Shown here piece after piece: positions 1 to 64,000 of a stretch of 64,000 bases of DNA (position 1 is the first letter of the stretch; every line of letters starts with the position of its first letter). Under the pieces are notes generated by a model. The model did no database searches. It was not told where the DNA came from and worked only from the letters and a program-made list of their open reading frames with translations. The DNA comes from an uncultured Rikenellaceae bacterium (lineage in GTDB: Bacteria > Bacteroidota > Bacteroidia > Bacteroidales > VadinHA17). The stretch lies in assembly GCA_963696805.1 (NCBI GenBank), contig CAVOLF010000006.1, positions 167,023-231,022 of the forward strand, read 5' to 3'. The translations under genes and the position numbers were made by a program.

Positions 1-2
1 TT

Positions 3-446
3 ATGGTGTCTGACATGACCGATTTCAACCACACGGAAGTTTTTGACTTTATCATACTTCCTGATGTACTGGAGCATATTCCCGTCGATCAGCACAGGAG
101 GTTGTTCCGGACACTTGCAGATCACATGCATGACAACTCGGTGATCCTGATCCATATTCCTCACCCGAGGGCGCTTGACTACATAAGGGCTACCGATCCC
201 GGACAGATGCAGATAATTGACCAGTCGGTGGAAGCAGACACCCTCATTGGTGATGCCTATGCCAGCGGACTGACCCTTATAAACTATAACTCATATTCCC
301 TCTTCGACAAGGAGCATGATTATGCAGTCATCAGCCTCAGGAAGAAAAATGCGGTGACCCTCTCTCCTCTTCCGAAGCGGGTCATTATTACGAGGAAACT
401 TTTTTCAAGAACCAGGTTTCTTCTCAGCAGGCTCAGGCCCTTTTAA
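3..446 (+). CDS. class I SAM-dependent methyltransferase, C-terminal part (5' end lies outside the window)
   Basis: The ORF abuts the window edge. DFIILPDVLEHIP resembles the conserved acidic-loop/VLEH region of Rossmann-fold methyltransferases, and the glycine-rich motif I would lie upstream. Confidence 0.55.
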   Translation: MVSDMTDFNHTEVFDFIILPDVLEHIPVDQHRRLFRTLADHMHDNSVILIHIPHPRALDYIRATDPGQMQIIDQSVEADTLIGDAYASGLTLINYNSYSLFDKEHDYAVISLRKKNAVTLSPLPKRVIITRKLFSRTRFLLSRLRPF

Positions 447-447
447 G

Positions 448-1515
448 ATGAAGGAAAAGATCCTCTATATTTACCCCGGGAATTCGACATTCATTCAGAA
501 AGATATTACCTTCCTCTCCCGGAAATTCGAGGTCATTGTTCCTGCCCATACCTGGACGTCCAAACTTGAAACGCCTCTGAATTTCCTGAAGCAGTTCGTT
601 TTTCTCAGCAGGCACCTGCAGGAATCCAGGGCCGTTTTTGTAATGTTCGGTGGATACTGGTCATTTTTACCTGCACTGGCGGGAAAGATTACCGGTAAGC
701 CTGTCTACATAATTCCAGGCGGAACAGACTGTGTATCATTCCCTTCGCTAAAATACGGAAGCCTGAGGAAACCGGTGATGAGAACCTTTATCAGGTGGTC
801 ATTCCGGCTCTGCAAGGGGTTGCTCCCGGTTGACGGGTCACTGGTTGAAAGCGATTACCTGTATCACCATGGAAGCGGCCACTCCATGCAGGGATACAGA
901 CATTTCTTCCCGGAGATCAACACTCCATTCAGGGTGATCCATAACGGTTTTGACCCTGACTTTTTTGACTCTGACCCGGAGAACAAGGTTAAGGACACAT
1001 TCATTGCGGTTGCATCTGTGACCAGCATGATGAGGTTACATGTAAAAGGAATCGATCTCCTGCTCTTCCTTGCCGGACAGTTCAGTCACTGTTCATTCAG
1101 GGTAATCGGCATATCGGATGCCGTCATTCGTCAGCTCGGACCCATTCCCCCCAATGTAGCACTGCACCCCTTTCTCCCGCAGGAACAGTTCAGGTCTTTC
1201 CTTGCCGAAAGCCAGTTTGTACTGCAGCTTTCAGTATCGGAGGGATTTCCCAATGCACTCTGCGAGGCGATGCTCTGCCAATGCATCCCGGTCGGGTCTG
1301 CAGTCGGGGCTATCCCTGAGATTATCGGAGAAACCGGGTTTCTAGTAAACAGCCCGGACAAGGATTATCTGGTCAATAAATTCATGGAGATCCTTGCCAC
1401 AGACAGCCATAAACGCCGCAAACTAGGCCTGAAAGCACGCCAGCGGATAGCTGATAACTTTCACATAGCAAAACGGGAAAAGGCCTATTTTGAGGTTCTG
1501 GATAAAGGAATCTGA
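448..1515 (+). CDS. glycosyltransferase, GT-B fold (family 1/4-like)
   Basis: 355-aa ORF. The C-terminal EGFPNALCEAMLCQCIPVGSAVGAIPEIIGETGFLV matches the GT1/GT4 EX7E nucleotide-sugar binding region. It starts 1 nt after the upstream stop. Confidence 0.8.
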   Translation: MKEKILYIYPGNSTFIQKDITFLSRKFEVIVPAHTWTSKLETPLNFLKQFVFLSRHLQESRAVFVMFGGYWSFLPALAGKITGKPVYIIPGGTDCVSFPSLKYGSLRKPVMRTFIRWSFRLCKGLLPVDGSLVESDYLYHHGSGHSMQGYRHFFPEINTPFRVIHNGFDPDFFDSDPENKVKDTFIAVASVTSMMRLHVKGIDLLLFLAGQFSHCSFRVIGISDAVIRQLGPIPPNVALHPFLPQEQFRSFLAESQFVLQLSVSEGFPNALCEAMLCQCIPVGSAVGAIPEIIGETGFLVNSPDKDYLVNKFMEILATDSHKRRKLGLKARQRIADNFHIAKREKAYFEVLDKGI

Positions 1516-1518
1516 TTT

Positions 1519-1633
1519 AGGCAATTGGCAGTAGGCAGTAGGCAGTAGTAGTCAGTTGGAACAAGCTGTAAGTTGTTGATTAGCAAAATTCAGAGGACAT
1601 AATTTTCACTATTGCCTATTGCCTACTGCCTGA
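1519..1633. repeat. inverted heptamer arrays (GGCAGTA x3 at 1527-1547; TATTGCC/TACTGCC x3 at 1610-1630) forming a potential 21-bp stem
   Basis: Read directly from the sequence. The arrays fill the spacer between the stops of convergent genes at 1515 and 1634. The arms pair at 21/21 positions if two G-T(U) wobbles are allowed, with a loop of about 62 nt. Confidence 0.85.
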
Positions 1634-2755
1634 TTATTTTCCAATAATGAAATTCGACGGCAAGGTCACGGTAGTGCCGAACTGGTATACCAGCTTGCGG
1701 GCAGTGCAGAGAGTTTCATCTCCCATGCTTACCCTGAACCCGGCCACATCAGGCACACGGTAATAGAGCCTGTCACGGGTTGCAAGATCCTTCTGAGAGG
1801 TGACCGGCTTTACCACCAGCTTCAGCTCCCCGGTCTTGCCTGTAGGCTTCATCTCAACCTGCACCGGTTGGCCTCCGGCTTCGCCGGCAGGCCGCACCCC
1901 CTTGCTCTCTGAGAAACTGAATATGGCTGTCTGTTTCCCCGCCATTGAAAGGTCAGGCGTGAGCCAGATGCGGAAGTGTTTGGTCTCCGACCATGTCTTG
2001 CCGGCAAAAAGCGCTGTGTATTCGCGTTCCAGCCTGTTTATCTCGTTTATTGCGGCACCGTCCTGCGGGAAGATATTCGTTTCGCCGGTGAGTATCATAT
2101 GTCTCCCCTCCCGCAGCTCGAGCAGCCTGTCAGCAGCCTCTCTTGCCTCCTCCTCCACCGTCATTCTCTTTTTTTTCTGAACAAGATAGGGCACCCGTAT
2201 GAATGCGGTATCGGCCTTGATAACCCTGTAGGCTGTGTCGGTCAGGGTAGAGACATAATCATATGCCCCCCTGTCAGGGAACATCAGTCCACGGATGTCA
2301 GTGCCCTGCTGCAGATTCGAGTGTCCTGTGCGGGAATAGATATCCGGGTTTATGTCGAGTATCAATCCGTTCTCTTTCAGGGCCAGAAGATTAGTCTGCA
2401 TCAGGCTAGTGCCCTGGATGACATAATACTGCGCAGGGTCAAGCTCCTCAATGGTTTTAATTCTCACGTCGGTGAGCGTCCAGGTCTCATTCCCGGCGGT
2501 GATTATATTGTCGAGCCCTATCATCTCACTGGCATAACCTGCAAACGGACCCGGGATCTCAGTTCTCTTTTCGGCAATGATATCAAATTCCAGCACCGTC
2601 TGCGGCAGGGCATAGACAATGCTCCCTTCTGTCACCCTTACTTCCCCTCCCAGTGGAAGAACTAAAATATCACTGTCACTGTTATTGTTCATTACTGAGC
2701 ATCCGCCGGTGACTGCCAATAAAGCCCCTGATATGACAATTGCAAGTCTTTTCAT
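1634..2755 (-). CDS. hypothetical lipoprotein (possibly DUF4831 family; name from memory, unverified)
   Basis: 373-aa ORF with the lipoprotein signal MKRLAIVISGALLAVTGGCS. No catalytic motif recognised. Confidence 0.65.
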   Translation of the reverse strand: MKRLAIVISGALLAVTGGCSVMNNNSDSDILVLPLGGEVRVTEGSIVYALPQTVLEFDIIAEKRTEIPGPFAGYASEMIGLDNIITAGNETWTLTDVRIKTIEELDPAQYYVIQGTSLMQTNLLALKENGLILDINPDIYSRTGHSNLQQGTDIRGLMFPDRGAYDYVSTLTDTAYRVIKADTAFIRVPYLVQKKKRMTVEEEAREAADRLLELREGRHMILTGETNIFPQDGAAINEINRLEREYTALFAGKTWSETKHFRIWLTPDLSMAGKQTAIFSFSESKGVRPAGEAGGQPVQVEMKPTGKTGELKLVVKPVTSQKDLATRDRLYYRVPDVAGFRVSMGDETLCTARKLVYQFGTTVTLPSNFIIGK

Positions 2756-2764
2756 CTCTGTTGT

Positions 2765-4294
2765 TTAAAGGTACATGCTGAAACTGTTGAACTGCGTTTC
2801 ACGAAAAGCCCTGCCTATATTCATCAGAATATCTCCGGCTATAACTGACTCCTCCGAGTGTATTCTCAGGGCCACGTCGCCTGCCACCCCGTGAAGGTAT
2901 ACTCCGGCAACTGCTGCATCGGCAGGGCCATAACCCTGTGCCAGCAATGAGGCGATCATTCCTGTCAGCACGTCGCCGCTGCCACCGGTGGCCATGCCCG
3001 GGTTGCCCGTGCTGTTGAAATAGACCTCGCCTCCGGGCAGGGCAATGGAGGTATGGGCTCCCTTTACAACCACGATGCAATTATGCCTGGCAGCGAACTC
3101 CCGCTGCTCTTCCATAAGCCTGAAGTCACTGCTGTCTGTCGCGGCCAGACGGCGGAACTCTCCGGGATGAGGTGTCAGCACTGTACCAGGTGGAATCAGA
3201 TCAAGCAGTTCCCTGTTCCGGGCCATGATGTTAAGTGCATCAGCATCAAGCACAAGTGGTATGGTGGCGGTCTCAAGCAAGGTCCTCAGCACCCCGGCAG
3301 TGTCAGGGTCAGTGCCCAGTCCCGGGCCTACTCCTGCCGCATCAAACGGAGTCAGGTCAGGCATCACGGTCACGTTGCCTGTTCCCGGATCCGGTGAGAC
3401 CATAGCCTCCGGCAGTGATGCCTGCAGAGCCATCACGGCGGAGGTGGGAGTATGCACGGTCACCAGTCCGGCACCGCTGCGCAGAGCGGCCCCGGCAGCC
3501 AGTGTGGCGGCCCCGGCCTTGCCGTAACTGCCGGCAATGATCAGGGCATGACCAAAAATGCCCTTGTGATCAAATTTCTTCCTCTTTTGAAGGAGCGGCC
3601 TGACATTCTCTCTCATTACATAATGGTATGGCGAGGGCATGGAGGCGATGGTCGCGGCATGCAGGCCGATGTCAATCACCTCCCATCTGCCTGCCTGATC
3701 TTCATTCCCGGCAAACATGAAGGCAATTTTGGGAAACTGGAATGTGATGGTCTGTGAAGCCCTGACCATCCTGTCGCGGTCAACACCGTTGTTGTCCTCG
3801 CAGAAAAGCCCGGAGGGGACATCGACTGAAACAACATATGCACCCGTCTGATTGATCTTTTTGATGACCTCAGCAGCCACACCCGCCGGAGCCTTGCTGA
3901 GCCCCGTTCCGAAAATGGCGTCAATGATCACCTCATCACGGCCGATGACGGGAAAGAGCCCGGGATCGGCCAGGGTGAGCGGCGATACGCCCGCTCTCTC
4001 AAGCCGGTCGGCATTCAACCTGAATTCGCTGCTGTGGGCAGAACCTGTCTCTACAATGAATACGCGCACAGGATGGCCTTCATCATACAACAGCCTGGCA
4101 ATCACCAGCCCGTCACCACCGTTGTTACCGGGGCCGGCAAACACGTTGACCTTCTTTTCAGGCGGCAGGGTGTCCTTCAGCCTCTCAACAAACGTTGTGG
4201 CAGCACGCTCCATCAGCCCTGCCGGCGTTACAGGCTCAAGACGGACAGTGGCTGCATCAATCTCCCTTATCTCTGCAGATGTGAAAATCTTCAT
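2765..4294 (-). CDS. nnr: bifunctional NAD(P)H-hydrate epimerase / ADP-dependent (S)-NAD(P)H-hydrate dehydratase
   Basis: N-terminal YjeF_N motif VFAGPGNNGGDGLVIARLL and C-terminal kinase-fold motif GGSGDVLTGMIASLLAQG. I chose the start at MKIFTSAEIREID (ATG at 4294), 15 codons inside the longest ORF. Confidence 0.9.
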   Translation of the reverse strand: MKIFTSAEIREIDAATVRLEPVTPAGLMERAATTFVERLKDTLPPEKKVNVFAGPGNNGGDGLVIARLLYDEGHPVRVFIVETGSAHSSEFRLNADRLERAGVSPLTLADPGLFPVIGRDEVIIDAIFGTGLSKAPAGVAAEVIKKINQTGAYVVSVDVPSGLFCEDNNGVDRDRMVRASQTITFQFPKIAFMFAGNEDQAGRWEVIDIGLHAATIASMPSPYHYVMRENVRPLLQKRKKFDHKGIFGHALIIAGSYGKAGAATLAAGAALRSGAGLVTVHTPTSAVMALQASLPEAMVSPDPGTGNVTVMPDLTPFDAAGVGPGLGTDPDTAGVLRTLLETATIPLVLDADALNIMARNRELLDLIPPGTVLTPHPGEFRRLAATDSSDFRLMEEQREFAARHNCIVVVKGAHTSIALPGGEVYFNSTGNPGMATGGSGDVLTGMIASLLAQGYGPADAAVAGVYLHGVAGDVALRIHSEESVIAGDILMNIGRAFRETQFNSFSMYL

Positions 4295-4394
4295 AGTGTA
4301 AATATAGGTCCCAATAATACAAATGTAAAAATATAACAATGCAAAATTATTGCGCTGATGTTATAATGCAATGATTGCAAATTAAAAAGATTAA

Positions 4395-4402
4395 TATATT
4401 TG
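4395..4402 (+). promoter_or_regulatory. Bacteroidota -7 promoter box TATATTTG (TAnnTTTG consensus)
   Basis: Exact consensus match 42 nt upstream of the POT transporter start at 4444, in an AT-rich spacer. Confidence 0.5.
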
Positions 4403-4443
4403 TCACCAACTGAACGAAAATAATCAATTAAATACAGAAAATT

Positions 4444-6243
4444 ATGCTCAAGAATCATCCAAAAGGACTGCTGGTTGCCTTCTTCGCCAATATGGGAGAA
4501 CGGTTCGGCTTCTACACCATGATGGCGATCCTGGTGCTTTTCCTGCAGGCCAAGTACGGCCTTGCTGCTGAAAAGGCGGGGAACATTTACAGCACGTTTT
4601 ACTTCAGCATCTACGCGCTTGCCCTGGTCGGCGGGATACTGGCCGATGCAACCAGGAAATACAAGACGGTGATAATGTTCGGCATTATCATCATGTTTGC
4701 AGGCTACGTATTGATGGCCGTGCCCGGAATGCCTCTCAACTTCACGGTGATTGCCCTCTTCACCATAGCTTTTGGCAATGGCCTGTTCAAGGGTAACCTT
4801 CAGGCCGTCGTCGGGCAGATGTACGACAATCCCCAGTATTCAAAAATGAGAGACACCGCCTTCATGATATTCTATATGGGTATCAACGTCGGCGCATTCT
4901 TCGCTCCCTTTGCTGCCAACGGCATCAGGAACTGGTGGCTTAAGACAAACGGTTTTGCCCATGACGGAAGCCTTCCGGCCCTGTGTCACCAGTTCAATGA
5001 CGGGCTGCTTACAAGCACCACCAAACTTGAAGAGTTTCAGGCTCTCGCCGATAAAGTGAACCTCTCAGGCCCTGTAACCGATATCGGTGCTTTCGCCAAC
5101 AACTACCTCGAGGTCTTCTCAAGAGGTTACAACTATGCTTTCGGTATCGCTGCCGGAGCCATGGTTATCTCACTCCTGGTGTATATCTTCTTCAACAGGC
5201 TGCTTCCCAACAAGGAGAAACCTGCTAAGGCCACTGACGGGTCATCCAATACAATTGAGTTTGAATTCAGGCCCCTGATCTATGCAGCAATAGCAATGGC
5301 CATTTTTGCCTTCGGACTCAGTTTTGTCGTCGATGTGTTTACCGGTCTGGCAATCGGACTTTTTGCAGGTTTCACCACCTGGATGCTTACAACTGCCAAA
5401 AAAGATGAATATGCACGTGTATCATCCCTGATCCTTGTGTTCGTGGTGGTCGTATTCTTCTGGATGTCATTCCATCAGAACGGGCTGACGCTCACACTCT
5501 TTGCCAGGGACTATACGGCCAAGCAGGTTGGACCTTTCACCTATCTGTTCTTCACCCTGCCTTCAATGCTTGCAGTTATTGCGTCTATTGCAGGCCTGGT
5601 GATGCTTGTCAGGAAAAACATGCAGATGCCTGCAAGGGTCATCGGAGGTGTCCTTTTCGTAGCGGCATTCGTAGCAGCCTACCTCTTTGTTACCAAAGCC
5701 AATCCGCTTAATTCGATTGAGCCCGAGGTGTTCCAGTCATTCAACCCGCTCTTCATCGTGGCACTCACCTTCCCTGTAATGGGCGTCTTTGCCTGGCTGA
5801 ACAAGAAGAATATTGAACCGTCAACCCCGAAGAAGATAGGAATCGGGATGATCATCGCCGCAATAGGATTTATTGTGGTGCTGCTCTCATCAGTCAAACT
5901 CCCCTCACCGATTTCACTCGAAGGATCTCCGGTTACTGAAGCCCTCAGGGTAAGCCCCTACTGGCTTATAAGCAGTTATCTGATACTTACTGTGGCTGAG
6001 CTCTTCCTGAGCCCGATGGGACTGTCGTTCGTATCCAAGGTTGCTCCTTCACGGTTCCAGGGTATGATGCAGGCCGGCTGGCTGCTGGCAACCGCCACCG
6101 GGAATAAGCTTCTGTTCGTCGGAACAAAGCTCTGGGACAAGGTAGATCTTTGGCAGCTCTGGGCGGTGTTCATCGTCTGCTGCCTGCTCTCTGCCGCTTT
6201 CATATTCTCAATTATGAAGAGACTCGAAAACGCAACCAGGTAA
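4444..6243 (+). CDS. POT/PTR2-family proton-dependent di/tripeptide transporter (MFS)
   Basis: 599 aa and highly hydrophobic. GERFGFYTMMAILVLFL matches the PTR2 signature region (GERFxxYG). Confidence 0.9.
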   Translation: MLKNHPKGLLVAFFANMGERFGFYTMMAILVLFLQAKYGLAAEKAGNIYSTFYFSIYALALVGGILADATRKYKTVIMFGIIIMFAGYVLMAVPGMPLNFTVIALFTIAFGNGLFKGNLQAVVGQMYDNPQYSKMRDTAFMIFYMGINVGAFFAPFAANGIRNWWLKTNGFAHDGSLPALCHQFNDGLLTSTTKLEEFQALADKVNLSGPVTDIGAFANNYLEVFSRGYNYAFGIAAGAMVISLLVYIFFNRLLPNKEKPAKATDGSSNTIEFEFRPLIYAAIAMAIFAFGLSFVVDVFTGLAIGLFAGFTTWMLTTAKKDEYARVSSLILVFVVVVFFWMSFHQNGLTLTLFARDYTAKQVGPFTYLFFTLPSMLAVIASIAGLVMLVRKNMQMPARVIGGVLFVAAFVAAYLFVTKANPLNSIEPEVFQSFNPLFIVALTFPVMGVFAWLNKKNIEPSTPKKIGIGMIIAAIGFIVVLLSSVKLPSPISLEGSPVTEALRVSPYWLISSYLILTVAELFLSPMGLSFVSKVAPSRFQGMMQAGWLLATATGNKLLFVGTKLWDKVDLWQLWAVFIVCCLLSAAFIFSIMKRLENATR

Positions 6244-6261
6244 GACTGTATCTCTGTATCA

Positions 6262-6292
6262 GGAGAGCCGCCACAAGCGGCTCTCTTTTTTT
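6262..6292 (+). terminator. rho-independent terminator after the POT transporter
   Basis: AGAGCCGC-CACAA-GCGGCTCT stem-loop followed by C + T7, about 20 nt after the stop. Confidence 0.7.
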
Positions 6293-6339
6293 ATGTCACT
6301 ACATGTGCCAAATCAGTACCGAAAAAAAAGAATAAATCA

Positions 6340-6347
6340 TATATTTG
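6340..6347 (+). promoter_or_regulatory. -7 promoter box TATATTTG
   Basis: Exact TAnnTTTG match 21 nt upstream of the 6368 start. Confidence 0.4.
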
Positions 6348-6367
6348 TCAATTCATATTAAAATGCA

Positions 6368-6601
6368 ATGAGCAGCACCAGCAAAATGTATGACAAGGTA
6401 TTCGCCATCTTCGGCACGGTGATGGTTCTTTTCTATTTCGGCCTTGCGGTTTTCATCCTCACAACTGACCTTATTCCTATCGACAAAGCCCTCAGGATAG
6501 TTCTGTCCGTTCCACTGTTCATTTATGCTCTTTACAGGTTCTTTGTGTCTTACGAGAAGATAAAGGAGAGCTTTTTCAGCAAGGATGAGGATGAGAAATA
6601 A
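6368..6601 (+). CDS. small hypothetical membrane protein (two predicted TM helices)
   Basis: 77-aa ORF with two hydrophobic segments and an acidic tail. It has its own promoter-like box. No family recognised. Confidence 0.45.
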   Translation: MSSTSKMYDKVFAIFGTVMVLFYFGLAVFILTTDLIPIDKALRIVLSVPLFIYALYRFFVSYEKIKESFFSKDEDEK

Positions 6602-6778
6602 TCCGTTGATTTTCCCGGGGTCTCCATACCACTTGCCGGTCATAGATTATAATGATGGCATGTGCTTTGTATCTCACCTTTTAAGATACGTTACGAAAAT
6701 TAACTCCCCTATGGGAGGCGAGATTGAGAGATAATTATTAATATTGTGGCTCATAGTAAGTTGAAAAGCGGGGAGAGT

Positions 6779-7741
6779 ATGAACAGATCGGGATACATAT
6801 TATCAATCGTGCCTGCGTTGCTCGTTGTGGCAGTCGTTGCAGCCCTGTCATCATGCAAGCCCAAAGGAACCGCAACCCTCAAGGAGACACCAACCTCCGG
6901 CAACATCAGGATAGCATCTGATGATTCGTTCCAACCTATTATCAATGCGGAGATCGATACTTTCACGGCACTTTACAAGTACGCTACAATAAAACCTCTT
7001 TACAAACCGGAGAATGAGCTTGTGGCATTTTTCCTGAATGATTCAGTAAAGGTGATTATCTCATCATGGGCCCCAACGGAAGAACAGCGCAAGGTTCTCC
7101 TCGATTTGCAGACAGTGGTCCGTACCACTGTCGTGGCATTTGACGCGCTGGTTCTTGTTCTCAACAGGAGCAATGCTGATTCACTCCTGACATACAAAAA
7201 CGTCCGGAAGATATTCACCGGCGAGATCACCGACTGGAATCAGATTAATTCAAAGTCAAAGCTGGGCCCTGTCAGTATAGTATTCGACAATATGCGTTCG
7301 GGAAATATAAGGTACTTCAGGGAGAAATTCGAGCTTCCGGAAAGTCTCGGGCCTAACTTTTTTGCAGTCAACAGCAACCCCGAGGTAATAGATTATGTCG
7401 CAGGCAGCCCTGGAGCTATCGGCATTGTGAGCGTTAACTGGATCAGTGACGAGGACGATCCCCAAAGCTTCAAGCTCCTTCACAAGATTAAGGTGGCTGC
7501 AGTGTCACAGCCTTATCTCGACGAAGAATCAACCTTCTACCTGCCGGTGCAGGGGTCTATATATGACAAGACATATCCCTTTGTAAGAGAAGTAAATATG
7601 CATTCGCGTGAATCATTTTCAGGACTTGGCTCGGGATTTGTAAGTTTCGTAGCAGGTGAAAAGGGACAAAGGATAATACTTAAATCGGGTCTTGTACCTG
7701 CAACGATGCCGATCAGGATAATACAGGTAAAAAATGAGTAA
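6779..7741 (+). CDS. PstS-family / periplasmic-binding-protein-like substrate-binding lipoprotein
   Basis: Signal plus lipobox (ALSSC) and PBP-like sequence (GAIGIVSVNWI). It is the first gene of the TPR-exbB-exbD-exbD-tonB cluster. I preferred the ATG at 6779 over the GTG at 6746. Confidence 0.65.
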   Translation: MNRSGYILSIVPALLVVAVVAALSSCKPKGTATLKETPTSGNIRIASDDSFQPIINAEIDTFTALYKYATIKPLYKPENELVAFFLNDSVKVIISSWAPTEEQRKVLLDLQTVVRTTVVAFDALVLVLNRSNADSLLTYKNVRKIFTGEITDWNQINSKSKLGPVSIVFDNMRSGNIRYFREKFELPESLGPNFFAVNSNPEVIDYVAGSPGAIGIVSVNWISDEDDPQSFKLLHKIKVAAVSQPYLDEESTFYLPVQGSIYDKTYPFVREVNMHSRESFSGLGSGFVSFVAGEKGQRIILKSGLVPATMPIRIIQVKNE

Positions 7742-7747
7742 CTAAAC

Positions 7748-9949
7748 ATGATAACGATGATTAAGAGAAGTTTCAAACTGGCGTTGCTGCCCGCAGCGGT
7801 ATTTTGCATGATTTTTGGCACCGGGCTCAAGGCTCAGACGCTTGATGAGGCCAGGACATTCACTAAAAATGAACAGTATGATAAGGCAGAGGCACTGTTC
7901 CAGCAACTGATAAATAATGAGCCCGCCAACAGCGTGATTTATTTTCATTATGGTGAGAACACGCTGTTGAACTATTTTGCCGATACAATCTCCAACTCGC
8001 TGACAGTGGCAACGAAGGAGGCAGCCGAAATTTTCAATAAGGGCGTTACCGCCAATCCGGCTGAACCGCTAAACTACGTAGGCCTCGCCAAGGTGGCTTT
8101 TTACAGCGGTGACATAGCAAAGGCGGAAGAGCTGAGACTGAAGGCCAACGGCCTGTTGCCCCCTTACAAGAAGGTAAAAAAGATAGCGGATCCGAAGGGC
8201 TATGCTTATACACTTGCAAAGATTGCAGAATCGTATATCCGTTTTGAGGAGGTAGACACCAGTAAAGCACTTCCTTTCATCAGGCATGCTGTATCAATCG
8301 ACCCTAGAAACAGCGAGATGTATATCATCGCAGGTGATATTTATATCCTTGTCAATGACGGTTCAAAGGCAATCAAGAATTACAACCTTGCACAGGACTG
8401 GGACCTGCAGTCGCCTGCAGCCAATATGAAAATAGGAAGCATCTATGTCAAGGGACGCAACCTCATGGCAGCCATTCCCTATTATGAGCAGGCAATCTCC
8501 CTTGATCAGAACTATGCTCCTGCATACAGGGAGCTGGGGCAGCTCTACTCGATGGCCGGCAGGTTCAATGATTCCAAAAAGTATTTCGAAAAATACCTTG
8601 ACCTGACCCAGGGTAACATACCCGCTAGGATAAGATACGTCAACGCCCTCTTCTATGCAAAGGAGTATGAGGAGGTTATCAAGAATGTGGAGCAGATATT
8701 TGCCGTCGACAATTCCAGAACTTACATGAACCGTATTGCAGGCTATTCCGCCTACGAGGAAGGCAGTTTTGACATTGCCGCGCAATACATGGACCGGCTC
8801 TTTGCCAATCTCAGCGCCGACCGTCTTATAAAGAAAGACTGGATCTATTATGCAAGGATACTGGCAAGAAAGAACCAGGACTACAGTAAGCTTGTGATCG
8901 AGGCGGATAATGAAAGTGATGATCTCAGCAAGCTCCGGGCCAGGTATACTACTCTCAAGAGCCCTGCAAAAGAGAAGGCAAAGGCTGAAATCGATGCGCT
9001 TGCAGCTAAGGTTGAAACCCACAAGACAACGATAGCGCAGGCAGAAAAAGAGCTCTCAAAAGCCTTCGAGGCATATGAAAAGGCTATTTATTTCACTGAA
9101 GAGGAGGACCTTAACCTCATTTATGAGAAGGGGACCGTTCAGTACAGTGCCCGCAGGTATGCAGACGCCGCCTCGACATGGTCACGCCTACTTGAAAAAG
9201 GAAGAGACACCGAAAATGACTTCATCCAGGTTGGAAGGGCCTATTACCAGGACAAACAGTTTGACAAGGCTGATGACATCTTCGAAAAAATGACCGCCAA
9301 ATACCCTGACAATCTGCAGGGTTACCTCTGGTTGGCCAACACGGCATCAGCCAAGGATCCCGATTCAGAGCTTGGCTTTGCCAGGCCGAAATTCCAGATG
9401 CTGCTGCAGAAGGCTTCAGTAGACTCCGTCAAGAATGTTAAGGAGATGTATGACGCCCTAAGGTACCTCGGCTATGAATCACTGCAGGCCGGGAGATATG
9501 ATGAAGCCAAAGCATATTACACCAGGATGATGAATCTCTCTCCTGACTACAGGATTAAGGCTCACAGCTCACTCAGCACCATGTACATGACTATGGGTGA
9601 CTATTCTAAAGCCGCTGAGGAGAACAACAGGATACTGGCAATTGAACCCGGAAACGAAGCTGCCAGATCAACCATCCAATATATTACCCAGCTTCAGAAG
9701 AGTGCCATCCCGAAGGCTCATCCCAATGAAATTACCGGAATGATAACCGATTCTGCAGGGGAGCCCATCCCGGGTGCATCTGTAAGGGTCAAGGATACAG
9801 CAGCCGAGGCATGGACCAATGCAAGGGGAGAATACAAGTTCGTTATGCCTGAGGCCTCAGAGGCTTTGATAATCGGTGCCAAAGGGTATAAATCCATTGA
9901 GGTCCCTGTAACAAAAAGAAGAGTCTATAATGCTTCCCTTGAAAAGTAG
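7748..9949 (+). CDS. TPR-repeat protein with C-terminal carboxypeptidase-regulatory-like (CarboxypepD_reg) domain
   Basis: 733 aa with a signal peptide and many TPR-like A/Y/L-patterned repeats. The C-terminal ITGMITDSAGEPIPGASVRVKDTAAEAWTNARGEYKF is CarboxypepD_reg-like. Confidence 0.8.
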   Translation: MITMIKRSFKLALLPAAVFCMIFGTGLKAQTLDEARTFTKNEQYDKAEALFQQLINNEPANSVIYFHYGENTLLNYFADTISNSLTVATKEAAEIFNKGVTANPAEPLNYVGLAKVAFYSGDIAKAEELRLKANGLLPPYKKVKKIADPKGYAYTLAKIAESYIRFEEVDTSKALPFIRHAVSIDPRNSEMYIIAGDIYILVNDGSKAIKNYNLAQDWDLQSPAANMKIGSIYVKGRNLMAAIPYYEQAISLDQNYAPAYRELGQLYSMAGRFNDSKKYFEKYLDLTQGNIPARIRYVNALFYAKEYEEVIKNVEQIFAVDNSRTYMNRIAGYSAYEEGSFDIAAQYMDRLFANLSADRLIKKDWIYYARILARKNQDYSKLVIEADNESDDLSKLRARYTTLKSPAKEKAKAEIDALAAKVETHKTTIAQAEKELSKAFEAYEKAIYFTEEEDLNLIYEKGTVQYSARRYADAASTWSRLLEKGRDTENDFIQVGRAYYQDKQFDKADDIFEKMTAKYPDNLQGYLWLANTASAKDPDSELGFARPKFQMLLQKASVDSVKNVKEMYDALRYLGYESLQAGRYDEAKAYYTRMMNLSPDYRIKAHSSLSTMYMTMGDYSKAAEENNRILAIEPGNEAARSTIQYITQLQKSAIPKAHPNEITGMITDSAGEPIPGASVRVKDTAAEAWTNARGEYKFVMPEASEALIIGAKGYKSIEVPVTKRRVYNASLEK

Positions 9950-10021
9950 GAACCAAAGTATTTTTGGCCTGAAAAGTATATCTAATTAATTGAGACTATT
10001 GTAAAAGAGTAGAAGAATATT

Positions 10022-10029
10022 TATTTTTG
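10022..10029 (+). promoter_or_regulatory. -7 promoter box TATTTTTG
   Basis: TAnnTTTG match 38 nt upstream of the exbB start, in a 117-nt AT-rich spacer. Confidence 0.45.
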
Positions 10030-10066
10030 CCAACTGTTCAATTAAACCAACTTAAAGAATACTAAA

Positions 10067-10882
10067 ATGAGTAAATCAACCAAGTCGTCCAGCGGTGTAT
10101 GGCAGTCGCTTTTTGCACCTCTTGCAATTATTCTGGCATTTATTGTTGCTTATCTGATTTTCACCAGAGTCCTGGGTAACCCGGTAAACTTTGAAGGTGG
10201 CAATCCCAAGGGCCATCCACTGCAGGGTAACCTTCTGGGTCTCATGTACAAGGGTGGAGTCATTGTTCCCGTCCTTATTACTATTGTGATTACGCTTCTT
10301 ATCTACACAGTCGAGAGGGCTATCACTCTTTCGAGGGTTAAGGGAAAAGCAAGACTCAATGTATTTGTGGCCAATCTTCAGCAGATGCTTGTAGAAGACA
10401 GGATCGAAGATGCAATTGCTGCATGCGATAAGCAGAAAGGTTCACTTGCAAACGTTATGAAGGCAGGTCTGTCACGCTACCGTGCCCTTGAGAATGACAA
10501 GGAACTTGAGAAAGACCAGAAGATCACCTCAATGAAACAGGCCATTGAAGAGGCAACAGCTCTCGAGCTGCCGACCCTGTCAAGGAATATGGTCATGCTT
10601 TCAACTATCGCATCAATCTCGGTGCTCATAGGTCTTATCGGAACGGTTATCGGGATGATCCGCGCATTTGCAGCCCTCGCTCAGTCAGGCGCTCCTGATG
10701 CTCTCGCCCTCTCAACCGGTATTTCCGAAGCTCTTGTCAATACCGCATTCGGCATCACTGGTTCAACCCTGGCTATCATATTTTTTAACGTGTTCTCAAC
10801 CAGGATTGACGATTACGTATTCAAAATTGATGAGGCCGGCTTCAGTCTTACACAGACTTTCGCCGCGTCAATTAGAAAATAG
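10067..10882 (+). CDS. exbB: MotA/TolQ/ExbB proton-channel protein
   Basis: 271 aa with three TM segments. The C-terminal GLIGTVIGMIRAFAAL...ALVNTAFGI is typical of ExbB/TolQ. Confidence 0.9.
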   Translation: MSKSTKSSSGVWQSLFAPLAIILAFIVAYLIFTRVLGNPVNFEGGNPKGHPLQGNLLGLMYKGGVIVPVLITIVITLLIYTVERAITLSRVKGKARLNVFVANLQQMLVEDRIEDAIAACDKQKGSLANVMKAGLSRYRALENDKELEKDQKITSMKQAIEEATALELPTLSRNMVMLSTIASISVLIGLIGTVIGMIRAFAALAQSGAPDALALSTGISEALVNTAFGITGSTLAIIFFNVFSTRIDDYVFKIDEAGFSLTQTFAASIRK

Positions 10883-10928
10883 TCTGCCGAATTTATTCTT
10901 TTGGTCAAAAAAAGAAAGGATTTAAAAG

Positions 10929-11564
10929 ATGCCAAAGATTAAATTAGGAACCAAATCGCCGCGAATCGACATGACCCCGATGGTGGACCTGTTTGTGCTG
11001 TTGCTTACCTTCTTCATTCTGACAGCGACATTCAGACCACAGGAGACGGCTCCTGTCGATACACCTTTTTCTGTCTCGGAAAAACCGATGATGGATGCCA
11101 ACGTAATGACGGTAACCCTCGCGAAAGACAGCCGGATATTTTTCAATGTTGACAACGGACCGGATACCATACTTAAATTCCGCCCGAAAATCCTTGCCGA
11201 AATGGGCAAGCGATACAACATAGAATTTACCGAGGATGAACTCCGCCTTTTCGAGAAAACCGGCACTGCCGTTGGCGTTCCGATACAGGATATGAAACAG
11301 TACCTTGCTACTAAAGACACGGATGACAAGATAGCCCTCGAAAAGGGCGTTCCAATCGATTCTACGGACAACCAGCTTGCGTTATGGATTCTCTTTGCAC
11401 GCCAGGTAAACCCTGCAGTGCTGACCATGATCAAAGGTGATGCAGACGTCCCATTTCCGGTCGTAAGGAAAGTACTTGATATTTTGCAGGATAAGAATGT
11501 GAACAGGTTTAGCCTGATCACAAGTCTTAGAGCAGTGCAGGTTGTAGAAGAAATAACTGAGTAA
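10929..11564 (+). CDS. exbD: ExbD/TolR biopolymer transport protein
   Basis: N-terminal RIDMTPMVDLFVLLLTFFIL ExbD signature, plus operon context. Confidence 0.85.
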   Translation: MPKIKLGTKSPRIDMTPMVDLFVLLLTFFILTATFRPQETAPVDTPFSVSEKPMMDANVMTVTLAKDSRIFFNVDNGPDTILKFRPKILAEMGKRYNIEFTEDELRLFEKTGTAVGVPIQDMKQYLATKDTDDKIALEKGVPIDSTDNQLALWILFARQVNPAVLTMIKGDADVPFPVVRKVLDILQDKNVNRFSLITSLRAVQVVEEITE

Positions 11565-11565
11565 G

Positions 11566-12231
11566 ATGGCAGATATTCAAGTAGAAGACAAAAGCAAGGG
11601 CGGGAAAAAGAAACCAAAAAAAGGTGATGCCCGCGTGGATATGACACCGATGGTGGACCTCATGAGTCTGCTCATCACGTTCTTCATGCTCACAGCAGCT
11701 TTCAGCAAACCGAAGGTAATGGATATCGTTCTTCCTGAGAAGATCAAGAAGGATGAGTTCGTTGAACCCCCGAAGATCGCTGAGAGCCGTACTCTCAATA
11801 TTATCCTCGGTCCTGAAGACAGGGTCTACTGGTACCCCGGCAAAGCCGACCCCGATGTGACCATTCTGCAGGAAACCGATTTCAGCGCCACAGGCATCCG
11901 CCAGGTGCTGCTTGAAAGGAACAGGGCACTGTTCCGCAAAATTGACGAGTTTGAGAAAGACGTTATCTCAGGCAAAATCGACATCAGGCAGGACTCAATG
12001 CGAAGCGCAATAAGCCAGCTGAAAAAGGATGATGATACAGGGCCGATCGTTCTTATTAAAGCCTACAAGACAGCAAAGTATAAGAATTTCGTCGACATAA
12101 TTGATGAGATGTCAATAGTAGGAATTGCCCGATACACATTTACCGACATAGACTGGATTGAAGAAAAACTGGTTGTTGACGCAATTAACAGGGCGGCAGC
12201 TACAGCTACACCTTCAGAATCAGCACAATAG
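11566..12231 (+). CDS. exbD: ExbD/TolR biopolymer transport protein (second paralogue)
   Basis: RVDMTPMVDLMSLLITFFML signature. It starts 1 nt after the preceding stop. Confidence 0.85.
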   Translation: MADIQVEDKSKGGKKKPKKGDARVDMTPMVDLMSLLITFFMLTAAFSKPKVMDIVLPEKIKKDEFVEPPKIAESRTLNIILGPEDRVYWYPGKADPDVTILQETDFSATGIRQVLLERNRALFRKIDEFEKDVISGKIDIRQDSMRSAISQLKKDDDTGPIVLIKAYKTAKYKNFVDIIDEMSIVGIARYTFTDIDWIEEKLVVDAINRAAATATPSESAQ

Positions 12232-12239
12232 TAGGAATC

Positions 12240-13016
12240 ATGGCAAAAGAAAAGAAACGATACCCAAGCTTCGATGACATAGTATTCGAAGGCCGGAACA
12301 AGGAATACGGTGCCTATGACCTCAGAAAGAGATATTCACGGACAATGAGCCTTTCAATACTCATTGGAATAATCGTAGTACTGACGGCAGCCATCGTACC
12401 TTACATCAAGGCAAAGAACATTGCCCAGATCAAGGCAAGAGATGCCAATGAAGTCATAGCCCAGATGGCTAATGACATCAACCAGGAGGAGGCAGCTCCC
12501 CCACCCCCGCCGCCACCCCCACCGCCAACAGAACAGCAGACCGTTGTCAAATATGTGGCCCCGGTGGTTGTCGATTCTGTCAAACCTGATGAAGAAACAA
12601 GGTTCATGACCGCTGACGACGTGGTCGAGACCATTGTTGACGCAGATGTTGTGGAAGTAATCGAAACGGTGAAGGAGGAGATACAGGAAGAAGCCCCGCA
12701 GGAGGTGTTTGTAGTTGTGGAAGAGATGCCCTCATTCCCCGGTGGGGATGCCGAACTCTTCAAGTTCATCTATGCAAACATCAAGTATCCCGAGCTCGCG
12801 AAGGAAAACAACATCCAGGGCAAGGTAATACTTCGCTTCTGCGTGACCTACAAGGGAAAAGTTGACCAGGTATCCGTAGTCAGGGGTGTTGACCCGTCTC
12901 TCGACGAGGAGGCCATCAGGGTCATTAAGATGCTCCCCCTCTGGAAACCCGGCAAACAGGGTGGTAAACCCGTTAACGTCTGGTACAGCGTGCCTATCAG
13001 CTTCCAGCTGAAGTAA
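12240..13016 (+). CDS. tonB: energy transducer TonB
   Basis: N-terminal TM anchor, a Pro10 linker (12498-12527), and the C-terminal TonB_C motif FPGGDAELFKFIYANIKYPELAKENNIQGKVILRFCV. Confidence 0.85.
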   Translation: MAKEKKRYPSFDDIVFEGRNKEYGAYDLRKRYSRTMSLSILIGIIVVLTAAIVPYIKAKNIAQIKARDANEVIAQMANDINQEEAAPPPPPPPPPPTEQQTVVKYVAPVVVDSVKPDEETRFMTADDVVETIVDADVVEVIETVKEEIQEEAPQEVFVVVEEMPSFPGGDAELFKFIYANIKYPELAKENNIQGKVILRFCVTYKGKVDQVSVVRGVDPSLDEEAIRVIKMLPLWKPGKQGGKPVNVWYSVPISFQLK

Positions 13017-13034
13017 ACTCATTTACCTGATATT

Positions 13035-13067
13035 AAAAAAGGTGCCTCATTCGAGACACCTTTTTTT
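13035..13067. terminator. bidirectional rho-independent terminator
   Basis: A6-GGTGCCTC-ATTC-GAGACACC-T7, with one mismatch in the stem. It lies between convergent tonB (stop at 13016) and the minus-strand gene ending at 13084. Confidence 0.7.
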
Positions 13068-13083
13068 GTTTTTATTCGCACCG

Positions 13084-13929
13084 TCACCGCCCAAGCATCT
13101 GTGTGATATAGCTCTCAGCCAGGGTGGTCTTGTCAAATCCCAGTCCGCTGACAACAATAAGCCTGCTACCCTGCCTGGCCATGTGAAGCACCCCGTTGAA
13201 ACCGTCTTCAAACGCGTATTTGAAGACCTCATCTCCAGGCATGAAGGAATCACCGGCCAGTTTTGAAGCCATTGCGTCTGCCTCATCACCGTCAATGCAG
13301 CGGAAAAGGTAAATTTCAAACCTCTCTTCACCGACCTCATACGATGCCCTGAAGGCGTTCCTGAGATACTCATGCCCCAGTACACTTTCAAGCAGGTAAG
13401 TCTCCTCGTTCGCAAGCCGACCCTCAGTTGGGAACAGGTTTAGCAGCTCCGGGAATTTGCTGGTGCCTTCAATGCGTCCATCGATAAGCCGCGCCAGCTC
13501 CTCCATCCTTCCGCCTGCCTTCCGCGATTTGGAGTGTGTCATTATCTTGATGTAATAACGATCCTTGTAAAAGTGTAAGATTCCCTCCTCGTGATAACCC
13601 TGCACACCCACGGGTATGAATCCGTATCCTGGCGAACGCTCCATGGAATATATTCCAAAAGCCTCGGCGTCATCATCAAACCTGTATATCTCGGCTTTGA
13701 TAACCTCCCTGCCCTTTACGTATTCAGAGATGTTGAGATCAATAAATCCCAGGGCCAGATAGGCATCAGCGGCTCCGTTGATATAGTCCCACAGGTCATC
13801 CGGAGTGTAAACCGGATAGTCACTTACAACCTTGTATCCCTTCAGTTCAGGGAAGAGCTGCTGGCCCGTGAGTGCAAAGGAACAGGCAGCGATCATTGCA
13901 GTTGACAGAATAAGTTTCCTGACAGTCAT
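13084..13929 (-). CDS. hypothetical secreted protein
   Basis: 281-aa ORF with a signal peptide (MTVRKLILSTAMIAACSFALTG). It is tightly linked (12 nt) to the upstream Tat aldo/keto reductase. No motif recognised. Confidence 0.65.
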   Translation of the reverse strand: MTVRKLILSTAMIAACSFALTGQQLFPELKGYKVVSDYPVYTPDDLWDYINGAADAYLALGFIDLNISEYVKGREVIKAEIYRFDDDAEAFGIYSMERSPGYGFIPVGVQGYHEEGILHFYKDRYYIKIMTHSKSRKAGGRMEELARLIDGRIEGTSKFPELLNLFPTEGRLANEETYLLESVLGHEYLRNAFRASYEVGEERFEIYLFRCIDGDEADAMASKLAGDSFMPGDEVFKYAFEDGFNGVLHMARQGSRLIVVSGLGFDKTTLAESYITQMLGR

Positions 13930-13941
13930 GATTATCGTTTT

Positions 13942-15129
13942 TTATGCAAACAGCTCCATTGGCACATTTGCAAGCCTTGATATGTCGGAAATCTTCTTCC
14001 TGAGATCGAAACCCTTAACACAGGTTGCCGCACAGGTATCACACCCGGCGCAAGGATCACCCTTTACGGCGGTCTCCGAGATGAGCTCCGATGCCATCCG
14101 GAGATTCCCGTAACCGTAGGCATACATATATGCGCGCATCAGTTCAGGAATCGGCAGGTCGTTCCGGCAACCAGGCTTGCAGATGCTGCATGCGTTGCAG
14201 TAGAGTCCCTGGCATGAGATGCCGGCTAGCAACTCATCCTTCTCCGAGACCGTAAGGTTAATATCTTTCATCACCTCCATGTCTGCAGTGAGTTGGTCGA
14301 AAGCTGTTATTCCGGGTATCGTGGTATGGACATCAGGGTTTGACAGCACCCACTTCAGAGCAGCCTGCGGGTTCACCGCACGGGTCTTCTCCTTATCAAG
14401 CCAACCACCTGCCATCGTCTTCATGGCAACCACGCCAATGCCTGCTTCTCCTGCCGCCTTAAGGGCACTGTTCATCTCACTGAGGTAGGTCTGTTTGAAA
14501 TTGTACGCTGTAAGCACAACATCCCAGATACCGTCTGCTGCCATCGTATTGATGACCAGGGGCTCGTTTTTATGGGTGGAAATGCCGATGAATCTCACCC
14601 TGCCGCTTTTTTTGAGTTCAAGCATGGTATTTACAATCTCCTTGTGCCTTACCATCTCCACGCTGTCAACTGCATGCATGTAAAGGATATCTACATAATC
14701 CATTTTGAGCCTCTGCAGGCTCAGGTCAAACTTAGCAAGGAAATCTGCGGCAGTGGTATCCCTTGAAGGGAGCCCGGTACGCGAATCTACCCCTGCCGGC
14801 TTTACCTTTGTGGCAAGGATAAATGAATCACGGGGTAATGATGAGAAGAAGTTACCCAGCATCTCCTCATTTCTTCCGTTCATATAGCCATGTGCTGTAT
14901 CGAACATCGTAATTCCTGCATCATAACCGGCTTTAACCAGGGCACTGTTATCCGATCTCATCACCCCGAAACTGACAACCGGGATCTTAATCCCTGTTTT
15001 CCCAAGGGTACGGTAAATTATTGGATCATTGTTGCTGTTGATGCCGCCTGCAAGGGCGGTCCGGTCAAGAACAGCCAGTCCGGCAGCACCGGCAAAGCCG
15101 GACATAAGAAAGTTTCTTCGCTTCATCAT
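13942..15129 (-). CDS. Tat-signal aldo/keto reductase with C-terminal Cys-rich (putative Fe-S) extension
   Basis: Twin-arginine signal MMKRRNFLMSGFAGAAGLAVL and AKR core (GITMFDTAHGYMNGRNEEMLG). C-terminal clusters CNACSICKPGC and CAGCDTCAATC. Confidence 0.85.
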   Translation of the reverse strand: MMKRRNFLMSGFAGAAGLAVLDRTALAGGINSNNDPIIYRTLGKTGIKIPVVSFGVMRSDNSALVKAGYDAGITMFDTAHGYMNGRNEEMLGNFFSSLPRDSFILATKVKPAGVDSRTGLPSRDTTAADFLAKFDLSLQRLKMDYVDILYMHAVDSVEMVRHKEIVNTMLELKKSGRVRFIGISTHKNEPLVINTMAADGIWDVVLTAYNFKQTYLSEMNSALKAAGEAGIGVVAMKTMAGGWLDKEKTRAVNPQAALKWVLSNPDVHTTIPGITAFDQLTADMEVMKDINLTVSEKDELLAGISCQGLYCNACSICKPGCRNDLPIPELMRAYMYAYGYGNLRMASELISETAVKGDPCAGCDTCAATCVKGFDLRKKISDISRLANVPMELFA

Positions 15130-15225
15130 TAAAAGATTTAAGAATTAAAAGTGTCTGAGCCAATATACAAATATTTTGTCTTATTTTAGTGGAGCTGTCA
15201 CGCAGCTTAATAAATCAGGATCAGT

Positions 15226-15874
15226 ATGGCGCGCTACATTCATAACCTTATCGCAAAGGGTGAAGGGATGAATCTTGACTTTAAATACTGTATCTCTGAC
15301 CCTCGTAAGATAGCAAGGACCCTGTCTGCATTTTCCAACAGTGCGGGAGGCAAACTGCTTATCGGTGTCAGGGATAACGGTTCCCTGGCCGGGGTTAGTT
15401 CCGACGAGGAATTTTACATGATCGATGCGGCTGCCAGGCTCTACTGTGATCCGGAAGTGGTTGTCGGAACAAGAAACCATACCATAAACGGTAAGAACAT
15501 TCTGGAGGTTGATGTCCCGAGACGCGGAAAGATACCCGTGAAGGCAAAGGATGAGGACGGAAGATGGAAGGCCTACTTCAGGCATAATGACCAGAACTTC
15601 ATGGCTGACAGGGTGATCATGCAGGTATGGCGCCGCAGCAGCAACTCAAGAGGCCTCCTGTTAAGGTTTGATCGAAAAGGAGAACCTGCTGCTTAACTAT
15701 CTGCGCGGAGGAGAGAAAATAACAGTGAACGGATTTCGTGCCCTTGCCGGCATCAATGCAAAAACAGCGGAAAAGATACTGAGTGACTTCATCCTGTGCG
15801 GGATAATCATCTACGAGGCGAGCGAGAAAGGTATCTTTTACCGTCTTTCTGCTGATTTCACTCCGGCACCGTAA
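15226..15874 (+). pseudogene. AlbA_2 (Schlafen/AlbA-like) putative DNA-binding protein split by one frameshift
   Basis: The 156-aa ORF (EGMNLDFKYCISDPRKIARTLSAFSNSAGGKLLIGVRDNGSLAGV) continues in the +1 frame as EKENLLLNYLRGGEKITVNGF (a wHTH-like tail). The junction is near 15665-15675 (gat[c]gaaaag). Confidence 0.6.
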
Positions 15875-15876
15875 GA

Positions 15877-18800
15877 CTATTCTATTTTGAATCCTACAAC
15901 TAGGATGTCATCTGTCTGGGGGGCCGATCCTATCCAGCTGTCGAGGCGTTCCCTGAGCATCTCCTCCTGCTTGCTCATCGGGTAATTCTGAACGTCAAGT
16001 ATCAGTTTCCTGAAGTTCTTTTTCATGAATTTCTTCCCGGTAACACCGCTGAACTGGTCTGCATAGCCGTCAGTAAAGAGGTAGTATGAGGTATCCTTCT
16101 CCAGGTTCCATTCATATTGCAGGTATTCCTGGCTGGCCCTGGGCTGAACCCCGTCAGGCAGCCTGTCACCGTAAATAACCTCAAGAAGGTACTTGCCGTC
16201 AGCCAGGATGCCTGTGTCATCATCCATTTCAACCATCTTCCATTTTGCTGTCTCTTCATCACTCATCTCCCTCACCCTGTAACACTGGGAGCCGACGCCG
16301 GAGAATTCCACAGAACCACTGTTGCGGTCTATGGCCAGCAGCGCAATGTTGATGGATACCGCCATCGACTCCGGAATGCCATGTTTCTGCTGTGCAGTGA
16401 TCATTTTCCTCTGGAATTCACTGATGATGACAGAGGTCTTCAATGTTACCTGCCTGTTGCCTATCTCTTCCAGGAACGATAGTCCCATGAGGGTCGCCAG
16501 CGCTGAATTCACTCCATGACCGGTGCAATCACCAACCGCAATGAAAAACTTATCCCCTTTTCGTGTCATCCAGTAGAAATCACCACTCACCCGGTCTTTC
16601 GGTCTGTTGATTATAAAACTGTTGCGAAGGGCATCAATCAGGATCTTTTCGGAGGGCATGAGCGCCCGCTGCACATACCCGGCATACTGCACGAGGGCGG
16701 CAATCTCTTCCCTGGCTTTGCCGGCAGCTTCCGAACGCTGCTTCATCAGACTCTCAAGTCGCTGGTTCCTGACTTTAAGCATTCCGGCAAAATACCTTAC
16801 TACGTATAATATCAAACCAGCAGCCGCCATGATGTATAGTACCAGTGCAACCATGGATGTGTACCACGGCTTCCGGACCGAAAAGGAATAGGTTGTTTCC
16901 TCACTTTCGAGTCCCGTGATGGTCTTTGCCTTCAGCCTGAAGGTATAGTCTCCTGCAGGAAGGTTCGTATAATCCCTGTAAGTGCGCTTCTCCCACCTTG
17001 ACCAGTCGTCATCGAGCCCATCCAGCCTGTGACGGTATTCGGTCTTGGCCTCGCCCACATAGGAGGTGGTTGTCCACCTTAGGGAAATACTGTTCCTGCT
17101 GTGGCGAAGTGATACATCAGGAGTGCCGGGTTGAATGGCTGACGGAATTCTGCTCCCCCCAGAAGAGAGACTGTAAAAGGAGCCATCCATAAGCGCAGTG
17201 GCATTGCCGGAGGTAATGCGGGTAAAGAAAGTACTGAAGGTGCCATAGCTGAAACCAAGCTTCGATTTGTCAATGATAAAAATACTCCGCCCCTTGGTTA
17301 TCCATATATTCCCGTCGATATATGAAATGCCTGTAGTGGCAATGTCGGGAAGAAAATCGAACTGTCTCCTGAATACCACATGGCCCTGACTCGTTGTGGA
17401 CACCAGGGCGTCAAAATTCCGGGTATCAAACCCTGTCAGGAATATATCGCCATCAGGTGTTTTAAAAAGATTACTTATAAGTATATTGTCAAAGGTGTTT
17501 CCAATCAGGTCATGATCCTTTTCGAAAATGTCACTCTCAACGTTATATCGCCAGATGCCCCTTCCGGAGCAGACATAGAGCCTGCCATTGATGGTGAAGA
17601 TATTGTTCAGGGTGTCACAGTCAATACCCCGTTTTTTATCATACCGGATGAATGCCGTGTCCGTTGCATCACATTGCATGCGCATGAGTGATGATGGCAA
17701 AGATGTAAGTATCCACCACTCTTTCCCTCCCGTATGTTCTATCTCATGCACCCTGCCTTTCAGTTCCCCCCTGCCGCATGTGTTGATTACTTTCCACTCC
17801 TCACTGGCATACTTAATGGTTCTTAACATCCCGTCATCCGCTCCGGCAAGCAATACAGTAGAATCATTTACGGCTGATCTGATGGCTGTCAGATGTACTC
17901 TGCTAAGAACATGAGTGACATAGCCGTCATTGTCAGTCTGCCAGAGTCCGTCGGAGGCAGCTGCCATCAGAACATTTCCTTCCGGCAGGTGTGTGCTGAG
18001 GATATCATAGATCATTGCAGCAGGTTCCTCCATCTTTCTGAACCGGACAACCCCGGAATTGTCAACCTTTCTTTTATACAGACCATGTTCAGTGCTTACG
18101 AAGACAGAGTCTTCAAGCGCCGTTACGCCGGAAATGATTGATCCTATTCCGGATGCGCTTCCAAACTCGTACGCCGGAAGTGAAATATATGCCCTGTTGA
18201 TGAAGCCTCTTGTGCAGAACCATAGCTGGGAGCTTGAGGCATAATCACAATACATCGATGTCACCGAGGACTCCCTTATTGAGGTGGTCTCGTCAGAGAT
18301 ATGCTGCAACAGCCTGCCCTCATGGTTGAAGATCAGGACACCTCCCCTTTCTGACAATCCGGCTGCTATATTCCCGCCTGGCAGTAGGGCTACAGCTGTC
18401 AGAGGACCTTTTCTCAGCCTGTTGTTGTCAGCCCTGCTCAGAAACTGTGTATTAAGCACTCCGGATCTGTGGTTGAACAACACCAGGCCTCCCTCCTCAG
18501 AAGCAACCAGGATGTTATCATTATCGTACCGCAGAAGCCCTGCAAAACTTACCATCCTGATCTTTTCTCCTCCAGGCAGCCTGAATATCTGGCCCTCCCT
18601 GTACTCAAAGAGCCCCTCCCTGTCATCTGCCAGAATAGGCCTGGCATTGATGATCAGCATCCTGCCGACATTCTTCAGGCCATATTCCCGTTCCATGTCT
18701 GTTACTGAAACGGAATCTGTGGCGATGTCCAGGAGATAAAGCCTCCTGCCGTCGCTGAAGAATACCGTGTTGCTGTCAGAAGCTATTGATAATATTGGCC

Positions 18801-19194
18801 CGATTTCGCTTCTGTACGTCGAATCAGCTATCCTGCCTGCAAGAGAATTGTATGTCAGCCTTCCGGCCGGGTCAGGCTGGAGGAACCCAAAGTCAGTATC
18901 ACCCCCCGCGAAAACCACTCCCCTGTGATCTGTTGCCAGGGCCCCAACTCTCTGAGGCGTTAGCATGGGTATCAACCCCCAGAGAGTCCCGTCATAGGTT
19001 ACAATGCCTGAAGACTCGTTGCCGAAATACATCACCCCACGCTTATCCATCGTGATACACAGGTTGATGAGATCACCGGGGGTCTCGGCGGCGTCAGACC
19101 AGCTGATCATGGGCGTACCCAACCTGTTGATCTGCGAACTCGCTGTTAAATAACTGACTAACAGGAATACAATAAGCGGAAGACCCTTCTTCAT
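15877..19194 (-). CDS. membrane sensor: periplasmic beta-propeller (Reg_prop) repeats + Y_Y_Y domain + TM helix + cytoplasmic PP2C/SpoIIE serine phosphatase
   Basis: 1105 aa with a signal peptide. Y_Y_Y motif TEYRHRLDGLDDDWSRWEKRTYRDYTNLPAGDYTFRLKAK. TM segment WYTSMVALVLYIMAAAGLILYVV. SpoIIE motifs SGDFYWMTRKGDKFFIAVGDCTGHGVNSA and YLFTDGYADQF. Confidence 0.85.
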   Translation of the reverse strand: MKKGLPLIVFLLVSYLTASSQINRLGTPMISWSDAAETPGDLINLCITMDKRGVMYFGNESSGIVTYDGTLWGLIPMLTPQRVGALATDHRGVVFAGGDTDFGFLQPDPAGRLTYNSLAGRIADSTYRSEIGPILSIASDSNTVFFSDGRRLYLLDIATDSVSVTDMEREYGLKNVGRMLIINARPILADDREGLFEYREGQIFRLPGGEKIRMVSFAGLLRYDNDNILVASEEGGLVLFNHRSGVLNTQFLSRADNNRLRKGPLTAVALLPGGNIAAGLSERGGVLIFNHEGRLLQHISDETTSIRESSVTSMYCDYASSSQLWFCTRGFINRAYISLPAYEFGSASGIGSIISGVTALEDSVFVSTEHGLYKRKVDNSGVVRFRKMEEPAAMIYDILSTHLPEGNVLMAAASDGLWQTDNDGYVTHVLSRVHLTAIRSAVNDSTVLLAGADDGMLRTIKYASEEWKVINTCGRGELKGRVHEIEHTGGKEWWILTSLPSSLMRMQCDATDTAFIRYDKKRGIDCDTLNNIFTINGRLYVCSGRGIWRYNVESDIFEKDHDLIGNTFDNILISNLFKTPDGDIFLTGFDTRNFDALVSTTSQGHVVFRRQFDFLPDIATTGISYIDGNIWITKGRSIFIIDKSKLGFSYGTFSTFFTRITSGNATALMDGSFYSLSSGGSRIPSAIQPGTPDVSLRHSRNSISLRWTTTSYVGEAKTEYRHRLDGLDDDWSRWEKRTYRDYTNLPAGDYTFRLKAKTITGLESEETTYSFSVRKPWYTSMVALVLYIMAAAGLILYVVRYFAGMLKVRNQRLESLMKQRSEAAGKAREEIAALVQYAGYVQRALMPSEKILIDALRNSFIINRPKDRVSGDFYWMTRKGDKFFIAVGDCTGHGVNSALATLMGLSFLEEIGNRQVTLKTSVIISEFQRKMITAQQKHGIPESMAVSINIALLAIDRNSGSVEFSGVGSQCYRVREMSDEETAKWKMVEMDDDTGILADGKYLLEVIYGDRLPDGVQPRASQEYLQYEWNLEKDTSYYLFTDGYADQFSGVTGKKFMKKNFRKLILDVQNYPMSKQEEMLRERLDSWIGSAPQTDDILVVGFKIE

Positions 19195-19317
19195 TCCCTG
19201 AACAATTTCCCTGAATTAAAGGTTAAATATACAAATTCAAATTGAATTAGGCCGGCAGCCTTCTTTGGCATCCGATTTGAGACATATTTTAATTATCTTG
19301 GCTACGGTTTTTAGGTT

Positions 19318-22300
19318 ATGAGGGTAACTTACAGAGTGATCGTCCTGTCGACAGCATTGTTAATGCTGTTTAGCAGGCCCGATGCAAAGGCTCAGGCTTT
19401 TAACGGGAGTGCTGTCGGCGAAAGCGCCGCGGAAAGATCGTCACGTCCGGCTGCAACCCGCTCCTACCACGCTGAAGAACCCCAATTCAGGAAAATCACA
19501 GACCCCTCCGGCAAATATGTACGGATGCTTATCCCCGGTCATCATCACACCTCTGAGACAGGTATGCCGGAGCTGCCGGTTTACAGTCAGCTGGTGGAGG
19601 TGCCTGAAGGCATGGAGGTTAAAGTGTCACTTTCCGGCATCTCATCACGGAGGATCAGGTTAACCGTACAGGGAGCAGGTGACGCCGAACTTTTTCCCGC
19701 CCAGCCGGCCAGAACAAAGAACGAAATCCAGGATGAGAAGGTTACTTTCAAAGATAGAAAGGCCTATGGGACACGAGGAGTCATCACTCATGATACGGTC
19801 GTGATCAGGTACGAGGGTATCCACAGAGGACGAAGGCTGGCCAGCATCGCGGTCTACCCCGCATTCTACGATCCGAAGGGCGGATATGTAGACCTTATCA
19901 CATCCATGGAGATGGATATTCGTTTTGAACCTTCTCCGGTGAAGGGAGACGAGGAGGAATCGGTAAAGAGCGAGAAGGGAGGGTATGCTTCCGACGCATA
20001 TGTACCCGGCTATTCCGACAAGCCGGTACAGATGATTATTGTTACAGATTCTGCCTTCACAAGGCACCTTGCCCCCCTTGTCAGATGGAAATTGCTCAAG
20101 GGAATACTCACCACTGTGATCTCCAAGAAAACCGGTCCTCCAGACTCAGTATACCATGACCTGAAAAGGAGGATCTCCGAAGTCTGGTTCAACTCGCTTG
20201 ATTCGGACAATCCGGTTCAATATCTTCTCATAGTTGGTGATCCGGCAATTATTCCGACAGCCAAGGTGACAACGAATGTTTCAGACCTCTATTATGGTGA
20301 GTTTGATGGCGAGGGTGATTATATACCGGAGCTTTTCATCGGACGGCTTCCCGTATCCGATACAACCCAGCTGAAGGGAATGGTAAAGAAGATCATTGAC
20401 TACGAGACCTGGAATTATGGTCCGTCAAATGATTTCTGGGCAGGTGCCGTGACCACGGCGGGCAATGCACCCGGATTTGAGCTTTACATGAATGGACAGG
20501 TTAAATACATTTACGATAATTACCTTGGCAAGGACACCTCTCTGAAAGCGGTAAGATGGCTTTACCCGGAAGCACAGCTGAAGGATGACTCGCTGAAGAC
20601 ACTTTTCAACAAGGGGCTTGCCATCCTTAACTACACCGGGCACGGTGAGGCAGCCGGGTTCAGTGACCCTCAGTTCAGGGCATCAATGGTCAGCGACCTG
20701 ACCAACGTGAATGAATATCCTTTGATAATAGCCAATGCATGCCGTACTGCTCAGATAAGTGTCACGCCATGTTTCGCTACGTCGATGATGAACGCAACAG
20801 GCAAGGGTGCAATCGGTTATATTGGATGCACAAATGACTCATACTGGGTTGATGACTTCTTCTGGGCTGTTGGTCCAGGCACCCCGGGATTGGACGTGAC
20901 ATATGAGACATCCGGGAAAGGTGCCTTCGACAGACTCTTCCACACTCACGAAGAGCCACCCGGTGAATGGTACCACACGATGGGTCAGATAAACTTCTCC
21001 GGGAATTTGTCGGTCTCTGCCAGCACGAGTCCCCGCAAGAGATACTACTGGGAAACATATATTCTGCTAGGTGACCCGTCACTGTCTCCGGTTATTGGAA
21101 GGCCAGAGCCATTTGACGTGGATATTCCCCGTACCATACCCCAGGAGCTCACTTCACTCAGCTTCTTTGCAGATCCCTTTTCATACGCCGCGCTCTCTGA
21201 CTTTGACAATCTCTGGGATGCCAAATTCATCAGCCCTTCAGGAAATATTTCTCTTGCCATACCTCCCGGGGTGAAAGACTCATGCCTGCTTGTGATAACA
21301 GGCCAGAACAAGCTGCCATTTATCAAGACGGTCTACTTCGGTACGGTCCCAGGTGCATTTCTCACGGTTGAGAATACTGTTCTTGATGATTTTGCAGGAA
21401 ACCGCAACGGTATCCCTGAGTATGGGGAGGTTATCAGGCTCATTGTGACCTTAAAAAACTTAGGCCAGAGTGCATCACAACAGATTCAGGCAGCGATCTC
21501 GGCAACCTCTGGCATGATAACCGTCGAATCGGGAACAGCATCAGTAGGAACACTTCTCCCGGGAGCATCTTTCACAATCACGGGAAATTTCATATTCAGT
21601 GTTTCCGATCAGGTGGAGGACGGGGAACTTGCTTCCCTCCTGCTGACCCTGACGGACAACAGCAAGCAGTATAAATTCGGCATCGACATGACCCTTCATG
21701 CTCCGCAGCTGGAGATACTCTCCTCCGTGCATGATGATTTAAATTCAGGCAACGCGAACTTCCTGCCTGATCCGGGAGAAAAGATAAATCTCATCGTGAA
21801 GGTCAAAAACGTGGGGTCATCGGCTGCCAGTGGCCAGGTAACAGTCACTCCTTCAGGTCCATGGCTGACATTACAGGAACCTGAGCTGCCGACCGGTGTC
21901 ATTGAGCCGGGAAAAGAAAAGTCGGTAAACTTCGAGGCGCTTATCTCTGATCTTGCTTTGTCAGGAACAGTTATCCCGTACAATGTCAGGTTCGTCTGCG
22001 GACATTATGAAGCAGAGGGCGCATGGTCGATAAGCACGGGGAAGACCCGTGAAACGTGGGAGTTCAACAGGTTTGACATCTTCCCGTGGATACAGAGGCC
22101 TGAATACCCGTGGACCATAACATCATCTTCATCTTATGAGAACGTTCTCTCAGCAAGGTCAGGGATCATTCCTGACAAGAGTGAGACAGTATTGTCAATC
22201 TATGTAAACAATCCTGTTGCCGACACAATCTCCTTCTATTCACGCACCTCCTCGGAACCGATCTATGATGAGTTAATCTTCAAAATTGACAGTGTGGTTG

Positions 22301-23064
22301 ACATGAGTATCTCAGGAGACACCCCCTGGGCTCTCAGGAAGAAGTTACTCAAGCCTGGCGTGCATCTGCTTGAATGGATCTACAAAAAGGATGTATCCCT
22401 GTCAGGAGGGCTTGACGCCGCATGGATTGACATGATCACCTTCCCTGATATATCATTCCTTGAGGCTGACCTGCACATAGATACAGTCTACCCGCCTCCC
22501 CCTTCGGCAGTGCTGAATGATGTGATCATAACCGGACGCGTGATCAATTTCGGCAGGAACGCCCTTACTAGCTTCCCGCTGGCATACCGCATCAATGAAG
22601 GGGAACTGGTCAATGAGACCTTCTTCAGAAAAATCGATCCGGGCGACACGTTAGAGGTTGCATTCACTCAGAAATGCAACCTGCTGCCGGATGTAGGCTA
22701 TAAGATATACATATTCAACCGCCTGCCTGAAGATGGTTATGCAGGAAATGATACTGCCTTTGTCTCATTCATAAAATCCGGAACCGGACCTGAGATCAGC
22801 GAGGAATCGGTAAGGGTCCTCCCCAACCCGTTCAGTGAAAGCTTTGTACTTGAACTCGATTTTGACGGTGAAGAGAATACAACCGTTGAAATTATCGACT
22901 CCGGAGGAAGGGTTGTGCTGAGAAGAGCACCTGGGCTGGTACCCGGCAGAAACCGTATCCCGTTCGATTGCCGTCACCTTGCCTCAGGCGTCTACACGCT
23001 AAGGATCAAGCAGGGAGGGAGGAGTATCGCGCTGAAGGTGGTTAAAACCCAGGCAGTATATTAA
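19318..23064 (+). CDS. C25-family (gingipain-type) cysteine peptidase with T9SS C-terminal sorting domain
   Basis: 1248 aa. Propeptide-like MPELPVYSQLVEVPEG. C25 core LLIVGDPAIIPTAK...SDLYYGEFDG...FIGRLPV, with catalytic-type NYTGHGEA and IANACRTAQ. The C-terminus VRVLPNPFSESFVLELDF...LASGVYTLRIKQ is a Por secretion tail. Confidence 0.85.
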   Translation: MRVTYRVIVLSTALLMLFSRPDAKAQAFNGSAVGESAAERSSRPAATRSYHAEEPQFRKITDPSGKYVRMLIPGHHHTSETGMPELPVYSQLVEVPEGMEVKVSLSGISSRRIRLTVQGAGDAELFPAQPARTKNEIQDEKVTFKDRKAYGTRGVITHDTVVIRYEGIHRGRRLASIAVYPAFYDPKGGYVDLITSMEMDIRFEPSPVKGDEEESVKSEKGGYASDAYVPGYSDKPVQMIIVTDSAFTRHLAPLVRWKLLKGILTTVISKKTGPPDSVYHDLKRRISEVWFNSLDSDNPVQYLLIVGDPAIIPTAKVTTNVSDLYYGEFDGEGDYIPELFIGRLPVSDTTQLKGMVKKIIDYETWNYGPSNDFWAGAVTTAGNAPGFELYMNGQVKYIYDNYLGKDTSLKAVRWLYPEAQLKDDSLKTLFNKGLAILNYTGHGEAAGFSDPQFRASMVSDLTNVNEYPLIIANACRTAQISVTPCFATSMMNATGKGAIGYIGCTNDSYWVDDFFWAVGPGTPGLDVTYETSGKGAFDRLFHTHEEPPGEWYHTMGQINFSGNLSVSASTSPRKRYYWETYILLGDPSLSPVIGRPEPFDVDIPRTIPQELTSLSFFADPFSYAALSDFDNLWDAKFISPSGNISLAIPPGVKDSCLLVITGQNKLPFIKTVYFGTVPGAFLTVENTVLDDFAGNRNGIPEYGEVIRLIVTLKNLGQSASQQIQAAISATSGMITVESGTASVGTLLPGASFTITGNFIFSVSDQVEDGELASLLLTLTDNSKQYKFGIDMTLHAPQLEILSSVHDDLNSGNANFLPDPGEKINLIVKVKNVGSSAASGQVTVTPSGPWLTLQEPELPTGVIEPGKEKSVNFEALISDLALSGTVIPYNVRFVCGHYEAEGAWSISTGKTRETWEFNRFDIFPWIQRPEYPWTITSSSSYENVLSARSGIIPDKSETVLSIYVNNPVADTISFYSRTSSEPIYDELIFKIDSVVDMSISGDTPWALRKKLLKPGVHLLEWIYKKDVSLSGGLDAAWIDMITFPDISFLEADLHIDTVYPPPPSAVLNDVIITGRVINFGRNALTSFPLAYRINEGELVNETFFRKIDPGDTLEVAFTQKCNLLPDVGYKIYIFNRLPEDGYAGNDTAFVSFIKSGTGPEISEESVRVLPNPFSESFVLELDFDGEENTTVEIIDSGGRVVLRRAPGLVPGRNRIPFDCRHLASGVYTLRIKQGGRSIALKVVKTQAVY

Positions 23065-23068
23065 TTAT

Positions 23069-23151
23069 GAATTAGGAATTTAGAATTAAGAATTGATAAT
23101 CAGTCTCTTAGACTGCTGACTGAAGACTGAATATGGACCTTCAGACCTAAG
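23069..23151. repeat. heptamer word arrays: GAATTAG/GAATTTA/GAATTAA/GAATTGA (23069-23096), GACTGCT/GACTGAA x2 (23111-23131), GACCTTCAGACC (23136-23147)
   Basis: Read directly from the sequence. Occupies the 96-nt spacer between the C25 peptidase stop and the HD gene start. Confidence 0.8.
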
Positions 23152-23160
23152 ATAGTCATT

Positions 23161-23745
23161 ATGGTAAGCATCAAACCAACCCGTAAAGAAGCCCTGGAGC
23201 TTTTCAGAAAATATAACAAGTCGGACAGCCTGTACAAGCATGCGTTGTCCGTGGAAGCCGTAATGAGATACATGGCCCGCAAGCACAGTGAAGATGAGGA
23301 GATGTGGGGCGTGATAGGCCTTATTCACGATCTCGATTACGAGATGTACCCTGACCAGCACTGCACCATGACCGAAAAAATAATGAGGGAAGAGGGCTGG
23401 CCTGAAGAGTACATCAGGGCCGTAATAAGCCACGGCTACGGCATCTGCTCCGACACTGAACCTCAGACACTGCTTGAAAAAACACTCTTCGCCATCGACG
23501 AGCTGACCGGACTGGTCACTACAAGTGCCCTGGTCAGACCGTCACGCAGCGTGCTTGACATGGAGGCCCGTTCAGTGCGCAAGAAATGGACCGATAAAAG
23601 ATTTGCCGCAGGTGTCGACCGTAGTGTAATTGAACAGGGCGCCGCCCGCCTGGGCGTTGACCTGAATGACCTGATAGCAGACACCATAGCGGGCATGCGT
23701 GAAGCAGCAGACGAAATAGGCCTGAGAGGAACACCCCAGCTGTAG
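23161..23745 (+). CDS. HD/HDIG-domain metal-dependent phosphohydrolase
   Basis: 194 aa, with HALSVEAVMRYMA ... GLIHDLDYE (the H...HD motif pattern). Confidence 0.8.
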   Translation: MVSIKPTRKEALELFRKYNKSDSLYKHALSVEAVMRYMARKHSEDEEMWGVIGLIHDLDYEMYPDQHCTMTEKIMREEGWPEEYIRAVISHGYGICSDTEPQTLLEKTLFAIDELTGLVTTSALVRPSRSVLDMEARSVRKKWTDKRFAAGVDRSVIEQGAARLGVDLNDLIADTIAGMREAADEIGLRGTPQL

Positions 23746-23750
23746 AATTT

Positions 23751-23813
23751 TCGATTGCCGATGTGCGATTGCCGATTATCGGATCACCCATTCGCAAATC
23801 GCAAATCGCAAAT
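23751..23813. repeat. heptamer/14-mer arrays: CGATTGCCGAT x2 (period 14) and CGCAAAT x3 (23793-23813)
   Basis: Read directly from the sequence, immediately 3' of the HD gene stop and abutting the terminator hairpin. Confidence 0.8.
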
Positions 23814-23850
23814 AAAAAGGGCGTCCTGATGATTACCAGGCGCCCTTTTT
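23814..23850. terminator. bidirectional rho-independent terminator
   Basis: A5-GGGCG(T)CCTG-loop-CAGGCGCCC-T5, between the convergent genes ending at 23745 (+) and 23871 (-). Confidence 0.7.
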
Positions 23851-23870
23851 AGTATCAAATGCCGTTCGTA

Positions 23871-24617
23871 TTACAGTTCGCGTATCTGTATATTTCTGAA
23901 CCATACATCATCACCATGGTCCTGCAGGACTATGTATCCTTCTGAAGCGATATTTGCCCAGTCAGGATTTTCCGCTGGCCATTTGCTATCCTGGATAAGT
24001 GCGTTAAACTCCGGTGTCCACAGATGATACTCAAGGACGGTCTCTCCGTTCTGGATATGCCATACAGAACCTTTATATACCTTTATCTCAGCAGTGTTCC
24101 ATTCACCGGCCGGCTTGGCATTCTGAGGAACTGCAGGTATCAGGTCATAAAGTGACCCTGCCTTGCGGTTGCCGTCCTTGCCGGCTTCAGCATCAGGGTG
24201 ACGCTCATTATCCAGGATCTGCATTTCAGGTCCGGTTTTCCATGGTTCCGACCACTCAGGGGCTTCCTGGACAAGGTACATGATACCGCTGTTGCCACCT
24301 TCAGAAATCTTCCATTCAAGCTTCAGGTGAAAATTTGAATATTTCTTGTCGTAGATGATATCGTCGCCACTGCCACCTGCCTCGCCCCTGCCTGAGCCTA
24401 TGCAATGAAGTGTGCCGTCAACAATCTCCCATCCCTGCTCGGGGAAGGTTGGCATGTTGTAGTTACGCCAGCCCTGTGTGGTGGAGCCGTCAAAGAGGAA
24501 GGTCCAGACTTCAGCCTGCGTCGATTTCTTTTCAGCATTCTTTTTCTCCTTGCCTGTACCGCATGAGACAAAGGAAGCTGCAAGAACAAGTACTAACATC
24601 AATTTAAGTATTTTCAT
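23871..24617 (-). CDS. DUF1080 (3-keto-disaccharide hydrolase-like) lipoprotein
   Basis: Lipobox LAASFVSC, then GWRNYN...GWEIVDGTLHC...GNSGIMYLV...EMQILDN...AGSLYDLIP...GYIVLQDHGDDVWFRNIQIREL, typical of the DUF1080 jelly-roll family. Confidence 0.85.
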   Translation of the reverse strand: MKILKLMLVLVLAASFVSCGTGKEKKNAEKKSTQAEVWTFLFDGSTTQGWRNYNMPTFPEQGWEIVDGTLHCIGSGRGEAGGSGDDIIYDKKYSNFHLKLEWKISEGGNSGIMYLVQEAPEWSEPWKTGPEMQILDNERHPDAEAGKDGNRKAGSLYDLIPAVPQNAKPAGEWNTAEIKVYKGSVWHIQNGETVLEYHLWTPEFNALIQDSKWPAENPDWANIASEGYIVLQDHGDDVWFRNIQIREL

Positions 24618-24697
24618 AAGTAACAGGTTTTAAATATTTGATTTACATTTATTTAAGTTAAACGGATATCTCCGGATGCGACTGTCAGCCACGGCAG

Positions 24698-26182
24698 TTA
24701 TGCCGGCATCTCAGGTAGCGACCAGCCGTTACGGTAGTTATGCTTGATCATCTCTTCTGCAAACTGCTTCACATTGATCGGGTCGGTATATTTCCGGTTG
24801 AATGTCGGGTGACCGTCAGTAATGCTGAAATGATCCTCAAGGCATATCTTGATCGTTTCGGTGTCATTGATATTGGTGAACTGCATCTTTTCACCGTTCC
24901 ATTCCAGGGTTTTGTTGAGACCCTGCAGCCTTACTGCAAGCACGCCCATCACCACCATTTCATTGAAGGGGCCTGCTTCAGAGAAGTCTGACTTGGTCAT
25001 CACCCTTGTGTCTGCAGGTTCCTTGCAAGCGCGTACCCAGTCCATCTCATGGCTGACGGTCACACGGCGCTCAGTCTTCGGTGATACAGGTACGCGGCCT
25101 GATAGCAGCCATGGGTCGCGACCATAACATCCGCATATGAGAGTGTCCTTGCTTCCGTGGAAGATGCAACCGCCATCGGGATCATATGCTTTTCCTGCAG
25201 GCCAACCCTCGGGTTTCATTGGCAGTATGCCGCCGTCAGTCCATGTAACCTCAACCTCCGGATATTTTACTTTTGAACCTTTAGGCGTTGGTCTCTCTGG
25301 GAACACAAGCTTGACTGACTGGGCGTTGGGCGCGCAATCGGTAAGAAGCAATGTTGAGTTTCCCTCGGCTTTGGTCGGGTAATTAAGCTTCAGACCCTTG
25401 AATACGGGGTGTAGGATATGGCACGCCATATCTCCAAGGGCTCCGGTACCGAAGTCCCACCACCCTCTCCAGTTCCAGGGTGTGTAGATGCTGTGGAACG
25501 GACGCATCGGTGCCGGGCCGATAAAGAGATCCCAGTTGAGGGTATCGGGAACCCACTCCCCCTTTGCAGGCCTGTTGAGTCCCTGTGGCCATATAGGCCT
25601 GTCAGTGAAAGTCTCTACCTTCCTGACCTCACCTATCTCTCCGCTCTGAATCCACTCGATAATCTGGTTTACCCCCTCACCTGAAGAGCCCTGGTTGCCC
25701 ATAGAGGTAGCAACCTTATGCTTTGCGGCAAGCTTTGTAAGCAGACGCGATTCATATACGCTGTGCGTAAGTGGCTTCTGAAGGTAGACATGCTTGCCCA
25801 TAGTCATAGCATGAGCGGCCGTAAGGGCATGTGTGTGGTCTGCCGTGGCTATGACGACGGCATCGATAGACTTGCCCATCTCATCGTACATCTTCCTGTA
25901 ATCCCAGTACTTGGCTGCAGCAGGATAGGCATCAAAAACCCTCTTGGAGTAACCCCAGTCAACATCGCAGAGAGCAACGATATTTTCCGATGAAGCGACA
26001 TTGCGGATATTGGTTGCACCAACCCCGCCTATGCCTATGCCGGCAATATTCAGCTTATCGCTGGGTGCACGATAGCCAAGACCGCTGACGACACTGCTCG
26101 GAAGGATTGTAAGACCGGCAATTGCAGCACCGGTAGTGCCGACAAATGACCGTCGTGTGATTTGTTTTGTTTCGTCTTTCAT
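24698..26182 (-). CDS. Tat-exported Gfo/Idh/MocA-family NAD(P)-dependent oxidoreductase
   Basis: Twin-arginine signal ITRRSFVGTTGAAIAGLTIL. Rossmann motif NIAGIGIGGVG and EKPL-type motif YLQKPL. Confidence 0.9.
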   Translation of the reverse strand: MKDETKQITRRSFVGTTGAAIAGLTILPSSVVSGLGYRAPSDKLNIAGIGIGGVGATNIRNVASSENIVALCDVDWGYSKRVFDAYPAAAKYWDYRKMYDEMGKSIDAVVIATADHTHALTAAHAMTMGKHVYLQKPLTHSVYESRLLTKLAAKHKVATSMGNQGSSGEGVNQIIEWIQSGEIGEVRKVETFTDRPIWPQGLNRPAKGEWVPDTLNWDLFIGPAPMRPFHSIYTPWNWRGWWDFGTGALGDMACHILHPVFKGLKLNYPTKAEGNSTLLLTDCAPNAQSVKLVFPERPTPKGSKVKYPEVEVTWTDGGILPMKPEGWPAGKAYDPDGGCIFHGSKDTLICGCYGRDPWLLSGRVPVSPKTERRVTVSHEMDWVRACKEPADTRVMTKSDFSEAGPFNEMVVMGVLAVRLQGLNKTLEWNGEKMQFTNINDTETIKICLEDHFSITDGHPTFNRKYTDPINVKQFAEEMIKHNYRNGWSLPEMPA

Positions 26183-26312
26183 TGTACAGGTGGTTTAAGT
26201 TCAATACAAACCCTAAAAGTAAATAATTCAGCCGTAAAATAAAACCGGGAAATGATTTTTAAATCCCGTCAGCTTTCCTCAGAAAACAGTAAATTGCATT
26301 AAAGGAACAGGT

Positions 26313-26798
26313 ATGACTGATAAGCATTTTAGCATTGAACTGCATGAAAATACAAGGGTGGGGAAGAGTCTCAGGATACTTCTTGGGGTGGTCTGTCTCA
26401 TCGTGACCGTATGGTTTATTTTCAGTGTCAAAGGGACAGCAGCTTCGGTGGGAACCGCCTGGATTGCAATGGGTTTCCTCCTCCTCTTCGGCATGTGGCT
26501 GATAGGCTCGGGGCTTGGATTAACGGAGAGATACATCACGATAGGACATGACAGAATAGTGCTAAGGCAGGATTTCTACAGGCCACCATCGGTCTTCACC
26601 TCCTCTTCACTTACGGCTGTTGGGTTCAAACCTGTTGTCATTGATTTTTACGCTGATAATAAAAATGTAAGACTCAGGCTCGGGACTTACTATCCTGACC
26701 GGACTGCTGCAATAATGGAAGCTGTTGAGGAGTTTTGTGTACTTCACGGTATTGAGATAAAGAGAGATAACCAGGAGGGCAGGGAGGAAAAATCATGA
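26313..26798 (+). CDS. hypothetical membrane protein (2 TM helices + soluble domain)
   Basis: 161-aa ORF. Its stop overlaps the downstream oxidoreductase start (ATGA at 26795-26798), which suggests translational coupling. Confidence 0.6.
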   Translation: MTDKHFSIELHENTRVGKSLRILLGVVCLIVTVWFIFSVKGTAASVGTAWIAMGFLLLFGMWLIGSGLGLTERYITIGHDRIVLRQDFYRPPSVFTSSSLTAVGFKPVVIDFYADNKNVRLRLGTYYPDRTAAIMEAVEEFCVLHGIEIKRDNQEGREEKS

Positions 26799-27943
26799 GA
26801 CTGAGGATGGGAATGATCGGTGGTGGTACGGGCTCTATGATAGGGCCGGTCCACAGGATGGCTGCACGCCTTGACGGCCTTTCGGAACTGGTGTGCGGTG
26901 CCTTCAGCAGCGATCCGGCAGTGTCATCAGCCACGGGAGAGAGAGAGTGCCTTGACAGATCACGCGTTTATGAGACATGGCAGGAGATGATCACCATTGA
27001 AAAAACGCTGCCAGCGGACATCCGGCCTCACTTTATCTCCATTGTCACTCCCAACTACCTGCATTACGGTCAGTCTAAAATGGCCCTCGAAGCAGGATTC
27101 CATGTTATATGCGATAAGCCTCTGTGCATGAGCGTGGTGGAAGCCATTGACCTTCATAAGACGGTGGAGCGCACCGGAAAGCTGTTCTGCCTGACACACA
27201 ACTACACTGGTTATCCCATGGTCAAGCGAGCCAGGGAGATGGTCCTAGGGGGAGAAATAGGTACTGTCAGGAAGGTGGCAGTGGAATATTTCCAGGGATG
27301 GCTTTCATCACCGGTTGAGACTACAGGCAACAGGCAGGCCGAATGGAGGTCAGACCCCGCCAGGGCAGGTATAGCAGGAGCAATGGCAGATATCGGCACC
27401 CACGCATTCAACCTTGCAGAATATGTATCAGGACTCGAGGTGAAAGCAGTGTCAGCCGATCTGCATTCAGTGGTTCCCGGACGGCGCCTCGATGATGACG
27501 GGAACATCATTCTTCATTTTGGCAACGGAGTATCCGGCACACTCCTCGCCAGCCAGATAGCCACAGGAGAGGAGAACAACCTGTCAATAAGGGTCTACGG
27601 TGACCTGGGAGGCATCTCCTGGCGACAGATGGAGCCGAATACCCTGATGGTCCTATGGCCCGACAAGCCGCCACAGATGCTTCGTGCCGGTACCTCCTTC
27701 ACGGGTTCTGGCGTAGCTGCTCCGATGCATACAAGAATCCCGGCAGGCCATCCGGAAGGATTCATAGAAGCTTTTGCCAACCTGTACAGGAACTTTGCGC
27801 ACAGTATCATTGCACGCATGGAAGACAGAAGCAATGATGTCATGGCAGACTACCCCGGCATTTATGAGGGCGTCAGGGGAATGAAATTCCTGGAAGCCGT
27901 AGTTGCCTCAGGACGGAGCAACTCGGTCAGAATCTCTGTCTGA
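26795..27943 (+). CDS. Gfo/Idh/MocA-family oxidoreductase (cytoplasmic, no signal)
   Basis: 382 aa. N-terminal Rossmann motif MGMIGGGTGSMIGPVH and CDKPL motif. Confidence 0.9.
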   Translation: MRLRMGMIGGGTGSMIGPVHRMAARLDGLSELVCGAFSSDPAVSSATGERECLDRSRVYETWQEMITIEKTLPADIRPHFISIVTPNYLHYGQSKMALEAGFHVICDKPLCMSVVEAIDLHKTVERTGKLFCLTHNYTGYPMVKRAREMVLGGEIGTVRKVAVEYFQGWLSSPVETTGNRQAEWRSDPARAGIAGAMADIGTHAFNLAEYVSGLEVKAVSADLHSVVPGRRLDDDGNIILHFGNGVSGTLLASQIATGEENNLSIRVYGDLGGISWRQMEPNTLMVLWPDKPPQMLRAGTSFTGSGVAAPMHTRIPAGHPEGFIEAFANLYRNFAHSIIARMEDRSNDVMADYPGIYEGVRGMKFLEAVVASGRSNSVRISV

Positions 27944-27987
27944 GGTTATTTAAGGAGCTTATTCAGGTAATACCTGCGCGGCTTAGA

Positions 27988-28839
27988 TTATTTAAGGAGC
28001 TTATCCAGATAATAGCTGCGGCTGATCGCAATGCTTTCCATCGGAGTGTGTGTACGGCAGTAATCCTGCTCCAGGAACCAGTAATTCATGCCCGCCGTTT
28101 TGGCTTCAGCCAGGATGGGTTTGAAATCGATGATCCCTTCTCCCAGGGTTGCATCCAGCTTTTCAGGAGTAAGGTCCTTCATATGCCATACCCCGAAACG
28201 GCCCGGGTATTTCCTGAAGTATGTGACAGGATCCTTGCCGGCAGCAGTGATCCAGGCAATGTCAAGCTCAAAGGTGACCAGTTTTGGGTCTGTATTCTCA
28301 AGCAGCAGATCATAGGGAACCCTTCCATTTATCTCCTTAAATTCAATCTGGTGGTTGTGAAAGCCGAAGGTAATGCCGGCCTTTTTGCACTTCTCCCCTG
28401 CCTTGTTGAAGAAATCAGCGGCCCTCTGATATCCGTCCAGGCTGCTGCTCCAGTCTTCCGGAAGGGAGGGAAGCATTATGTACTTCATTCCAGCCTCCGC
28501 GGCATCTTCTATCATTTGTTCATGGTTTTCAGGCCTGATGTGGCTGTGTGAGCTCACCGCTTCCATTCCTGCCTTCTTCACCAGCTTGCCGAACTCCTTT
28601 GGTGAAAGGCCGTAAAACTTCCTGTCACTGTGGTCCGCCGCCTCAACCCAGTTATACCCTATAGCCGCAGCTTCAGCAAGGGCCGATGAAGGGTCCTCGC
28701 CCATCAGATCACGGATTGTGTACAGAGCCAGACCTGTCTTTTTTGCCGGCCAGGCCGATCCAAACATATCAGTCTTAAGTAGTGGCATGGCGGCAGCTAC
28801 CAGGGCTGATCTCCTGAGGAAGTCTCTTCTGTTTGTCAT
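27988..28839 (-). CDS. Tat-exported sugar phosphate isomerase/epimerase (xylose-isomerase-like TIM barrel)
   Basis: Twin-arginine signal MTNRRDFLRRSALVAAAMPLL. The body resembles AP_endonuc_2 TIM-barrel proteins (FGFHNHQIEF, VWHMKD). Confidence 0.85.
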   Translation of the reverse strand: MTNRRDFLRRSALVAAAMPLLKTDMFGSAWPAKKTGLALYTIRDLMGEDPSSALAEAAAIGYNWVEAADHSDRKFYGLSPKEFGKLVKKAGMEAVSSHSHIRPENHEQMIEDAAEAGMKYIMLPSLPEDWSSSLDGYQRAADFFNKAGEKCKKAGITFGFHNHQIEFKEINGRVPYDLLLENTDPKLVTFELDIAWITAAGKDPVTYFRKYPGRFGVWHMKDLTPEKLDATLGEGIIDFKPILAEAKTAGMNYWFLEQDYCRTHTPMESIAISRSYYLDKLLK

Positions 28840-28947
28840 TTTGTCAGATATTGGTTGAAAGTTGATGAAGCAATCCGGGTACTCCCGAAAAGAGCCCCCT
28901 GATAAGCAAAATTAACATTAAATTTATAAGTTCAATGATCATCAACA

Positions 28948-29946
28948 ATGAAGCTTTGGGAAAAACATGAAAATGATGACAAGCTGAAATGTCTTCTCTG
29001 CCCCCATTCGTGCCTGATATCCCCGGGCGGAAGAGGAGTGTGCGGCGTGAGAGAGAATCGTGGCGGTGAAGTGTTGCCGGTCACATATGGTGTCATTTCA
29101 GGCTTTGCCCTCGACCCGATAGAGAAGAAACCGCTGTATCATTTCTTCCCGGGCAGTTCCATATTGTCAGTGGGATCATATGGATGCAACCTTAAATGCG
29201 ACTTTTGCCAGAATTTCCACATTTCACAAGATGTTCACCCCGGCAGTTCACGGCATATGTCACCGGAGGAGCTTGTCAGACAGGCCCTAACGGCTCCGGG
29301 TAACAGCGGCCTGGCCTACACCTACAATGAACCGGTGATCTGGTTTGAATATGTCAATGACTGTGCAAGCCTGGCAGCTGCTGAGGGTCTTCATAACGTG
29401 ATGGTCACCAACGGGTACGTTAACGGTGATCCGCTTGCTGAACTGATCAAGGTCATTGATGCATTCAACATCGACCTGAAAGCCTTCAGCAATGAATTTT
29501 ACAGACGGTACGCTGGAGCCACGCTCGGACCCGTGCTGGAGGCTATAAAAATGGTTGCATCCTCAGGAAGGCATCTCGAGATAACAACCCTCATCATCCC
29601 GGGCCTGAACGACTCGGAAGATGAGATAAGGCGGGAAGCTGAATGGATTGCGTTGAACGCCGGCAGACGCGTGCCCCTGCACCTGAGCCGTTATTTCCCC
29701 ATGTACAGGAGGAGCAGCCCTCCCACCCCTGCGGAAACAATACTGAGACTGAAAGAGATCGCGAATGAATATCTTGATTTTGTTTATACAGGTAACCTGG
29801 CGGGAACAGAATCGGGCAGCGACACCCTGTGCCCGTCATGTCACTCTGTGATTGTAAGCAGAGCGGGTTATAATACTACGGTGACGGGCCTCTCGGACGA
29901 CGGCCGGTGTATGAATTGCAATGCGGAAATAATGAGATGGGTGTAA
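28948..29946 (+). CDS. amrS: AmmeMemoRadiSam-system radical SAM enzyme (PFL-activase-like)
   Basis: N-terminal Cys cluster CLLCPHSCLISPGGRGVCGVR. Radical-SAM CX3CX2C motif (GCNLKCDFCQN). Length and layout match the family. Confidence 0.8.
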   Translation: MKLWEKHENDDKLKCLLCPHSCLISPGGRGVCGVRENRGGEVLPVTYGVISGFALDPIEKKPLYHFFPGSSILSVGSYGCNLKCDFCQNFHISQDVHPGSSRHMSPEELVRQALTAPGNSGLAYTYNEPVIWFEYVNDCASLAAAEGLHNVMVTNGYVNGDPLAELIKVIDAFNIDLKAFSNEFYRRYAGATLGPVLEAIKMVASSGRHLEITTLIIPGLNDSEDEIRREAEWIALNAGRRVPLHLSRYFPMYRRSSPPTPAETILRLKEIANEYLDFVYTGNLAGTESGSDTLCPSCHSVIVSRAGYNTTVTGLSDDGRCMNCNAEIMRWV

Positions 29947-29949
29947 GAG

Positions 29950-30250
29950 TCGAAAGTATGTAAAGTCAAAATTCTGAAGGCCTTAGGTCTGAAGGTCAGA
30001 GGTCTGAGTTCTGAGCTCGAAGGTCAGAGGTCTGAGGGATTTGCGAATTGCGATTTGCGAATTTTGCATAATCGACAATCGAAAATCTGAAATCGAAAAT
30101 TCCTCTATTGCCTCCCCTGCAATCTGGCTGCTTAGCTAAAATGGCCCGCCAGCTGGCGGATCACTTCTTAACGCTCGCCCCTCTACTGCCTAAAATGACT
30201 GCCGACTGAGGACTGGTTTTGACTGCCGACTGAAGACTGAGGACTGTCGA
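29950..30250. repeat. 301-nt mosaic of heptamer word arrays
   Basis: Blocks read directly: AAGTC block 29949-29971, (G)GTCTGA(A/G) block 29973-30037, TTGCGAA/TTGCGAT block 30039-30066, ATCGAAA block 30070-30100, GACTGNN x7 at 30197-30251, and a central 14-bp palindrome CCGCCAGCTGGCGG at 30146-30159. The mosaic fills the whole convergent spacer. Confidence 0.85.
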
Positions 30251-30538
30251 CTAACCTTTAGAGATCTTACTGAGCCGTTCGAAATAGCCGTCTACCTTTT
30301 CAAGGAGGTCTTTCTGCAAGGTAGTGTAGTAGGCCTTGACCAGTGCCGGATTGTCTTTTCCATCAGGGTTGTTGACCCTGTCAATGAAATCATTGCGCAT
30401 ACTCACTGCCTCTTCTATCAGATCCTGTACTTCTTTTTTCTTTGGGCCTTCATGGAGGCTTGTGAACATGAAGCAGTCGGAGATAAGTTCAAAAAAGAGA
30501 TAGTCTATATCCTTCTTAAGGTTTTTTATACTGGCCAT
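30251..30538 (-). CDS. small hypothetical protein (95 aa, helical, charged)
   Basis: ORF directly downstream of the class IV aminotransferase on the same strand. A CAAAGATA (TAnnTTTG on the minus strand) box lies at 30555-30562. No family recognised. Confidence 0.55.
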   Translation of the reverse strand: MASIKNLKKDIDYLFFELISDCFMFTSLHEGPKKKEVQDLIEEAVSMRNDFIDRVNNPDGKDNPALVKAYYTTLQKDLLEKVDGYFERLSKISKG

Positions 30539-30566
30539 TGATATTGCTTTTGTGCAAAGATAAATA

Positions 30567-31403
30567 TTAATCTTTGCTTTTACTCAACTTATAATTCCGG
30601 ATGCTCTCCCCGGCCAGACCGGCATATAACCGGCGAAGCCTTTCTGTAACAGGGTTGTAAGCCTCATACTGTTGTTTTTCAATGCAATTCACCGGCAGCA
30701 CCATCGGTGAAGTGCCGGTGATGAACACCGAAGTGAAATGAGCAATCTCAGATTCATCCACAGCCGCATACACCAGTTCAAGCCCCTCCTGCCTGATGAT
30801 ATCAGTGACATACCGGCGTGTTATTCCTGAAAGAACCATTTTATCAGGGGCCGTGTGAATTGCGCCATTGCCCGTGACAAAGAACACATTCGACCTGCTT
30901 CCCTCAGTGATTAAGCCATCATGGTTGACGAGCAGCGCCTCATAGGCCTTCTTCCTGGCCAGCGCTTCATTCACCGACAGACGAAGCCGGTTATTCAGAA
31001 GCTTAACCCCCGGATCAAACCGTTCTGCATGGTATAATATCAGCCTGACGCCCGTGGTGACCATCGCAGTATCAGGGTAAGAAGAGGGAATATAGCATAT
31101 ATGCAACGAATAGTCCTGCCCGGTGAAAGTAACCCTCACCCGCACATTTATCTCCGGGAACGACTGCAAGGCTACGAGAGCATCAAGACCCTCCCTGACC
31201 CGTGAAGAAATATCTCCGCCGCTTTCATATCTTGTTGATATGCCGTCACTCAGACGCTTCATGTGATCATCAAAGAAAAGAGGGATGCCCTCCCGGGTCC
31301 TGATCACCTCGTAAAAGGAGACCTCGCCGGAAACGATCTCATCATCATGATCAGCAGGTATGATGATGCCATCGAGATAATAATAATCACCGAAGCATTC
31401 CAT
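30567..31403 (-). CDS. aminotransferase class IV (fold-type IV PLP enzyme; ADC-lyase/BCAT/D-aminotransferase-like)
   Basis: 278 aa. EGSRSNVFFV and SGITRRYV motifs are typical of class IV aminotransferases. Confidence 0.8.
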   Translation of the reverse strand: MECFGDYYYLDGIIIPADHDDEIVSGEVSFYEVIRTREGIPLFFDDHMKRLSDGISTRYESGGDISSRVREGLDALVALQSFPEINVRVRVTFTGQDYSLHICYIPSSYPDTAMVTTGVRLILYHAERFDPGVKLLNNRLRLSVNEALARKKAYEALLVNHDGLITEGSRSNVFFVTGNGAIHTAPDKMVLSGITRRYVTDIIRQEGLELVYAAVDESEIAHFTSVFITGTSPMVLPVNCIEKQQYEAYNPVTERLRRLYAGLAGESIRNYKLSKSKD

Positions 31404-31481
31404 GACCTCTCAAATTACACCAAATTTATGAATAATTCGATGCAGCATTAAAAGTAATTATCTTAGTGCTTTCATGCAAAA

Positions 31482-32846
31482 GTGTACGCAGTTATTGACA
31501 TAGAGACCACCGGGGGAAGTGCCAGGCATGAAAGGATTACCGAGATAGCCGTCTATATTCATGATGGCAGCCAGATTGTTGAGGAGTACTCCACCCTGGT
31601 CAACCCGGAGCGTAACATCCCGTATTTCATAACTTCATTGACCGGTATCACCAATGAGATGGTCGAGGATGCCCCGAAATTCTTCGAAGTGGCGAAAAGA
31701 ATTGTGGAGCTCACTGAAGGGAAAGTATTTGTTGCACATAATGCCAGGTTTGACTATTCTTTTATCAGGCAGGAATTCGGAATGCTGGGATACAATTTCA
31801 GGAGGCCGCTGATCGACACTGTATCGCTCAGCAGAAAACTGCTGCCCGGTCACAGGTCATACAGCCTGGGAAACCTGTGCAAGGATCTTGGAATTGAGAT
31901 AAATGGCAGACACAGGGCTTCCGGCGACGCTATGGCCACTGTAAGGCTCCTTGAGCTCCTCCTGGAAAAGGACAGGGCACTGAAATCGGGCAGTCTGATC
32001 AGGAACAGGAAAGCAGCAAAACTTCACCCGTCGCTTGACACGGCACGACTGGCAGATATTCCTGAGGAGGCGGGCATCTACTATTTTTACGATGAGAAGG
32101 GTGAAGTCATTTATGTCGGCAAGAGCCGCAATCTCAGCCAGAGGGTTAACACCCACCTGTCAAACAACACATCGGGAAGGGCCATGGAAATGAGATCGCA
32201 GATAGCCGACATATCATGGGAGCGTACCGGCAGCGAGCTGATAGCCCTTCTCCTTGAGTCGGCAGAGATCAAGAGCAGGAAGCCCCTCTACAACAGGGCT
32301 CAGCGGCGCACGGGTTTCCGCTGGGGCATCTACAGTCATACTGATGAACAGGGCTACATCAGGTTTGAATACCGCAACGTCGATGATGAGGAGGTCCCGC
32401 TGTCTCTCTTTTCATCACGTGACAAAGCCAGGGGTAAGCTGGAACAGATAATCAGTGAATTCACCCTTTGCCAGAAGCTGTCAGGGATGTATGAGACTGA
32501 TGGGCCCTGCTTTCACAGGCAGGTAAGCCTCTGCAGGGGAGCATGCTGCGGCGGGGAAGAGCCCGGATCATACAATGAAAGGGCACTCATGGCTCTTGAT
32601 GAATTCATATTCAGGGAGAGAAACTTCTTCATAATTGACCGCGGCCGCGACAGTGAGGAGAGGTCTGTTGTTAAGATCGTCAACGGCAAATATGAGGGCT
32701 TCGGATTCTTCAATATAAATGACGTAGGATTCGGACTGACGGCAGTGCACGACTGCATCCGGAGGGCTGCCGACAACCGCGACATACATGTTATTATCAA
32801 GAGCTACCTTAAAAATCATCGTGTTGAGAGAATTATTGATTTCTGA
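31482..32846 (+). CDS. DnaQ-like 3'-5' exonuclease fused to a GIY-YIG (UvrC/Cho-like) nuclease domain
   Basis: GTG start. YAVIDIETTGG (Exo I), HNARFDYSF (Exo II) and HRASGDA (Exo III). GIY-YIG motif GIYYFYDEKGEVIYVGKSRNLSQRVNTH. Confidence 0.85.
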   Translation: MYAVIDIETTGGSARHERITEIAVYIHDGSQIVEEYSTLVNPERNIPYFITSLTGITNEMVEDAPKFFEVAKRIVELTEGKVFVAHNARFDYSFIRQEFGMLGYNFRRPLIDTVSLSRKLLPGHRSYSLGNLCKDLGIEINGRHRASGDAMATVRLLELLLEKDRALKSGSLIRNRKAAKLHPSLDTARLADIPEEAGIYYFYDEKGEVIYVGKSRNLSQRVNTHLSNNTSGRAMEMRSQIADISWERTGSELIALLLESAEIKSRKPLYNRAQRRTGFRWGIYSHTDEQGYIRFEYRNVDDEEVPLSLFSSRDKARGKLEQIISEFTLCQKLSGMYETDGPCFHRQVSLCRGACCGGEEPGSYNERALMALDEFIFRERNFFIIDRGRDSEERSVVKIVNGKYEGFGFFNINDVGFGLTAVHDCIRRAADNRDIHVIIKSYLKNHRVERIIDF

Positions 32847-32873
32847 ATGACCGTAATGCGATGCTTTTCTTAA

Positions 32874-32881
32874 TATATTTG
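32874..32881 (+). promoter_or_regulatory. -7 promoter box TATATTTG
   Basis: Exact TAnnTTTG match 24 nt upstream of the DUF47 start at 32905. Confidence 0.45.
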
Positions 32882-32904
32882 TCTTAAACCACAACTTTCA
32901 TCAG

Positions 32905-33555
32905 ATGTCTCTTTTCACCCGTACAACAAGGGAGCTGGCAGTAAGAATCGATGAATTCTTTGACACCATTGAGATAGGCATACTTATCTTCAAGGAGGGT
33001 GTCAAGGCCTATGTCAAAGGTGATCACAATGCCTTTCAGAACCATCTCTCCAGGATAGACGAACTTGAAGGCAGAGCCGACAAGCTACAGAGAAGCATAG
33101 AGAATGACATGATAGTTCACTCTATCCTTCCTCACCAGAGGAGCGAAATAGTCAAGCTGCTCTGGCAGCTCGATGAGATTATTGACACTGCCAAGAAATC
33201 GCTGAACGAATTCTATGTCGAGATGCCGCATATACCGGCATCACTGGTAAATGAGTTCATATCACTGGCCGAAGTGTCAGGCAATGCCGCTGAAGAACTT
33301 CTGCCTGCCGCGAGGGCTTTTTTCCGTGAACCCCATCTCGTCAGGGAGAAACTCATCAAGGTCTATTTCTTCGAGAGGGAGACCGATAAGGCTGCGTTCC
33401 AGATGAAGAAGAGGGTCTTTCATGAGATGAATGATCTCTCCCTGGCTGAGAAGGCTCACATAAGGTATATTACCCACCACATTGAAAATATTTCCGACTC
33501 CGCCCAGGCGGCGGCTGACCTCCTTGCCTCCATGGCCATAAGGCAAATGCTCTGA
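32905..33555 (+). CDS. DUF47-family (PhoU-like) phosphate transport regulator
   Basis: 216-aa helical protein immediately upstream of a PiT transporter, a conserved pairing. Confidence 0.8.
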   Translation: MSLFTRTTRELAVRIDEFFDTIEIGILIFKEGVKAYVKGDHNAFQNHLSRIDELEGRADKLQRSIENDMIVHSILPHQRSEIVKLLWQLDEIIDTAKKSLNEFYVEMPHIPASLVNEFISLAEVSGNAAEELLPAARAFFREPHLVREKLIKVYFFERETDKAAFQMKKRVFHEMNDLSLAEKAHIRYITHHIENISDSAQAAADLLASMAIRQML

Positions 33556-33557
33556 TC

Positions 33558-34757
33558 ATGATCTTTCTCTTCCTCACCAGCGGCCTTTTTCTCGGGTGGA
33601 CCCTCGGGGCCAATGATGCAGCCAATGTGTTCGGTTCCGCCGTCGGGTCAAGGATGGTATCCTTTGCCAGGGCTGCTGTCATCGCCTCAGTCTTTGTTAT
33701 CCTTGGCGCCGTGCTTCAGGGTGCAGGGGCATCCGACACTCTGGGCCGGCTCGGATCAGTCAATGCCATGGGAGGCGCATTTACAGTAGCCCTGGCCGCA
33801 GGTCTGACAGTCTTTTTCATGACCAGGGCCGGATTGCCTGTCTCAACCACCCAGGCTATTGTAGGCGCAATCATCGGATGGAATTATTTCACCGACAATG
33901 CTGTCGACACCAGGGCACTGACGCAGATCATAATTACATGGATAACGGGACCTGTTCTGGGCGCCCTCTTCGCCTACGGGCTCTATCACCTTGTCAAGAT
34001 CACCCGGAGGAGGATAAAAGTGCACCTCCTCAAATATGAATCATACCTCAGAACCGGACTGATGATCGCAGGCGCCTTCGGAGCCTACAGCCTCGGCGCA
34101 AACAACATCGCAAACGTAATGGGGGTGTTCGTGCCGAGTATCCCCCTCGATGATGCCAACTTCGGAATCTTCACCCTTACAGGGGCCCAGCAGCTCTTCT
34201 TCCTTGGCGCTGTTGCCATCGCAGCCGGCATACTGACATTCTCCAAAAAGGTGATGCAGACCATCGGCAACAACCTCCTGGAACTATCATCCGAAGCGGC
34301 CTTCGTGGTTGTGCTGTCACAGGCTCTGGTGCTGTTCATCTTCTCATCATCCGCACTATCAGGCCTTATGGTAAGGATAGGCCTCCCTCCCATCCCGATG
34401 GTGCCTGTATCAAGCACACAGGTGGTGGTCGGGTCAGTACTGGGCATAGGGCTTTACAAGGGTATCAGGAACATCAACCTGAAATTACTGGGAAGTATCG
34501 CATCAGGCTGGATAACCACGCCTGTTGCAGCCGGTCTTCTATCCTTCTTCCTCCTGTTTTTCGTCAGGAACCTGTTCGGGGTAGAGGTTGGTTATTCTGT
34601 CAACCCTTCATCGCCGGCGACCGAAGGACTGGGGACCGCTGTAATCGTAAGGTACAGCATCATCATACTGCTGGTGATCGTCTCCGTATACCTGGTCTAC
34701 ATGGTGCTGGCAGAGAAGAGGAAGACGGAACGGATGAACAAAAAATATTACGATTAA
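33558..34757 (+). CDS. inorganic phosphate transporter, PiT (PHO4) family
   Basis: GANDAANVFGSAVGS near the N-terminus and GANNIANVMG in the second half, the duplicated PiT signature. Polytopic. Confidence 0.9.
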   Translation: MIFLFLTSGLFLGWTLGANDAANVFGSAVGSRMVSFARAAVIASVFVILGAVLQGAGASDTLGRLGSVNAMGGAFTVALAAGLTVFFMTRAGLPVSTTQAIVGAIIGWNYFTDNAVDTRALTQIIITWITGPVLGALFAYGLYHLVKITRRRIKVHLLKYESYLRTGLMIAGAFGAYSLGANNIANVMGVFVPSIPLDDANFGIFTLTGAQQLFFLGAVAIAAGILTFSKKVMQTIGNNLLELSSEAAFVVVLSQALVLFIFSSSALSGLMVRIGLPPIPMVPVSSTQVVVGSVLGIGLYKGIRNINLKLLGSIASGWITTPVAAGLLSFFLLFFVRNLFGVEVGYSVNPSSPATEGLGTAVIVRYSIIILLVIVSVYLVYMVLAEKRKTERMNKKYYD

Positions 34758-34859
34758 TCCTGCAATCAGGGCGCCACGATGGGGTTGGCCGCATAGTGGC
34801 GCAATAATTAAAGCAGAGGTGTTAGATTCTGCGCCTCTGCCTGCATAATGTCTTCTTTT

Positions 34860-36912
34860 TCAATTAACCGGGAGAAATGAATATCTCTTCCCGTATTCCA
34901 TCATCTGCCCCAGGTAGTCAGAGCAATATTCAATCTTCACATCGATGATTTTTCCCGCTGCATCTGTTACCGTTGTCATCGAGGGATTTACGAATCCGCT
35001 GTAGGGGGCAATATCCAGCTTCGCGTACCGGGCCAGTATCTCACGGTGCAGATCCTGATCGATCTTCACCCCGTAATTTTCAATCAGATCTTTTCCAGCC
35101 ACGAAATCACCTTCCGACTTGATGCGCTGAACCTCTTTCAGCATCACGCCAAACAGCATCCGTAGCTTTTCGTAGTCAGTGATCGTCACATAGGTCTGGT
35201 CATCACTTTCCACCAGTCATGACATTGTCAGGTGCGCCCTTTTGATATACCCAGTGAGATATTGCCGAACGGCAGCGCATGTGGGCCTGTTCAATGTCCT
35301 TTCCGGGTGTTATCCGGACGATCTGCGTAAGTAGTCCGTTGCGGATGTAATTGTCATACTGTGCTTTTGCCGGTTTCAGAAGGGATCAGTCCAATTTCGG
35401 TCAGTTTGGGGTCCATCAGGAAATAAAGTGCGAAGAGATCTGCTCTCATCTCCTCAAGGGGAGAGGAGTAGTTCTTGAGGGCATTCGGATCAGTTCCCGG
35501 AGCCAGTTTGCCGCTGGCATGGCCAATGCATTCGTGAAGGTCGGTATGAAGAGCATCAGCGAGTGATCCGTGTTGTAGCCCGTTTTATCTCAGCCTCGTC
35601 AAAGGCAAATTCCTCCAGGAAGCCGCTGCCACGTGCCATATGTCCTTTGCATCGGTTATGTTTGCAAGGGTGACTGACTTCGACCCGGTTTCCGTCCTTA
35701 TCCAGTTGGAATTCGGAAGGTTTATCCCCAGCGGAGAGGCCGGATAACAGTCACCGCCGAGCATCGCCACGTTAATGACGCTGGCAGCAACGCCGGTGAC
35801 CTTCTCCTTGCGGTATTGCGGGGCAACAGGTGAGTTGTCCTCGAACCACTGCGCATTAGCGGTGATCAGTGCAGTGCGCTTTGATGCCTCAATGTCCTTG
35901 TAATCGACCACTGACTCCCAGGTGGCCTTCATGCCCAGCGGGTCACCGTAAGTCTCGATAAATCCATTGATATAGTCAACGGAGAGGTCAGTATTGCCTG
36001 CCCACACTACGTTGTACTCATCCCAGGTCTTCAGGTCACCTGTCTTGTAGTAGTCAATGAGCAGCCCAAGCTCGCTTCTTCTGGGTCTCGCTCAGCGCCA
36101 CTTCACGAGCCTTCTCAAGGTATGTGATGATGCGGTCGATGGCCTCTCCATAGAGCCCTCCGCTCCGGTAAGGTATCTCGGTCACCTTCCCGTCGACCTT
36201 AACCACCTTGGTGTTCAGTCCCCATGATACAGGGGTCGTGTCAGCTGGATCGGCCAGGGACCCGTAATAGTTTTCGACTTCCGCCTGGGTAACCCCCTCG
36301 TAGAAGTTGTTGGCCGAGGAGACGATCATGTCAGCTCCCTCTGTCTGATCAACGCCTTCTGGAGTATAGCTCCGGGTCAAAGAGCACCGGAGTTAGCATC
36401 GCAGTGAGATCATCGGCCGTCTCTTCCTCCCTGAGAGGAAGGAGCCCCGGGTCGGTATCGCTGACCAGGGCCGCAAAATAATCCCGTGAAAATCCCGGAA
36501 CGAACTTGTCACCGGAATAATGATGGTGTATGCCGTTGGCAAAGAAGACCCTTTTGGCATAGGTGATGAATGATTGATACTCTTCCGCCTCCCTGTCGCC
36601 GCCGTATGAGGCGATTATGGCCTCGATGGTCTTCCGTATGACAAGGTTATACCTGAAATTCTGGTCCCACAGTATGTCACGCCCGCAGAGGGCGGCCTCG
36701 GAGAGATAGTATATGAACTCCTTCTCACCTGCCGACAGCTGTTCAAACCCCGGCAGGCGATACCTGAGCACGCTGATATCTTCAAATCTGTCAACCTCAT
36801 ATGTAAATTCTTCATTCACGGCAGCCTTCCTGCCTGATTCCCCGCATGATGTAAAGAGTGCTATTCCCATAGACGCAAATGTGACTATTAATAAGATTTT
36901 CCTCATGACCAT
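34860..36912 (-). pseudogene. M49 dipeptidyl-peptidase III lipoprotein, broken by at least 6 frameshifts
   Basis: DPP3-like sequence runs through five listed ORFs or frames plus unlisted frames. N-terminus has lipobox LFTSC. The zinc motifs HECIGHASGK and EEMRADLFALY are intact at about 35440-35535. Frame changes lie near 36365, 36065, 35635, 35575, 35378 and 35220. The total span of 2053 nt equals a full-length gene. Confidence 0.8.
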
Positions 36913-37039
36913 GATTGTTATTTTGGACGAACTAAGGTAGCAAAATACCCGTTGATCTGTCGTCAGTTTTCATAATTATTAAGATCTGCCTCACCTTTAA
37001 GGATATATTCTTAATTTTGAACATCACAAGACGCGAATC

Positions 37040-38370
37040 ATGAATAAATTCTTCTTTTCTGCTCTTCTGCGCTGCTTCTGTGCATCTCAGTGCTCCTCTG
37101 CAGGCCAGGATCTCAACCTTCTTATCAGAAAGGAGGCCACCACCTCTGTTCCTGCCGCTGAGCAAATGTACCGGGAGTTGCATCAGAATCCCGAGCTCTC
37201 ACTTCAGGAATTTAAAACGGCTGAAAAAATGGCCCTGGCTCTTGAAAAAATGGGATTCGATGTAACAAAAGGGGTAGGCGGAAACGGCGTTGTGGGCGTT
37301 TTCCGGAATGGTACAGGGCCTGTGGTGATGCTCAGGACTGACATGGATGCCCTGCCGGTGAGGGAGACCACCGGTGTCTCATGGGCAAGCACGGTCACCG
37401 TAACGACGACCGCGGAATGGAGACACCTGTGATGCACGCATGCGGGCATGATTTTCACATGACCGTCTGGCACGGGACTCTGTCTGCCCTTGTGGCACTC
37501 AGGAGCAGGTGGAAGGGAACGATAATGGCAGTAGCTCAGCCTGCCGAGGAAGTCAGCGGAGGATCGGACCAGATGATCAGAGACGGACTCTACAGCAGAT
37601 TCCCGCTGCCAGACTATGCGTTGTGCTATCATGTCAGCCCTGACCTTCCTGCAGGGACAACAGGGTATTTCCCGGGACCAATTTTTGCCGGGGTCAACTC
37701 GGTAGACATGAAGGTCTACGGAATTGGCGGCCACGGTGCCATGCCACATAAAACAATAGATCCTATTGTCCTTTCAGCCAAGATAATCCTCGACTACCAG
37801 ACAATCGTCAGCCGGGAGATCAATCCGGTCTCCCCGGCAGTGATAACGGTAGGTTCAATCCATGGAGGAACAAAGCATAACATCATCCCGGAGGAGGTGG
37901 AGATGAAACTCACACTGAGGTTCTTCTCCGACGATGTCTACCGGCAGATCAGGCAGGCGGTTGTCCGGATAGCCAACGGCCATGCTTTGGCCGCAGGCCT
38001 GCCGCAGGATAAGTGGCCGGTAATAAGCTTCGGAAAAGATTCCACACCTCCTGTTGAAAATGACGCCGGCCTGGTCAACATGGCTGTAGCATCTATGGAA
38101 AAGGCGCTCGGAAAGGACAATGTTCTGCGGGTGGATCCATGCACCGTGGCGGAGGACTTCGGCAAGTACGGCCGCACGGATGAGAAGGTAAAAATCGCCC
38201 TCTTCTGGCTGGGTGTAGCCAACAGGGAGAAATATGAGAAGAGCATTGCAGAAGGAACCATGCTCCCTGCACTTCACAGCAGCAACTTCCTGCCTGATTT
38301 CGTGCCCGCATATACCACCGGAGTGACCGCTATGAGCCTGACGATGATAGACCTGTTCAACTCGAAATGA
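37040..38370 (+). pseudogene. M20-family amidohydrolase (M20D/hippurate-hydrolase-like) with one frameshift
   Basis: The 130-aa N-terminal ORF (signal; DMDALPV) continues in the -1 frame as NDDRGMETPVMHACGHDFHM (the M20D metal-binding motif). The junction is near 37395-37405. Confidence 0.75.
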
Positions 38371-38376
38371 AATCCA

Positions 38377-38578
38377 CAGTCTTCAGTCGGCAGTCGGCAG
38401 TCGGCGAAGTCCACTGTCTGAAGGTCTGAAGTCAAAAGGTCTTGCCGGCCTGCAGTCTAAAATTCTAATTATCAGTTCGCAAATCTTAATTCTTAATTTC
38501 ACTACTGCCTATAGTCTCTTGCCTATTGCCTGACTTGACTGAGGACTGAGGACTGAGGACTGAGGACTGTAGACTGAC
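38377..38578. repeat. mosaic of heptamer word arrays
   Basis: Blocks read directly: CAGTCTT/CAGTCGG x3 (38377-38404), GTCTGAAG x2 (38416-38431), AT-rich TTCTAAT/TCTTAAT words (38458-38500), TACTGCC/TATTGCC words (38501-38530), GACTGAG x4 + GACTGTA + GACTGAC (38537-38578). Lies in the convergent spacer between the genes ending at 38370 (+) and 38667 (-). Confidence 0.85.
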
Positions 38579-38666
38579 CTTCACAGGCCAAGCATGTCCA
38601 TGACCCCGTTGATGAAGGTCAGCGGATGTGCAGGGTGCCCGGAGATGGTATGAACAGGCTGTTCCG

Positions 38667-40130
38667 CTATACTTCCAGCTGGTTGGAACTGCCCTGAATG
38701 CCAAGCACTTTTGTGGTCCCTCCCTCGGGAAGGTTCGGATCAAATGGCTTGTTAACCTCCCATGAACCGCAGGTGAAATCGGGGATGTCTATTGATGATG
38801 ACCTGTTGGCGACTGACCATTCGCTCAGGGGCGTGATCACACTCCACAGAGCCGCGTCATATACATCCTGATCAAGAGGCAAACCGTTTCGCAGGCAGTC
38901 GATGAGCCTCCAGTCCATTATGAAATCCATTCCGCCGTGGCCACCTATCTCTTTTGCCATCTCTCCCACCCTTTTGACTATTTCTGGCGTATACTGTGCC
39001 TCAAGCGATGCCAGTTCCTCCGCTTTGAGCCATGAATGACCGAGTGCTATCCTGGCCGGGGAAGGCCACTTCCTTGCAGCCCCCTTTGTGCCGCTGATCA
39101 GGTGTATCCTCGAGTAAGGCCTGGGGCTTGACACATCATGCTGGATCATAATTGTCCTGCCTGCAACGGTCCTGACGAGGGTGGTGTTCATGTTGCCACG
39201 GTATTTTTGACCGGCATAAGGAATATAGAACGGATCTTCCCTAGCCAGCTGACCCAGTTCGGCAGCCATCGCGAAGTCATTTGAAGAAATGGAGGTCAGA
39301 TAATCCATTTTGTCTCCGCGGTTGATATTCATTATCTGGCATACCGGGCCCAGTCCGTGGGTCGGATAGAGATTACCGTTGCGGGTGTTCTCCTTCAGCC
39401 GCCACATGTCGGCGTAACCGTTTTTGTCATAGGTGAAGTCCCACCGCAGATCGTGGATGTAAGCTCCTTCGCCGTGGACGATCTCGCCAAAGAGCCCCTG
39501 GCGCGCCATATTGAGTGTAAGCAATTCAAAGAAATCGTAGCAGCAGTTTTCAAGCTGCATGCAATGTCTCCTGGTCCGTTCGGAAGTCTCCACCAGCTGC
39601 CAGCACTCCTCAACGGTCTTTGCCGCAGGAACCTCAACGGCTACATGTTTCCCTGCCTCCATTGCATAAACAGCCATCGGTGTATGCCAGGCCCATGGTG
39701 TGCATATATAAACCAGATCTATACCGGGGTCATCACAAAGACCCTTCCAGGCTTCCTCGGTGCCGCTGAAGGATTTTGCCTGCGGTATACCGAACTTTGA
39801 GAGCATGTCCTGCATCTTGTCCACGCGATCGGAATACTTGTCGCACAGGGCCACTATCTCCACCCCTTCAATGTGAGCCATGCGCTCAACCGCACCGGGT
39901 CCCCGCATGCCAAGTCCGATAAAGCCAATACGTACCTTCTCAAGCGGAGGAGATCCGTAGCCTGACATGTTAAACTTCTGTGAATGTGAAGCAAGGAGCG
40001 CCAGCCTGACTTCCGGCATCATCTCGGTTGACTTCTCCAGGCGTGAGCATGATGCCGCACTGCCAGCTGTGAGTGCTCCTGCTCCGGCAACGGCCGCTGT
40101 ACGCAGGAAATTCCGGCGATTGGTTTTCAT
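38667..40130 (-). CDS. Tat-exported Gfo/Idh/MocA-fold protein, GH109 (NAD-dependent alpha-N-acetylgalactosaminidase)-like
   Basis: Start chosen at MKTNRRNFLRTAAVAGAGALTAGSAASC (ATG at 40130). Rossmann motif IGFIGLGMRG. The C-terminal WSVITPLSEWSVANRSSSIDIPDFTCGSW resembles GH109 proteins, from memory. Confidence 0.75.
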   Translation of the reverse strand: MKTNRRNFLRTAAVAGAGALTAGSAASCSRLEKSTEMMPEVRLALLASHSQKFNMSGYGSPPLEKVRIGFIGLGMRGPGAVERMAHIEGVEIVALCDKYSDRVDKMQDMLSKFGIPQAKSFSGTEEAWKGLCDDPGIDLVYICTPWAWHTPMAVYAMEAGKHVAVEVPAAKTVEECWQLVETSERTRRHCMQLENCCYDFFELLTLNMARQGLFGEIVHGEGAYIHDLRWDFTYDKNGYADMWRLKENTRNGNLYPTHGLGPVCQIMNINRGDKMDYLTSISSNDFAMAAELGQLAREDPFYIPYAGQKYRGNMNTTLVRTVAGRTIMIQHDVSSPRPYSRIHLISGTKGAARKWPSPARIALGHSWLKAEELASLEAQYTPEIVKRVGEMAKEIGGHGGMDFIMDWRLIDCLRNGLPLDQDVYDAALWSVITPLSEWSVANRSSSIDIPDFTCGSWEVNKPFDPNLPEGGTTKVLGIQGSSNQLEV

Positions 40131-40205
40131 TGTTACAGGGTTAGGTTTGAATTGAATTATGTATGCAATATACAAACTTCCCGCTGATCACCCAGGGCGT
40201 GAAGA

Positions 40206-40403
40206 TCAACTCTCCTTCTCTTCCTGCGTCTTTTTCTTTTTGCGAATGAGATCACCTGCAACGGAGCCTGCCAGGTAACCCAGCACTGCTCCCCAGGGTA
40301 CCATGAGGTACCAGTTGGACTTTATTGCACAGGTGCCTGACACGCACCCCACATACTTCCAGTAAATAAATCCGCCGACAGCCCCGTGCAACTGTACCGG
40401 CAA
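40206..40403 (-). CDS. small membrane protein (DUF6132-like, GxxYWxxVGCxSGxC motif); N-terminus possibly displaced by a frameshift
   Basis: GGFIYWKYVGCVSGTCAIKS motif. A better-looking N-terminus (MNKGLLKRYLPEIAG, ATG at 40440) sits in another frame just upstream. Confidence 0.5.
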   Translation of the reverse strand: MPVQLHGAVGGFIYWKYVGCVSGTCAIKSNWYLMVPWGAVLGYLAGSVAGDLIRKKKKTQEEKES

Positions 40404-40442
40404 TTTCCGGCAGGTATCTTTTTAACAGACCTTTATTCATCT

Positions 40443-41567
40443 TTATGATTTTAAATCAATAACACTCCTGAAGAACTCTTGTTCTTTTATCTTCTCCTTT
40501 TCCCAGTTTAGCTCCCTGCGTGCCTCAGCAGTCTTTTCCCTCAGAGAGAGCAGGAAGCCACGGTCATCACGGAGCCTTTCAAGTGCAATGGCAACAGCCC
40601 CGGGTGTCACCTCTCCGATCACAACACCGCATCCGTACCTGCCTATCAATGATGCAACTTCCGGCAGGGGTGACACGATTACCGGGATCCCGGCTGCAAT
40701 GTAGTCAAACAGCTTGTTAGGGAGGCTGTACCTTTGATTTTCGCATGTGTCGGTATCAAGAGACAGTCCGGCATCACAGCACATTGTATACCGCATCATC
40801 TCCTCCCAGGGCATCCGGGGCAGGAACAGGATCCTCCCTGCTGCTCCGCTTTCACGTGCCGAGCTCCTCAGGGAGTCAATGATATCGCCTGAACCGATGA
40901 TGACGAGCCTGATCCGCTCAAGCATGGTCATGGCTTTGATCAGTTCACGGGCTCCTCTCCCCTCATTTATGCCAGAGCCCTGAAAGACCACCAGCAGGTC
41001 CTCCTCAGAAGCTCCCAGCGCACTCCGGTCATGTGGCTTCAGATGCGTCACTGACGGTGCCACGTTCCTTATTATAACAGGGGAGACACCGTATTCACGG
41101 TGGTACAGGTCCGCGATTGAGCCGCTGACTGTGATCATATGGCGTACTTTGGGAAGAATCAGTCTTTCTGCCCATTTCCATATGGCATGTATTACTCTTC
41201 GCTCTGCGAGACCATGCTGGCCTGTGAAATATTCATGTGCGTCATAAACCAGCCTCCTGCCTGACAAACGTGTCACCATGTAACATGGGACCAGGGTGTC
41301 AAGGTCGCATGCCAGGCAGAGGTCAAACCGCCTGAACAGCAGTCGCAAGAAAAGGAAGAAGTTGAACAGGATATACATGCCCGGTCCTTTTCTGAAAAGC
41401 ACCCTGATCCGGAGGGTTTCCACCCCCGGAAGAGGCAGGGGCACCAGGCTGCCGGTCTTCCTGCCGATAAGTGTCACCTCAAAGCCTTCCCCGGCAAGCA
41501 ACATCGCATGCTTCTGCACTCTCATGTCAGTTGACAGATCGCTTATGACTGCTATTAGGGCTTTCAA
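40443..41567 (-). CDS. glycosyltransferase family 4 (GT-B)
   Basis: 374 aa. The C-terminal LPNKLFDYIAAGIPVIVSPLPEV is typical of GT4 enzymes. Confidence 0.8.
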   Translation of the reverse strand: MKALIAVISDLSTDMRVQKHAMLLAGEGFEVTLIGRKTGSLVPLPLPGVETLRIRVLFRKGPGMYILFNFFLFLRLLFRRFDLCLACDLDTLVPCYMVTRLSGRRLVYDAHEYFTGQHGLAERRVIHAIWKWAERLILPKVRHMITVSGSIADLYHREYGVSPVIIRNVAPSVTHLKPHDRSALGASEEDLLVVFQGSGINEGRGARELIKAMTMLERIRLVIIGSGDIIDSLRSSARESGAAGRILFLPRMPWEEMMRYTMCCDAGLSLDTDTCENQRYSLPNKLFDYIAAGIPVIVSPLPEVASLIGRYGCGVVIGEVTPGAVAIALERLRDDRGFLLSLREKTAEARRELNWEKEKIKEQEFFRSVIDLKS

Positions 41568-41643
41568 TTACAGTTTGTTGAATGACAGGCAACAAATCTT
41601 GCGGCAATAAAAGGGGATGAAAGATACAAAAGAATTATTTTAC

Positions 41644-41651
41644 TATGTTTG
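41644..41651 (+). promoter_or_regulatory. -7 promoter box TATGTTTG
   Basis: TAnnTTTG match 19 nt upstream of the 41670 start, in a divergent spacer. Confidence 0.4.
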
Positions 41652-41669
41652 TAAATAGTAATCCCGTTC

Positions 41670-42818
41670 ATGGACAAAACTCCTGAAAGCACAATAGTAC
41701 ACCTGATCAGCTTCAACGTACCTTATCCGCCTGATTACGGAGGGGTTATGGATGTTTTCTACAAGATCTCAGCCTTGAAACAGCTGGGTGTGGGTGTGAT
41801 TCTGCACTGTTTCAGCTACGGTCGCAGCCGTTCACGTACTCTTGAACGCGAATGCCTTCAGGTGCATTATTACAAGCGCGACCTGAACCTGTTCCACTTT
41901 TTCCGCCGTGAGCCGTTTATAGTTCTGTCACGCAGAAACGGATCGCTGCTTAATAATCTGCTTTCCGATAGGAACCCGGTGATTTTTGAGGGTCTTCACA
42001 CAACGTATTTACTTGATCATCCGGCTCTTGCGAATAGAATAAAAATGGTTCGCACGCACAATATAGAGCATATCTATTATCGCAACCTGGCTGCCAACGA
42101 AAAAAATCTGTTCAGAAAGCTCTTTTACTATGCTGAAGCAAGGAAACTTGAGCGCTATGAACCGAAGTTGGGGAAGGCAACCCTGCTGCTTACCATATCA
42201 CCTGGTGACACTGATTACTTCAGGACGAGATACGGCAATGCCCTTTTTGTGGGTCCCTTTCACCCGGCAGAAGGATGCCGCTCTTCAAACGGTAAAGGTG
42301 ATTATGTACTTGTTCACGGAGATTTCTCAACAGCCGAGAACAATGTGGCAGCCCGCTTCATATTGGATGAGGTGGCCGTGAACTGGAGACATAAGACGGT
42401 ATTTGCCGGCAAACGACCTTCCGACGAGTTAGTTCATGCTGCCTCGGCACTGAAGCACGTGAAGATTATTCCCAACCCGTCATTGAACCAGATGAGTGAA
42501 CTTATCACGAATGCGCAGATCTGTCTGCTGAATGCCTCACAGCCTTCAGGCATGAAGCTGAAACTGATTATTTCACTTTGTACCGGAAGGCATGTCATCA
42601 CATCCGCTCCCGTTGTTGCAGGTACCCGTCTGGAGAGCCTGTGCAATATCGCCTCTGATCCGGGTGAATGGGTCAGCATGACAGAAAGACTGATGCAGGC
42701 AGATTTCACCCCTGAGATGAGGGAAAAGCGTAACCACGTTCTGCGTGAAGTGGCTGACAACACTTTGAATGCCAGGAAAATTATTGAGTTCCTGAACAGT
42801 TACAGCCCGATAAGATAA
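41670..42818 (+). CDS. glycosyltransferase-like protein (GT-B-like; family uncertain)
   Basis: 382-aa ORF. The N-terminal IVHLISFNVPYPPDYGGVMDVFYKI resembles Bacteroidota proteins annotated as glycosyl/mannosyltransferases, from memory. Divergent from a GT4 gene. Confidence 0.55.
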   Translation: MDKTPESTIVHLISFNVPYPPDYGGVMDVFYKISALKQLGVGVILHCFSYGRSRSRTLERECLQVHYYKRDLNLFHFFRREPFIVLSRRNGSLLNNLLSDRNPVIFEGLHTTYLLDHPALANRIKMVRTHNIEHIYYRNLAANEKNLFRKLFYYAEARKLERYEPKLGKATLLLTISPGDTDYFRTRYGNALFVGPFHPAEGCRSSNGKGDYVLVHGDFSTAENNVAARFILDEVAVNWRHKTVFAGKRPSDELVHAASALKHVKIIPNPSLNQMSELITNAQICLLNASQPSGMKLKLIISLCTGRHVITSAPVVAGTRLESLCNIASDPGEWVSMTERLMQADFTPEMREKRNHVLREVADNTLNARKIIEFLNSYSPIR

Positions 42819-42828
42819 TCCTGAGCCT

Positions 42829-43854
42829 CTACCTGTATATTTTTCTCCTGTTCAGCTCACGCCGGTAGGCTGCCGCATACCTGTTATGCTCGGCGAGGGT
42901 TCTTGAGAAATGATGGTAACCTGACGAATCGTACCTGGCCACGAAATAGAGGTAGTCATGCTTTTCAGCGTTGAGCACCGCCTCAAGTCCCGAACGTGAA
43001 GGACAGCGTATGGGCCCGGGTGGTAATCCCTTGAATTTGTAGGTGTTATAAGGGGAATCAACCTCAAGGTGCCTGTTTAATATGCGTCTGAGCGTGAAGT
43101 CATTGACAGCATACTTGACGGTAGGGTCAGCCTGCAGCGGCATCCCCTGACGCAGCCTGTTGATGTATACTCCGGCAATGCGCGACTTTTCATCATCCCT
43201 GGAGGCCTCCTCATCAACGATGGAGGCCAGTACTGACACCTCTGCGGGGGTCAGTTCAAGGGCACCGGCTGACGCTGTACGTTCTTTATTCCAGTATGAC
43301 CTGTATTCGCGTAGCATGCGGCGGTAAAAGTCTCTGGCATCGGTTGTCCAGTAAAGCTGATATGTATCCGGTATAAAGACTGAAATGACTGTCAGACGGT
43401 TAAATCCATCGTTCAGGTAGTTATTTTCATCATCAAAAAAAGCCGTAAGAGAGGCTGAGTCAGTTTCAACCTGACCGCCTATCCTGCCGGCAAGCTCGTC
43501 GAGTGTGCGGATATTGTTGAAGGTCACATTGACGGGAGCCTGCCTTCCGGACCTTAGCATATTTACTATGTTGTTGTTGCTCATTCCGGGCTCAATGATA
43601 TACGAACCGGGTTTGACGTTAAGGCCATGGGATTTAAGACGGTAGGTGATGGTGAAGTTTCGCTCGCTCCTGAGAATACCCGAGTTCCTGAGCGTGTCGG
43701 CCAGATCATCGAACGATGACCCTGTTGGAATGAAAATCCTTACTTCTCCCTCAACGGCGACATTATCCCTGAGCACGGTCACCCACATAAACACTGTCAG
43801 TGTGATCCCTGCCGCAAGAATAGTGTAAAAGAGTGTCAGTGTTATCTTTTTCAT
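42829..43854 (-). CDS. mltG: endolytic murein transglycosylase MltG (YceG-like)
   Basis: N-terminal TM anchor. Motifs GVYINRLRQGMPLQADPTVKY and FKGLPPGPIRCPS...YLYFVA. Confidence 0.9.
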   Translation of the reverse strand: MKKITLTLFYTILAAGITLTVFMWVTVLRDNVAVEGEVRIFIPTGSSFDDLADTLRNSGILRSERNFTITYRLKSHGLNVKPGSYIIEPGMSNNNIVNMLRSGRQAPVNVTFNNIRTLDELAGRIGGQVETDSASLTAFFDDENNYLNDGFNRLTVISVFIPDTYQLYWTTDARDFYRRMLREYRSYWNKERTASAGALELTPAEVSVLASIVDEEASRDDEKSRIAGVYINRLRQGMPLQADPTVKYAVNDFTLRRILNRHLEVDSPYNTYKFKGLPPGPIRCPSRSGLEAVLNAEKHDYLYFVARYDSSGYHHFSRTLAEHNRYAAAYRRELNRRKIYR

Positions 43855-43865
43855 CAGTTAAGATC

Positions 43866-45332
43866 TTAATATAGTGGCCCGAATATGCGTGCCATAGACT
43901 CCTTGTATCTTTCTCTCCTGCTCCTTATAACCCACTCTGGCATGACCACCTCTTTGCAGTTTTCAAGGTCCTCTTCAAACAGCACTCCAAGCCTGGCAGC
44001 AAATTCCTGGTCATAGATCAGAGCCGTAACTTCAAAATCGAGGTCAAAGCTGCGTACATCGACGTTGGGTGAGCCTACTGATGAGAAGACGCTGTCTACC
44101 AGCAGATATTTGGAATGGATAAACCCATTCTCATAAAGAAATATCCTGACACCGGCTTCGAGCAGTTCGGTTATATATGAGCGGGTGTTCCAGTTGGATA
44201 TGATTGAATCGGAATGTTTCGGGAAGATCATTCTTACATCCACACCGCTCAGGGCAGATGTCTTAAGGGCTGTCAGGATGCTTTCATCGGGACTGAAATA
44301 GGGAGAGGTCAGGTAAATTGAAGACTTTGCTGTTGCAATGGCCGAAAAATAAACTTGCATTATCGTTGCCCAGTCGGTGTCTGGCCCGCTTGAAGCCACC
44401 TGCACCAGGCACCGGTTCCCGGTTCTTATGACATGTTTCAGGAAACTCTCAGGCTTCAACTCCTCCCCGCTCACGAAATCCCAGTCGGAGATAAAAACCC
44501 GGTCAAGAGCCGCCACCGCCTCCCCTTCAAGCTTCAGGTGAGTATCAACCCATGGCCCGAGGTCATGGAGGCCATGCAGGTACTTGTCTGCTATGTTGAG
44601 TCCGCCAACAAACCCTAACCGGCCGTCAACCACCAGTATCTTCCTGTGATTCCGGTAGTTGATCTTGCTCGAGAAACTCGGAAACCGTACCGGCATGAAC
44701 GGGAAGATCTGCACCCCGGAGGCTCTCATCTCCCTGAGGTAAGGTTTATGGATGTTCCAGCTTCCCACGTCATCAAAAATGACCCTGACTCTCACACCCT
44801 CACGCGCCTTGTGCTCCAACAGCGCACTGAACTCGGTTCCCAGGGTGTCTGGTTCTATCCGGTAAAACTCCAGGTGAATGTAGTTAGTTGCCGAGGCAAT
44901 GGCGTCAAGCATGGCAGGAAAGGTCTGTTTACCGTTCACCAGAAGATCAATTTTGTTGTCAAGGGTAAGGAGTGACCTGTTGTTATTGAGCATGAGGCGG
45001 ATCAGATGTCCCTTTGACTTTACTGCTTCACTTTCATCAGCGAGGACCCTGGGCAGCGTCACAACCTGCCGGTTCGCATGGGCGGCAAGCCGTCTGCTGT
45101 CAGTCATACCCTTGCGGCTGTAGATCTTCTGCTTCCGGTAGTACCTGCCGAAGAGCACATATATTACCACACCTGCAACGGGAACAAGCAATATCACCAA
45201 TATCCAGGCAAGCGTCTTCACAGGGTTCCTGTTCTCAAACACGATCATAAGACAAATTGAAAAGACCGTGATCAGGTAAAGAACCGCGAGCACATTCCAG
45301 AGAACAGATATTGGATTTCCTGTCAGAAGCAT
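43866..45332 (-). CDS. cls: cardiolipin synthase (PLD superfamily)
   Basis: Two N-terminal TM helices and two HKD motifs (HRKILVVDGRLGFVGGLN and IHSKYLLVDSVFSSVGSPN). Confidence 0.9.
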   Translation of the reverse strand: MLLTGNPISVLWNVLAVLYLITVFSICLMIVFENRNPVKTLAWILVILLVPVAGVVIYVLFGRYYRKQKIYSRKGMTDSRRLAAHANRQVVTLPRVLADESEAVKSKGHLIRLMLNNNRSLLTLDNKIDLLVNGKQTFPAMLDAIASATNYIHLEFYRIEPDTLGTEFSALLEHKAREGVRVRVIFDDVGSWNIHKPYLREMRASGVQIFPFMPVRFPSFSSKINYRNHRKILVVDGRLGFVGGLNIADKYLHGLHDLGPWVDTHLKLEGEAVAALDRVFISDWDFVSGEELKPESFLKHVIRTGNRCLVQVASSGPDTDWATIMQVYFSAIATAKSSIYLTSPYFSPDESILTALKTSALSGVDVRMIFPKHSDSIISNWNTRSYITELLEAGVRIFLYENGFIHSKYLLVDSVFSSVGSPNVDVRSFDLDFEVTALIYDQEFAARLGVLFEEDLENCKEVVMPEWVIRSRRERYKESMARIFGPLY

Positions 45333-45362
45333 GGACCTTAGCCTAATATACTCCTGTAAAAA

Positions 45363-45398
45363 TAAAAAAAAACTCCTCCGCTGAAGAACGGAAGAGTT
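45363..45398 (-). terminator. rho-independent terminator of the outer-membrane protein gene
   Basis: On the minus strand, AACTCTTCCG-loop-CGGAGGAGTT (one mismatch) followed by T9. It lies 20 nt after the stop at 45418. Confidence 0.65.
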
Positions 45399-45417
45399 CT
45401 TTTATGTTGTCTCAGGC

Positions 45418-46047
45418 TCAGAATATCACGCCTACCTGAAGCAGCAGCGCCCCGGTCCTGTCATCAAGGGTGAAGGTCTCTCCACCAATTGTAATATCGT
45501 TGCCGAACTGGTTGAGGTTTCCTTCATATCGAACATCCAGGGTCAGCTTCTTGAAGAGATCAAGACCGACACCTGCCTGATAACCGAATGTAGCGGTTTT
45601 ATAGGTTGCAATATCAATCATATCTGACGGCTCAGAAAGCAGAATGGAAGCAGCCGGTCCTGCATTAATCCGAACCGGTCCCAGTTTAAATCCAAGAAGA
45701 ACAGGAATATTAAGCTTTGTGAACTTCTGTTCAAGCAGCTCGTCAACAGGTTGCCCGTCAACCACACCTTCGTAAGAGAGCGAATTCGTTGCAGTGGCAA
45801 GGAGAAACTCAGGCTGCAAGTAAAACCCTGAAAACGATACTCTCATAAAAGCTCCACCCTGAAAGCCCCACTCAACGCTCTTGGCATTCTGAAGAATTAC
45901 ATCAACGTCTGCCTGAGACAGATCGAGGTTGGTAAACGTGAAGTCTGTGCTTACTCCTGCCTTCAGGCCAAAATTAACCTGTGAAAAAAGAGGAGCGGCA
46001 AGAACAAGTGCAAGAACTGTGACAATGATCTTTTTCATTTTATTCAA
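45418..46047 (-). CDS. outer-membrane beta-barrel protein (OMP_b-brl_2/PorT-like porin family)
   Basis: 209 aa with a signal peptide, alternating hydrophobic beta-strand pattern and a C-terminal aromatic residue (…LLLQVGVIF). Confidence 0.7.
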   Translation of the reverse strand: MNKMKKIIVTVLALVLAAPLFSQVNFGLKAGVSTDFTFTNLDLSQADVDVILQNAKSVEWGFQGGAFMRVSFSGFYLQPEFLLATATNSLSYEGVVDGQPVDELLEQKFTKLNIPVLLGFKLGPVRINAGPAASILLSEPSDMIDIATYKTATFGYQAGVGLDLFKKLTLDVRYEGNLNQFGNDITIGGETFTLDDRTGALLLQVGVIF

Positions 46048-46136
46048 GTTTTAAGTTAATAGAAACAGTAGTTGCTCTAATTAACGCAAGAATAAGGCCA
46101 AAGGTTGCACCAAAATGAATAAATGGGATGCTTTTT

Positions 46137-46667
46137 CTACTTTTTTGCCAGTTCGGCGAAGATCACATCCTTCATTTTATCAAACTCTTCACGGTCGAAC
46201 AGGCGTGTCAGGAAGATGATCCTGCCTTTCCTGTCGATGATGACATTGCGGGTGACGCCGGCTTCCTTCTGTGCAAAGAGCCCGAAGATATCAGCTCCCG
46301 GGTCGAGGGCCAGCGGATAGGTAATCTTCATGTTATCCTTAAAGCTGAGCACCGTAGCCTCAGGTTCATCACGGTCAATGCCTATTACCACAAGCCCCTT
46401 TTCCTTGCCCGGGATCCATATTTCATCCTCAATGAATGGCATCTCCTTGCGGCACACCCCGCACCAGCTCGCTGTGAACTGCAACATGACAACCTCTCCG
46501 CGGAGATCTGCCAGGTTATAGGTCTCTCCGCCGGCTTCCCTGATGGTAAAATCCGGAGCAGTGTCGCCGACCTTCACCAGGTAACCGTGCTCATATACCT
46601 TCTGCTCCTGTGCGTATGCCATGCAGGTGATCATGGCAGCTGCCGCAAGTATTACAAGTTTTTTCAT
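46137..46667 (-). CDS. TlpA-family thiol:disulfide oxidoreductase (redoxin/AhpC-TSA fold)
   Basis: Signal peptide and the thioredoxin active site FTASWCGVCRKEMP. Confidence 0.85.
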   Translation of the reverse strand: MKKLVILAAAAMITCMAYAQEQKVYEHGYLVKVGDTAPDFTIREAGGETYNLADLRGEVVMLQFTASWCGVCRKEMPFIEDEIWIPGKEKGLVVIGIDRDEPEATVLSFKDNMKITYPLALDPGADIFGLFAQKEAGVTRNVIIDRKGRIIFLTRLFDREEFDKMKDVIFAELAKK

Positions 46668-46723
46668 TTCCCTTTTAGTTCATGGTCCAAAAATACAATT
46701 TTTGTTGTGTGGGGCGCAATTCA

Positions 46724-46925
46724 AAGTCATAAAGTCCGGAAAGTAGAAAGTCCGGAAAGTCATATAAGTCGAAAGTCTCGAAAGTCCGGAAAGTCAGTAA
46801 AGTCGAAAGTCTCGAAAGTCCGGAAAGTCAGTAAAATCGGATAATTGCAAATCGAAAATTTGAGCCTGCGACCAAGGAGCAGGATCAATCCCGCACACGC
46901 AGTGTCGGGACGAAAATCGCAAATT
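46724..46925. repeat. AAGTC-word array including a perfect 34-bp tandem duplication (46766-46799 and 46800-46833), then ATCGAAA/CGCAAAT words
   Basis: Read directly. AAGTC recurs at spacings of 7,9,9,9,7,9,9,9. The unit is AAGTCGAAAGTCTCGAAAGTCCGGAAAGTCAGTA x2. Located between the tandem minus-strand genes. Confidence 0.85.
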
Positions 46926-47324
46926 CTAATTATCCTCCTCCTTCAGAATCGAGAGGTAGCCGCTGCTCCGGCGGAGCTCAAGATACCCTCTCCCTGCCTC
47001 CCTGAAGCCATACTCAAAACAGTAGGCCCACCTTATTCCCTCCTGCGTTTCAACAAGGTGTGTAAAAAAGGTGAAGTTGTAACCCTGAGCAATGAGCGCA
47101 TCACGGTGAATACGCCCGTGTCCGTCGTCAAGAAGATCAGCCAGTATCTTGCGGTTACGCCTCAGCTGGGCATGAACGTTTCGTACATAGTTATTCTGAT
47201 CGCGGTTAATGCGGTTGTTGTAGTTATTCCGGCACTGATCGGAACAGAATTTCTTATCAGACCGGCCCAGGAGCCTGGCCCCGCAGTCAAGACATACTCT
47301 TTCCACAGCGTAATGTTTGATCAA
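46926..47324 (-). CDS. hypothetical zinc-ribbon protein
   Basis: 132-aa ORF with CLDCG...CSDQC (a four-Cys ribbon) at the N-terminus. No family name recognised. Confidence 0.6.
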   Translation of the reverse strand: MIKHYAVERVCLDCGARLLGRSDKKFCSDQCRNNYNNRINRDQNNYVRNVHAQLRRNRKILADLLDDGHGRIHRDALIAQGYNFTFFTHLVETQEGIRWAYCFEYGFREAGRGYLELRRSSGYLSILKEEDN

Positions 47325-47505
47325 ATTTACAAAATATTTTATTAAGCATAATCGCTTATCATATTGATTATGATAATTAAAAGCGTTTACAAACGGATAT
47401 AAACGACTGCTAACCGGATAGAAATGATTATCAACCGGATCATATGGTTAAGAGGGTGCACTTTTGTATCGTTAACAGCATTAATAACCTTAAATCAAAA
47501 AAATC

Positions 47506-47946
47506 ATGAATGCTTTAAGAAACAAGGTGCAACTGATTGGCCGTCTTGGTCAGGATCCGGAAATCAGAACGCTTGAGAGCGGAAAAAAGGTTGCTCATTT
47601 TAACCTGGCAACCAATGAGAGTTACAAGAATGCTGACGGTGCAAAGGTAGATGATACTACCTGGCACAGCATCGTTGCATGGAACGGGCTTGCAGAGCTC
47701 ACTTCGAAGTTTCTCGCCAAGGGCAGGGAGGTCTGCATAGAGGGGCGGATAAACTACCGCAGCTACACAGACAAGAATGGCAATCTGAAGAATGTCACCG
47801 AGATAGTGGCAACTGATCTCGTGATGCTCAGTTCCGGAAGCAGGTCCAGGGATATGATCGCTGATGATTCTGAACCGGAGCCTTCCGCTGAGCCATTTGC
47901 AGGCAGTGAGCCTGCCGGGCGCGCGGGAAAGGGCCGTGGAAAGTAG
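47506..47946 (+). CDS. ssb: single-stranded DNA-binding protein
   Basis: OB-fold sequence NKVQLIGRLGQDPEIRT...TWHSIVAWNGLAE...KGREVCIEGRINYRSYTDKNG. The tail lacks the canonical acidic D-D-(I/L)-P-F tip. Confidence 0.9.
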   Translation: MNALRNKVQLIGRLGQDPEIRTLESGKKVAHFNLATNESYKNADGAKVDDTTWHSIVAWNGLAELTSKFLAKGREVCIEGRINYRSYTDKNGNLKNVTEIVATDLVMLSSGSRSRDMIADDSEPEPSAEPFAGSEPAGRAGKGRGK

Positions 47947-48019
47947 CCTTGGCAAAAGCCGCCAATGACATTCCGTGTTGAGTGAGGGGTTGAATTGTGA
48001 GGAACGGATGTCTCGCTGG

Positions 48020-48046
48020 CAGGTCCCGGCATTGAGCCGGGGCCTG
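48020..48046 (+). terminator. possible ssb terminator hairpin
   Basis: CAGGTCCCGGC-ATTGA-GCCGGGGCCTG (11-bp stem with one G-U pair) followed only by TTTA. The weak U-tract keeps confidence low. Confidence 0.4.
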
Positions 48047-48221
48047 TTTACCGTTCAGGGGAACATGAAAGGCCTTTTGCTCTTCTTCACATTTAAGTCT
48101 GGGAAACTTTGTGGGTGTTTTGCTTCGGTCTATGTTATCTGCCTGCGGTAGTTGGTGAATTTTTTGCACCGGATTGTGTTCTCCTCCGGCGGCAGTTCAT
48201 GCATTACCTGTGCCGCTTAGA

Positions 48222-48797
48222 TTACCTGCCTGCGGCATCCCTGCCGGCATGCAGCGCCTTCAGGTTGAGATCGACAACATCCTCGCCCTTACGCTTGAAA
48301 AGCTGTCTGACAGCATTCTCAAGGCTTTCGAATGGCAGGGTGATGAATGATGATGCAGCTCCGAGAATAACCATGTTGCCTGACCTGGATGATCCCAGAT
48401 CCTTTGCGATGGCGTCGGCATCGAGCACTATGGTGTTTCCGGTTTTTTTTAGCTCAGCCATTATATCGGCAGGATCAGGATAATCGGGGATATTCACGTA
48501 GGGTACGGAACTGGTCACTACCCAGCCTTCAGGGGAGAGCCAGGGAAGGTACCGCAGTGCCTCCATGGGCTCGACACTGATTATCAGGTCAGCCTTTCCA
48601 TGCGGGATAAGGTCAGAATGGATCTCCCTGTCGGAGAGCCTCAGGTGGGACTGCACGTCGCCTCCGCGCTGGCTCATGCCATGTACCTCAGCCTGCTTCA
48701 GGAAAAGGTTTTCTTCTACGGCGGCAATGCCTATTGTGGCAGCAATGGTAAGGATACCCTGCCCCCCCACACCTGCAAGTATGATATCGCATTTCAT
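48222..48797 (-). CDS. iorB: indolepyruvate:ferredoxin oxidoreductase subunit beta
   Basis: Start chosen at MKCDIILAGVGGQGILT (ATG at 48797), 2 nt after the iorA stop. The longer ORF would overlap iorA. Confidence 0.85.
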   Translation of the reverse strand: MKCDIILAGVGGQGILTIAATIGIAAVEENLFLKQAEVHGMSQRGGDVQSHLRLSDREIHSDLIPHGKADLIISVEPMEALRYLPWLSPEGWVVTSSVPYVNIPDYPDPADIMAELKKTGNTIVLDADAIAKDLGSSRSGNMVILGAASSFITLPFESLENAVRQLFKRKGEDVVDLNLKALHAGRDAAGR

Positions 48798-48798
48798 C

Positions 48799-50418
48799 TT
48801 ATTCGCCCTTTTTAATTTTATCTGCCGCTTCGCTCTTTTTGTTTTTTGAAGCAGTCTGAATGCACTCCCTCCGAGCCAGTATGACAGAGAGCCCATGGTG
48901 CTTCAGCTCCTCCCTCAATACTGCCTTGTTCTCCTCGTGATTCTTCCGCAGGGGCACTATGATCCTCAGGCGATCGCGTTTCACCCCGAGTCCGAGACAG
49001 ATGCTTTCAAGCCTGTCTGTTGCCTGGGACTTCTGTCCGCCTGTCATTCCGGTAGTGGAGTTGTCAGAGATGATCAGGGTGACAGGTGAGTCCTTGATCA
49101 CCGCATCGAGCAACCCTGTCATCCCGGAGTGGGTGAAGGTGGAGTCACCTATGACGGCCACAGCCGGCCACAGGCCTGCATCAGCAGCACCGACGGCCAT
49201 TGTCACCGAGGCTCCCATATCGACACATGAGTTGACCATATTATAAGGCGGAAGCGCCCCAAGAGTGTAGCATCCTATGTCAGAGAAGACCCGTCCGGGC
49301 CCGAACTCATTCATCACCTCAGCCAATGCCGAGTATACGTCTGCATGTCCGCATCCTTTGCAGAATGAGGGTGGTCTATGTCGAACGACCCCAGGCACAT
49401 CCTTGCCATGTGTAGCCTCAAGGCCAAGAGCGGCAGCAACGATAGACGGGTTTAGCTCGCCGTCGCGGGGTACAGTGCCGTCCATCCGGCCCAGCACCTT
49501 CACATCCCTGTCAAGGAGTCCGCGAAGCTGCTCCTCGATGAAGGGATAACCCTCCTCCAGCACCAGGACCTGGTCACAGTTTTCAACCAGTTCAGCGACC
49601 AGTGTTCTGTTCAGCGGATAGGCAGCCACAGAGAGTATATGATATTCATCTTCATGGCCAGCTATGTTCTCCATCAGGTAGTTAATGGCTATCCCGCAAG
49701 TGATGATGCCCGTTCCCCTGCCCCTGCCCATTGAGAGCCTGTTATAGCCTGCCAGGATGGGTTCATCATTAAGCTTCCCGAAAAGTGAAGTGAGAGCCCT
49801 GTACTGTTTCCTTGCAATGGCAGGAAGGAGCACGAACTGACGGGGATCTGAAGGCAGATGAGTGCTGTTTTGCGCCCTGGCAGCCCTTCTCGTCACAGGA
49901 GCGCGCGAATGAGCCAGACGTGTGGTGATGCGGAAAAGAACCGGAAGACGGTATTTCTCAGACAGATCAAATGCGTTAAAAATCATATCATAGGCCTCCT
50001 GCTGGTTCCTGGGTTCAAAAACCGGAACCAGGGCAAACCTGCCATAAAAACGTGAGTCCTGCTCATTCTGCGAAGAGTGCATTGAAGGATCATCGGCGGC
50101 AACAACCACAAGCCCTCCGTTGACACCCGTGACTGCGGAGTTGATGAAGGCGTCTGCAGCAACATTCAATCCTACATGCTTCATGGCCACCATTGCCCTC
50201 TTCCCCGCGTATGACATTCCCAGGGCTGCTTCCGTGGCTGTCTTCTCATTTGAAGACCACTCACGGTGCACATTATCGCCTGCAGCCTGCTGTGAAGCCT
50301 GAACATACTCCATGATCTCGGTAGATGGGGTGCCCGGATAGGCATACATGCCACTCATGCCGGCATCCAGAGCCGCCTGGGCAATAGCTTCATCACCAAG
50401 CATTAACTGTTTATGCAT
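48799..50418 (-). CDS. iorA: indolepyruvate:ferredoxin oxidoreductase subunit alpha
   Basis: 539 aa. N-terminal LMLGDEAIAQAALDAGMSGMYAYPGTPSTEI and a TPP-binding region (GDSTFTHSG). Confidence 0.9.
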   Translation of the reverse strand: MHKQLMLGDEAIAQAALDAGMSGMYAYPGTPSTEIMEYVQASQQAAGDNVHREWSSNEKTATEAALGMSYAGKRAMVAMKHVGLNVAADAFINSAVTGVNGGLVVVAADDPSMHSSQNEQDSRFYGRFALVPVFEPRNQQEAYDMIFNAFDLSEKYRLPVLFRITTRLAHSRAPVTRRAARAQNSTHLPSDPRQFVLLPAIARKQYRALTSLFGKLNDEPILAGYNRLSMGRGRGTGIITCGIAINYLMENIAGHEDEYHILSVAAYPLNRTLVAELVENCDQVLVLEEGYPFIEEQLRGLLDRDVKVLGRMDGTVPRDGELNPSIVAAALGLEATHGKDVPGVVRHRPPSFCKGCGHADVYSALAEVMNEFGPGRVFSDIGCYTLGALPPYNMVNSCVDMGASVTMAVGAADAGLWPAVAVIGDSTFTHSGMTGLLDAVIKDSPVTLIISDNSTTGMTGGQKSQATDRLESICLGLGVKRDRLRIIVPLRKNHEENKAVLREELKHHGLSVILARRECIQTASKNKKSEAADKIKKGE

Positions 50419-50534
50419 ATATTTTTAGCTTTTCGGATTTACTTGTCTGATGACAGTAAAGATGATTAAAGTTAAGTTAAAATCTAGAATCAAATGTCAT
50501 TATTGTTTACTTTACAGCGCAAAATTATCTGTCA

Positions 50535-51215
50535 TTGAAGAAGTTTTTGGTGATTTGTGTCATGCTTGCGGTTTCATTTGCTCATGCCGGCGCCCAGGAT
50601 GACGACAGGAGGTTTATTCAGATCGATGGGCTGACAGCTGACGATCAGGGATTCATTGTACCTGATGTAAGCATATATTCGAAACATCTCCGACGCGGCG
50701 CCGCAAGCGATCACAGGGGTATCTTCTCAATCATAAGCGCCCCGGGCGATACAATATTTTTCAGCGCCATAGGCTACAAGTCCACCCTGCTTACCATACC
50801 GCCATCAATTACCGGGAATCACTTTATAACAGATGTCATTATGGTTACTGACACCATACAGATCGGAGAAGTGCTTGTGCTGCCCTGGAAGACCTACTCA
50901 GAGTTCAAGAGGGCTGTGGTGGAAAACAAACCTGTTGATCCGCTGATGGAGAATATGGAATACAACCTGGCGCTCGTGGAGCAGCAGATATGGAGTGACA
51001 TGCGCGCCACTCCGGGCGAAGCTTACAGGTACACCATGCAGCAGATGGCTGATAATCTCTACACACGCGGACAGATGCCATCCAACAACCTTCTTAACCC
51101 GTTCGCATGGCAGAAATTTGCTCGCGAGGTCAAGAACGGACTGCTGAAGAATGAGCCCACCAAAAGCTCCAAGGTAAAAAAGAGCAAGGTCCGGAAGAAA
51201 AAAAAGAATGACTGA
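50535..51215 (+). CDS. carboxypeptidase-regulatory-like domain protein (secreted)
   Basis: TTG start gives the signal peptide MKKFLVICVMLAVSFAHAGAQ. CarboxypepD_reg-like IQIDGLTADDQGFIVPDVSIY...GIFSIISAPGDTIFFSAIGYKS. The stop overlaps the downstream receptor start. Confidence 0.65.
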   Translation: MKKFLVICVMLAVSFAHAGAQDDDRRFIQIDGLTADDQGFIVPDVSIYSKHLRRGAASDHRGIFSIISAPGDTIFFSAIGYKSTLLTIPPSITGNHFITDVIMVTDTIQIGEVLVLPWKTYSEFKRAVVENKPVDPLMENMEYNLALVEQQIWSDMRATPGEAYRYTMQQMADNLYTRGQMPSNNLLNPFAWQKFAREVKNGLLKNEPTKSSKVKKSKVRKKKKND

Positions 51216-53626
51216 TGGCACGGTCATCATTGATAAAATCTCTTCTCACATTACTTTTTCTGATAATAACAACAATGATCCTTTCAGGACAGGAGAGGAT
51301 GCTCAGGGGCATTATATCCGATTCTGCCGGGTACGCCATTCCGGGTGCAACTGTACACATTCCGGGCACGCAGAAAGGAACAGTCAGCGGAAGTGACGGC
51401 AGATTCGCCCTTGCCCTGGATACGGAGACAAGGAGAGTGATCTTTTCCTGTGTCGGTTACACGACTGACACACTCTTCATCAGACCCGGAGACCTGACGG
51501 ATAACCTGAGGGTCATCCTTAAGGGTATGACCATGGCTATCGATGGAGTGCAGGTCAGGGCCACCAGGCCTGATAACATAACCGTTATAAACATTCCTGC
51601 TGTCGCGGGCGCTGTCATCCCTTCCGTGACCGGTGGTGTTGAGTCGGCGATAACCACCCTTCCCGGAGTAGCATCCTACAGTGAACTCAGTTCCGGTTAC
51701 TCAGTCAGGGGAGGCAGCTATGATGAAAACCTTGTATACATAAATGGTGTTGAGGTATACCGGCCATATCTGATAAGGGCCGGACAGCAGGAGGGTCTGA
51801 GCAGGATCAACCCCGATCTCACCGCCTCAGTGAACTTCTCCCCCGGCGGCTTCAGTGCCTCATACGGCGACCGTATGTCATCAGTGCTGGATATCACCTA
51901 CCGCGAACCGTCAGAGAGCGAGGGGACAGTCTCTCTCAGTATGATCACATCTTCGGTATACGCCGGAACGCGAAGCACCAACAACAAGTTCTGGTTCATC
52001 GGAGGTGCCAGGTATCGCTCAAATGCCATCCTTCTTGGGAGCCTCGATACCAGGGGCGAATACAGTCCCCGTTTTGCCGACATCCAGGCCATCGCAGGAT
52101 ATCGGCCTGATGAGAGAACCACCATGACACTGTCGTTATGGGGCTCATCAAACAGGTACACCTTTATTCCGAGAAGCCAGACAACGACATTCGGAACCAT
52201 AGATAACGCCTACAGGCTCTACGCCTTCTTCGAAGGAGGCGAGCGTGACAGGTATGAGATCGGTGGCGGAGCCCTGGCACTGGATCTCAGGCATAATGAC
52301 AGGCTGTCTTCGAAGCTTATCCTTTCTGCCATGCTTGCTGACGAAAGTGAGAGTTATGATATACGCGGCGCCTATAGCCTCTCCTCACTTGACAGGACAG
52401 AAGGCACGGAAAACAATCCGGATTCCCTTCTCAATGCCGGCGCAGGAAGCTGGCTCACGCATGCGCGAAATAAGCTGAGAACAGGAATGGCCACTCTCTC
52501 ATACAGTGGGACGGCTGTGGCAGGCAGGAACGGTCTCGAGTGGGGAGTCACTGCCAGACACCGCACCCATGACATTGCCATGAATGAATGGCTGCGTGTC
52601 GATTCCGCCGGATACACTGTTAACGGAGCAGGTGAGGATCTGAGCCTGACTTCATATTCTGACCGAAGCCTGACAGCAGGCAGCTTCACCGCAGGGGCCT
52701 GGCTCATAAGCCGGAGCAGCTTTACCCTCGCCGGCAGGATGTGGGATTTAAATGCGGGCATAAGATCATCCTATGACACCTACAGTTCGGAGTTTCTCAT
52801 CTCCCCGAGGCTTTCCCTTACGGTGATGCTGACCCCCCGCACCTCAGCTTACATTGCGGCCGGAGCATATCATCAACCTCCCGGAGGCCGCGAGTTGATG
52901 ACCGGAACGCAGGACGGAAACCCGCTGCTGAAGGCACAGCGCTCTTATCACATCACTGCAGGAGCACGTTATGATTTCACAGCCTGGGAGAGACCGTTCA
53001 GGTTCACCGCTGAGGCATATGGCAAGCGCTTTAACAAGCTCGTACCGTATACGGTAGACAATGTCAGGCTTAGCTACTATGGAGGAAACATCGCAGAGGG
53101 TTACACCGCGGGCCTGGATATGAGGGTTAACGGTGAATTCGTTCCAGGGGTGGAATCATGGTTCAGTCTCTCACTGATGAAGTCGGAGCTGAAGATCCCC
53201 TCTATCAACTCGGGATGGTACCCCGCTCCGTTCGACCAGAGAGTGAATTTCAGCATCTTCTTTCAGGATTACCTGCCCGGACACCCTGATTTCAGGGCTC
53301 ATATCAATATTAACTTCGGCACTGGCATCCCGACATCACCCCCCGGAAGAGACCAATGGGATATATGGTTCAGGATGCCACCCTACAGGCGTGTCGACAT
53401 AGGCTTCTCTAAAGTCCTTACCAGAGTCGGCAGAGAGAAGGATGATAGCTTTTTGAAAGAACTCATTGCCGGAATTGAAATATTTAACCTTGCAGACATC
53501 AGGAACACAATATCCTATACCTGGATACGTACTGTAAAAAACAGTGAGGGGCAAACGCGTGAGTACGCCGTGCCGGTGTACCTCACCGGGAGAAGCCTTA
53601 ACCTGAAAGTGACAGCACGATTCTGA
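51215..53626 (+). CDS. TonB-dependent receptor (CarboxypepD_reg + plug + barrel)
   Basis: 803 aa. N-terminal LRGIISDSAGYAIPGATVHIPGTQKGTVSGSDGRFAL, a plug region, beta-strand pattern and the terminal ...LNLKVTARF. Confidence 0.85.
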   Translation: MARSSLIKSLLTLLFLIITTMILSGQERMLRGIISDSAGYAIPGATVHIPGTQKGTVSGSDGRFALALDTETRRVIFSCVGYTTDTLFIRPGDLTDNLRVILKGMTMAIDGVQVRATRPDNITVINIPAVAGAVIPSVTGGVESAITTLPGVASYSELSSGYSVRGGSYDENLVYINGVEVYRPYLIRAGQQEGLSRINPDLTASVNFSPGGFSASYGDRMSSVLDITYREPSESEGTVSLSMITSSVYAGTRSTNNKFWFIGGARYRSNAILLGSLDTRGEYSPRFADIQAIAGYRPDERTTMTLSLWGSSNRYTFIPRSQTTTFGTIDNAYRLYAFFEGGERDRYEIGGGALALDLRHNDRLSSKLILSAMLADESESYDIRGAYSLSSLDRTEGTENNPDSLLNAGAGSWLTHARNKLRTGMATLSYSGTAVAGRNGLEWGVTARHRTHDIAMNEWLRVDSAGYTVNGAGEDLSLTSYSDRSLTAGSFTAGAWLISRSSFTLAGRMWDLNAGIRSSYDTYSSEFLISPRLSLTVMLTPRTSAYIAAGAYHQPPGGRELMTGTQDGNPLLKAQRSYHITAGARYDFTAWERPFRFTAEAYGKRFNKLVPYTVDNVRLSYYGGNIAEGYTAGLDMRVNGEFVPGVESWFSLSLMKSELKIPSINSGWYPAPFDQRVNFSIFFQDYLPGHPDFRAHININFGTGIPTSPPGRDQWDIWFRMPPYRRVDIGFSKVLTRVGREKDDSFLKELIAGIEIFNLADIRNTISYTWIRTVKNSEGQTREYAVPVYLTGRSLNLKVTARF

Positions 53627-53672
53627 CATAATCGGATGTCATGCCGGTAATTATTTTTAATTTCGTACCCTG

Positions 53673-54418
53673 ATGAACAGGTTTGAGATAACATTTACGG
53701 CGGTAATGGCTACAATCCTCATACATCTGACTGTAGCCGTGATATTTATGTCCGTTAAGGTCTCAGCCATGAAGCGCGAGATAGCCGCCGAGATTATCCT
53801 GGCCGTGGAGGAGGAGACTGCCTGACCAGCGACCTGGAAAAGGCCATGGAGCTGGCAAAGAGCGATCACTTTAAGGACTTCACCCCGGAGGAGATGGTCA
53901 ATATTATCAAGAATCTCGCCGACAAGCCGATGGACATAGATCCGAAAGAGTATCAGGATATGGTCAAGGAGGAGATGATCAAAAGCGGCATGCTCGATGA
54001 GAGTAACTTCATCGATGATCAGAAGAGGGCTGAGAAGGCAGGAATGGAGGAGATAGCCTCCCTGCCGATACAGGACAAGCCCCAGGTGATTGAAAAAAAG
54101 GAAAGCGCGGCTGAAAAAGGCACCTTCAGGGGGCCCACACGTATCTTCTACGATCTTGCCGGGCGACATCATGTCTTTCTGCCGGTACCGATTTATAAGT
54201 GTGAGGGTGCGGGACAGATTACACTCACAATTGAGGTTGACAGAAACGGGAAATGTAATTAAAGCGCTCACCGGCACTCGGGACTTTCGACCACATCCGA
54301 TGCCTGTCTGACTGAAACGGCTGTGAATCATGCGTTGAGGACAAGATTTAATTCAGACCTCAGTGCTCCCTTAAAACAGGCAGGATTTCTGACATTCGTC
54401 TTTGTTTCCCAGCGTTGA
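53673..54418 (+). pseudogene. TM-anchored TonB/TolA C-terminal-domain protein, disrupted (N-terminal frameshift plus C-terminal TAA or a compensating indel pair)
   Basis: The TM anchor MNRFEITFTAVMATILIHLTVAVIFMSV (frame 0) stops at 53823, and the protein continues in frame 2 (LTSDLEKAMELAK...). Near 54250-54285 the frame-2 reading hits TAA (VDRNGKCN*), whereas frame 0 reads GNVIKALTGT. Frame 2 then resumes as SGLSTTSDACLTETAVNHALRTRFN...VSQR*. Confidence 0.6.
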
Positions 54419-54422
54419 TTTT

Positions 54423-55145
54423 TCAGAATAGCGTACCCTGGACAGGGTAATTGTATGGTTTTACCAGCTCTGGCCGGTTGCGGTCTCCTTTAGAATTGGT
54501 AATCAGCGGACTGATAGTATGGGCTGTAAGCATTTCTGTTGCGATCGGCTCCATCAGAGGAATGGCTGATGATTTTGCAAGCTCTTTCTTTAACCACAGT
54601 TTCTCAACTGATGCCGGGAGAATGACAGGCATCCTTTTCTTAGTGTTGTGAATCTCGGCCATCAATTCATTTGCACGGGTGGTTACTATTGAAAATGTAT
54701 TGACGGTGGCCCCTCCCTTAATCTTCCATGAATCCCATATGCCCGCAAGAGAGAATATCTCCTCCCCCTGAAGTCCGATGTACCATGGTATTTTCCTGCC
54801 ACCAATGTGCTGCCATTCAAAGAAGCCGCACAAAGGTACCAGGCAGCGCCTTGAAACAAAAGATTCCCTGAAGGCCGGCTTCAGGTCTATCGTCTCAGAG
54901 CGGGCATTGAAGGTCTTTATCCTCATTTCCTCAGCCTCGGCCTCATCGGCAGCCCAGGAAGGTATCAGCCCCCATTGCATAAGACGGATCTCCGCCGGGT
55001 TGTCTGAACAGATCACTGGCAGATGAGGAAAGCTGTGGGCATGGTAATAATAGCTCGGACGATATTTATCGGGATCCAGAAGTTCGGCCCCGTAACGCTT
55101 CTCCAGCTCCTCCTTTACAATATTTAAATTAACAGTAAAGCACAC
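54423..55145 (-). CDS. SOS-response-associated peptidase (SRAP/YedK family, abasic-site processing)
   Basis: GTG start followed by the catalytic Cys2 (MCFTV). Motifs MQWGLIPSWA and TFNARSETI. Confidence 0.85.
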   Translation of the reverse strand: MCFTVNLNIVKEELEKRYGAELLDPDKYRPSYYYHAHSFPHLPVICSDNPAEIRLMQWGLIPSWAADEAEAEEMRIKTFNARSETIDLKPAFRESFVSRRCLVPLCGFFEWQHIGGRKIPWYIGLQGEEIFSLAGIWDSWKIKGGATVNTFSIVTTRANELMAEIHNTKKRMPVILPASVEKLWLKKELAKSSAIPLMEPIATEMLTAHTISPLITNSKGDRNRPELVKPYNYPVQGTLF

Positions 55146-55188
55146 TTAGCCTAAACCTTAATCATTCATTAAATAAACTTTTGTGTTA

Positions 55189-55226
55189 CCTCAGCCTCAA
55201 CCTCAACCTCAGCCTCAGCCTCAGCC
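55189..55226. repeat. hexamer tandem repeat CCTCAG/CCTCAA x6
   Basis: Read directly. Lies in the spacer between the SRAP start (55145) and the stop (55227-55229) of the beta-lactamase-like pseudogene. Confidence 0.85.
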
Positions 55227-56530
55227 TTACTCCCCAACCGGGACCGGCAATGAATAACTGAACAGGTCCTTTTCGGGCCAGCTTCCGACCCTCTGAATGA
55301 ATTTCGACATCATGTTGTCAATGTCGGAGGATAATGCAGGTCCGTTCCATGCACTCGTGTTAAGTAGTACCACCCATGCAGTGCCGTCAGGCATTCTTTT
55401 CATCATGGCGGATGAACCCGGGAATGAGCCAGTACGCCACCATACCCCGTTGGGCAGTGCCGCCCTCCATCCTACCGGTGCATAACCGTTCCGGATACTC
55501 GGTCATGAATTCTGATGCTGCTAGTAGAAATAATGTCTTTACAATTATCAAAGCCATCAACAGCCAGCAGAAGGCGCATAAGGTCAGGGGCTGTGGCAAT
55601 CCATGCACCGGCGGCTCCCAGGGTTTCAATATCATTTCCGCCGTAACTTGACATCATCATCTCACCGGTGCCGTATACGGAAGGTTTGGGTCTGGCATCG
55701 GAAACCTCGTAGTATGAGACTTCATAGGGCAGCTTTGCATCCGGCAGGTTATTACCGAGGGACATGTCAAATATACCAAGAGGATGCAGTATGTTTTCAA
55801 TGCAATATATCTTCATAACTCATGCCGGTCGCTGTTTCAATGACAAGGCCCAGAATGGCATAACCCAGATTGGAATATGACTGTCCGGCACCGGGAGTGA
55901 AATGCAAATTCTTGCTCAGTGCGAACCTCACTATTGTCTTTAGTATCAACCGGAAGCTGTACACCCATTGACTGTGCTATCACCTGTGGCATGAACATCT
56001 GATCACCGTATCGTTGTGTCCAGCCACCCTTATGTGCAAGAAGATGGCCTACAGTAATATCGAAAGCCCGTTTATCCTTTGGGATTTGAAAAAGCTGTGT
56101 CAGTGAGGATGCCTCCGGGGCCAAAAACCTGGTCATTGACTGAGAGTTTACCTTCTTCATGGAGTTTCATGATTGCAATTGCAGTCACCAATTTGGAGAT
56201 GCTTGCAATCCTGAAACGGTGAAATGGTTCGACTGGAACTGAATCTGAAAGGGAAGCGTATCCAAAGCCGCGTGCATATACCAGTTTTCCGTTACGTGCA
56301 ACTGCAATAGATGCCCCTTTAATGCTCCAGTTTTTCAGGAACCACTCAATGCCTTTTTCGGCACCCTCAAACATCTCGCTGTCAGTCAGTGTGTTATCAA
56401 TTCGAAGATTAGAAGGAGTATAGCTGCCGTTAATCATAACGACCCTCTCGGTGCCGACATGAGGGACAAAGAGGAAAAACAAAAACGTTCCGGTAATCAG
56501 AATTCGTAAGGATCTGTTGCGCAAATTCAT
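55227..56530 (-). pseudogene. serine hydrolase / beta-lactamase-family (class C-like) protein broken by at least 5 frameshifts
   Basis: Fragments chain in order: SxxK motif (IASISKLVT), ...DITVGHLLAHKGGW..., TIVRFALSKNLHFTPGAGQSYSNLGYAILG (unlisted frame), YCIENILHPLG..., FMTEYPE, NGYAPVGWRAALPNGVWWRTGSFPGSSAMMKRMPDGTAWVVLLN...VGE*. Frame changes lie near 56090, 55900, 55815, 55495 and 55470. Confidence 0.75.
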
Positions 56531-56672
56531 TGGCTTCTATCTTCTCTATGAACGTTCGCAAAAATAGGATATTATACTTCTATGTTCCAAAGCATAACCA
56601 TATTTTCTTAACCAATATAAAAAAATATCAACAAAATTGTTCTGAACTGAAACAGAGACTATTTTTGTATAT

Positions 56673-58177
56673 ATGGTCTCCCGACTAAAAAGACTATCCT
56701 TTTCGCTGCTGTTAATCCTTTGGGGATCGTCAGCCTATGCTCAGCCTGATTCACTGGCAATGGATTCTATACTCCAAAGGATCAGGACTATCCTTGAGGT
56801 TTACAATAAACAGGTTCTGTTCATTGACACATCAGACTATCTGACCGATGAATTTTATGCTGATGATATCAACTTACAGATAGCAGCCTCAAAAGGGGCC
56901 TGCAATGAAATATTAAGACTGTATGTGAAAGGGGCAGATGTAAATAATTTTGTCGGTAAAACAGCTACTCCTCTGCACTATGCAGTCTCCTCCGGCAGAA
57001 AGGAGGCTGTGCGAGATTCTCCTCTCTCCTTGGAGCACAGACAGATACGCATGACATGTACGGTAACACACCACTGGTATCGGCTGTAAGGGCGAATGAC
57101 CTCGAAATGGCAGAGTTGTTGATCAGGTTCGGGGCCTTGCCTGCCGGAACAGACAGGAACGGATCAACTCCGCTTCATCATGCCTCGGCACTCGGGTATT
57201 TTTATATTACCGACATGCTTCTATATTACGATGCTCAGACAGAATTAACTGATCTGGAGGGCAACACGCCACTGATGACCGGAGTGGGTTTCGGTTATTA
57301 TGATATTGCCGATATTCTGCTGCAATCCGGGGCAGACCCCAACGCCCCGGACAAAAGGGGGTTCACTCCGCTGATGACAGCCGCCCTTAATGGCGATACA
57401 GTGATGATGAGACTTCTCCTCAATGCCGGAGCCAACCTGTATGCGATAAACAATGAGGGCATTGACGCTCTTGGATTCGCCGTTTTATACGGACATAAAG
57501 AGGCGGCTGAATTCCTTCTTGATTCCGGCAACAGGTGGAGTTACAACGGCAGGGAGAACAGTGACCCGGTCAACCTTGCACGCAATTATGGCCGCGACGA
57601 ATTATTGCGGATGATGATCGAAAGGGGAATGGAGGGCAAAAAGGAATTTGCCCTTGAGGAATTTTCCGTTTCAGCCGGGGGGATGTTCACCAATCATTAC
57701 CCGATGGCCTTCGCATCAATTTCCCTGACCGAACCGGGATTGAAAGCAGGGATTACCGTCGGCGCTGCTTTTAACCCCTCAAGCCAGAGAATGCTGACAG
57801 AGGGTGGTGATGACATAATTTACCAGTACAAAGTCAAATCATCCGTTATCTATGCCGGAGTATTCAGGAAGTTCCTCCTAAACAACCCGGGAAGGGGATA
57901 TACATGGAACCTCGTCCCCTCATTAATGGCAGGCTACCGCTTCTACTCACTCTATGAGGGTACGAAAACCAAGCCTGATGATAAATTCTGCATAATGCCT
58001 GCTGCGGAGATCATGTGGAGCATGCGGCGCTTCACTCTCGGATCGGGTGTGGCATACCTGGGTTCTCCCTTCTATAAGGTGTCGCCTCTGTGGATCACCC
58101 TGAAGGCTTCATACACCCTTACACGCGATACAAAGAGCATCACAGGGAAAAGGATCAGATTATACAACTATGAGTAA
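56673..58177 (+). pseudogene. secreted ankyrin-repeat protein with beta-strand-rich C-terminal domain, interrupted by two 1-nt insertions
   Basis: Skipping C at 57012 and C at 57028 restores a perfect ANK junction (...TPLHYAVSSGRKEAV-EILLS-LGAQTDTHDMYGNTPL...). Signal peptide ends ...SSAYA-Q. At least 5 ANK repeats, then about 170 aa of alternating beta pattern. Confidence 0.7.
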
Positions 58178-58589
58178 AACCGGAATTGCAGTGGTGGTTT
58201 TATTGACACTCCTCTTCTCATGTGAGGAGAGTCTTGTTAGTGATTGCAGTGAGTGTTATCCCGGGGGTATCCCCCAGGCGCAACTGAAGATCCTCTTCAG
58301 GAACCCCGATTTTATCCCAATCAACCCTGTGGTGACGCTTTATGAAGGGCCTGTTGAGGACAGTGTAATCATACGTAAGTATATTATTGAAATGGCTGTC
58401 TCATATATTACGGTTGATGCAATTCTCTACAAGGATTATTCGGCAACTCTCGAATTTTCCATTGACGGCCGCAAGTATATCACTACTGCCGGGGTATGTC
58501 CAAAGGCAGGATTTGATAAAAATTCTTGTGAAGAACCCTGTTATTTTATTTACGATAATGTCCTCGATCTGAGGCTCAGGTATCATTGA
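58170..58589 (+). CDS. hypothetical lipoprotein
   Basis: 139-aa ORF with lipobox LLFSC. The start overlaps the ankyrin gene stop (ATGAGTAA). Confidence 0.6.
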   Translation: MSKTGIAVVVLLTLLFSCEESLVSDCSECYPGGIPQAQLKILFRNPDFIPINPVVTLYEGPVEDSVIIRKYIIEMAVSYITVDAILYKDYSATLEFSIDGRKYITTAGVCPKAGFDKNSCEEPCYFIYDNVLDLRLRYH

Positions 58590-58695
58590 CTGCAGAAGGC
58601 TTTGTCAAATCCTGAGAGTCGGCGGAAGCTGGATTGATATCCCGGAGGCCAGCGGGCAGAGAAATTCATTTATCGGGTGTCAGCGGATGCCGGCT

Positions 58696-59490
58696 TCAGA
58701 TCTTGAGAGTCAGCAGGAGCTGGCGCAGCTCATTGGGAGTCGTATCCTCATGGATCTTACCCGCATCGGCTACGGAGATTCTTCCTCTCTCCTCAGAGAC
58801 AATTATCACAACAGCATCAGTATGCTCGGTAAGCCCTATGCCCGCCCTGTGTCTCATGCCGAAGCGGGCAGGCAATCCTGCCTGGTCAGTTGAAGGCAGT
58901 GGGCAGCGCGCTGCAAATATTTTTCCGTTCTGAATAAGCACCGCACCGTCATGAAGGGGTGATCCCTTATAGAATATTGTCTTCAGCAGCTCGTCGGTGA
59001 CGAGAGCGTTAATCAGCTCCCCGCCGTCAGAATAGATGTCAAGCATACTCGTTCTTCCCACTGCAATAAGAGCACCGGTGCGCGACTGTGCCATAGACTC
59101 CACGGCATGAACGATCTCTTCAACGATCTGGTTTGTTGTCTGATCAACTGCTCCTGAAGGGAAATACCTGTCGAATGAGAACCTGTTGCGGCTTATATAC
59201 CTGTTGCCTATGGCCAGAAGAAAACGGCGAATCTCCTGCTGGAAGACAATGATCAGCGCAATGACACCTACTCCTATCACCTGCCCTATAATGGCGCTTA
59301 TAAGCTCCATGTTCAGTGCCTTGACTATCAGCCAGAAGAGGTAGACGAAAAATATGCCGAGAAAAATGCTGAAGGCTGCCGTTCCCCTGATAAGACGATA
59401 TAACTGGTAGAGGATGAAGGCTACCATGAATATATCAATGATATCGAGAATGTTGAAATCGAGCATTATTCGAAGTGCGGTGAGCGACAA
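58696..59490 (-). CDS. cdaA: diadenylate cyclase CdaA (c-di-AMP synthase)
   Basis: Three N-terminal TM helices. DAC domain motifs TGALIAV, PLHDGAVLI, GMRHRAGIGLTE and VVIIVSEERGRISV. Confidence 0.9.
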   Translation of the reverse strand: MSLTALRIMLDFNILDIIDIFMVAFILYQLYRLIRGTAAFSIFLGIFFVYLFWLIVKALNMELISAIIGQVIGVGVIALIIVFQQEIRRFLLAIGNRYISRNRFSFDRYFPSGAVDQTTNQIVEEIVHAVESMAQSRTGALIAVGRTSMLDIYSDGGELINALVTDELLKTIFYKGSPLHDGAVLIQNGKIFAARCPLPSTDQAGLPARFGMRHRAGIGLTEHTDAVVIIVSEERGRISVADAGKIHEDTTPNELRQLLLTLKI

Positions 59491-59492
59491 AT

Positions 59493-60347
59493 TTAAGAAT
59501 TATGATCGAAAAGGATGCCTGCGGGGTAAATCTTTTCAAACAGGGTTATCACCTCACGTGCCTCCCTTACGTCATGTACCCTTAAGACCGAAGCTCCGTT
59601 CATAAGCGCTGCCATGTTCAGGGCAGCCGTACCCGTAAGGGCTTCGTCAGGGGTTACATTCAGGGTTCTCCAGATCATCGACTTGCGTGACAATCCTGCC
59701 ATCAGTGGCAATCCTGTAATCCTGAACTCGTAAAACCTCCTGAGCATCTCAAAGTTATGTCCGGCACTCTTGCCGAACCCGAAACCCGGATCAAGGATTA
59801 TATCTTTTACCCCCCCCTCCCGCAGCCTGGCAATCCTCTGCCCGAACCAGAACAAAATATCTTCAACCACATCATTATACTGCGGGTTATTTTGCATCGT
59901 ACGGGGTGTTCCCTGCATGTGCATCATTATGTATGGCACATTCAGCTTGATGACCAGCGGAAACATCCCCGGGTCCATCTCCCCGCCTGAGATGTCGTTT
60001 ATCATGGCTGCACCCGAGTCTGATACAGCAGCCTCAGCTACTGAAGACCGGTAGGTATCAACCGAGATGCAGGCATCCGGGTAACGTCCAAGAATAAGTC
60101 TCACGGCCCTGCAGACACGTTCCCTCTCCAACTCCTCAGAAACCTCCGGTGCACCCGGACGGGTAGAGCATCCTCCTATGTCTATAATGTCAGCACCCTC
60201 TTCAATCATCCTGCCGGCTGCCTCAATTATCTCCCCCTCTCCGGTGTAACGGCTCCCGCTGTAGAAGGAATCTTCAGTCACATTGATTATTCCCATGACC
60301 CTGGGGCTTGCAAGATCAAGTAATTTTCCGCCTGTATTTATTAACAT
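59493..60347 (-). CDS. folP: dihydropteroate synthase
   Basis: Start chosen at MLINTGGKLLDLASPRVMGIINVTEDSFYSGS (ATG at 60347). Motifs DIGGCSTRPG and GFGFGK. Confidence 0.9.
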   Translation of the reverse strand: MLINTGGKLLDLASPRVMGIINVTEDSFYSGSRYTGEGEIIEAAGRMIEEGADIIDIGGCSTRPGAPEVSEELERERVCRAVRLILGRYPDACISVDTYRSSVAEAAVSDSGAAMINDISGGEMDPGMFPLVIKLNVPYIMMHMQGTPRTMQNNPQYNDVVEDILFWFGQRIARLREGGVKDIILDPGFGFGKSAGHNFEMLRRFYEFRITGLPLMAGLSRKSMIWRTLNVTPDEALTGTAALNMAALMNGASVLRVHDVREAREVITLFEKIYPAGILFDHNS

Positions 60348-60430
60348 GAACGTTCTTATAAACTGAGATAAAGATAGTAATTGCCTGGCTTCAAGATTTG
60401 CGCACGGGCGCAAGCCTGATATCAAAATGC

Positions 60431-60438
60431 TATATTTG
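60431..60438 (+). promoter_or_regulatory. -7 promoter box TATATTTG
   Basis: Exact TAnnTTTG match 33 nt upstream of the 60471 start. Confidence 0.45.
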
Positions 60439-60470
60439 CGGGCATGACCCAATAAAAATATGTAAAAGGC

Positions 60471-60812
60471 ATGAGCGAAATCAACTGGGCACGGGAAATC
60501 TGTGTTGCCATTACCGTTTCAGACATTACAGGGAAAATTGTGTACCTGAACGATAAATCAGCTGCCACATTCTCAAAATACGGGGGAAGTGATCTTGAGG
60601 GAAAGAATCTGAAGGATTGCCACCAGGCCGCATCATGGGATAAGATCACTGAGATAATAAGAAGCGGGAAGAGCAACTGCTACACCATCGAAAAGAAGGG
60701 TATCAGGAAACTGATATTCCAGGCGCCATGGTATAATCAGGGTCAGCCTGGGGGACTGGTTGAACTCTCCATGGAAATCCCCCTCGGCATGCAACATTTC
60801 GTGCGTGATTAG
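60471..60812 (+). CDS. small PAS-like domain protein
   Basis: 113-aa ORF. ICVAITVSDITGKIVYLNDKSAATFSKYGGSDLEGKNLKDCH resembles a PAS core. Weak call. Confidence 0.5.
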   Translation: MSEINWAREICVAITVSDITGKIVYLNDKSAATFSKYGGSDLEGKNLKDCHQAASWDKITEIIRSGKSNCYTIEKKGIRKLIFQAPWYNQGQPGGLVELSMEIPLGMQHFVRD

Positions 60813-60950
60813 GCGGCAATACTCACCCGGACCGGTGAGTGTGTTGATAAAATCAGGGCGGGGGCTTACAACCTGCATATCTTAAATATTTATCTTTAAG
60901 ACCGGACCATTATTATGGTCAGCTGAACAGAAATTAAAAGCCGGAAAGGG

Positions 60951-61637
60951 ATGAAACTTATTGTGATCGAAGGTCTCGATGGGGCAGGCAAGTCAACGCA
61001 GATATCACTGCTCAAAGAGTGGTTTGCAGTAAGAAACCTGCAGTGCAGATACATTCACTTCCCGCGTACTGAGAGCCCCTGGTTCGGTGAACTGATTGCC
61101 CGCTTTCTCCGCGGGGATTTCGGTGACTTAGGCAGTGTCGATCCTTACCTTGTCGCCATGCTCTATGCCGGAGACAGGAAAGATGCCTCGACCATGATCG
61201 AAACATGGCTGGAAGAGAAATACTTTGTCATCCTTGACCGTTATACCTATTCCAACATTGCCTATCAGTGCGCAAAAATGCACTCGAGGGATGAAGATAT
61301 GAGACTGAGGGAATGGATACTGAGGCTGGAGTTCGAACATTTTGGTATTCCCAGACCCGATATAAATATTTTTCTGGATGTGCCTTTCAGATTCACGGAG
61401 GAGAAGCTGAAAAACAATCGCCACGGCGAAGACAGAAACTATCTTATGGGCAGCAGTGACATACACGAGAGCAGCCTCGACTTCCAACAGAGGGTGAGGG
61501 AAGTTTATATCGACGTTGCCGCAGGCGATGAGAGCCTGCAGGTGATAAACTGCTCTGACTCTGAAGATGAGATGTTAAAGCCAGACGATATCTTCCAACT
61601 GGTAATGGAAAGACTAAAAGAAAAAAACATTCTTTGA
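60951..61637 (+). CDS. tmk: dTMP (thymidylate) kinase
   Basis: P-loop IVIEGLDGAGKSTQ, DRY motif (LDRYTYSN) and length of 228 aa. Confidence 0.85.
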   Translation: MKLIVIEGLDGAGKSTQISLLKEWFAVRNLQCRYIHFPRTESPWFGELIARFLRGDFGDLGSVDPYLVAMLYAGDRKDASTMIETWLEEKYFVILDRYTYSNIAYQCAKMHSRDEDMRLREWILRLEFEHFGIPRPDINIFLDVPFRFTEEKLKNNRHGEDRNYLMGSSDIHESSLDFQQRVREVYIDVAAGDESLQVINCSDSEDEMLKPDDIFQLVMERLKEKNIL

Positions 61638-62878
61638 TGAAGTACTTGACTCAGATAGCGAGGATACTGGCAGGGCTGCTCTTTGTCTTCTCGGGGTTTG
61701 TAAAGGGTATTGACCCAATGGGAACTGCCTTCAAGCTCGAGGATTATTTCACTGCCTTCAACATGGAATTCCTTGATCTGCTGGCGGTGCCACTGTCGAT
61801 AACCCTGTGCCTTGTCGAATTTATTGCCGGCATGATGCTTTTGTCAGGGTCAATGGTAAGGCTTGGATCATGGATGGCCGCCCTCTTCATGGCACTTTTC
61901 ACTCCTCTTACCCTCATACTGGCAATTTTCAATCCGGTATCTGATTGTGGCTGTTTTGGCGATGCCATCTATCTGACTAACTGGCAGACCTTCTTCAAGA
62001 ACGTGGCAATCACCCTGCTGGTGGTATTTGTTTTCATCAGGAGGGATGACCGTACGGGCACCCTCTCCATGAAAGCCGGACTTAACTTCACACTCTTCTT
62101 TATCTTCATATTCCTGCTTTTCATGAGATACAACCTGGCATGCCTGCCGATGATCGACTTCAGACCATACAAGGTCGGGACGAACCTGCCGGAGGCTATG
62201 GACATACCTCATGATGCCGAGCCTGACAAGTATGACATACGGTTCATATATGAAAAGGATGGACTTCAGAAAGAGTTCACGCTGAGTGACTACCCCACCG
62301 ATGACACCACATGGAAGTTCATCGATCAGAAATCAATGCTGATCTCCAGGGGTTATGAACCTCCCATACATGACTTCACCCTCATTACCAGGGAGGGAAC
62401 AGACATGACAGAGGAGGTGACGCGCAAACAGGGTGACATTTTGCTGATGGTAGCCCGCAGGCTTGAGAAATCCGACAGGGACGGGCTGGTGAAGGGTTAC
62501 GATCTTGGCATTGCCCTCAGGGAGAGTGAAACAGAATTCTATATTGTGACTGCCACCACTCCTGAGAAGGCAGACGGACTTGTCACTGGATTTAATGCGC
62601 TTTACGCTGATGAGACTACACTCAAGACCGTGATCAGGTCAGACCCCGGATTCGTGCTGCTGCACAACGGCACCGTGGCGGCAAAATGGTCATACCATAA
62701 CCTTCCTGCAAGGGATCAATTCGCTGGCAACCTGAATGCACTTGCCCTCAGAACCCAGGCAGCCACAAGGAATCGATCGGTTGTGGTGAGCTCATTGCTG
62801 GCGCTGTTGCTGGCCGTTGCACTCACACTGCCGCTGAGACTTTCAGCAGGTAAGGCAAATCAGAAAGAACAACTTTAA
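61637..62878 (+). CDS. DoxX-family membrane protein with C-terminal soluble domain (BT_3928-like)
   Basis: The ATG at 61637 overlaps the tmk stop by 1 nt. N-terminal [23 protein letters not shown] DoxX-like TM bundle. Sits next to tpiA, as I recall for Bacteroides homologues. Confidence 0.65.
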
Positions 62879-62892
62879 AAATCAAAGATAAA

Positions 62893-63651
62893 ATGAGAAA
62901 AAAAATAGTTGCAGGTAACTGGAAGATGAACATGGAACTTGGTGAGGGAGTAGCTCTTGCCACAGCATTAAATAAGTACTTTCTGGCTGAGCCTCTGAAG
63001 GACAAAGAGGTTATCATATGCACACCCTTCATCCATCTGGGAATCGTCAGTTCGTTGCTGAATGCACCCGGACTTACTGCGGGGGCTCAGAACTGCAATG
63101 ACCACGCGTCGGGCGCCTACACCGGCGAGGTTTCCGCAGCGATGATCAGGAGCACCGGGGCCTCAAGCGTCATCATAGGCCACTCCGAACGCCGCACATA
63201 CTATAGTGAGGATGATACACTCCTCGCCGCCAAGACGGCGGAGGCTCTGCGCAACGGGCTGATGGCTATTTTCTGCTGCGGCGAAGTGCTTTCAGAAAGA
63301 GAAGGCGGGATCCATTTTGACGTGGTGAAAAGACAACTTGAAAAGGGGCTGTTCATCCTTCCCGAGGAAGATTTCAGGAAGTGCATCATAGCCTACGAAC
63401 CTGTATGGGCCATCGGCACCGGCGTCACTGCCTCCCCGGCACAGGCACAGGAGATGCATCACTTCATCCGTGACCTTGTAAATACACGGTATGGCATTGA
63501 TGTGGCTGAAGACACCACTATTCTCTACGGCGGCAGTTGCAAAGCCTCAAATGCTGCCGAGCTATTTGCCAATCCGGATGTTGACGGCGGCCTCATCGGC
63601 GGAGCCTCACTTGTGCAGGAAGAGTTCTGTAACATCGTTAAAGCCCTCTGA
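62893..63651 (+). CDS. tpiA: triose-phosphate isomerase
   Basis: [15 protein letters not shown] and [11 protein letters not shown] signatures. Confidence 0.95.
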
Positions 63652-63658
63652 TCAGCTG

Positions 63659-64000
63659 ATGAAGAAGATCCTCATCATTCTTCTGGTAACTGCCGCCCTG
63701 TCAATTACACTTAAAGGACAGGTCCCTGCACAGTTTTCGGGTGATACCGCAAAATTCACCTCGGAGCTGACAGCCTTCATGGGAACACTCGTCAGCAAGC
63801 CGGAAAAGACTGAGATCGATCTCTTCAACTCACTTTATGACAGTACCTGTTTTAACCCGGGGGTAAAAGACAGGATAATAAATGTGGCCAGCCAGCTGAG
63901 AGGCCGAAGACTCAGCCAGGTTCCGGGGTTCATATATTTTGCCAGGACCCTTGCCAACTTCATCACCACGGAACAGAACCAGGAGGAGATCAGTGCATGG
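63659..64000 (+). CDS. hypothetical secreted protein, 5' part (runs off the window end)
   Basis: The ATG at 63659 opens a frame with no stop to the window end (114 codons). Signal peptide MKKILIILLVTAALSITLKGQ. Not in the ORF track because no stop is present. Confidence 0.5.
   Translation, partial: MKKILIILLVTAALSITLKGQVPAQFSGDTAKFTSELTAFMGTLVSKPEKTEIDLFNSLYDSTCFNPGVKDRIINVASQLRGRRLSQVPGFIYFARTLANFITTEQNQEEISAW

Follow-up and report, generated by a model that had tools for sequence, protein, structure and literature searches.

What do the short tandem arrays that fill several gene spacers of this 64-kb stretch of DNA (the window) represent, and do they form a genuine repeat family? An earlier, sequence-only reading had placed the genome in the Bacteroidota, which agrees with the T9SS sorting domain, DUF4831 and GH109 encoded in the window and with the closest loci, those of Rikenellaceae-like MAGs. 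The statistics given here are based on the window and some 150 kb of DNA from partly orthologous relatives, whose loci are designated by L numbers. The arrays form a true repeat family that extends through the lineage and is of a kind already known.

Repeat arrays and their vocabulary

Tandem Repeats Finder (TRF) detected 14 period-7 arrays in the window, all within the seven spacers listed previously (here S1 to S7), and a typical array comprised 3-6 units. These arrays were located in S1 (1518-1548, 1609-1631), S2 (23063-23094, 23110-23131), S3 (23752-23777, 23792-23813), S4 (29973-30037, 30041-30063, 30070-30100, 30221-30252) and S5 (38384-38405, 38484-38498, 38502-38531, 38537-38577), and a period-6 array was found in S7 (55189-55227). 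With our own scan, 10 period-7 runs were observed against a mean of 0.82 and a maximum of 3 in 100 block shuffles of the window, and the only period-8 run was at the shuffle level. Periods 6, 9 and 12 also exceeded the shuffles, because of the codon periodicity of the genes. TRF and the shuffle tests therefore agree that the arrays are real. Six spacers had been assigned a 7-nt period and one a 6-nt period; the latter was confirmed at 55189-55226, but the spacer with the array at 46723-46840 showed a spacing of 7-10 nt and a 34-nt super-repeat instead.

The words were 4- to 39-fold denser in the spacers than in coding DNA. The 14-mer AAATTCTAATTATC had exact copies at 38460 and 46921 (chance expectation 0), and many exact or near-exact matches of 16-24 nt were detected between different spacers. 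The small, dispersed vocabulary recurring in both orientations, as first described, was thus borne out in the window and in its relatives. The words may be sorted into about five families: NNCAGTN, which would take in GGCAGTA, GGCAATA, GGCAGTC (the same as CAGTCGG), CTCAGTC and GAAAGTC; GGTCTGA(A); TTTGCGA with its near-complement TTTCGAT; GAATTAA/G; and a few 8-mers.

Position and sense relative to genes

Arrays were present in 7 of the 23 window spacers with a gene 3' end and in none of the 13 divergent ones (Fisher p = 0.03), so the proposed confinement to 3' ends holds; the five divergent spacers of L505, L506 and L510, as defined by the gene calls of the source, also carried none. The gene contexts were as reported, with 1516-1633, 29947-30250 and 38371-38666 convergent, 23065-23160, 46668-46925 and 55146-55471 tandem, and 23746-23813 flanked by the HD stop codon on one side and a bidirectional terminator on the other. 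That every array abuts a stop codon is correct as a rule, but the right edge of S5 adjoins the stop of a remnant (85 nt, 38584-38666) that derives from another gene, whereas the intact GH109 gene has its stop at 38667, and the S7 array adjoins that of a pseudogene fragment.

Moreover, all the stop-proximal NNCAGTN arrays that were read had the AGT sense. This was observed on both sides of the convergent sites S1, S4 and S5, in the window as well as in L001-L004, L021, L505, L506, L508 and L510, and in the tandem spacers L505:3519-3753, L505:9519-9715, L506:19139-19242 and L432:1538-1680. Since a single sense follows each stop codon, a convergent spacer consists of two inverted halves, which are able to pair as a long imperfect stem.

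Architecture of the individual spacers

Such a stem was found in S1 (1516..1633), between the stops of a glycosyltransferase gene (1515) and the DUF4831 gene (1634). Its 5' arm, GGCAATT-(GGCAGTA)x3 (1518-1549), is separated by a 58-nt loop from the 3' arm, (CTATTGC)x2-CTACTGC (1608-1631); the inverted arms are 91% complementary over 23 nt, and the RNA fold of -50.5 kcal/mol (z = -7.9) was equalled by 0 of 200 shuffles. The orthologous spacers of L505, L506, L510 and L508 form array hairpins from other words; across the species compared, the S1 word is GGCAGTA, CAGTCNN, GGGAGTA or GGTCTGA.

S2 (23065..23160, plus strand) lies in tandem between a C25 peptidase/T9SS gene and the HD gene. It contains GAATTAG/GAATTAA words (23069-23094), CAGTCTC-tta-GACTGCT-GACTGAA-GACTGAA (23101-23131) and, a short way 5' of the HD start codon, GACCTTCAGACC (23136-23147), and its fold was no better than that of shuffles (z = -0.7). 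The S2 modules were also present in the orthologues of L002, L003 and L004, with 17/17 identity to L004 in GACCTTCAGACCTAAGA, and the L001 spacer is just 17 nt long.

The S3 arrays (23746..23813, plus strand), which follow the HD stop codon (23743-23745), repeat the C-D composite of S4 in reverse complement (nhmmer against the C-D profile, E = 1.4e-20), made of TTTTCGATTGCCGATGTGCGATTGCCGATTAT (23748-23779) and ATTCGCAAATCGCAAATCGCAAAT (23790-23813). Their 27-nt arms are 74% complementary (fold z = -3.9). Immediately downstream, sequence, orthologue comparison and fold identified a bidirectional intrinsic terminator, AAAAAGGGCGTCC...GGCGCCCTTTTT (23814..23850), kept in five species (the window and L001-L004). 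As the terminator lies 3' of the arrays, these would fall inside the HD 3' UTR, and since S3 keeps a canonical terminator, they are not needed for termination there. S3 arrays were not found in L001 and L004, where the stop codon is followed by the terminator only.

S4 (29947..30250), between the convergent stops of a radical-SAM gene (29946) and a 95-aa gene (30251), has its modules in this order: A, AAGTCNN (29948-29971); B, GGTCTGA/GGTCAGA (29985-30037); C, three copies of ATTTGCGA (30039-30063); D, AATCGAC-AATCGAA-AATCTGA-AATCGAA (30070-30101); a first E, CTATTGCC (30105-30112); core X (30114-30131); the palindrome CCCGCCAGCTGGCGG (30145-30159); core Y (30167-30182); a second E, CTACTGCC (30183-30190); and F, seven copies of GACTGNN (30197-30250). 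As a whole it folded no better than shuffles (z = -0.9).

In S5 (38371..38583), on the other side of which from the remnant lies the M20 peptidase stop (38370), CAGTCTT-(CAGTCGG)x3 (38377-38405) is followed by GTCTGAAG words (38416-38433), TTCTAAT/TCTTAAT words (38463-38498), CTACTGCC/CTATTGCC words (38502-38530) and (GACTGAG)x5 (38537-38576). The outer CAGTC/GACTG arrays pair with each other (fold z = -2.2). The orthologues in L001, L002 and L004 use the words AAGTCNN, GGTCTGA, TCTTAAT and CTACTGCC, and an H module was found in both S2 and S5 of L004, in both orientations.

S6 (46668..46925, minus strand) is a tandem spacer between the stop of a 132-aa gene (46926) and a peroxiredoxin start (46667). 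Its array (46723-46840) is composed of AAAGTCNN(N) words 7-10 nt apart, in which TRF detected 3.5 copies of a 34-nt higher-order repeat with 89% matches. The non-periodic core (46859-46910), with C/D/G-type words at either end, contains two hairpins, TCCCGAC...GCGGGA and CCTGC...GCAGG (fold z = -2.3 for the spacer); it was found again at L341:7327-7363 (37 nt, 86%), where CTGC/GCAG is replaced by CTCC/GGAG, a compensatory change. The plus-strand ORFs over S6 (46128-46844 and 46845-47345) had no Pfam match and are spurious. Finally, the S7 hexamer array (CCTCAG/CCTCAA)x6.5 (55189..55226, minus strand) lies just 3' of the last fragment (55227-55406) of a beta-lactamase-family pseudogene, frameshifted according to ORFs and Pfam, and 44 nt upstream of the start of an SRAP gene (55145). 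Its unit is the GACTGAG word less one base, and by this word similarity only, S7 may belong to the same array family.

Conservation and turnover in related genomes

The close relatives carried the same vocabulary at the same spacers, with 1.88 period-7 arrays per 10 kb (1.72 in the window) compared with 0.14 in other Bacteroidales, about 10-fold less, and 0.20 in other phyla. The same words were kept as far as L004, a relative with synonymous sites near saturation (131/316 4-fold sites identical to the window, 41%; range 37-47%), and in this comparison module D was identical at 33/33 positions and module C at 21/22. At least one module, D, was thus shown to be far more conserved than synonymous sites. 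The orthologous S4 spacers of six species contained arrays of the same vocabulary, and the E array had 1-4 units at this position.

Eight copies of the C-D composite, from four loci and five species and in both orientations, were aligned. The imperfect unit order GAC-GAA-TGA-GAA was kept in paralogous copies, and orthologous pairs were more alike than paralogous ones. The consensus can form a hairpin of 11 pairs, none of which showed compensatory changes. What is conserved is therefore the sequence, and recognition by a protein would explain this no less well than an RNA stem.

Composite modules of 70-170 nt also had copies in non-orthologous spacers. The order B-C-D-E-F was found again in L432 at another locus, and the X-hairpin-Y core in L005, L432, L003 (17799-17836) and L506, in terminator-like form as AAAAATGCCT..AGGCATTTT in S4 of L005 and AAAATGCC..GGCATTTT in S1 of L506. 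A further core, Z (GCCCTACGGGC), had A/T-rich flanks in S4 of L001 and L002, at L505:9519 and at L506:19139. Arrays thus often enclose GC hairpins of terminator-like form, and in the unrelated organisms L231 and L375 arrays flank GC hairpins too.

Elements persist at orthologous spacers across species, and some modules keep their word order there, but words are swapped and unit numbers differ by steps of 7 nt, the pattern expected from replication slippage. Variant units form in-register gradients (GGCAATA > GGCAGTA > GGCAGTC in L332 and L428). Arrays were absent from S2 and S3 in L001 and from S3 in L004. The sequence-only reading had correctly recognized the family, its vocabulary, its orientations and its confinement to 3' ends, but had missed the inverted symmetry, the non-periodic cores with terminator-like hairpins, the composite modules and the strong conservation of some modules.

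Relation to known repeat families

Heptamer arrays in themselves are widespread and have been described before, as simple-sequence repeats, cyanobacterial STRR and TAACTGA repeats, and in some Bacteroidetes. Heptanucleotide repeats are the commonest class of simple-sequence repeats in prokaryotes (Mrazek, 2007, as cited in PMC4679880). The earlier statement that no description was known in Bacteroidota does not stand, as TAACTGA and "other heptamer direct repeats" have been reported in spacers of Gramella, Aequorivita, Elizabethkingia and Flexibacter (MacGregor, 2015; PMC4679880). The comparison with STRR was fair in kind; membership was rejected, since neither tandem STRR1-3 units nor tandem TAACTGA occur in the window and the host is no cyanobacterium. 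The enterobacterial REP/BIME mosaic elements and the pneumococcal BOX elements are analogous, although the family in the window differs from both in being built of heptad-periodic modules.

The same architecture, a 5' array, a loop and an inverted 3' array with period 7, was found in other bacteria around genes for the 23S-rRNA-intervening-sequence protein (PF05635). Inverted-repeat flanks, mostly period-7 arrays, were present at 36 of 53 non-redundant PF05635 loci and at none of 93 shifted controls; the upstream arrays had period 7 in 21 of 24 cases, and the 5' arm had G>C in 35 of 36. RNase III has been shown by experiment to cut such stems out of rRNA (PMC4990558). Neither the window nor any related locus yielded a PF05635 gene, and the arrays would be linked to these cassettes by architecture only.

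Possible origin and function

The arrays are not an artefact of short-read metagenome assembly or sequencing. They do break assemblies, as contigs end inside them in L021, L006, L508 and L509 and an N-gap separates duplicated array blocks in L003, and exact copy numbers could be wrong; however, arrays occupy the same spacers, with conserved modules and flanking genes, in independent assemblies of different projects, more than eight in all. It is somewhat unlikely that the arrays are neutral by-products of a high heptanucleotide slippage rate in this lineage, arising at any place but surviving only where they are harmless, 3' of genes, with a shared vocabulary that goes back to a few seeds plus mutation. 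Polymerase slippage has been proposed to account for the surplus of units of 7 nt (Mrazek, 2007, as cited in PMC4679880), GGCAGTA arrays span GC contents of 0.31-0.72, several words are one substitution apart (GGCAGTA and GGCAGTC), and the species differences in unit number and word fit this explanation, as do the arbitrary-word arrays common in public data (in viral contigs, four copies of CAGTCNN at 81 loci, of the reversed control CTGACNN at at least 120 and of the shuffled control GCTACNN at 61). It is opposed by the identity of module D, with a neutral expectation of about 1e-13, by the imperfect unit order kept in paralogues, by non-periodic cores travelling with arrays to non-orthologous loci, by the strict sense rule and by the density and word retention of a single clade.

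Alternatively, the words would be binding sites of one or a few sequence-specific proteins, each subunit of which reads about 7 nt, and the arrays would amount to a cis-regulatory code at the ends of genes. Candidates are a ring-shaped oligomer, an RNA-binding cold-shock/OB-fold protein and a nucleoid-associated or termination factor that binds DNA. Conservation without covariation, words that outlast single arrays across species, and 3-6 units, enough for cooperative binding, favor such sites, as do the binding of the proteins S1, Csp or CsrA proposed for TAACTGA repeats (MacGregor, 2015; PMC4679880) and a Nostoc preprint reporting regulatory effects of heptamer repeats and postulating a binding partner. 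Nevertheless, this is unlikely, because several readers would be required for the five or more unrelated word families, orthologous S1 spacers carry different words, the window contains no candidate gene linked to the arrays, and the presence of C-D in either orientation with respect to transcription speaks against a motif of single-stranded RNA. Equally doubtful are non-autonomous MITE- or REPIN-like mobile elements, moved in trans by a transposase or by intervening-sequence-protein cassette machinery, with arrays as terminal or subterminal repeats and incidental effects on host RNA. Copies at non-orthologous loci in both orientations, clean "empty" sites at S2 and S3 in L001 and the small gene enclosed by inverted arrays in other bacteria suggest mobility, but orthologue comparison revealed no target-site duplications or sharp element ends, slippage blurs the borders, neither the 64 kb nor the related loci contained a transposase or RAYT-like gene, and the greater likeness of orthologous copies indicates that most are old and vertically inherited.

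We tentatively favor lineage-wide mosaic, hairpin-prone intergenic repeat elements that would be transcribed as 3' UTRs, their extended stems decorating or replacing terminator hairpins. Each element would be a string of modules, mostly 2-6 copies of a 7-nt (sometimes 6- or 8-nt) word, set around non-periodic cores with a GC hairpin, several copies of which appear to be canonical bidirectional terminators. Folding supported hairpins in S1, S3, S5 and S6, and was shuffle-like in S2 and S4. That the arrays are transcribed, as their place 5' of the conserved terminator in S3 suggests, is an inference, and so is any influence on the 3' ends of RNAs. Periodic arms give stems tolerant of slippage, because pairing works in any register, and in this lineage such stems may serve in 3'-end protection, as a termination back-stop between convergent genes or as RNase III entry sites.

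Heptamer Arrays Occupy Spacers at Gene 3′ Ends

Seven spacers of the window, S1 (1516-1633), S2 (23065-23160), S3 (23746-23813), S4 (29947-30250), S5 (38371-38583), S6 (46668-46925) and S7 (55189-55226), had been described in the sequence-only reading as built of short tandem words, six of them with a period of 7 nt and one with a period of 6 nt. Tandem Repeats Finder returned 14 period-7 arrays, all inside these spacers, and reported the claimed hexamer at 55189-55227. The period of 7 nt did not hold for one stretch of S6 (46723-46840), where the words lie 7-10 nt apart and a 34-nt super-repeat is present. When runs were scanned in the window and in 100 block shuffles, 10 runs of period 7 were obtained versus a mean of 0.82 and a maximum of 3; runs of period 8 were at the shuffle level, and periods 6, 9, and 12 were elevated by codon periodicity only. 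The identical 14-mer noted earlier at 38460 and 46921 was exact at both sites, with 0 expected by chance, and different spacers were linked by many matches of 16-24 nt. The words were enriched outside genes, their density in the spacers of the window being 4- to 39-fold that in genes. Every array fell in a spacer and, as had been stated, none within an intact coding sequence.

A CRISPR array was ruled out, since the units are of 6-8 nt and stand head to tail without spacers, unlike the 25-40 nt repeats and unique spacers of similar length of CRISPR. The covariance models of Rfam 15 gave no match over the whole window, either at gathering scores or at E <= 1, and tRNA or tmRNA genes were not found in it.

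The arrays were also said to create long spurious ORFs, and two such frames, without Pfam match, were present on the plus strand at 46128-46844 (238 aa) and 46845-47345 (166 aa). Both arise from the array and the antisense of true genes, the minus strand encoding a peroxiredoxin and a conserved 132-aa protein, and gene callers are likely to be misled by them. The hexamer array S7 was found directly after the last fragment of a broken gene of the beta-lactamase family. This gene (55227-56530, minus strand) is disrupted, with four or more ORFs (152, 107, 114, and 59 aa), which suggests a pseudogene.

Additionally, a CCCCCA/CCACCG repeat of period 6/12 was observed at 12498-12527, within ORF 12240-13016. 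Because this ORF matches by position a TonB-related gene next to ExbD/ExbB in syntenic loci, the repeat, which has no relation to the arrays of the spacers, is probably a proline-rich linker.

Placement, Sense and Folding of the Arrays

The arrays start 1-8 nt past stop codons, and only S2 and S7 are also near a start codon. The statement that every array abuts a stop codon matched the gene context, except that the right edge of 38371-38583 meets the stop of a remnant of 85 nt, while GH109, which is intact, ends at 38667. In our own gene map of the window, 36 spacers have a length of 40 nt or more; arrays were present in 7 of the 23 with a gene 3′ end and in none of the 13 divergent ones (Fisher p = 0.03). 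In three further relatives (L505, L506, and L510), for which the gene calls of the source were used, none of five divergent spacers held an array.

The remnant itself (38584-38666) comes from the 3′ end of a different gene on the minus strand and is located between the array spacer and GH109. The corresponding gene is intact at the same position in three loci from other organisms (L003, L004, and L007), and in the window and the related loci L001 and L002 its place seems to have been taken by GH109, through replacement or displacement.

The vocabulary could be reduced to a few families, one of them NNCAGTN, comprising GGCAGTA, GGCAATA, GGCAGTC (a rotation of CAGTCGG), CTCAGTC, TTCAGTC, and GAAAGTC, and its variants merge in register inside single arrays of two metagenome contigs (L332 and L428). 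TTTGCGA and AATCGAA are near-complements, because TGCGATT and TTCGATT agree at six of seven positions. The stop-adjacent NNCAGTN run had the AGT sense in every case read, on both sides of S1, S4, and S5 and in up to nine species. With this sense after both stops, a convergent spacer therefore consists of two inverted halves. Four tandem spacers, in which the rule is not a consequence of symmetry, kept it as well. In a mixed sample of unrelated organisms, CAGTCNN arrays showed no general orientation relative to the neighboring genes (9 sense versus 14 antisense at 3′ ends, with noisy ORF calls there).

When the spacers were folded and compared with shuffles, S1 formed a 23-bp stem (z = -7.9) and S3 reached z = -3.9. 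The signal was weak for S5 (z = -2.2, from an outer CAGTC/GACTG pairing) and S6 (z = -2.3), and as whole spacers S2 and S4 folded no better than shuffles.

The Arrays Are a Property of a Clade

The gene content of the window is that of Bacteroidota by Pfam, with a C25 peptidase carrying a T9SS sorting domain, DUF4831, GH109 and a 3-keto-disaccharide hydrolase. Relatives were gathered with the radical-SAM protein (28948-29946) as the query, taking one genome per species. The syntenic loci came from uncultured “Rikenellaceae/Rikenella” and Bacteroidales MAGs, with identities of 86-91% for L001-L003 and L021, 72% for L004 and lower values for the others, and gene order was kept over 20 kb between the window and its relatives. 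The density of period-7 arrays per 10 kb was 1.72 in the window, 1.88 in close relatives, 0.14 in other Bacteroidales loci, and 0.20 in other phyla. Heptamer arrays were not found in the orthologous spacers of the more distant loci L006 and L007 (61-66% identity). Given the density in the relatives and this absence, the arrays are therefore a feature of a clade and not of a single assembly.

Contig breaks or gaps inside arrays were detected in L021 (a contig of 967 nt), at L006:19700-19769, where L006 terminates in a period-8 array, GGCCGGAAGACCGGAA, at the ends of L508/L509, and at L003:4075-4180 (a run of N). The number of array copies in a MAG is not reliable unless long reads support it.

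A 95-aa protein without Pfam family is encoded beside S4 (30251-30538, minus strand). It is far better conserved than its neighbors, at 100% identity in L002 and 92-98% in L001, L003, and L004.

Turnover and Constraint at Orthologous Spacers

The spacers are mosaics of short-word array modules (A-H) and non-periodic core blocks (X, Y, and Z), which recur across loci and species in both orientations. At the orthologous position of S4, the array of module E had 1, 2, 3, or 4 units depending on the species. The words of S1 also changed, from GGCAGTA in the window to CAGTCNN in L505 and L510, GGGAGTA in L506 and GGTCTGA/AGTCTAA in L508, and S2 was a spacer of 17 nt in L001. These unit counts, word swaps and the short S2 are marks of slippage and turnover.

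The composite of modules C and D (C-D, about 70 nt) was aligned in eight copies from four loci and five species, in both orientations, with a mean column identity of 74%, and nhmmer matches of it reached E = 1e-20. Orthologous copies were almost identical: 33 of 33 positions of D and 21 of 22 of C were shared between the window and L004, for which the fourfold degenerate sites of four flanking genes were identical at 131 of 316 positions (41%). The chance of such an identity of D under neutrality is about 1e-13. Structural covariation was also sought in C-D and rejected, the 11 predicted pairs being all invariant with 0 compensatory changes; constraint is therefore seen at the sequence level only.

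Core Blocks and Terminators

Block X, CCCCTGCAATCTGGCTGC, and block Y, GCTCGCCCCTCTACTGC, enclose a GC hairpin in S4 of the window (30114-30182), in S4 of L005 (1752-1829), at another locus in L432 (1553-1624), at L003:17799-17836 and in S1 of L506 (11230-11300). The hairpin is variable between copies, and in L005 and L506 it is a textbook bidirectional terminator. The X-hairpin-Y element was observed to be dispersed and non-periodic and to move with words of the GGCAGTA type, like a portable terminator cassette.

A second core, CTACAATACTTTATGGCCTACGGCC, was present in S4 of L001 and L002 and, non-orthologously, at L505:9519-9715 and L506:19139-19242. The core of S6 was found again in the metagenome contig L341, with a compensatory change of CTGC/GCAG to CTCC/GGAG, and small palindromes of the TCCCGAC..GTCGGGA type are present in the cores.

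At S3, the arrays lie between the stop codon of the HD gene and a terminator conserved in five species, and judging from this position they would belong to the 3′ UTR. In L001 and L004 the terminator was present and the arrays absent; terminator regions therefore carry the arrays as an addition. Scans of the window for consensus promoters and terminators yielded counts near the shuffle expectation, missing the clear terminator at 23814-23850.

Heptamer Arrays around Many PF05635 Genes

Searches of metagenome contigs for three tandem copies of GGCARTA gave at least 120 loci, ranging from 31 to 72% GC, with companion words differing by organism. Heptamer arrays as such are commonplace, and among the matches listed only L432, L341, L332, and L325 shared the vocabulary and cores of the window.

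In three of the matches listed, L358, L394, and L420 (GC 0.68, 0.38, and 0.59), a gene was enclosed between (GGCAGTA)n and (TACTGCC)n. This gene (L358:909-1402, L394:1-480, and L420:1-460) encodes a 23S_rRNA_IVP/four-helix-bundle protein of PF05635 (E = 2e-40). A sample of 53 non-redundant PF05635 loci outside rRNA (L440-L504, with the gene at about 1501-1850 in most) was then assembled by protein similarity alone, the repeats not being used for selection, and compared with 93 controls taken at a shift of 900 nt. An inverted match between the upstream and downstream flanks (ungapped score of at least 14) was detected in 36 of the 53 loci, with a median of 17, and in 0 of the 93 controls, with a median of 7. 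A strong upstream tandem run was present at 24 loci versus 1 of 93 controls, and in 21 of the 24 its period was 7. The heptamers around these genes were lineage-specific. The 5′ arm had more G than C in 35 of the 36 cassettes (p = 1e-9); this skew was rejected as a universal polarity, as it fails for the CAGTCCT/CAGTCTT arms of the clade of the window, where only the AGT sense holds. No report of heptad-periodic flanks of PF05635 genes was found in the literature searched.

Flanking arrays were absent from a single clear PF05635 locus (L438/L439:1340-2015). Based on the flanking translation, which contains GCMFGRYSLD, it appears to lie inside the frame of a PglX-like (BREX/type IIG) methyltransferase. 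In L428 (2125-2882), inverted GGCAGTA/GGCAGTC arrays about 590 nt apart surround two small ORFs (49 and 75 aa), which may represent a further type of cargo enclosed by array arms.

No PF05635 gene was detected by profile search in the window or the related loci, nor in the orthologous S1 loops. The link of the window to these cassettes is therefore architectural: the same period, the same inverted layout and, in three cases, the same word. Inverted ends around S23p-type genes in 23S rRNA, for example in Coxiella, form a stem cut by RNase III (PMC4990558). The hairpins of the window resemble such intervening sequences in the long stem formed by flanking inverted repeats (23 bp at S1, and the outer pairing at S5), but they lie outside rRNA and enclose no gene. 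The inverted period-7 arrays that surround most of the PF05635 genes suggest that periodic stems are substrates of RNase III or of a protein.

Discussion

The short tandemly repeated repetitive (STRR) heptamers of heterocyst-forming cyanobacteria, STRR1 (CCCCAGT), STRR2 (TTGGTCA), and STRR3 (CAACAGT), have been known since about 1990. They had been named as the only known class analogous to the arrays, and the likeness stands insofar as both are small sets of heptamers repeated in tandem at numerous intergenic sites (here seven spacers within 64 kb, and likewise in the relatives). The words and the host phylum differ, however: each of STRR1-3 occurs in the window as 4-5 single copies without a tandem dimer, and the host belongs to Bacteroidales. 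A common CAGT/ACTG core tying the words of the window to STRR1, STRR3, and TAACTGA was considered and rejected, as control cores give comparable or more arrays; in viral contigs, four copies of CAGTCNN were found at 81 loci, of the reversed control CTGACNN at at least 120 and of the shuffled control GCTACNN at 61. Regulatory effects, so far unexplained, have been reported for heptamer repeats of Nostoc. 

The sequence-only reading knew of no description in Bacteroidota; TAACTGA direct repeats are known from Beggiatoaceae, cyanobacteria and five Bacteroidetes (MacGregor, 2015, PMC4679880), and TAACTGA together with “other heptamer direct repeats” occurs in spacers of Gramella, Aequorivita, and Elizabethkingia, differing between close relatives (PMC4679880). 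Both families are intergenic heptamer direct repeats. The TAACTGA sets nevertheless use one word, mostly just upstream of start codons and in the forward orientation (PMC4679880), while the arrays of the window follow stop codons and use many words, TAACTGA itself being present in 6 single copies and 0 tandem dimers. In the account of Mrazek, Guo and Shah (2007) given in PMC4679880, heptanucleotide units are the most abundant long simple-sequence repeats (LSSRs) of prokaryotes, mostly intergenic and sporadic across the phylogeny, with slippage proposed as their origin. The window shares with this class, whose units are of 5-11 nt, tandem arrays longer than chance would give that are predominantly noncoding; it departs from it in its ordered mosaics of many words with inverted symmetry and non-periodic cores, restricted to 3′ spacers, and in a vocabulary and some modules conserved between species. 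No description of this mosaic family was found in the literature.

REP/BIME of enterobacteria and BOX of Streptococcus pneumoniae are extragenic elements located after genes or within operons and not in promoters. They are hairpin-forming mosaics of few modules in alternating orientation, conserved across related species, and the REP unit is an imperfect palindrome of about 35 nt mobilized by a RAYT transposase. Like REP/BIME, the arrays of the window lie 3′ of genes, are excluded from promoter spacers and form a mosaic of recurring modules in both orientations; unlike REP, they are built of heptad arrays, and neither a defined unit of the REP kind nor a RAYT-like gene was found in the window. 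The best-supported interpretation is that they are a REP/BIME-like family of mosaic repeats with heptad-periodic modules. Such a family would reside in 3′ UTRs and around terminators, would lengthen and shorten by slippage, and would occasionally be copied between spacers.

It would be at least partly under selection. Pure neutral slippage, a rival explanation, could produce the varying unit counts and exchanged words at orthologous positions, whereas the near-identity of module D, with its chance of about 1e-13 under neutrality, speaks against it. The arrays could also be sites for a binding protein. HutP and TRAP are ring proteins that read RNA sites with periods of 7 and 5 nt, respectively, and a reader of this type was considered as a candidate; the words of the window have no common triplet. 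A third possibility, non-autonomous mobile elements, would agree with the recurrence of modules at non-orthologous loci in both orientations. In the search for terminal inverted repeats of the MITE kind, inverted arrays were seen at S1, S3, and S5, with ends that are not sharply defined, and no target-site duplication was found on comparing filled and empty sites of S2 and S3. The protein-binding and mobile-element explanations both overlap with the REP/BIME-like family that we prefer. For this family, the most likely role of the arrays is to provide extended, register-tolerant stems at RNA 3′ ends.

According to a much broader proposal, which we regard as improbable, heptamer arrays of bacteria in general, both the STRR type and those of the window, would serve as stems in cassettes that resemble intervening sequences and are linked to the four-helix-bundle family PF05635 (S23p, Avd-like). 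Autonomous cassettes would carry a PF05635 gene flanked on both sides by heptamer arrays in inverted orientation, and the spacers of the window would contain gene-less derivatives of them. The periodic stems would be recognized by RNase III or by the PF05635 protein, which is a pentameric binder of nucleic acids, and mRNA 3′ ends would be shaped in this way throughout a lineage.

The finding is real and more structured than was seen from the sequence alone, yet it lies within the known class of heptamer repeats. If the arrays were only tolerated products of slippage, they would still point to a cause of false ORFs and broken contigs among MAGs of Bacteroidales. They offer an unusually tractable case: the vocabulary is small, placement and sense at gene 3′ ends follow a strict rule, the halves on either side of terminator-like hairpins are inverted, one module is demonstrably constrained, and many public MAGs contain orthologous spacers. 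Their value lies in this clean comparative material and in a testable tie to the PF05635 cassettes.

Follow-up and report, generated by a model that had tools for sequence, protein, structure and literature searches.

A probable island for non-Koshland oxidative glycoside cleavage in an uncultured Rikenellaceae bacterium

Layout of the locus

The window that we analysed is a 64,000-nucleotide stretch of DNA from an uncultured Rikenellaceae bacterium, and within it five open reading frames (ORFs) were confirmed between positions 23871 and 28839. On the minus strand, a gene for a DUF1080 lipoprotein (23871-24617; 248 aa) lies 80 bp downstream of one for a twin-arginine Gfo/Idh/MocA dehydrogenase (24698-26182; 494 aa). 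Across a divergent intergenic spacer (26183-26312), the plus strand carries a two-transmembrane-helix (2-TM) protein (26313-26798; 161 aa; hereafter 2TM) followed by a signal-less Gfo/Idh/MocA enzyme (26795-27943; 382 aa; hereafter Gfo2), and a twin-arginine, xylose-isomerase-like TIM barrel (27988-28839, minus strand; 283 aa) is encoded convergently with Gfo2. Both strands are used, with three transcription units consisting of the dehydrogenase plus DUF1080 genes (minus), 2TM plus Gfo2 (plus) and the TIM barrel alone (minus). A sequence-only reading of this DNA had named the five adjacent genes and their families, and profile searches bore it out, with matches to PF06439 in the 248-aa protein (E 6e-52), to PF01408 and C-terminal Gfo domains in both oxidoreductases, and to PF01261 in the TIM barrel (E 7e-18). 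The ATGA overlap that it described between 2TM and Gfo2 proved equally real (26795-26798), and its statement that no SusC/SusD pair, regulator or classical glycoside hydrolase adjoins these genes held across the ~10 kb around the cluster, where Pfam and NCBIfam scans of ORFs on both sides returned none. Pfam searches found no DUF6377/SusR-family domain in ORFs within ~10 kb on either side, nor in the relatives, and no 3-keto-glucose transporter adjoins the cluster.

Alignment of 21 orthologous 26183-26312 spacers revealed the conserved blocks AACCYTAAAAGTAAATA..TTCATC.GTAAAATAAAAC and GTAAATTGCAT within otherwise variable sequence, and GTAAATTGC recurs ahead of the 2TM coding sequence of L047, a relative that keeps the chromosomal backbone and has none of the four enzyme genes. 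The conserved blocks are presumably promoters; sigma-70 and terminator scans did not rise above shuffled expectation. A 13-kb block that includes housekeeping flanks was collinear in 27/27 species of the clade, and because the whole region is collinear, synteny inside the clade is by itself no proof of functional linkage. A GH109-like gene was observed ~10 kb downstream of the cluster.

The predicted enzymes and the membrane protein

The 494-aa dehydrogenase (24698-26182) scored 862 bits against the NCBIfam equivalog model NF058561 (BT_2158_fam; cut-off 750) and aligned with the crystallised Alistipes AL3 (PDB 8tdf) at 737 bits, with 69% identity over 456 residues. In the HMMER alignment, the AL3 sugar/NAD-pocket residues Q161, R192, W195, D248, H252 and Y349 correspond to Q164, R195, W198, D251, H255 and Y353 and are identical in 6/6 positions, and a twin-arginine motif (TRRSFVG) can be read from the sequence. 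The protein is a predicted TAT-exported, periplasmic, NAD-dependent glycoside 3-dehydrogenase, the BT2158/AL3 orthologue that would take the first, C3-oxidising step. Retention of the AL3 sugar pocket predicts gluco- or manno-configured glycosides with free 3-OH and 4-OH, and since the AL3 sugar-binding residues are all kept, the substrate is less open than the sequence-only reading had stated.

The DUF1080 protein (23871-24617) aligned with BT2157/AL2 (PDB 8tda/3osd) at 232 bits and 54% identity, and seven of eight BT2 active-site channel residues were unambiguously conserved (E103, N134, E164, Q166, Y190, Q273 and H275), the eighth, K245, standing at the edge of an alignment gap where it is alignable to K212. 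Its lipobox (...LAASFVS/C) was read from the sequence. This protein had earlier been taken for a hydrolase; its role in the pathway stands, but the activity does not, as DUF1080 has since been assigned in the literature as a 3-keto-alpha-glucoside 1,2-lyase and 2-hydroxy-3-keto-glucal hydratase, and it is these two activities that are predicted for the BT2157/AL2 homologue found here.

The TIM barrel (27988-28839) matched the AL1/BT2156 lyase (PDB 8tcd, 8tcs and 8tct) at 141-145 bits with 36-40% identity, and AtOGE (8bvk) at 85 bits. The ligands of AL1 for the metal (a His/Asp/His site) and the substrate (H103, H178, H180, D211, W214 and H237) are kept as H98, H161, H163, D193, W196 and H219, whereas the proposed catalytic E272 (Glu272/275 in the known lyases) aligns with D259, an Asp invariant in 28/28 clade sequences, and a loop of ~14 residues is missing relative to AL1. 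A twin-arginine motif (NRRDFLRR) is present, with a TIGR01409 score of 19.1 against a cut-off of 16.7. By these alignments the protein is homologous to, though divergent from, the 3-keto-beta-glucoside 1,2-lyase AL1/BT2156, and given the low identity, the missing loop and the Asp in place of Glu272, its reaction or specificity may differ from that of AL1/BT1.

Gfo2 (26795-27943) begins directly at its Rossmann GGGxGxxIG motif and therefore has no signal peptide. It is 46% identical over 372 residues (full length) to the Gfo oxidoreductase of an A. tumefaciens operon (WP_038490970.1; 274 bits, E 5e-94), and it had no match to the NCBIfam model NF058563 (BT_2159_fam) at E <= 0.01. Invariant columns in the Gfo2 alignment include K108, D199 and H203 (DKP and DIGTH motifs). 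The closest solved structures, PDB 3v5n (368 bits), 3dty (237 bits) and 7d5m (215 bits), inform on the fold of Gfo2 and not on its function: 3v5n and 3dty are biochemically uncharacterised according to PMC5969746, the sole paper that we found citing them, and our literature search found no paper describing 7d5m. The A. tumefaciens operon Gfo has been reported to reduce 3-keto-D-glucose with NADH, on evidence that its authors call preliminary (PMC10628242), and Gfo2, which falls in the Agrobacterium "Gfo Oxo"/PDB 3v5n subfamily, is a candidate for an NAD(P)H-dependent reductase of 3-keto-glucose. The earlier proposal that the keto sugar is reduced back holds insofar as a candidate reductase is present, but this reductase is of the Agrobacterium type and not of the BT2159 type.

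In Hymenobacter (Bacteroidota), Pseudoalteromonas (Gammaproteobacteria) and Sphingomonas (Alphaproteobacteria), homologues of Gfo2 have DUF1080, TIM-barrel and GMC 3-dehydrogenase genes as neighbours, and in Deinococcus (Deinococcota) they stand beside TIM barrels, while 2/6 sampled Gfo2-type contexts, those of Azospirillum and S. meliloti, have no DUF1080 and dehydrogenase genes. Gfo2 is missing in 6/27 related species, one of which (L020) retains a 35-aa remnant, and this repeated loss beside intact periplasmic genes fits the published dispensability of AL4/BT4 in vitro.

No family in Pfam or NCBIfam, bacterial PH families included, was matched by the 161-aa 2TM protein (26313-26798), and no DNA-binding or known sensor domain was found in it. 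In its AF2 model (pLDDT 77), two helices (15-39 and 48-67) precede a beta-sandwich, after which comes a C-terminal helix, and the Foldseek matches listed against the PDB were PH, FERM-F3, PTB or Pob3 domains, which were weak (best E 4.5e-3). The model predicts an inner-membrane protein with two TM helices, a cytoplasmic PH-like domain and both termini in the cytoplasm. Its two N-terminal TM helices, PH-like beta-sandwich and C-terminal helix liken it to membrane-anchored PH-like domains, from which it differs in having no sequence match to any described Pfam family.

Pathway reading and its alternatives

Four of the five genes probably form an island for non-Koshland oxidative glycoside cleavage, the BT2156-BT2159/AL1-AL4 system, with 2TM as a backbone gene. 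What we observed is homology, conserved residues, export signals and patterns of gene neighbourhood; from these we infer all catalytic activities, the range of substrates and the direction in which Gfo2 works. The oxidative, 3-keto glycoside-cleavage pathway that the sequence-only reading proposed gains support from the BT_2158 equivalog and from the DUF1080 and TIM-barrel proteins, whose best solved homologues are AL/BT enzymes.

In the mechanism that we propose, the TAT-exported dehydrogenase, with its NAD tightly bound, would oxidise a terminal gluco- or manno-configured sugar at C3 in the periplasm, the 3-keto group would acidify H2, and the aglycone would be expelled via 1,2-elimination, with the TIM barrel acting on beta-linked and the DUF1080 lipoprotein on alpha-linked substrates. 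Hydration by DUF1080 would then turn 2-hydroxy-3-keto-glucal into 3-keto-glucose, to which the reduced dehydrogenase would return the hydride, so that the periplasmic trio would amount to a redox-neutral "hydrolase". Cytoplasmic Gfo2 would serve as an accessory salvage reductase, using NAD(P)H to make glucose from imported 3-keto-glucose. The 2-TM PH-like protein would be a resident gene with the island around it, and Gfo2, probably co-transcribed from the 2TM promoter, would just be making use of it.

Some features of 2TM would suit a true fifth component, whether a tether or adaptor that holds the reductase to the inner membrane or, instead of the BT2160-type regulator, a sensor: the 4-bp ATGA overlap with Gfo2 recurs in L043, where 2TM is only 21% identical, the gene is divergent from the dehydrogenase operon in 27/27 species found, and predictions place its two termini and its soluble domain on the same membrane side as Gfo2. 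We nevertheless consider such a role unlikely. The gene is intact in the 6/27 species with Gfo2 deleted, is kept in L039, where TIM barrel and Gfo2 are both absent, and stands in L047 between an HD and a radical SAM gene with all four glycoside enzymes absent, the radical SAM gene being directly downstream of it in both L039 and L047. Its distant homologues adjoin RNase P protein, PTPS or methyltransferase genes, which are unrelated, housekeeping contexts; a sensor function finds no DNA-binding or known sensor domain to go with it, and the ubiquity of 2TM among the loci found was built in by design, as 2TM itself was the seed of the genome scan. 2TM is probably a resident backbone gene of the region and no pathway component, and the five-gene cluster of the sequence-only reading is kept for the four enzymes and given up for 2TM, because L047 has 2TM in the corresponding chromosomal position and yet lacks all four. 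The four enzyme genes might themselves be adjacent only through inherited chromosome order, with, for example, TIM barrel and Gfo2 serving another sugar pathway, as would agree with the collinear block in all 27 species, the three transcription units, and the dispensability of TIM barrel and Gfo2 each in some lineages. This is improbable, however, given that the same families occur together in unrelated genomes with other flanks (BT/AL operons, Hymenobacter, Pseudoalteromonas, Sphingomonas and Deinococcus), and since L047 keeps the backbone without the enzymes, these behave as an island and not as backbone. The earlier call for a co-localisation check was followed, and finding the genes together in other genomes and phyla left the pathway reading unrefuted.

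Other chemistries were weighed in the same way. Inositol or scyllo-inositol catabolism, with IolG-type dehydrogenases and an IolE/IolI-type TIM barrel, was the competing assignment that the sequence-only reading had itself raised, and weak matches to TIGR04380 IolG (62 and 47 bits) and TIGR04379 IolE (50 bits) were obtained, while a PDB-based tree placed the 3v5n clade together with scyllo-inositol/L-glucose dehydrogenase. Yet these scores lie far under the curated thresholds (355 bits for IolG, 290 bits for IolE), the 494-aa protein passes an equivalog model other than IolG, inositol catabolism involves no DUF1080 protein, and no other iol genes were found nearby. Iol enzymes are cytoplasmic, whereas three proteins of the island are predicted to be exported to the periplasm. 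We regard the inositol assignment as hardly credible, and the pathway reading was not refuted by it. A system specialised for C-glycosides (DgpA/DgpBC-like) or levoglucosan (LgdA/B/C-like) in place of general O-/S-glycosides would have the overall chemistry of oxidation, elimination, hydration and reduction in common with the island, and weak matches to DgpA (7xr9, 39 bits) and to a levoglucosan dehydrogenase model (35 and 97 bits) were seen. Such a specialisation is very unlikely, as that model (LevoglcsnDh, NF052479) has a cut-off of 650 bits, a DgpB/DgpC-type partner is absent, and the dehydrogenase is 69% identical to AL3 with an identical pocket; in published work, moreover, 3-keto-C-glycosides are not cleaved by the AL/BT lyases, and AL/BT enzymes do not act on levoglucosan.

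Relation to known systems

The non-Koshland island that we favour belongs to a pathway that is already known, in a host lineage, uncultured Bacteroidales, that is new. The oxidise-eliminate-hydrate system was characterised in Bacteroides and Alistipes by Nasseri et al. (bioRxiv 10.1101/2024.03.25.586180; for BT2156-BT2160 of Bacteroides thetaiotaomicron and AL1-AL5 of Alistipes sp., see also Liou et al. 2020; Liu et al. 2021, PMC8121099). Common to both are the TAT Gfo 3-dehydrogenase (69% to AL3), the DUF1080 lipoprotein (54%), an exported TIM barrel (36-40%, metal ligands kept) and a cytosolic second Gfo enzyme, and the localisation signals predicted here resemble those published (AL1 Sec, AL2 lipoprotein, AL3 TAT and AL4 cytosolic). 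The locus differs in that its second Gfo is not BT2159-type, the BT2160/AL5 DUF6377/SusR-like regulator is not present, and the genes, with that of an unrelated membrane protein in their midst, are divided among three transcription units instead of forming a single operon. Its TIM barrel has a TAT signal where AL1 has Sec, has lost the ~14-residue loop and carries Asp at the proposed catalytic Glu. It is doubtful that these differences amount to a regulator-less modular variant in which the TIM lyase (Asp for Glu, TAT, gate loop deleted) differs in specificity or mechanism from AL1/BT1 and a PH-like membrane protein older than the island has been recruited as partner of the translationally coupled reductase.

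The hosts differ as well, the BT/AL hosts being cultured gut species and ours an uncultured Bacteroidales with relatives from metagenomes whose samples appear to be environmental or bioreactor, not gut. To the cultured gut Bacteroides and Alistipes in which the oxidative non-Koshland pathway was described, the locus and its relatives add an uncultured Bacteroidales clade that comprises at least 27 species, with nothing in current knowledge overturned. The clade also points to natural modularity, with the periplasmic trio as a stable core and a cytoplasmic reductase that is interchangeable (Agrobacterium type versus BT2159 type in Bacteroides) and repeatedly lost. Together with the replacement of the TIM lyase by a second DUF1080 in one lineage, these reductase swaps and losses support the published picture of interchangeable modules and of a periplasmic cycle that is by itself redox-neutral.

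Beyond the Bacteroidales, the GlycDH-AtOGE-AtHYD-Gfo operon of A. tumefaciens (Bitter et al. 2023, PMC10628242) follows the same oxidise-eliminate-hydrate-reduce logic, with a Gfo to which Gfo2 is 46% identical and, in AtOGE, a homologue of our TIM barrel, but there oxidation falls to an FAD GMC-type dehydrogenase that has a TAT hitch-hiker subunit, in place of an NAD-Gfo, and hydration to a second TIM barrel of ~350 aa, in place of DUF1080. DUF1080, TIM barrels and Gfo2-type enzymes (49-56% identical to that of the window) also occur together in LacABC/GMC-type clusters with DUF1080 (Caulobacter and Pedobacter; Price et al. 2022, PMC9007349) and in the annotated clusters of Hymenobacter, Pseudoalteromonas and Sphingomonas. 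The periplasmic oxidant of those clusters is a GMC flavoprotein with a small subunit and in some cases cytochrome c, and they contain an inner-membrane transporter and, beside the Gfo gene, a ~350-aa TIM barrel, whereas the window has neither. Enzymes of the 3v5n type, which bear no more than generic Gfo/Idh/MocA labels in the records examined, may be proposed as the 3-keto-sugar reductases of this oxidative pathway in several phyla.

Layout of the gene island

The sequence-only reading proposed a five-gene oxidative (3-keto) glycoside-cleavage cluster at 23871-28839, and five ORFs were indeed found there, with domain calls that Pfam upheld. These are a 248-aa DUF1080 protein (23871-24617, minus strand; PF06439, E 6e-52), a 494-aa Gfo/Idh/MocA dehydrogenase with a twin-arginine signal, hereafter TAT-Gfo (24698-26182, minus strand; Pfam and sequence reading), a 161-aa protein with two TM helices and no assigned family, hereafter 2TM (26313-26798, plus strand), a 382-aa Gfo/Idh/MocA oxidoreductase without a signal peptide, hereafter Gfo2 (26795-27943, plus strand; Pfam and sequence reading), and a 283-aa xylose-isomerase-like TIM barrel (27988-28839, minus strand; PF01261). 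The export signals claimed for these proteins were borne out by motifs read from the sequence, namely a lipobox (FVS|C) in the DUF1080 protein, a twin-arginine motif (TRRSFVG) in TAT-Gfo, and NRRDFLRR in the TIM barrel, for which TIGR01409 also scored above its cut-off; the Rossmann glycine motif of Gfo2 lies at the very start of the protein. The ATGA stop/start overlap between 2TM and Gfo2 was verified at 26795-26798. Adjacency of the five genes thus stands, whereas a single operon does not, because the genes are split over three transcription units on both strands. No DUF6377/SusR-type regulator was found within ~10 kb of the island (the four enzyme genes), in agreement with the earlier claim that no regulator is adjacent. 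An Rfam scan returned zero matches in the window, and scans for sigma-70 promoters and terminators did not rise above shuffled sequence.

Comparison of the divergent spacer (26183-26312) across 19 species revealed strongly conserved blocks (…AACCYTAAAAGTAAATA…GTAAAATAAAAC… and GTAAATTGCAT) within otherwise variable sequence, and a GTAAATTGC element 5' of the 2TM gene was also conserved, being found even in L047, a relative's locus described below. These blocks are candidate promoters or operator sites, with no regulator gene adjoining.

Pathway enzymes and their counterparts

The pathway was resolved by Nasseri et al. (bioRxiv 10.1101/2024.03.25.586180), after Liou et al. and Liu et al. (PMC8121099), in Bacteroides thetaiotaomicron (BT2156-BT2160) and Alistipes (AL1-AL5). 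In that work, AL3/BT2158 oxidizes C3 with a tightly bound NAD, the TIM barrel AL1/BT2156 eliminates the aglycone from 3-keto-beta-glycosides, the DUF1080 enzyme AL2/BT2157 performs 3-keto-alpha-glycoside elimination and hydration of 2-hydroxy-3-keto-glucal, and the NADH left on the enzyme is probably recycled via 3-keto-glucose reduction. At 862 bits, TAT-Gfo cleared the 750-bit cut-off of the equivalog NF058561 ('BT_2158_fam glycoside 3-dehydrogenase'), and its closest solved relative was 8tdf (737 bits; 456 aligned residues, 69% of them identical), which belongs among the AL3 structures. The residues that line the AL3 sugar/NAD pocket, Q161, R192, W195, D248, H252 and Y349 (Nasseri et al., bioRxiv 10.1101/2024.03.25.586180), were all identical in the alignment (6/6; Q164, R195, W198, D251, H255 and Y353 of TAT-Gfo), and an exact look-up returned no identical database record for the window's dehydrogenase. 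The DUF1080 protein was 54% identical to the BT2157/AL2 structures 8tda and 3osd and conserved BT2157 residues E103, N134, E164, Q166, Y190, Q273 and H275, while K245 fell at the edge of an alignment gap and can be aligned to K212 of the window's protein. For the TIM barrel, the top solved matches were the AL1/BT2156 lyases 8tcd, 8tcs and 8tct (141-145 bits, 36-40% identity), followed among characterised proteins by the Agrobacterium O-glycoside beta-eliminase 8bvk (85 bits).

Taken as homologues of the AL/BT enzymes, these proteins support the proposed oxidative cleavage, such that the window appears to hold a further member, with predicted activities, of a pathway characterised in 2020-2024, here in an uncultured Bacteroidales clade. 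Both systems share a lipoprotein DUF1080, a TAT dehydrogenase and a cytosolic second Gfo. They differ in that the window's TIM barrel has a TAT signal where AL1 has a Sec signal, its cytosolic Gfo is a non-orthologous replacement, and its genes form three transcription units with no DUF6377/SusR-type regulator found within ~10 kb. In the window's TIM barrel, the ligands that bind metal and substrate in AL1 are conserved (H98, H161, H163, D193, W196 and H219), as is E257, and a loop of ~14 residues is missing relative to AL1. In place of the proposed catalytic Glu272 of AL1 the barrel has Asp259, an aspartate invariant in 28/28 clade sequences; for the Agrobacterium tumefaciens eliminase AtOGE, a histidine has been assigned as the base (Bitter et al. 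2023, PMC10628242).

Gfo2 gave no match at all to the BT_2159 family model, and its nearest structures were 3v5n, 3dty and 7d5m, the first two of which are called biochemically uncharacterised in the sole citing paper found (PMC5969746). Against the 'Gfo Oxo' sequence of the A. tumefaciens operon, published as supplementary data by Bitter et al. 2023, Gfo2 aligned over its full length with 46% identity (274 bits, E 5e-94). Preliminary evidence places 'Gfo Oxo' after AtOGE and the hydratase AtHYD in the pathway, as an enzyme that uses NADH to reduce 3-keto-D-glucose to glucose (Bitter et al. 2023, PMC10628242). We also sampled six neighbourhoods of Gfo2 homologues (47-56% identical) on annotated plasmids or chromids. 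DUF1080, TIM barrels, a GMC oxidoreductase and gluconate-2-dehydrogenase subunit 3 adjoin the Gfo2-type gene in Hymenobacter volaticus (with cytochrome c and a permease), Pseudoalteromonas shioyasakiensis (with an MFS transporter) and Sphingomonas parapaucimobilis (with cytochrome c and an MFS transporter). The neighbours are TIM barrels, a second Gfo, an MFS transporter and GH3 in Deinococcus aquaticus, and a TIM barrel, a sugar ABC transporter, xylA and xylB in Azospirillum brasilense, while the Sinorhizobium meliloti context, a LacI regulator alone, was uninformative. Because of these neighbourhoods, the Gfo2 subfamily can be said to recur in 3-keto-glycoside clusters of several phyla, in line with the expected co-localisation of the families in other genomes. 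The best-supported reading is that Gfo2 performs the 'reduce back' step, so that the role first suggested for it is retained as a predicted one, and an annotation lead is gained for 3v5n-type Gfo enzymes.

Locus variants among relatives and competing readings

A genome scan seeded with 2TM identified 27 species, every one of them represented by uncultured Bacteroidales or 'Rikenella(ceae)' MAGs, and in 27/27 the order C25 peptidase, HD, DUF1080, TAT-Gfo; 2TM, (Gfo2); TIM barrel, radical SAM, aminotransferase was collinear. Such synteny alone says little on function because the housekeeping flanks are likewise collinear. Presence of Gfo2, checked per locus by tblastn, revealed its absence from 6/27 species with the 2TM gene intact, and a 35-residue Gfo2 remnant in L020 points to deletion of the gene, at least in that lineage. 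Loci L039-L041 lack both the TIM barrel and Gfo2 and run DUF1080, TAT-Gfo, second DUF1080, 2TM, with the radical SAM gene directly after 2TM; in L039 the second DUF1080 (7068-7835, minus strand) lies upstream of the dehydrogenase, is only 28% identical to the first and resembles a naturally occurring exchange of lyase modules. It is of modest interest that the cytoplasmic reductase is exchangeable and dispensable, and likewise that the TIM barrel is replaceable by a second DUF1080. The distant lineage L043 keeps TAT-Gfo, 2TM-Gfo2 (4-bp overlap) and the TIM barrel with a 2TM only 21% identical, whereas L047 has C25, HD, 2TM and radical SAM with 0/4 enzyme genes in 18 kb, and yet more distant 2TM homologues adjoin RNase P protein, PTPS or methyltransferase genes.

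Most simply, 2TM would be a gene of the chromosomal backbone, with the enzyme genes as a variable island on either side of it. Gfo2 is probably transcribed from the 2TM promoter, and the translationally coupled 2TM protein is most likely a bystander of the pathway. The proposed five-gene membership would accordingly narrow to the four enzymes, as 2TM is kept in L047 without any of them. Chance adjacency of the enzyme genes themselves is countered by the cross-phylum co-occurrence of the same families and by their behaviour as an island in L047. Inositol catabolism, which the sequence-only reading had named as the rival homology, was rejected with IolG at 62 and 47 bits (cut-off 355) and IolE at 50 (cut-off 290), as was levoglucosan dehydrogenase (35 and 97 bits; cut-off 650). 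C-glycoside cleavage is unlikely, given that DgpA reached only 39 bits, that no DgpB/C partner is present, and that the AL/BT lyases are inactive on 3-keto-C-glycosides (Nasseri et al., bioRxiv 10.1101/2024.03.25.586180).

Neither Pfam nor NCBIfam holds a family for 2TM, and lenient Pfam scans of it and its homologues gave sub-threshold TM-segment noise only (DUF7937, Chs7 and similar). Homologues are scarce: they amount to 59 clusters when grouped at 90% identity, and a library of 1.84 billion yielded 83 representatives at the 50% level. The AlphaFold model (pLDDT 77) has a short N-terminal strand, two TM helices, and then a beta-sandwich that a C-terminal helix closes; the Foldseek matches listed against the PDB were all PH, FERM-F3, PTB or Pob3 domains, at weak E-values. 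Both termini are placed in the cytoplasm by the shortness of the inter-helix loop and by the positive residues flanking the helices. A role as cytochrome-type re-oxidant was ruled out, there being no CxxCH motif or invariant histidine.

Where Gfo2 and the TIM barrel are absent (L047 9001-10502; L039 8001-9546), 2TM immediately precedes the radical SAM gene of the AmmeMemoRadiSam system, which in the window spans 28948-29946 (TIGR04337, 340 bits), and in L047 the called genes share a 4-bp overlap; the two may be functionally linked. Between the dehydrogenase operon and 2TM, some relatives have an extra 395-396-aa gene (L005 8770-9957, L011 6280-7470, L006 and L007) with weak outer-membrane beta-barrel matches (PF13505, 3e-4) that could encode a porin admitting substrate. 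Island genes are frameshifted or truncated in several MAGs (dehydrogenase in L027 and L033; Gfo2 in L016, L033 and L035; DUF1080 and dehydrogenase in L024), where real decay and sequencing error are indistinguishable because some of these MAGs are long-read assemblies.

Other genes in the window

An M49 peptidase gene (34860-36912, minus strand), intact at 681-684 aa in L001, L003, L005 and L047, is represented in the window by four fragments (117, 140, 108 and 187 aa), and an M20 peptidase gene (37040-38370, plus strand), whose product has 432-444 aa in relatives, by two (130 and 329 aa); these breaks are frameshifts, from pseudogenisation or assembly errors. An aldo/keto reductase (PF00248; 13942-15129, minus strand), followed by a DUF6599 protein (13084-13929, minus strand), begins with a twin-arginine stretch (MMKRRNFLMSG), ends in a 4Fe-4S dicluster domain, and looks like an exported Fe-S-containing AKR. 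The 1105-aa product of 15877-19194 (minus strand) is predicted to be a sensor-phosphatase from the Y_Y_Y and SpoIIE (PP2C) domains of its same-length, same-position L001 orthologue. The adjacent gene (19318-23064, plus strand) encodes a 1248-aa C25 peptidase whose orthologue has a T9SS Por_Secre_tail, and both genes flank the island in all examined relatives with enough upstream contig. About 10 kb from the cluster is a 502-aa GH109-like protein (38667-40175, minus strand; PF21252, 3e-42) with a Gfo/Idh/MocA N-terminal domain and a TAT signal (PF10518), another NAD-dependent, non-Koshland glycosidase, with a homologue near the L040 locus.

Follow-up and report, generated by a model that had tools for sequence, protein, structure and literature searches.

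What fills the 304-nt spacer between two convergent genes of an uncultured Bacteroidales genome, and do its repeats serve the genes around it? This is the question raised by positions 29947-30250 of the window, as the whole 64-kb stretch of DNA analysed here will be called. The spacer consists of mixed tandem repeats with a 7-base unit that surround a single hairpin element of ~83 bases. It combines STRR-like heptamer repeats with REP-like elements, and such a 'junk-plus-terminator' pattern, known in other bacteria, is uncatalogued for the Bacteroidales group studied here. On the left, the spacer is bounded by a plus-strand gene for a radical SAM enzyme (28948-29946; PF04055, E = 1e-22), whose TAA stop codon (29944-29946) is followed by repeats from the very next base; its orthologues are 86-91% identical in the related loci L001-L003 and L021 and 72% identical in L004. 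On the right lies ORF95 (30251-30538, minus strand), which encodes a 95-aa protein without a Pfam match that is conserved in L001-L007 and identical on six contigs. A pattern search located TATCTTTG on the minus strand at 30555-30562, 17 nt upstream of the ORF95 start, and this match to TAnnTTTG is presumably the Bacteroidetes -7 promoter motif known from Bacteroides promoters; the same search found no TAnnTTTG box inside the spacer. Simple terminator and sigma-70 scans of 29500-30700 gave nothing above shuffle expectation in the spacer. ORFs were called by the longest-ORF rule; ~11% of the window is non-coding and ~89% coding, and several of the genes in the window are fragmented. The initial annotation had described two genes facing each other across a set of arrays, two boxes and a palindrome, and reading of the sequence places every one of these features exactly where it had been located.

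The arrays of the spacer are all given here as read on the plus strand. The first block (29947-29972) consists of degenerate AAGTC-type units (GAGTCGA, AAGTATGT and AAAGTCAA), whose counterparts in L001 and L003 are clean (G/T)AAAGTC arrays. The second, a GGTCTGA(R)/GGTCAGA array of period 7 (29973-30037; 9.0 copies by TRF, repeat family D2), includes an internal 18-nt duplication with a spacing of 28 nt (4 x 7); because L001 and L003 have just one or two units at the orthologous position, against about nine in the window, this array is a local expansion. TRF further delimits a TTGCGAA/T array of 3.3 copies (30041-30063) and an AATCGAN array of 4.4 copies (30070-30100). Beyond the central element, seven GACTGNN units and a partial unit GACTA (30197-30253; TRF, repeat family D1 with 24-nt spacing) form two sets parted by TTTT. 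The partial unit overlaps the end of ORF95, its CTA being the TAG stop codon (30251-30253), so that in the sense of the ORF95 mRNA the array reads as NNCAGTC immediately past the stop. An identical GACTGNN block is present in L060. Within the spacer, identity at lag 7 amounts to 0.62 in the array blocks and 0.30 in the core, and other lags give 0.19-0.28.

Arrays of this kind also occur outside the spacer. The window holds nine strictly period-7 self-similar segments against 0.1 in shuffled sequences, all nine of them intergenic, and every other period from 4 to 12 yields between zero and two segments, which leaves 7 as the sole enriched period. The vocabulary is small (GACTG/CAGTC, CTAYTGC, AAGTC, GTCTGA, TTGCGA, AATCGA and AATTAAG) and common to 16 sequences, the window and 15 loci; together with its order, it is found in genomes down to 72% protein identity, and relatives at 69% identity or less have no arrays. 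Further CTAYTGC arrays occur in the window at 1609-1631 and 38502-38531. Several units combine a constant 5-nt core with two variable bases, as in GACTG-NN and AAGTC-NN. Array spacers may be convergent, tandem or divergent, and the arrays run up to or into stop codons, to the point that the C-terminal tails GSRQ*/GNRQ* of three proteins are array-encoded. Beside gene 3' ends, GACTG arrays are antisense in nine cases and sense in two, which means that CAGTC predominates in the sense of the gene, a bias that slippage alone does not predict.

The core of the spacer, which had been regarded as unique, is one copy of a dispersed repeat, element A, whose long form spans 30108-30190 on the plus strand (105.6 bits with covariance model R1) and which occurs at ~10 unrelated loci in relatives and metagenomes. 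Its ~83 nt comprise a left flank CCCCTGCAATCTGGCTGC, a central hairpin and a right flank ACGCTCGCCCCTCTACTGCC, and its end reads CTAYTGCC. A metagenome pattern search returned nine loci with differing gene contexts, five of them from one metagenome, and model R1 recovers all of these together with the diverged syntenic copy of L005 and a subfamily in L070. In total, copies are found in L003, L005, L060 and L064-L072, including a non-syntenic one at L003 17792-17850; the 64-kb window contains a single copy (filters off) and viral contigs contain none. Copies at unrelated loci share ~92% column identity, and conservation extends past the hairpin for ~20 nt on each side, with no conserved sequence upstream of the copies. 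Within a lineage, copies are closer to one another than to the syntenic copy of L005. The two boxes, CCTCTATTGCC (30102-30112) and CCTCTACTGCC (30180-30190), are present on the plus strand as described and are single units of the CTAYTGC heptamer family, the right one being the integral 3' end of element A. The search for other box-palindrome-box cores that the initial annotation had recommended was rewarded, since this form recurs in 5 of 12 copies, with CTAYTGCC as left flank in five copies and GACTGNN or other sequence in seven. That annotation had also staked its reading on conservation of the core or of the module order in relatives; because both are conserved, the core at ~10 loci and the order in L003 and L004, the outcome that it had set against itself did not occur.

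The central hairpin of element A (30139-30166; repeat search I1 and alignments) has arms AAATGGCCCGCCAG/CTGGCGGATCACTT that are 79% complementary and contains the perfect palindrome CCGCCAGCTGGCGG (30146-30159). By count this palindrome is no oddity, given that the window holds three perfect 14-bp palindromes and shuffled sequences 4.1; its significance lies in its recurrence elsewhere and not in its rarity. That the palindrome does not vary in the 12 main copies is a consequence of the search pattern used to retrieve them. The hairpin is maintained by compensatory changes, which affect 8 of 12 pairs in 15 copies (alignment A4, a count that leaves out reverse-strand reads of the same palindromes). 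In this alignment, 96.5% of the cells are paired, a value reached by none of 500 shuffles, and slid controls remain at 24-47%; the putative flank helices (columns 12-14/86-88 and 19-24/71-78) are invariant in it. The core (30108-30190) is a dispersed element in which the flanks are conserved in sequence and the hairpin in structure. The copies of L068 (AAAATGATCCGCCAG/CTGGCGGATCATTTT followed by TTT), L005 and L070 resemble canonical terminators. Compared with the family consensus AAAATGATCCGCCAG/CTGGCGGATCATTTT, the lower stem of the window hairpin is degraded by mismatches, the T-tracts of its two strands (CTTCTT and ATTTTAG) are weak and the simple terminator scan makes no call on it. Not all copies are terminator-like, because those of L065 and L072 have a stem lengthened by GCGG/CCGC and lack a U-tract, and a plain terminator would leave the conservation of the flanks beyond the hairpin unexplained.

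In nearly all copies, element A is found immediately 3' of a stop codon and has the same orientation. Relative to this orientation, the gene to its right is on the minus strand wherever a main-family copy has a known neighbour (~9 independent loci). Of the 13 tabulated copies, 8 have the stop codon either no more than 3 nt away from the box or within the box or element itself, and in other copies the CTA of the right box, or that of the next CTAYTGC unit, gives the opposite-strand gene its TAG stop. In the window, the GACTGNN array sits between element A and the ORF95 stop; other copies abut the stop directly. A same-strand gene upstream is absent in 5 of 12 copies, and the polarity is fixed relative to the opposite-strand gene, the anchor here being the 3' end of ORF95. 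A diverged copy at L070 5212-5282 has the opposite polarity.

Two of the blocks described at the outset as separate arrays, TTGCGA and AATCGA, belong together as the arms of one recurring hairpin module, module T (30036-30104, plus strand; nhmmer and fold). Its arms, TTGCGAN repeated three to four times (30038-30066) and, after a short loop, four AATCGAN units (30067-30101), are imperfect inverted repeats that give an A/T-rich hairpin (-18.3 kcal/mol, z = -1.8). Searches with nhmmer place the module at three genomic sites in the clade, with matches in the window (66 bits), at L003 11028-11089, at the non-syntenic L003 17725-17786 and at L004 5830-5889, and in reverse orientation at 23743-23813 of the window, in L002 and in L003. 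The 25-nt stretch AATCGACAATCGAAAATCTGAAATC of module T is identical in the window, L003 and L004, even though the radical SAM protein of L004 is just 72% identical, and the right arm is identical at 33 of 33 positions between the window and L004 despite a flanking protein that has diverged by ~28%. This identity argues for constraint or ongoing homogenisation and against neutral filler. Inverted arrays create long hairpins, of which module T is the example in this spacer; giant stems are observed in other spacers (window 1516-1633, z = -7.9; L061, z = -7.1) and have been lost here, where the left and right halves of the spacer no longer match each other. The fold of the whole 304 nt is no better than that of shuffled sequences on either strand (z = -0.9 and -0.8). 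The view of the spacer as one structured unit was dropped on these grounds, and what stands of the modular, structured layout proposed initially is the modules themselves and a conserved structured core.

Comparison of close relatives shows how quickly the arrays change. L060 and L061 differ by a 14-nt (2 x 7) indel, and the contigs that encode a 100% identical ORF95 protein carry at least four different spacer mosaics. Among other spacers compared, spacer A is 11 nt long in L001. In spacer B, a canonical terminator stands alone in L001 and L004 and has an array module added beside it in the window, L002 and L003. L003 and L004 have retained the order of the modules (AAGTC > GTCTGA > TTGCGA > AATCGA > CTAYTGC); at the orthologous site, the window and L060 have box-core-box and L003 and L004 a single box. 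L005 is array-free, yet it carries element A at the orthologous site, with the box overlapping the ORF95 stop. Because identity between the window and L060 drops from 99.3% to the right of the left box to 90-96% to its left, a recombination breakpoint is placed at this box. Spacer A of L003 contains a run of N, and Logan contigs terminate within the spacer. Two further loci were considered as syntenic copies and set aside, L006, whose similarity is weak and uncertain, and L007, which shows none. The initial annotation had contrasted its structured element with 'slippage debris', a contrast that does not hold for the arrays, which behave like slippage products: their indels are multiples of 7 nt, close relatives differ in having or lacking them and they form at least four mosaics.

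Taken together, these observations lead us to favour, with a probability of roughly 60%, a reading in which slippage-generated, STRR-like filler grew around an older terminator-like 3' element, making the spacer a mosaic of clade-specific repeats. The arrays, which are intergenic and restricted to the close relatives of the window, vary in steps of 7 nt, come and go between close relatives and reach stop codons. They would arise and be resized by slipped-strand mispairing, homologous recombination between strains and loci would shuffle them (concerted evolution), and they would be largely dispensable filler. Most probably, transcript 3' ends are formed or protected by the hairpin, which has an A-tract and a T-tract beside it in the best-preserved copies. 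Element A would then terminate transcription in both directions, or insulate the convergent radical SAM and ORF95 transcripts from each other; the copy in the window would be a partly decayed version. A bolder and rather unlikely proposal is that arrays and element A together constitute a lineage-specific 3'-end system, in which a dedicated RNA- or DNA-binding factor would read both the stop-anchored hairpins and the sense-oriented arrays (CAGTCNN, GGCAGTA) that follow stop codons, inverted arrays would fold into giant two-way insulators between convergent genes and concerted evolution would keep the set homogeneous. If true, this would provide the functional explanation of bacterial heptamer repeats that has been wanting since the STRRs of 1990.

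Other origins have to be weighed against slippage around a terminator-like element. Element A, module T and perhaps entire array blocks could be selfish, non-autonomous mobile DNA of the REPIN/MITE type, whose hairpin and flanks are conserved for an enzyme encoded elsewhere. This would account for the ~92% column identity among copies at unrelated loci, for flanks conserved on both sides outside the hairpin, for copies more alike within a lineage than to the syntenic copy of L005, for orthologous sites that are either filled (box-core-box in the window and L060) or empty (a single box in L003 and L004), and for the breaking of short-read contigs in these spacers. The strict post-stop position, however, would demand target specificity or selection, the ~60 ORFs of the window (64 kb of a multi-Mb genome) encode no transposase or Y1/RAYT domain, terminal inverted repeats are lacking, the hairpins are single and form no inverted doublets, the apparent flank 'duplication' is inconsistent (CTAYTGCC to the left of five copies, GACTGNN or other sequence to the left of seven) and viral contigs are free of copies. 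On balance, a mobile origin is unlikely, if deserving of some weight. The arrays could also be a functional, sense-specific platform, with 5-nt cores at 7-nt spacing read by an RNA-binding protein on 3' UTRs (such as an RRM-type Rbp of Bacteroidota) or by a DNA-binding or nucleoid protein, in which case the module order would be a regulatory code. The constant core with two variable bases, the vocabulary and order shared down to 72% protein identity, the 9 to 2 excess of CAGTC in the sense of the gene at 3' ends and the perfectly conserved arm of module T all fit this idea, and precedents exist in S1, Csp or CsrA, which have been proposed to bind TAACTGA repeats (MacGregor, 2015; PMC4679880) and in RbpB of Bacteroides thetaiotaomicron, which binds single-stranded RNA globally (PMC11697453). 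It is nevertheless doubtful, for orthologous sites in close relatives are array-free without apparent compensation, wholly different array sets are swapped among strains with an identical flanking protein, arrays occupy convergent, tandem and divergent spacers alike, and several unrelated core words would each require a reader of their own.

The initial annotation had also suggested a small RNA, and the core could in principle be a stand-alone or 3' UTR-derived sRNA with CCCCTGCAATCTGGCTGC as seed and a terminator hairpin, analogous to FopS; multicopy seed-plus-terminator sRNAs exist in Bacteroides (PMC11697453), and the best copies of element A do present a conserved 5' stretch, a hairpin and a T-tract. 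G-U pairs on the plus orientation of several copies point the same way; a strand assignment from these pairs was abandoned, as they represent ~2 independent events, too few for the purpose. A small-RNA gene is very improbable given that Rfam 15 matches neither the window at the gathering threshold nor, apart from a chance snoRNA match, 29900-30300 at E <= 10, that the spacer has no TAnnTTTG box and the copies no conserved upstream sequence, that conservation downstream of the hairpin equals that of the 'seed', that 5 of 12 copies have no upstream same-strand gene, that the fixed polarity refers to the opposite-strand gene and that the plus-strand fold of the window copy is at shuffle level (z = +0.3). 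A spacer produced by faulty assembly, or one of low complexity that arose by chance, would be in keeping with the fragmented genes of the window and with the way in which such repeats break short-read assemblies, as the N-run of L003 and the Logan contigs illustrate. Yet the right half of the spacer is found almost base for base in the independent assembly L060, its modules turn up again in MAGs and metagenomes of different projects, and the nine arrays compare with 0.1 in shuffles; this explanation has a negligible probability and is effectively refuted, because independent assemblies reproduce the spacer.

Among the long simple repeats of bacteria, tandem arrays of heptanucleotides are the most common, and we know of no accepted function or mechanism for them. 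The clade studied here offers a compact comparative system in this respect, with a small vocabulary, a positional 'grammar', a 3'-end polarity and orthologous sites that are filled or empty. Interspersed with its arrays are structured dispersed elements of at least two families, for which Rfam gave no match (relaxed search of the spacer, gathering threshold for the window), and element A, anchored to stop codons, donates stops and GSRQ tails to proteins. Array spacers break short-read assemblies, create spurious ORFs and mark recombination breakpoints, with consequences for the quality of MAGs and the typing of strains, and the hairpins, if they terminate transcription, would be useful parts for Bacteroidales genetics.

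The closest parallel to the arrays is provided by the STRR heptanucleotides that Mazel et al. (1990) and Jackman and Mulligan (1995) reportedly described in Anabaena/Nostoc as 'highly variable but structured' intergenic regions. Like these, the arrays consist of tandem 7-nt units in several strictly intergenic families per genome, are hypervariable between close relatives and include inverted arrays able to form intergenic stem-loops; head-to-tail 7-nt units above chance, dispersed intergenic families and copy changes in unit steps were all found. They differ in their host (Bacteroidales MAGs), their unit sequences, the interleaved stop-anchored hairpin and the sense bias at 3' ends. Since no unit matches, the arrays are an analogue and not a member of the STRR1-3/TAACTGA families: those have the units CCCCAGT, TTGGTCA, CAACAGT and TAACTGA, and the units here are GACTGNN, CTAYTGC, AAGTCNN, GTCTGAR, TTGCGAN, AATCGAN and AATTAAG. 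The short structured repeats of Nostoc punctiforme (SDRs) attributed to Elhai et al. (2008) are said to measure 21-27 nt, to be often embedded in tandem heptamer repeats and to show filled and empty sites between relatives; to our knowledge, no stop-codon anchoring has been described for them. Element A resembles an SDR in being a short structured dispersed repeat set in heptamer arrays and differs from it in its size of 50-83 nt and in its phylum. Nearer to the present host, TAACTGA and mixed heptamer assemblages were reported in Beggiatoaceae, Cyanobacteria and five Bacteroidetes, with 'larger assemblages of heptamer repeats' in spacers of Gramella, Aequorivita and Elizabethkingia that are missing in close relatives (MacGregor, 2015; PMC4679880). 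These share with the spacer the intergenic direct repeats of heptamers, the indels in 7-nt increments and the contigs that end in repeats. In contrast, the TRF listing and a 5-mer census revealed no TAACTGA-unit array in our material, and whereas the BOGUAY repeats lie just upstream of start codons, the arrays mostly fill 3' and convergent spacers; nor does that study describe a dispersed hairpin element or a module grammar (PMC4679880).

For element A, the obvious comparison is with the REP/BIME/REPIN elements of Proteobacteria (Bertels & Rainey, 2011; PMC3116915), short extragenic palindromes at many loci that are common at gene 3' ends and in convergent spacers, form BIME-like mosaics with other short motifs, have a lineage-specific consensus at conserved positions and have been proposed to act in termination and mRNA stabilisation. 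Element A is likewise extragenic and palindromic and is present at ~10 or more loci across metagenomes, with one copy in the 64-kb window; it too is combined with other short motifs and has a consensus that depends on the lineage. Unlike REPINs, its copies are single hairpins with asymmetric, long and non-palindromic flanks, and the tandem pair of L070 is direct-oriented; unlike REPs, its partner motifs are heptamer arrays, its orientation is fixed relative to the adjacent stop and no RAYT is encoded in the 64 kb. Some other identities were considered and discarded. A MITE is disfavoured by the ends of the element, CCTCCCCTGCAAT and CCCCTCTAYTGCC, which do not form inverted repeats, and by a flanking box that is duplicated in just 5 of 12 copies; the two boxes were rejected as a target-site duplication on account of a left flank that is inconsistent among copies; and an integron attC site was dismissed because element A is flanked by housekeeping genes that are syntenic and in many cases convergent, and inspection of the alignment by eye revealed no RYYYAAC...GTTRRRY cores. 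With FopS, a multicopy sRNA family of Bacteroides thetaiotaomicron (PMC11697453), element A has in common a multicopy Bacteroidales family and a terminator hairpin preceded by conserved single-stranded sequence; it differs in that the spacer has no Rfam 15 match and no promoter, that conservation continues past the hairpin and that the polarity is tied to the opposite-strand gene. Finally, the consensus and the copies of L005 and L070 are like bidirectional Rho-independent terminators in their GC-rich stem, their A-tract and T-tract and their location between convergent genes; the 3'-end position applies to all main-family copies with a known right neighbour, and a stem plus T-run is found in L068, L005 and L070. 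Unlike plain terminators, element A is multi-copy and conserved for ~20 nt on each side, and the window, L065 and L072 copies have no proper U-tract. A textbook bidirectional terminator is found elsewhere in the window, at 23814-23851.

The studied spacer (29947-30250) lies between the stop codons of two converging genes: a radical SAM gene (PF04055; 28948-29946, plus strand) on its left and, on its right, the gene of a conserved 95-aa protein (ORF95; 30251-30538, minus strand), which is followed by a class IV aminotransferase gene, also on the minus strand. It opens with a degenerate AAGTC block, followed by a GGTCTGA(R) array (29973-30037; TRF period 7, 9.0 copies), three to four TTGCGAA/T units and four AATCGAN units. 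Then come the left box CCTCTATTGCC (30102-30112), the palindrome CCGCCAGCTGGCGG (30146-30159) and the right box CCTCTACTGCC (30180-30190), both boxes being single CTAYTGC units. A GACTGNN array of seven units closes the spacer, its final partial unit overlapping the TAG stop of ORF95. All the features listed in the initial annotation were found in place by sequence inspection, TRF and repeat search. The 14-bp palindrome at the centre of that description is not unusual by itself (three perfect 14-mers in the window vs 4.1 in shuffles). Period 7 gave nine arrays in a strict self-similarity scan of the window vs 0.1 in shuffles, and the other periods from 4 to 12 gave 0-2 arrays each. With ORFs called by length, all nine lie in non-coding DNA, which makes up ~11% of the window. 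Inside the spacer, the two array blocks have a lag-7 identity of 0.62 and the core one of 0.30, other lags giving about 0.2-0.28.

The same unit families fill other spacers of the window (1516-1633, 23065-23160, 23746-23813, 38371-38577 and 46723-46839) and recur in relatives; GACTG/CAGTC (18 arrays in 206 kb), CTAYTGC, AATTAAG and TTGCGA are the most frequent. By radical SAM protein, the closest relatives are MAGs of uncultured Bacteroidales that carry the label Rikenellaceae or Rikenella, with identities to the window of 86-89% (loci L001-L003), 91% (L021) and 72% (L004). The arrays are restricted to this close set and were not found in relatives at 69% identity or less. The modular layout that had been proposed extends beyond the window, since the order AAGTC, GTCTGA, TTGCGA, AATCGA, CTAYTGC is common to the window, L003 and L004 and is partly kept in L001. 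A single hairpin module (module T), with the TTGCGAN array as one arm and the AATCGAN array as the other, is present at three sites: the orthologous spacer position in L003 and L004; a second place in L003, immediately upstream of the core copy of that genome; and, in reverse orientation, window 23743-23813 with its orthologues in L002 and L003. In the right arm, the window and L004 agree at 33 of 33 nt, against only 71-73% DNA identity in the flanking gene, which points to constraint or to homogenisation between copies. At window 23746-23851, GATTGNC units, a loop and TCGCAAA units (the reversed module T) separate a stop codon from a textbook two-way terminator (23814-23851); L001 and L004 carry this terminator without the array module.

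The core, previously described as unique, is a copy of a dispersed element of ~83 nt, named element A (30108-30190), formed by a flank, a central hairpin and a second flank ending in CTAYTGCC. CCCTGCAATCTGGCTGC and the palindrome recur at a non-syntenic site of L003 (17792-17850). A single metagenome scan with a pattern of 28 positions, 26 of them fixed bases, which should have no matches by chance, found nine more loci in differing gene contexts, five of them from one metagenome. The window, L060, L064, L065, L066, L068 and L072 carry the long form (~83 nt); L003, L067, L069 and L071 carry a short form (~59 nt), and L070 is aberrant. The long forms (seven sequences, similar to each other) served to build a covariance model, which scored the window copy at 105.6 bits. 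It also found a diverged copy at the syntenic site of L005 (54 bits), as well as an L070 subfamily, both with the flanks of element A and with different hairpins (AAAAATGCCT-CAC-AGGCATTTT; AAATCAGCCTG-CC-AGGCTGATTT). The invariance of the palindrome in the main family is imposed by the search pattern. Across 15 copies, in an alignment fitted to the model, compensatory changes affect 8 of the 12 pairs of the central hairpin, and 96.5% of cells are paired; 0 of 500 shuffles reached this level and slid controls were 24-47% paired. The two outer helices are invariant across copies, so that the compensatory test says nothing about them either way. Through its compensatory changes, the hairpin is the only part for which selection has direct support. 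Preservation is best in the L068 copy, GCTAAAATGATCCGCCAGCTGGCGGATCATTTTTTAACGC, which looks like a two-way intrinsic terminator, with its A-tract, GC-rich stem and T-tract. In the window copy the lower stem has mismatches (ATGGCC vs GATCAC) and the T-tracts are weak, and a simple terminator scan did not call it.

When copies are oriented from CCTGCAAT to CTAYTGCC, the right neighbour of every main-family copy with a known neighbour is an opposite-strand gene that points its 3′ end at the element; this pattern covers about 9 independent loci, with a binomial p of about 0.002. On the left, neighbours of both strands occur (seven plus-strand and five minus-strand among 12 main-family copies), and one diverged L070 copy has the reverse arrangement. 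The CTA of CTAYTGCC reads TAG on the opposite strand; 8 of 13 tabulated copies, L005 included, have the stop codon inside the box or element or no more than 3 nt from the box, and in L005 the box supplies the stop codon of ORF95. In the window and L060, the block of seven GACTGNN units (~60 nt) is interposed between element A and this stop. Arrays encode GNRQ* or GSRQ* tails of unrelated proteins in L065, L066 and L069. Tails of this kind, or longer, end the proteins at L065 1972-3408, L066 1254-2678, L069 1685-3748 and L072 8716-10599; either CTAYTGC units or element A itself encode these tails. The 3′ ends of these coding sequences have been invaded by the repeats, which provide their stop codons.

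At least four different spacers occur on contigs that encode an ORF95 protein 100% identical to that of the window. In L060, the right half of the spacer is almost base-for-base that of the window and the left half is wholly different (CAGTCNN, AATTAAG, a unique stretch and nine GACTGNN units), of the type seen in L061 and L021, whose spacers lack the core entirely. Identity between the window and L060 is 99.3% rightward of the left box and only 95.6% and 90.4% in the radical SAM halves, and this difference places an allelic recombination breakpoint within the spacer. The L060 and L061 spacers differ by a 14-nt (2 x 7) indel, and GGTCTGA units number nine in the window vs one to two at the corresponding place in L001 and L003. 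In other spacers, arrays are missing outright in some relatives: spacer B is a canonical terminator alone in L001 and L004, and spacer A is 11 nt long in L001. Window 28948-31403 is itself a mosaic, the 5′ half of the radical SAM gene being nearest to L001 (93%), the 3′ half to L060 (95.6%), and ORF95 with the aminotransferase gene 99.3% identical to L060; such ancestry, read from sequence, indicates frequent homologous recombination in the population. Next to another heptamer-array spacer lies an 89-nt remnant (38578-38666) matching the end of a gene on its 3′ side; L003 has this gene intact (17854-18606), L004 also carries it, and the window lacks the rest. Heptamer repeats also break assemblies: a run of N with duplicated flanks lies inside a heptamer spacer of L003 (~4077-4170), and short-read Logan contigs of ERR12037370 stop about 150-170 nt into the studied spacer.

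Convergent spacers with the same family inverted in their two halves form a very long stem. For window 1516-1633 the fold reaches z = -7.9 (plus strand) and -6.0 (minus strand), for the L061 version of the studied spacer z = -7.1, and for window 38371-38580 z = -2.2. The cleanest example is 1516-1633, where a TAGGCAG array on the left faces its reverse complement CTAYTGC on the right in an almost unbroken stem of about 23-24 pairs (-50.5 kcal/mol). The window version of the studied spacer has lost this inverted symmetry, and its fold as a whole is no more stable than those of shuffles (z = -0.9 and -0.8); the claim that it is a structured element thus stands for the core hairpin, with its compensatory changes, and not for the entire spacer. 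In 9 of 11 cases beside gene 3′ ends, the unit of the GACTG family is CAGTC when read in the sense of the gene (crude ORF calls).

Most likely, element A is an old terminator-like 3′ element of ORF95 that was later enclosed by heptamer arrays in this clade. The element would predate the arrays, as it is already found in the array-free relative L005; the arrays would arise and resize through slippage and be exchanged between strains and between loci via homologous recombination, and inverted arrays would contribute additional hairpins. For the element A hairpin we infer a role in 3′-end formation or insulation. Plain filler plus a terminator does not explain the conserved flanks of element A, the perfect conservation of module T or the sense bias of the arrays, and these keep alive two other readings, a sense-specific binding platform and selfish, REPIN-like mobile DNA. 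Element A resembles REP/BIME sequences (PMC3116915) in position, palindromic nature and mosaic context. Its identification as a REPIN failed the doublet test, no RAYT or other transposase was found in the 64 kb examined, and the element was not found in viral contigs. A stand-alone small RNA, suggested in the initial annotation, is unlikely: the spacer contains no TAnnTTTG box, which we take to be the Bacteroidetes -7 promoter motif (the nearest, at 30555-30562, serves ORF95), and has no Rfam match; moreover, element A conservation extends past the hairpin and its polarity is tied to the opposite-strand gene.

The heptamer arrays behave like the STRRs of cyanobacteria. Mixed heptamer assemblages have also been noted in a few Bacteroidetes (MacGregor 2015, PMC4679880), and like them the present arrays are intergenic, are missing from close relatives, vary by indels in 7-nt steps and have contigs ending inside them. 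The unit sequences differ from those of STRRs and of the MacGregor repeats, and the TAACTGA family typically lies just upstream of start codons, which is not the rule here.

Element B (CCCGAC-N9-GTCGGGATTGAG..CTCC..GGAG..CTCAAAYTGCC, two adjacent hairpins) is a second structured repeat that is dispersed; it is located among heptamer arrays at window 46845-46915 (minus strand), L004 14483-14560, L064 5494-5566, L071 2920-2995, L065 3475-3580 (two tandem copies) and L066 ~1085-1170, immediately adjoining element A in L065 and L066. An Rfam search of the whole window at gathering threshold, element B included, gave no match. Upstream of an AhpC/redoxin gene (46137-46667, minus strand), the array at 46723-46839 is AAAGTC-based; its units are 8-9 nt long and its higher-order period is 34 nt (3.5 copies). 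The ORFs called over this region (46128-46844 and 46845-47345), which match no Pfam family, are probably spurious. An M49 peptidase gene is split into four ORFs at 34860-36912, its L003 orthologue (15620-17671) being intact (683 aa); fragments of the beta-lactamase family (55472-56530) and an ankyrin gene that is split (56673-58177) have a similar appearance, and all three are either real pseudogenes or assembly indel errors. In L070 (Ga0068713; 1890-1925, 2000-2025), from a different lineage, element A has another heptamer family, GTTTGTTC / CGTTTGTT, on its flanks, and two copies of the element lie in tandem downstream of one gene.
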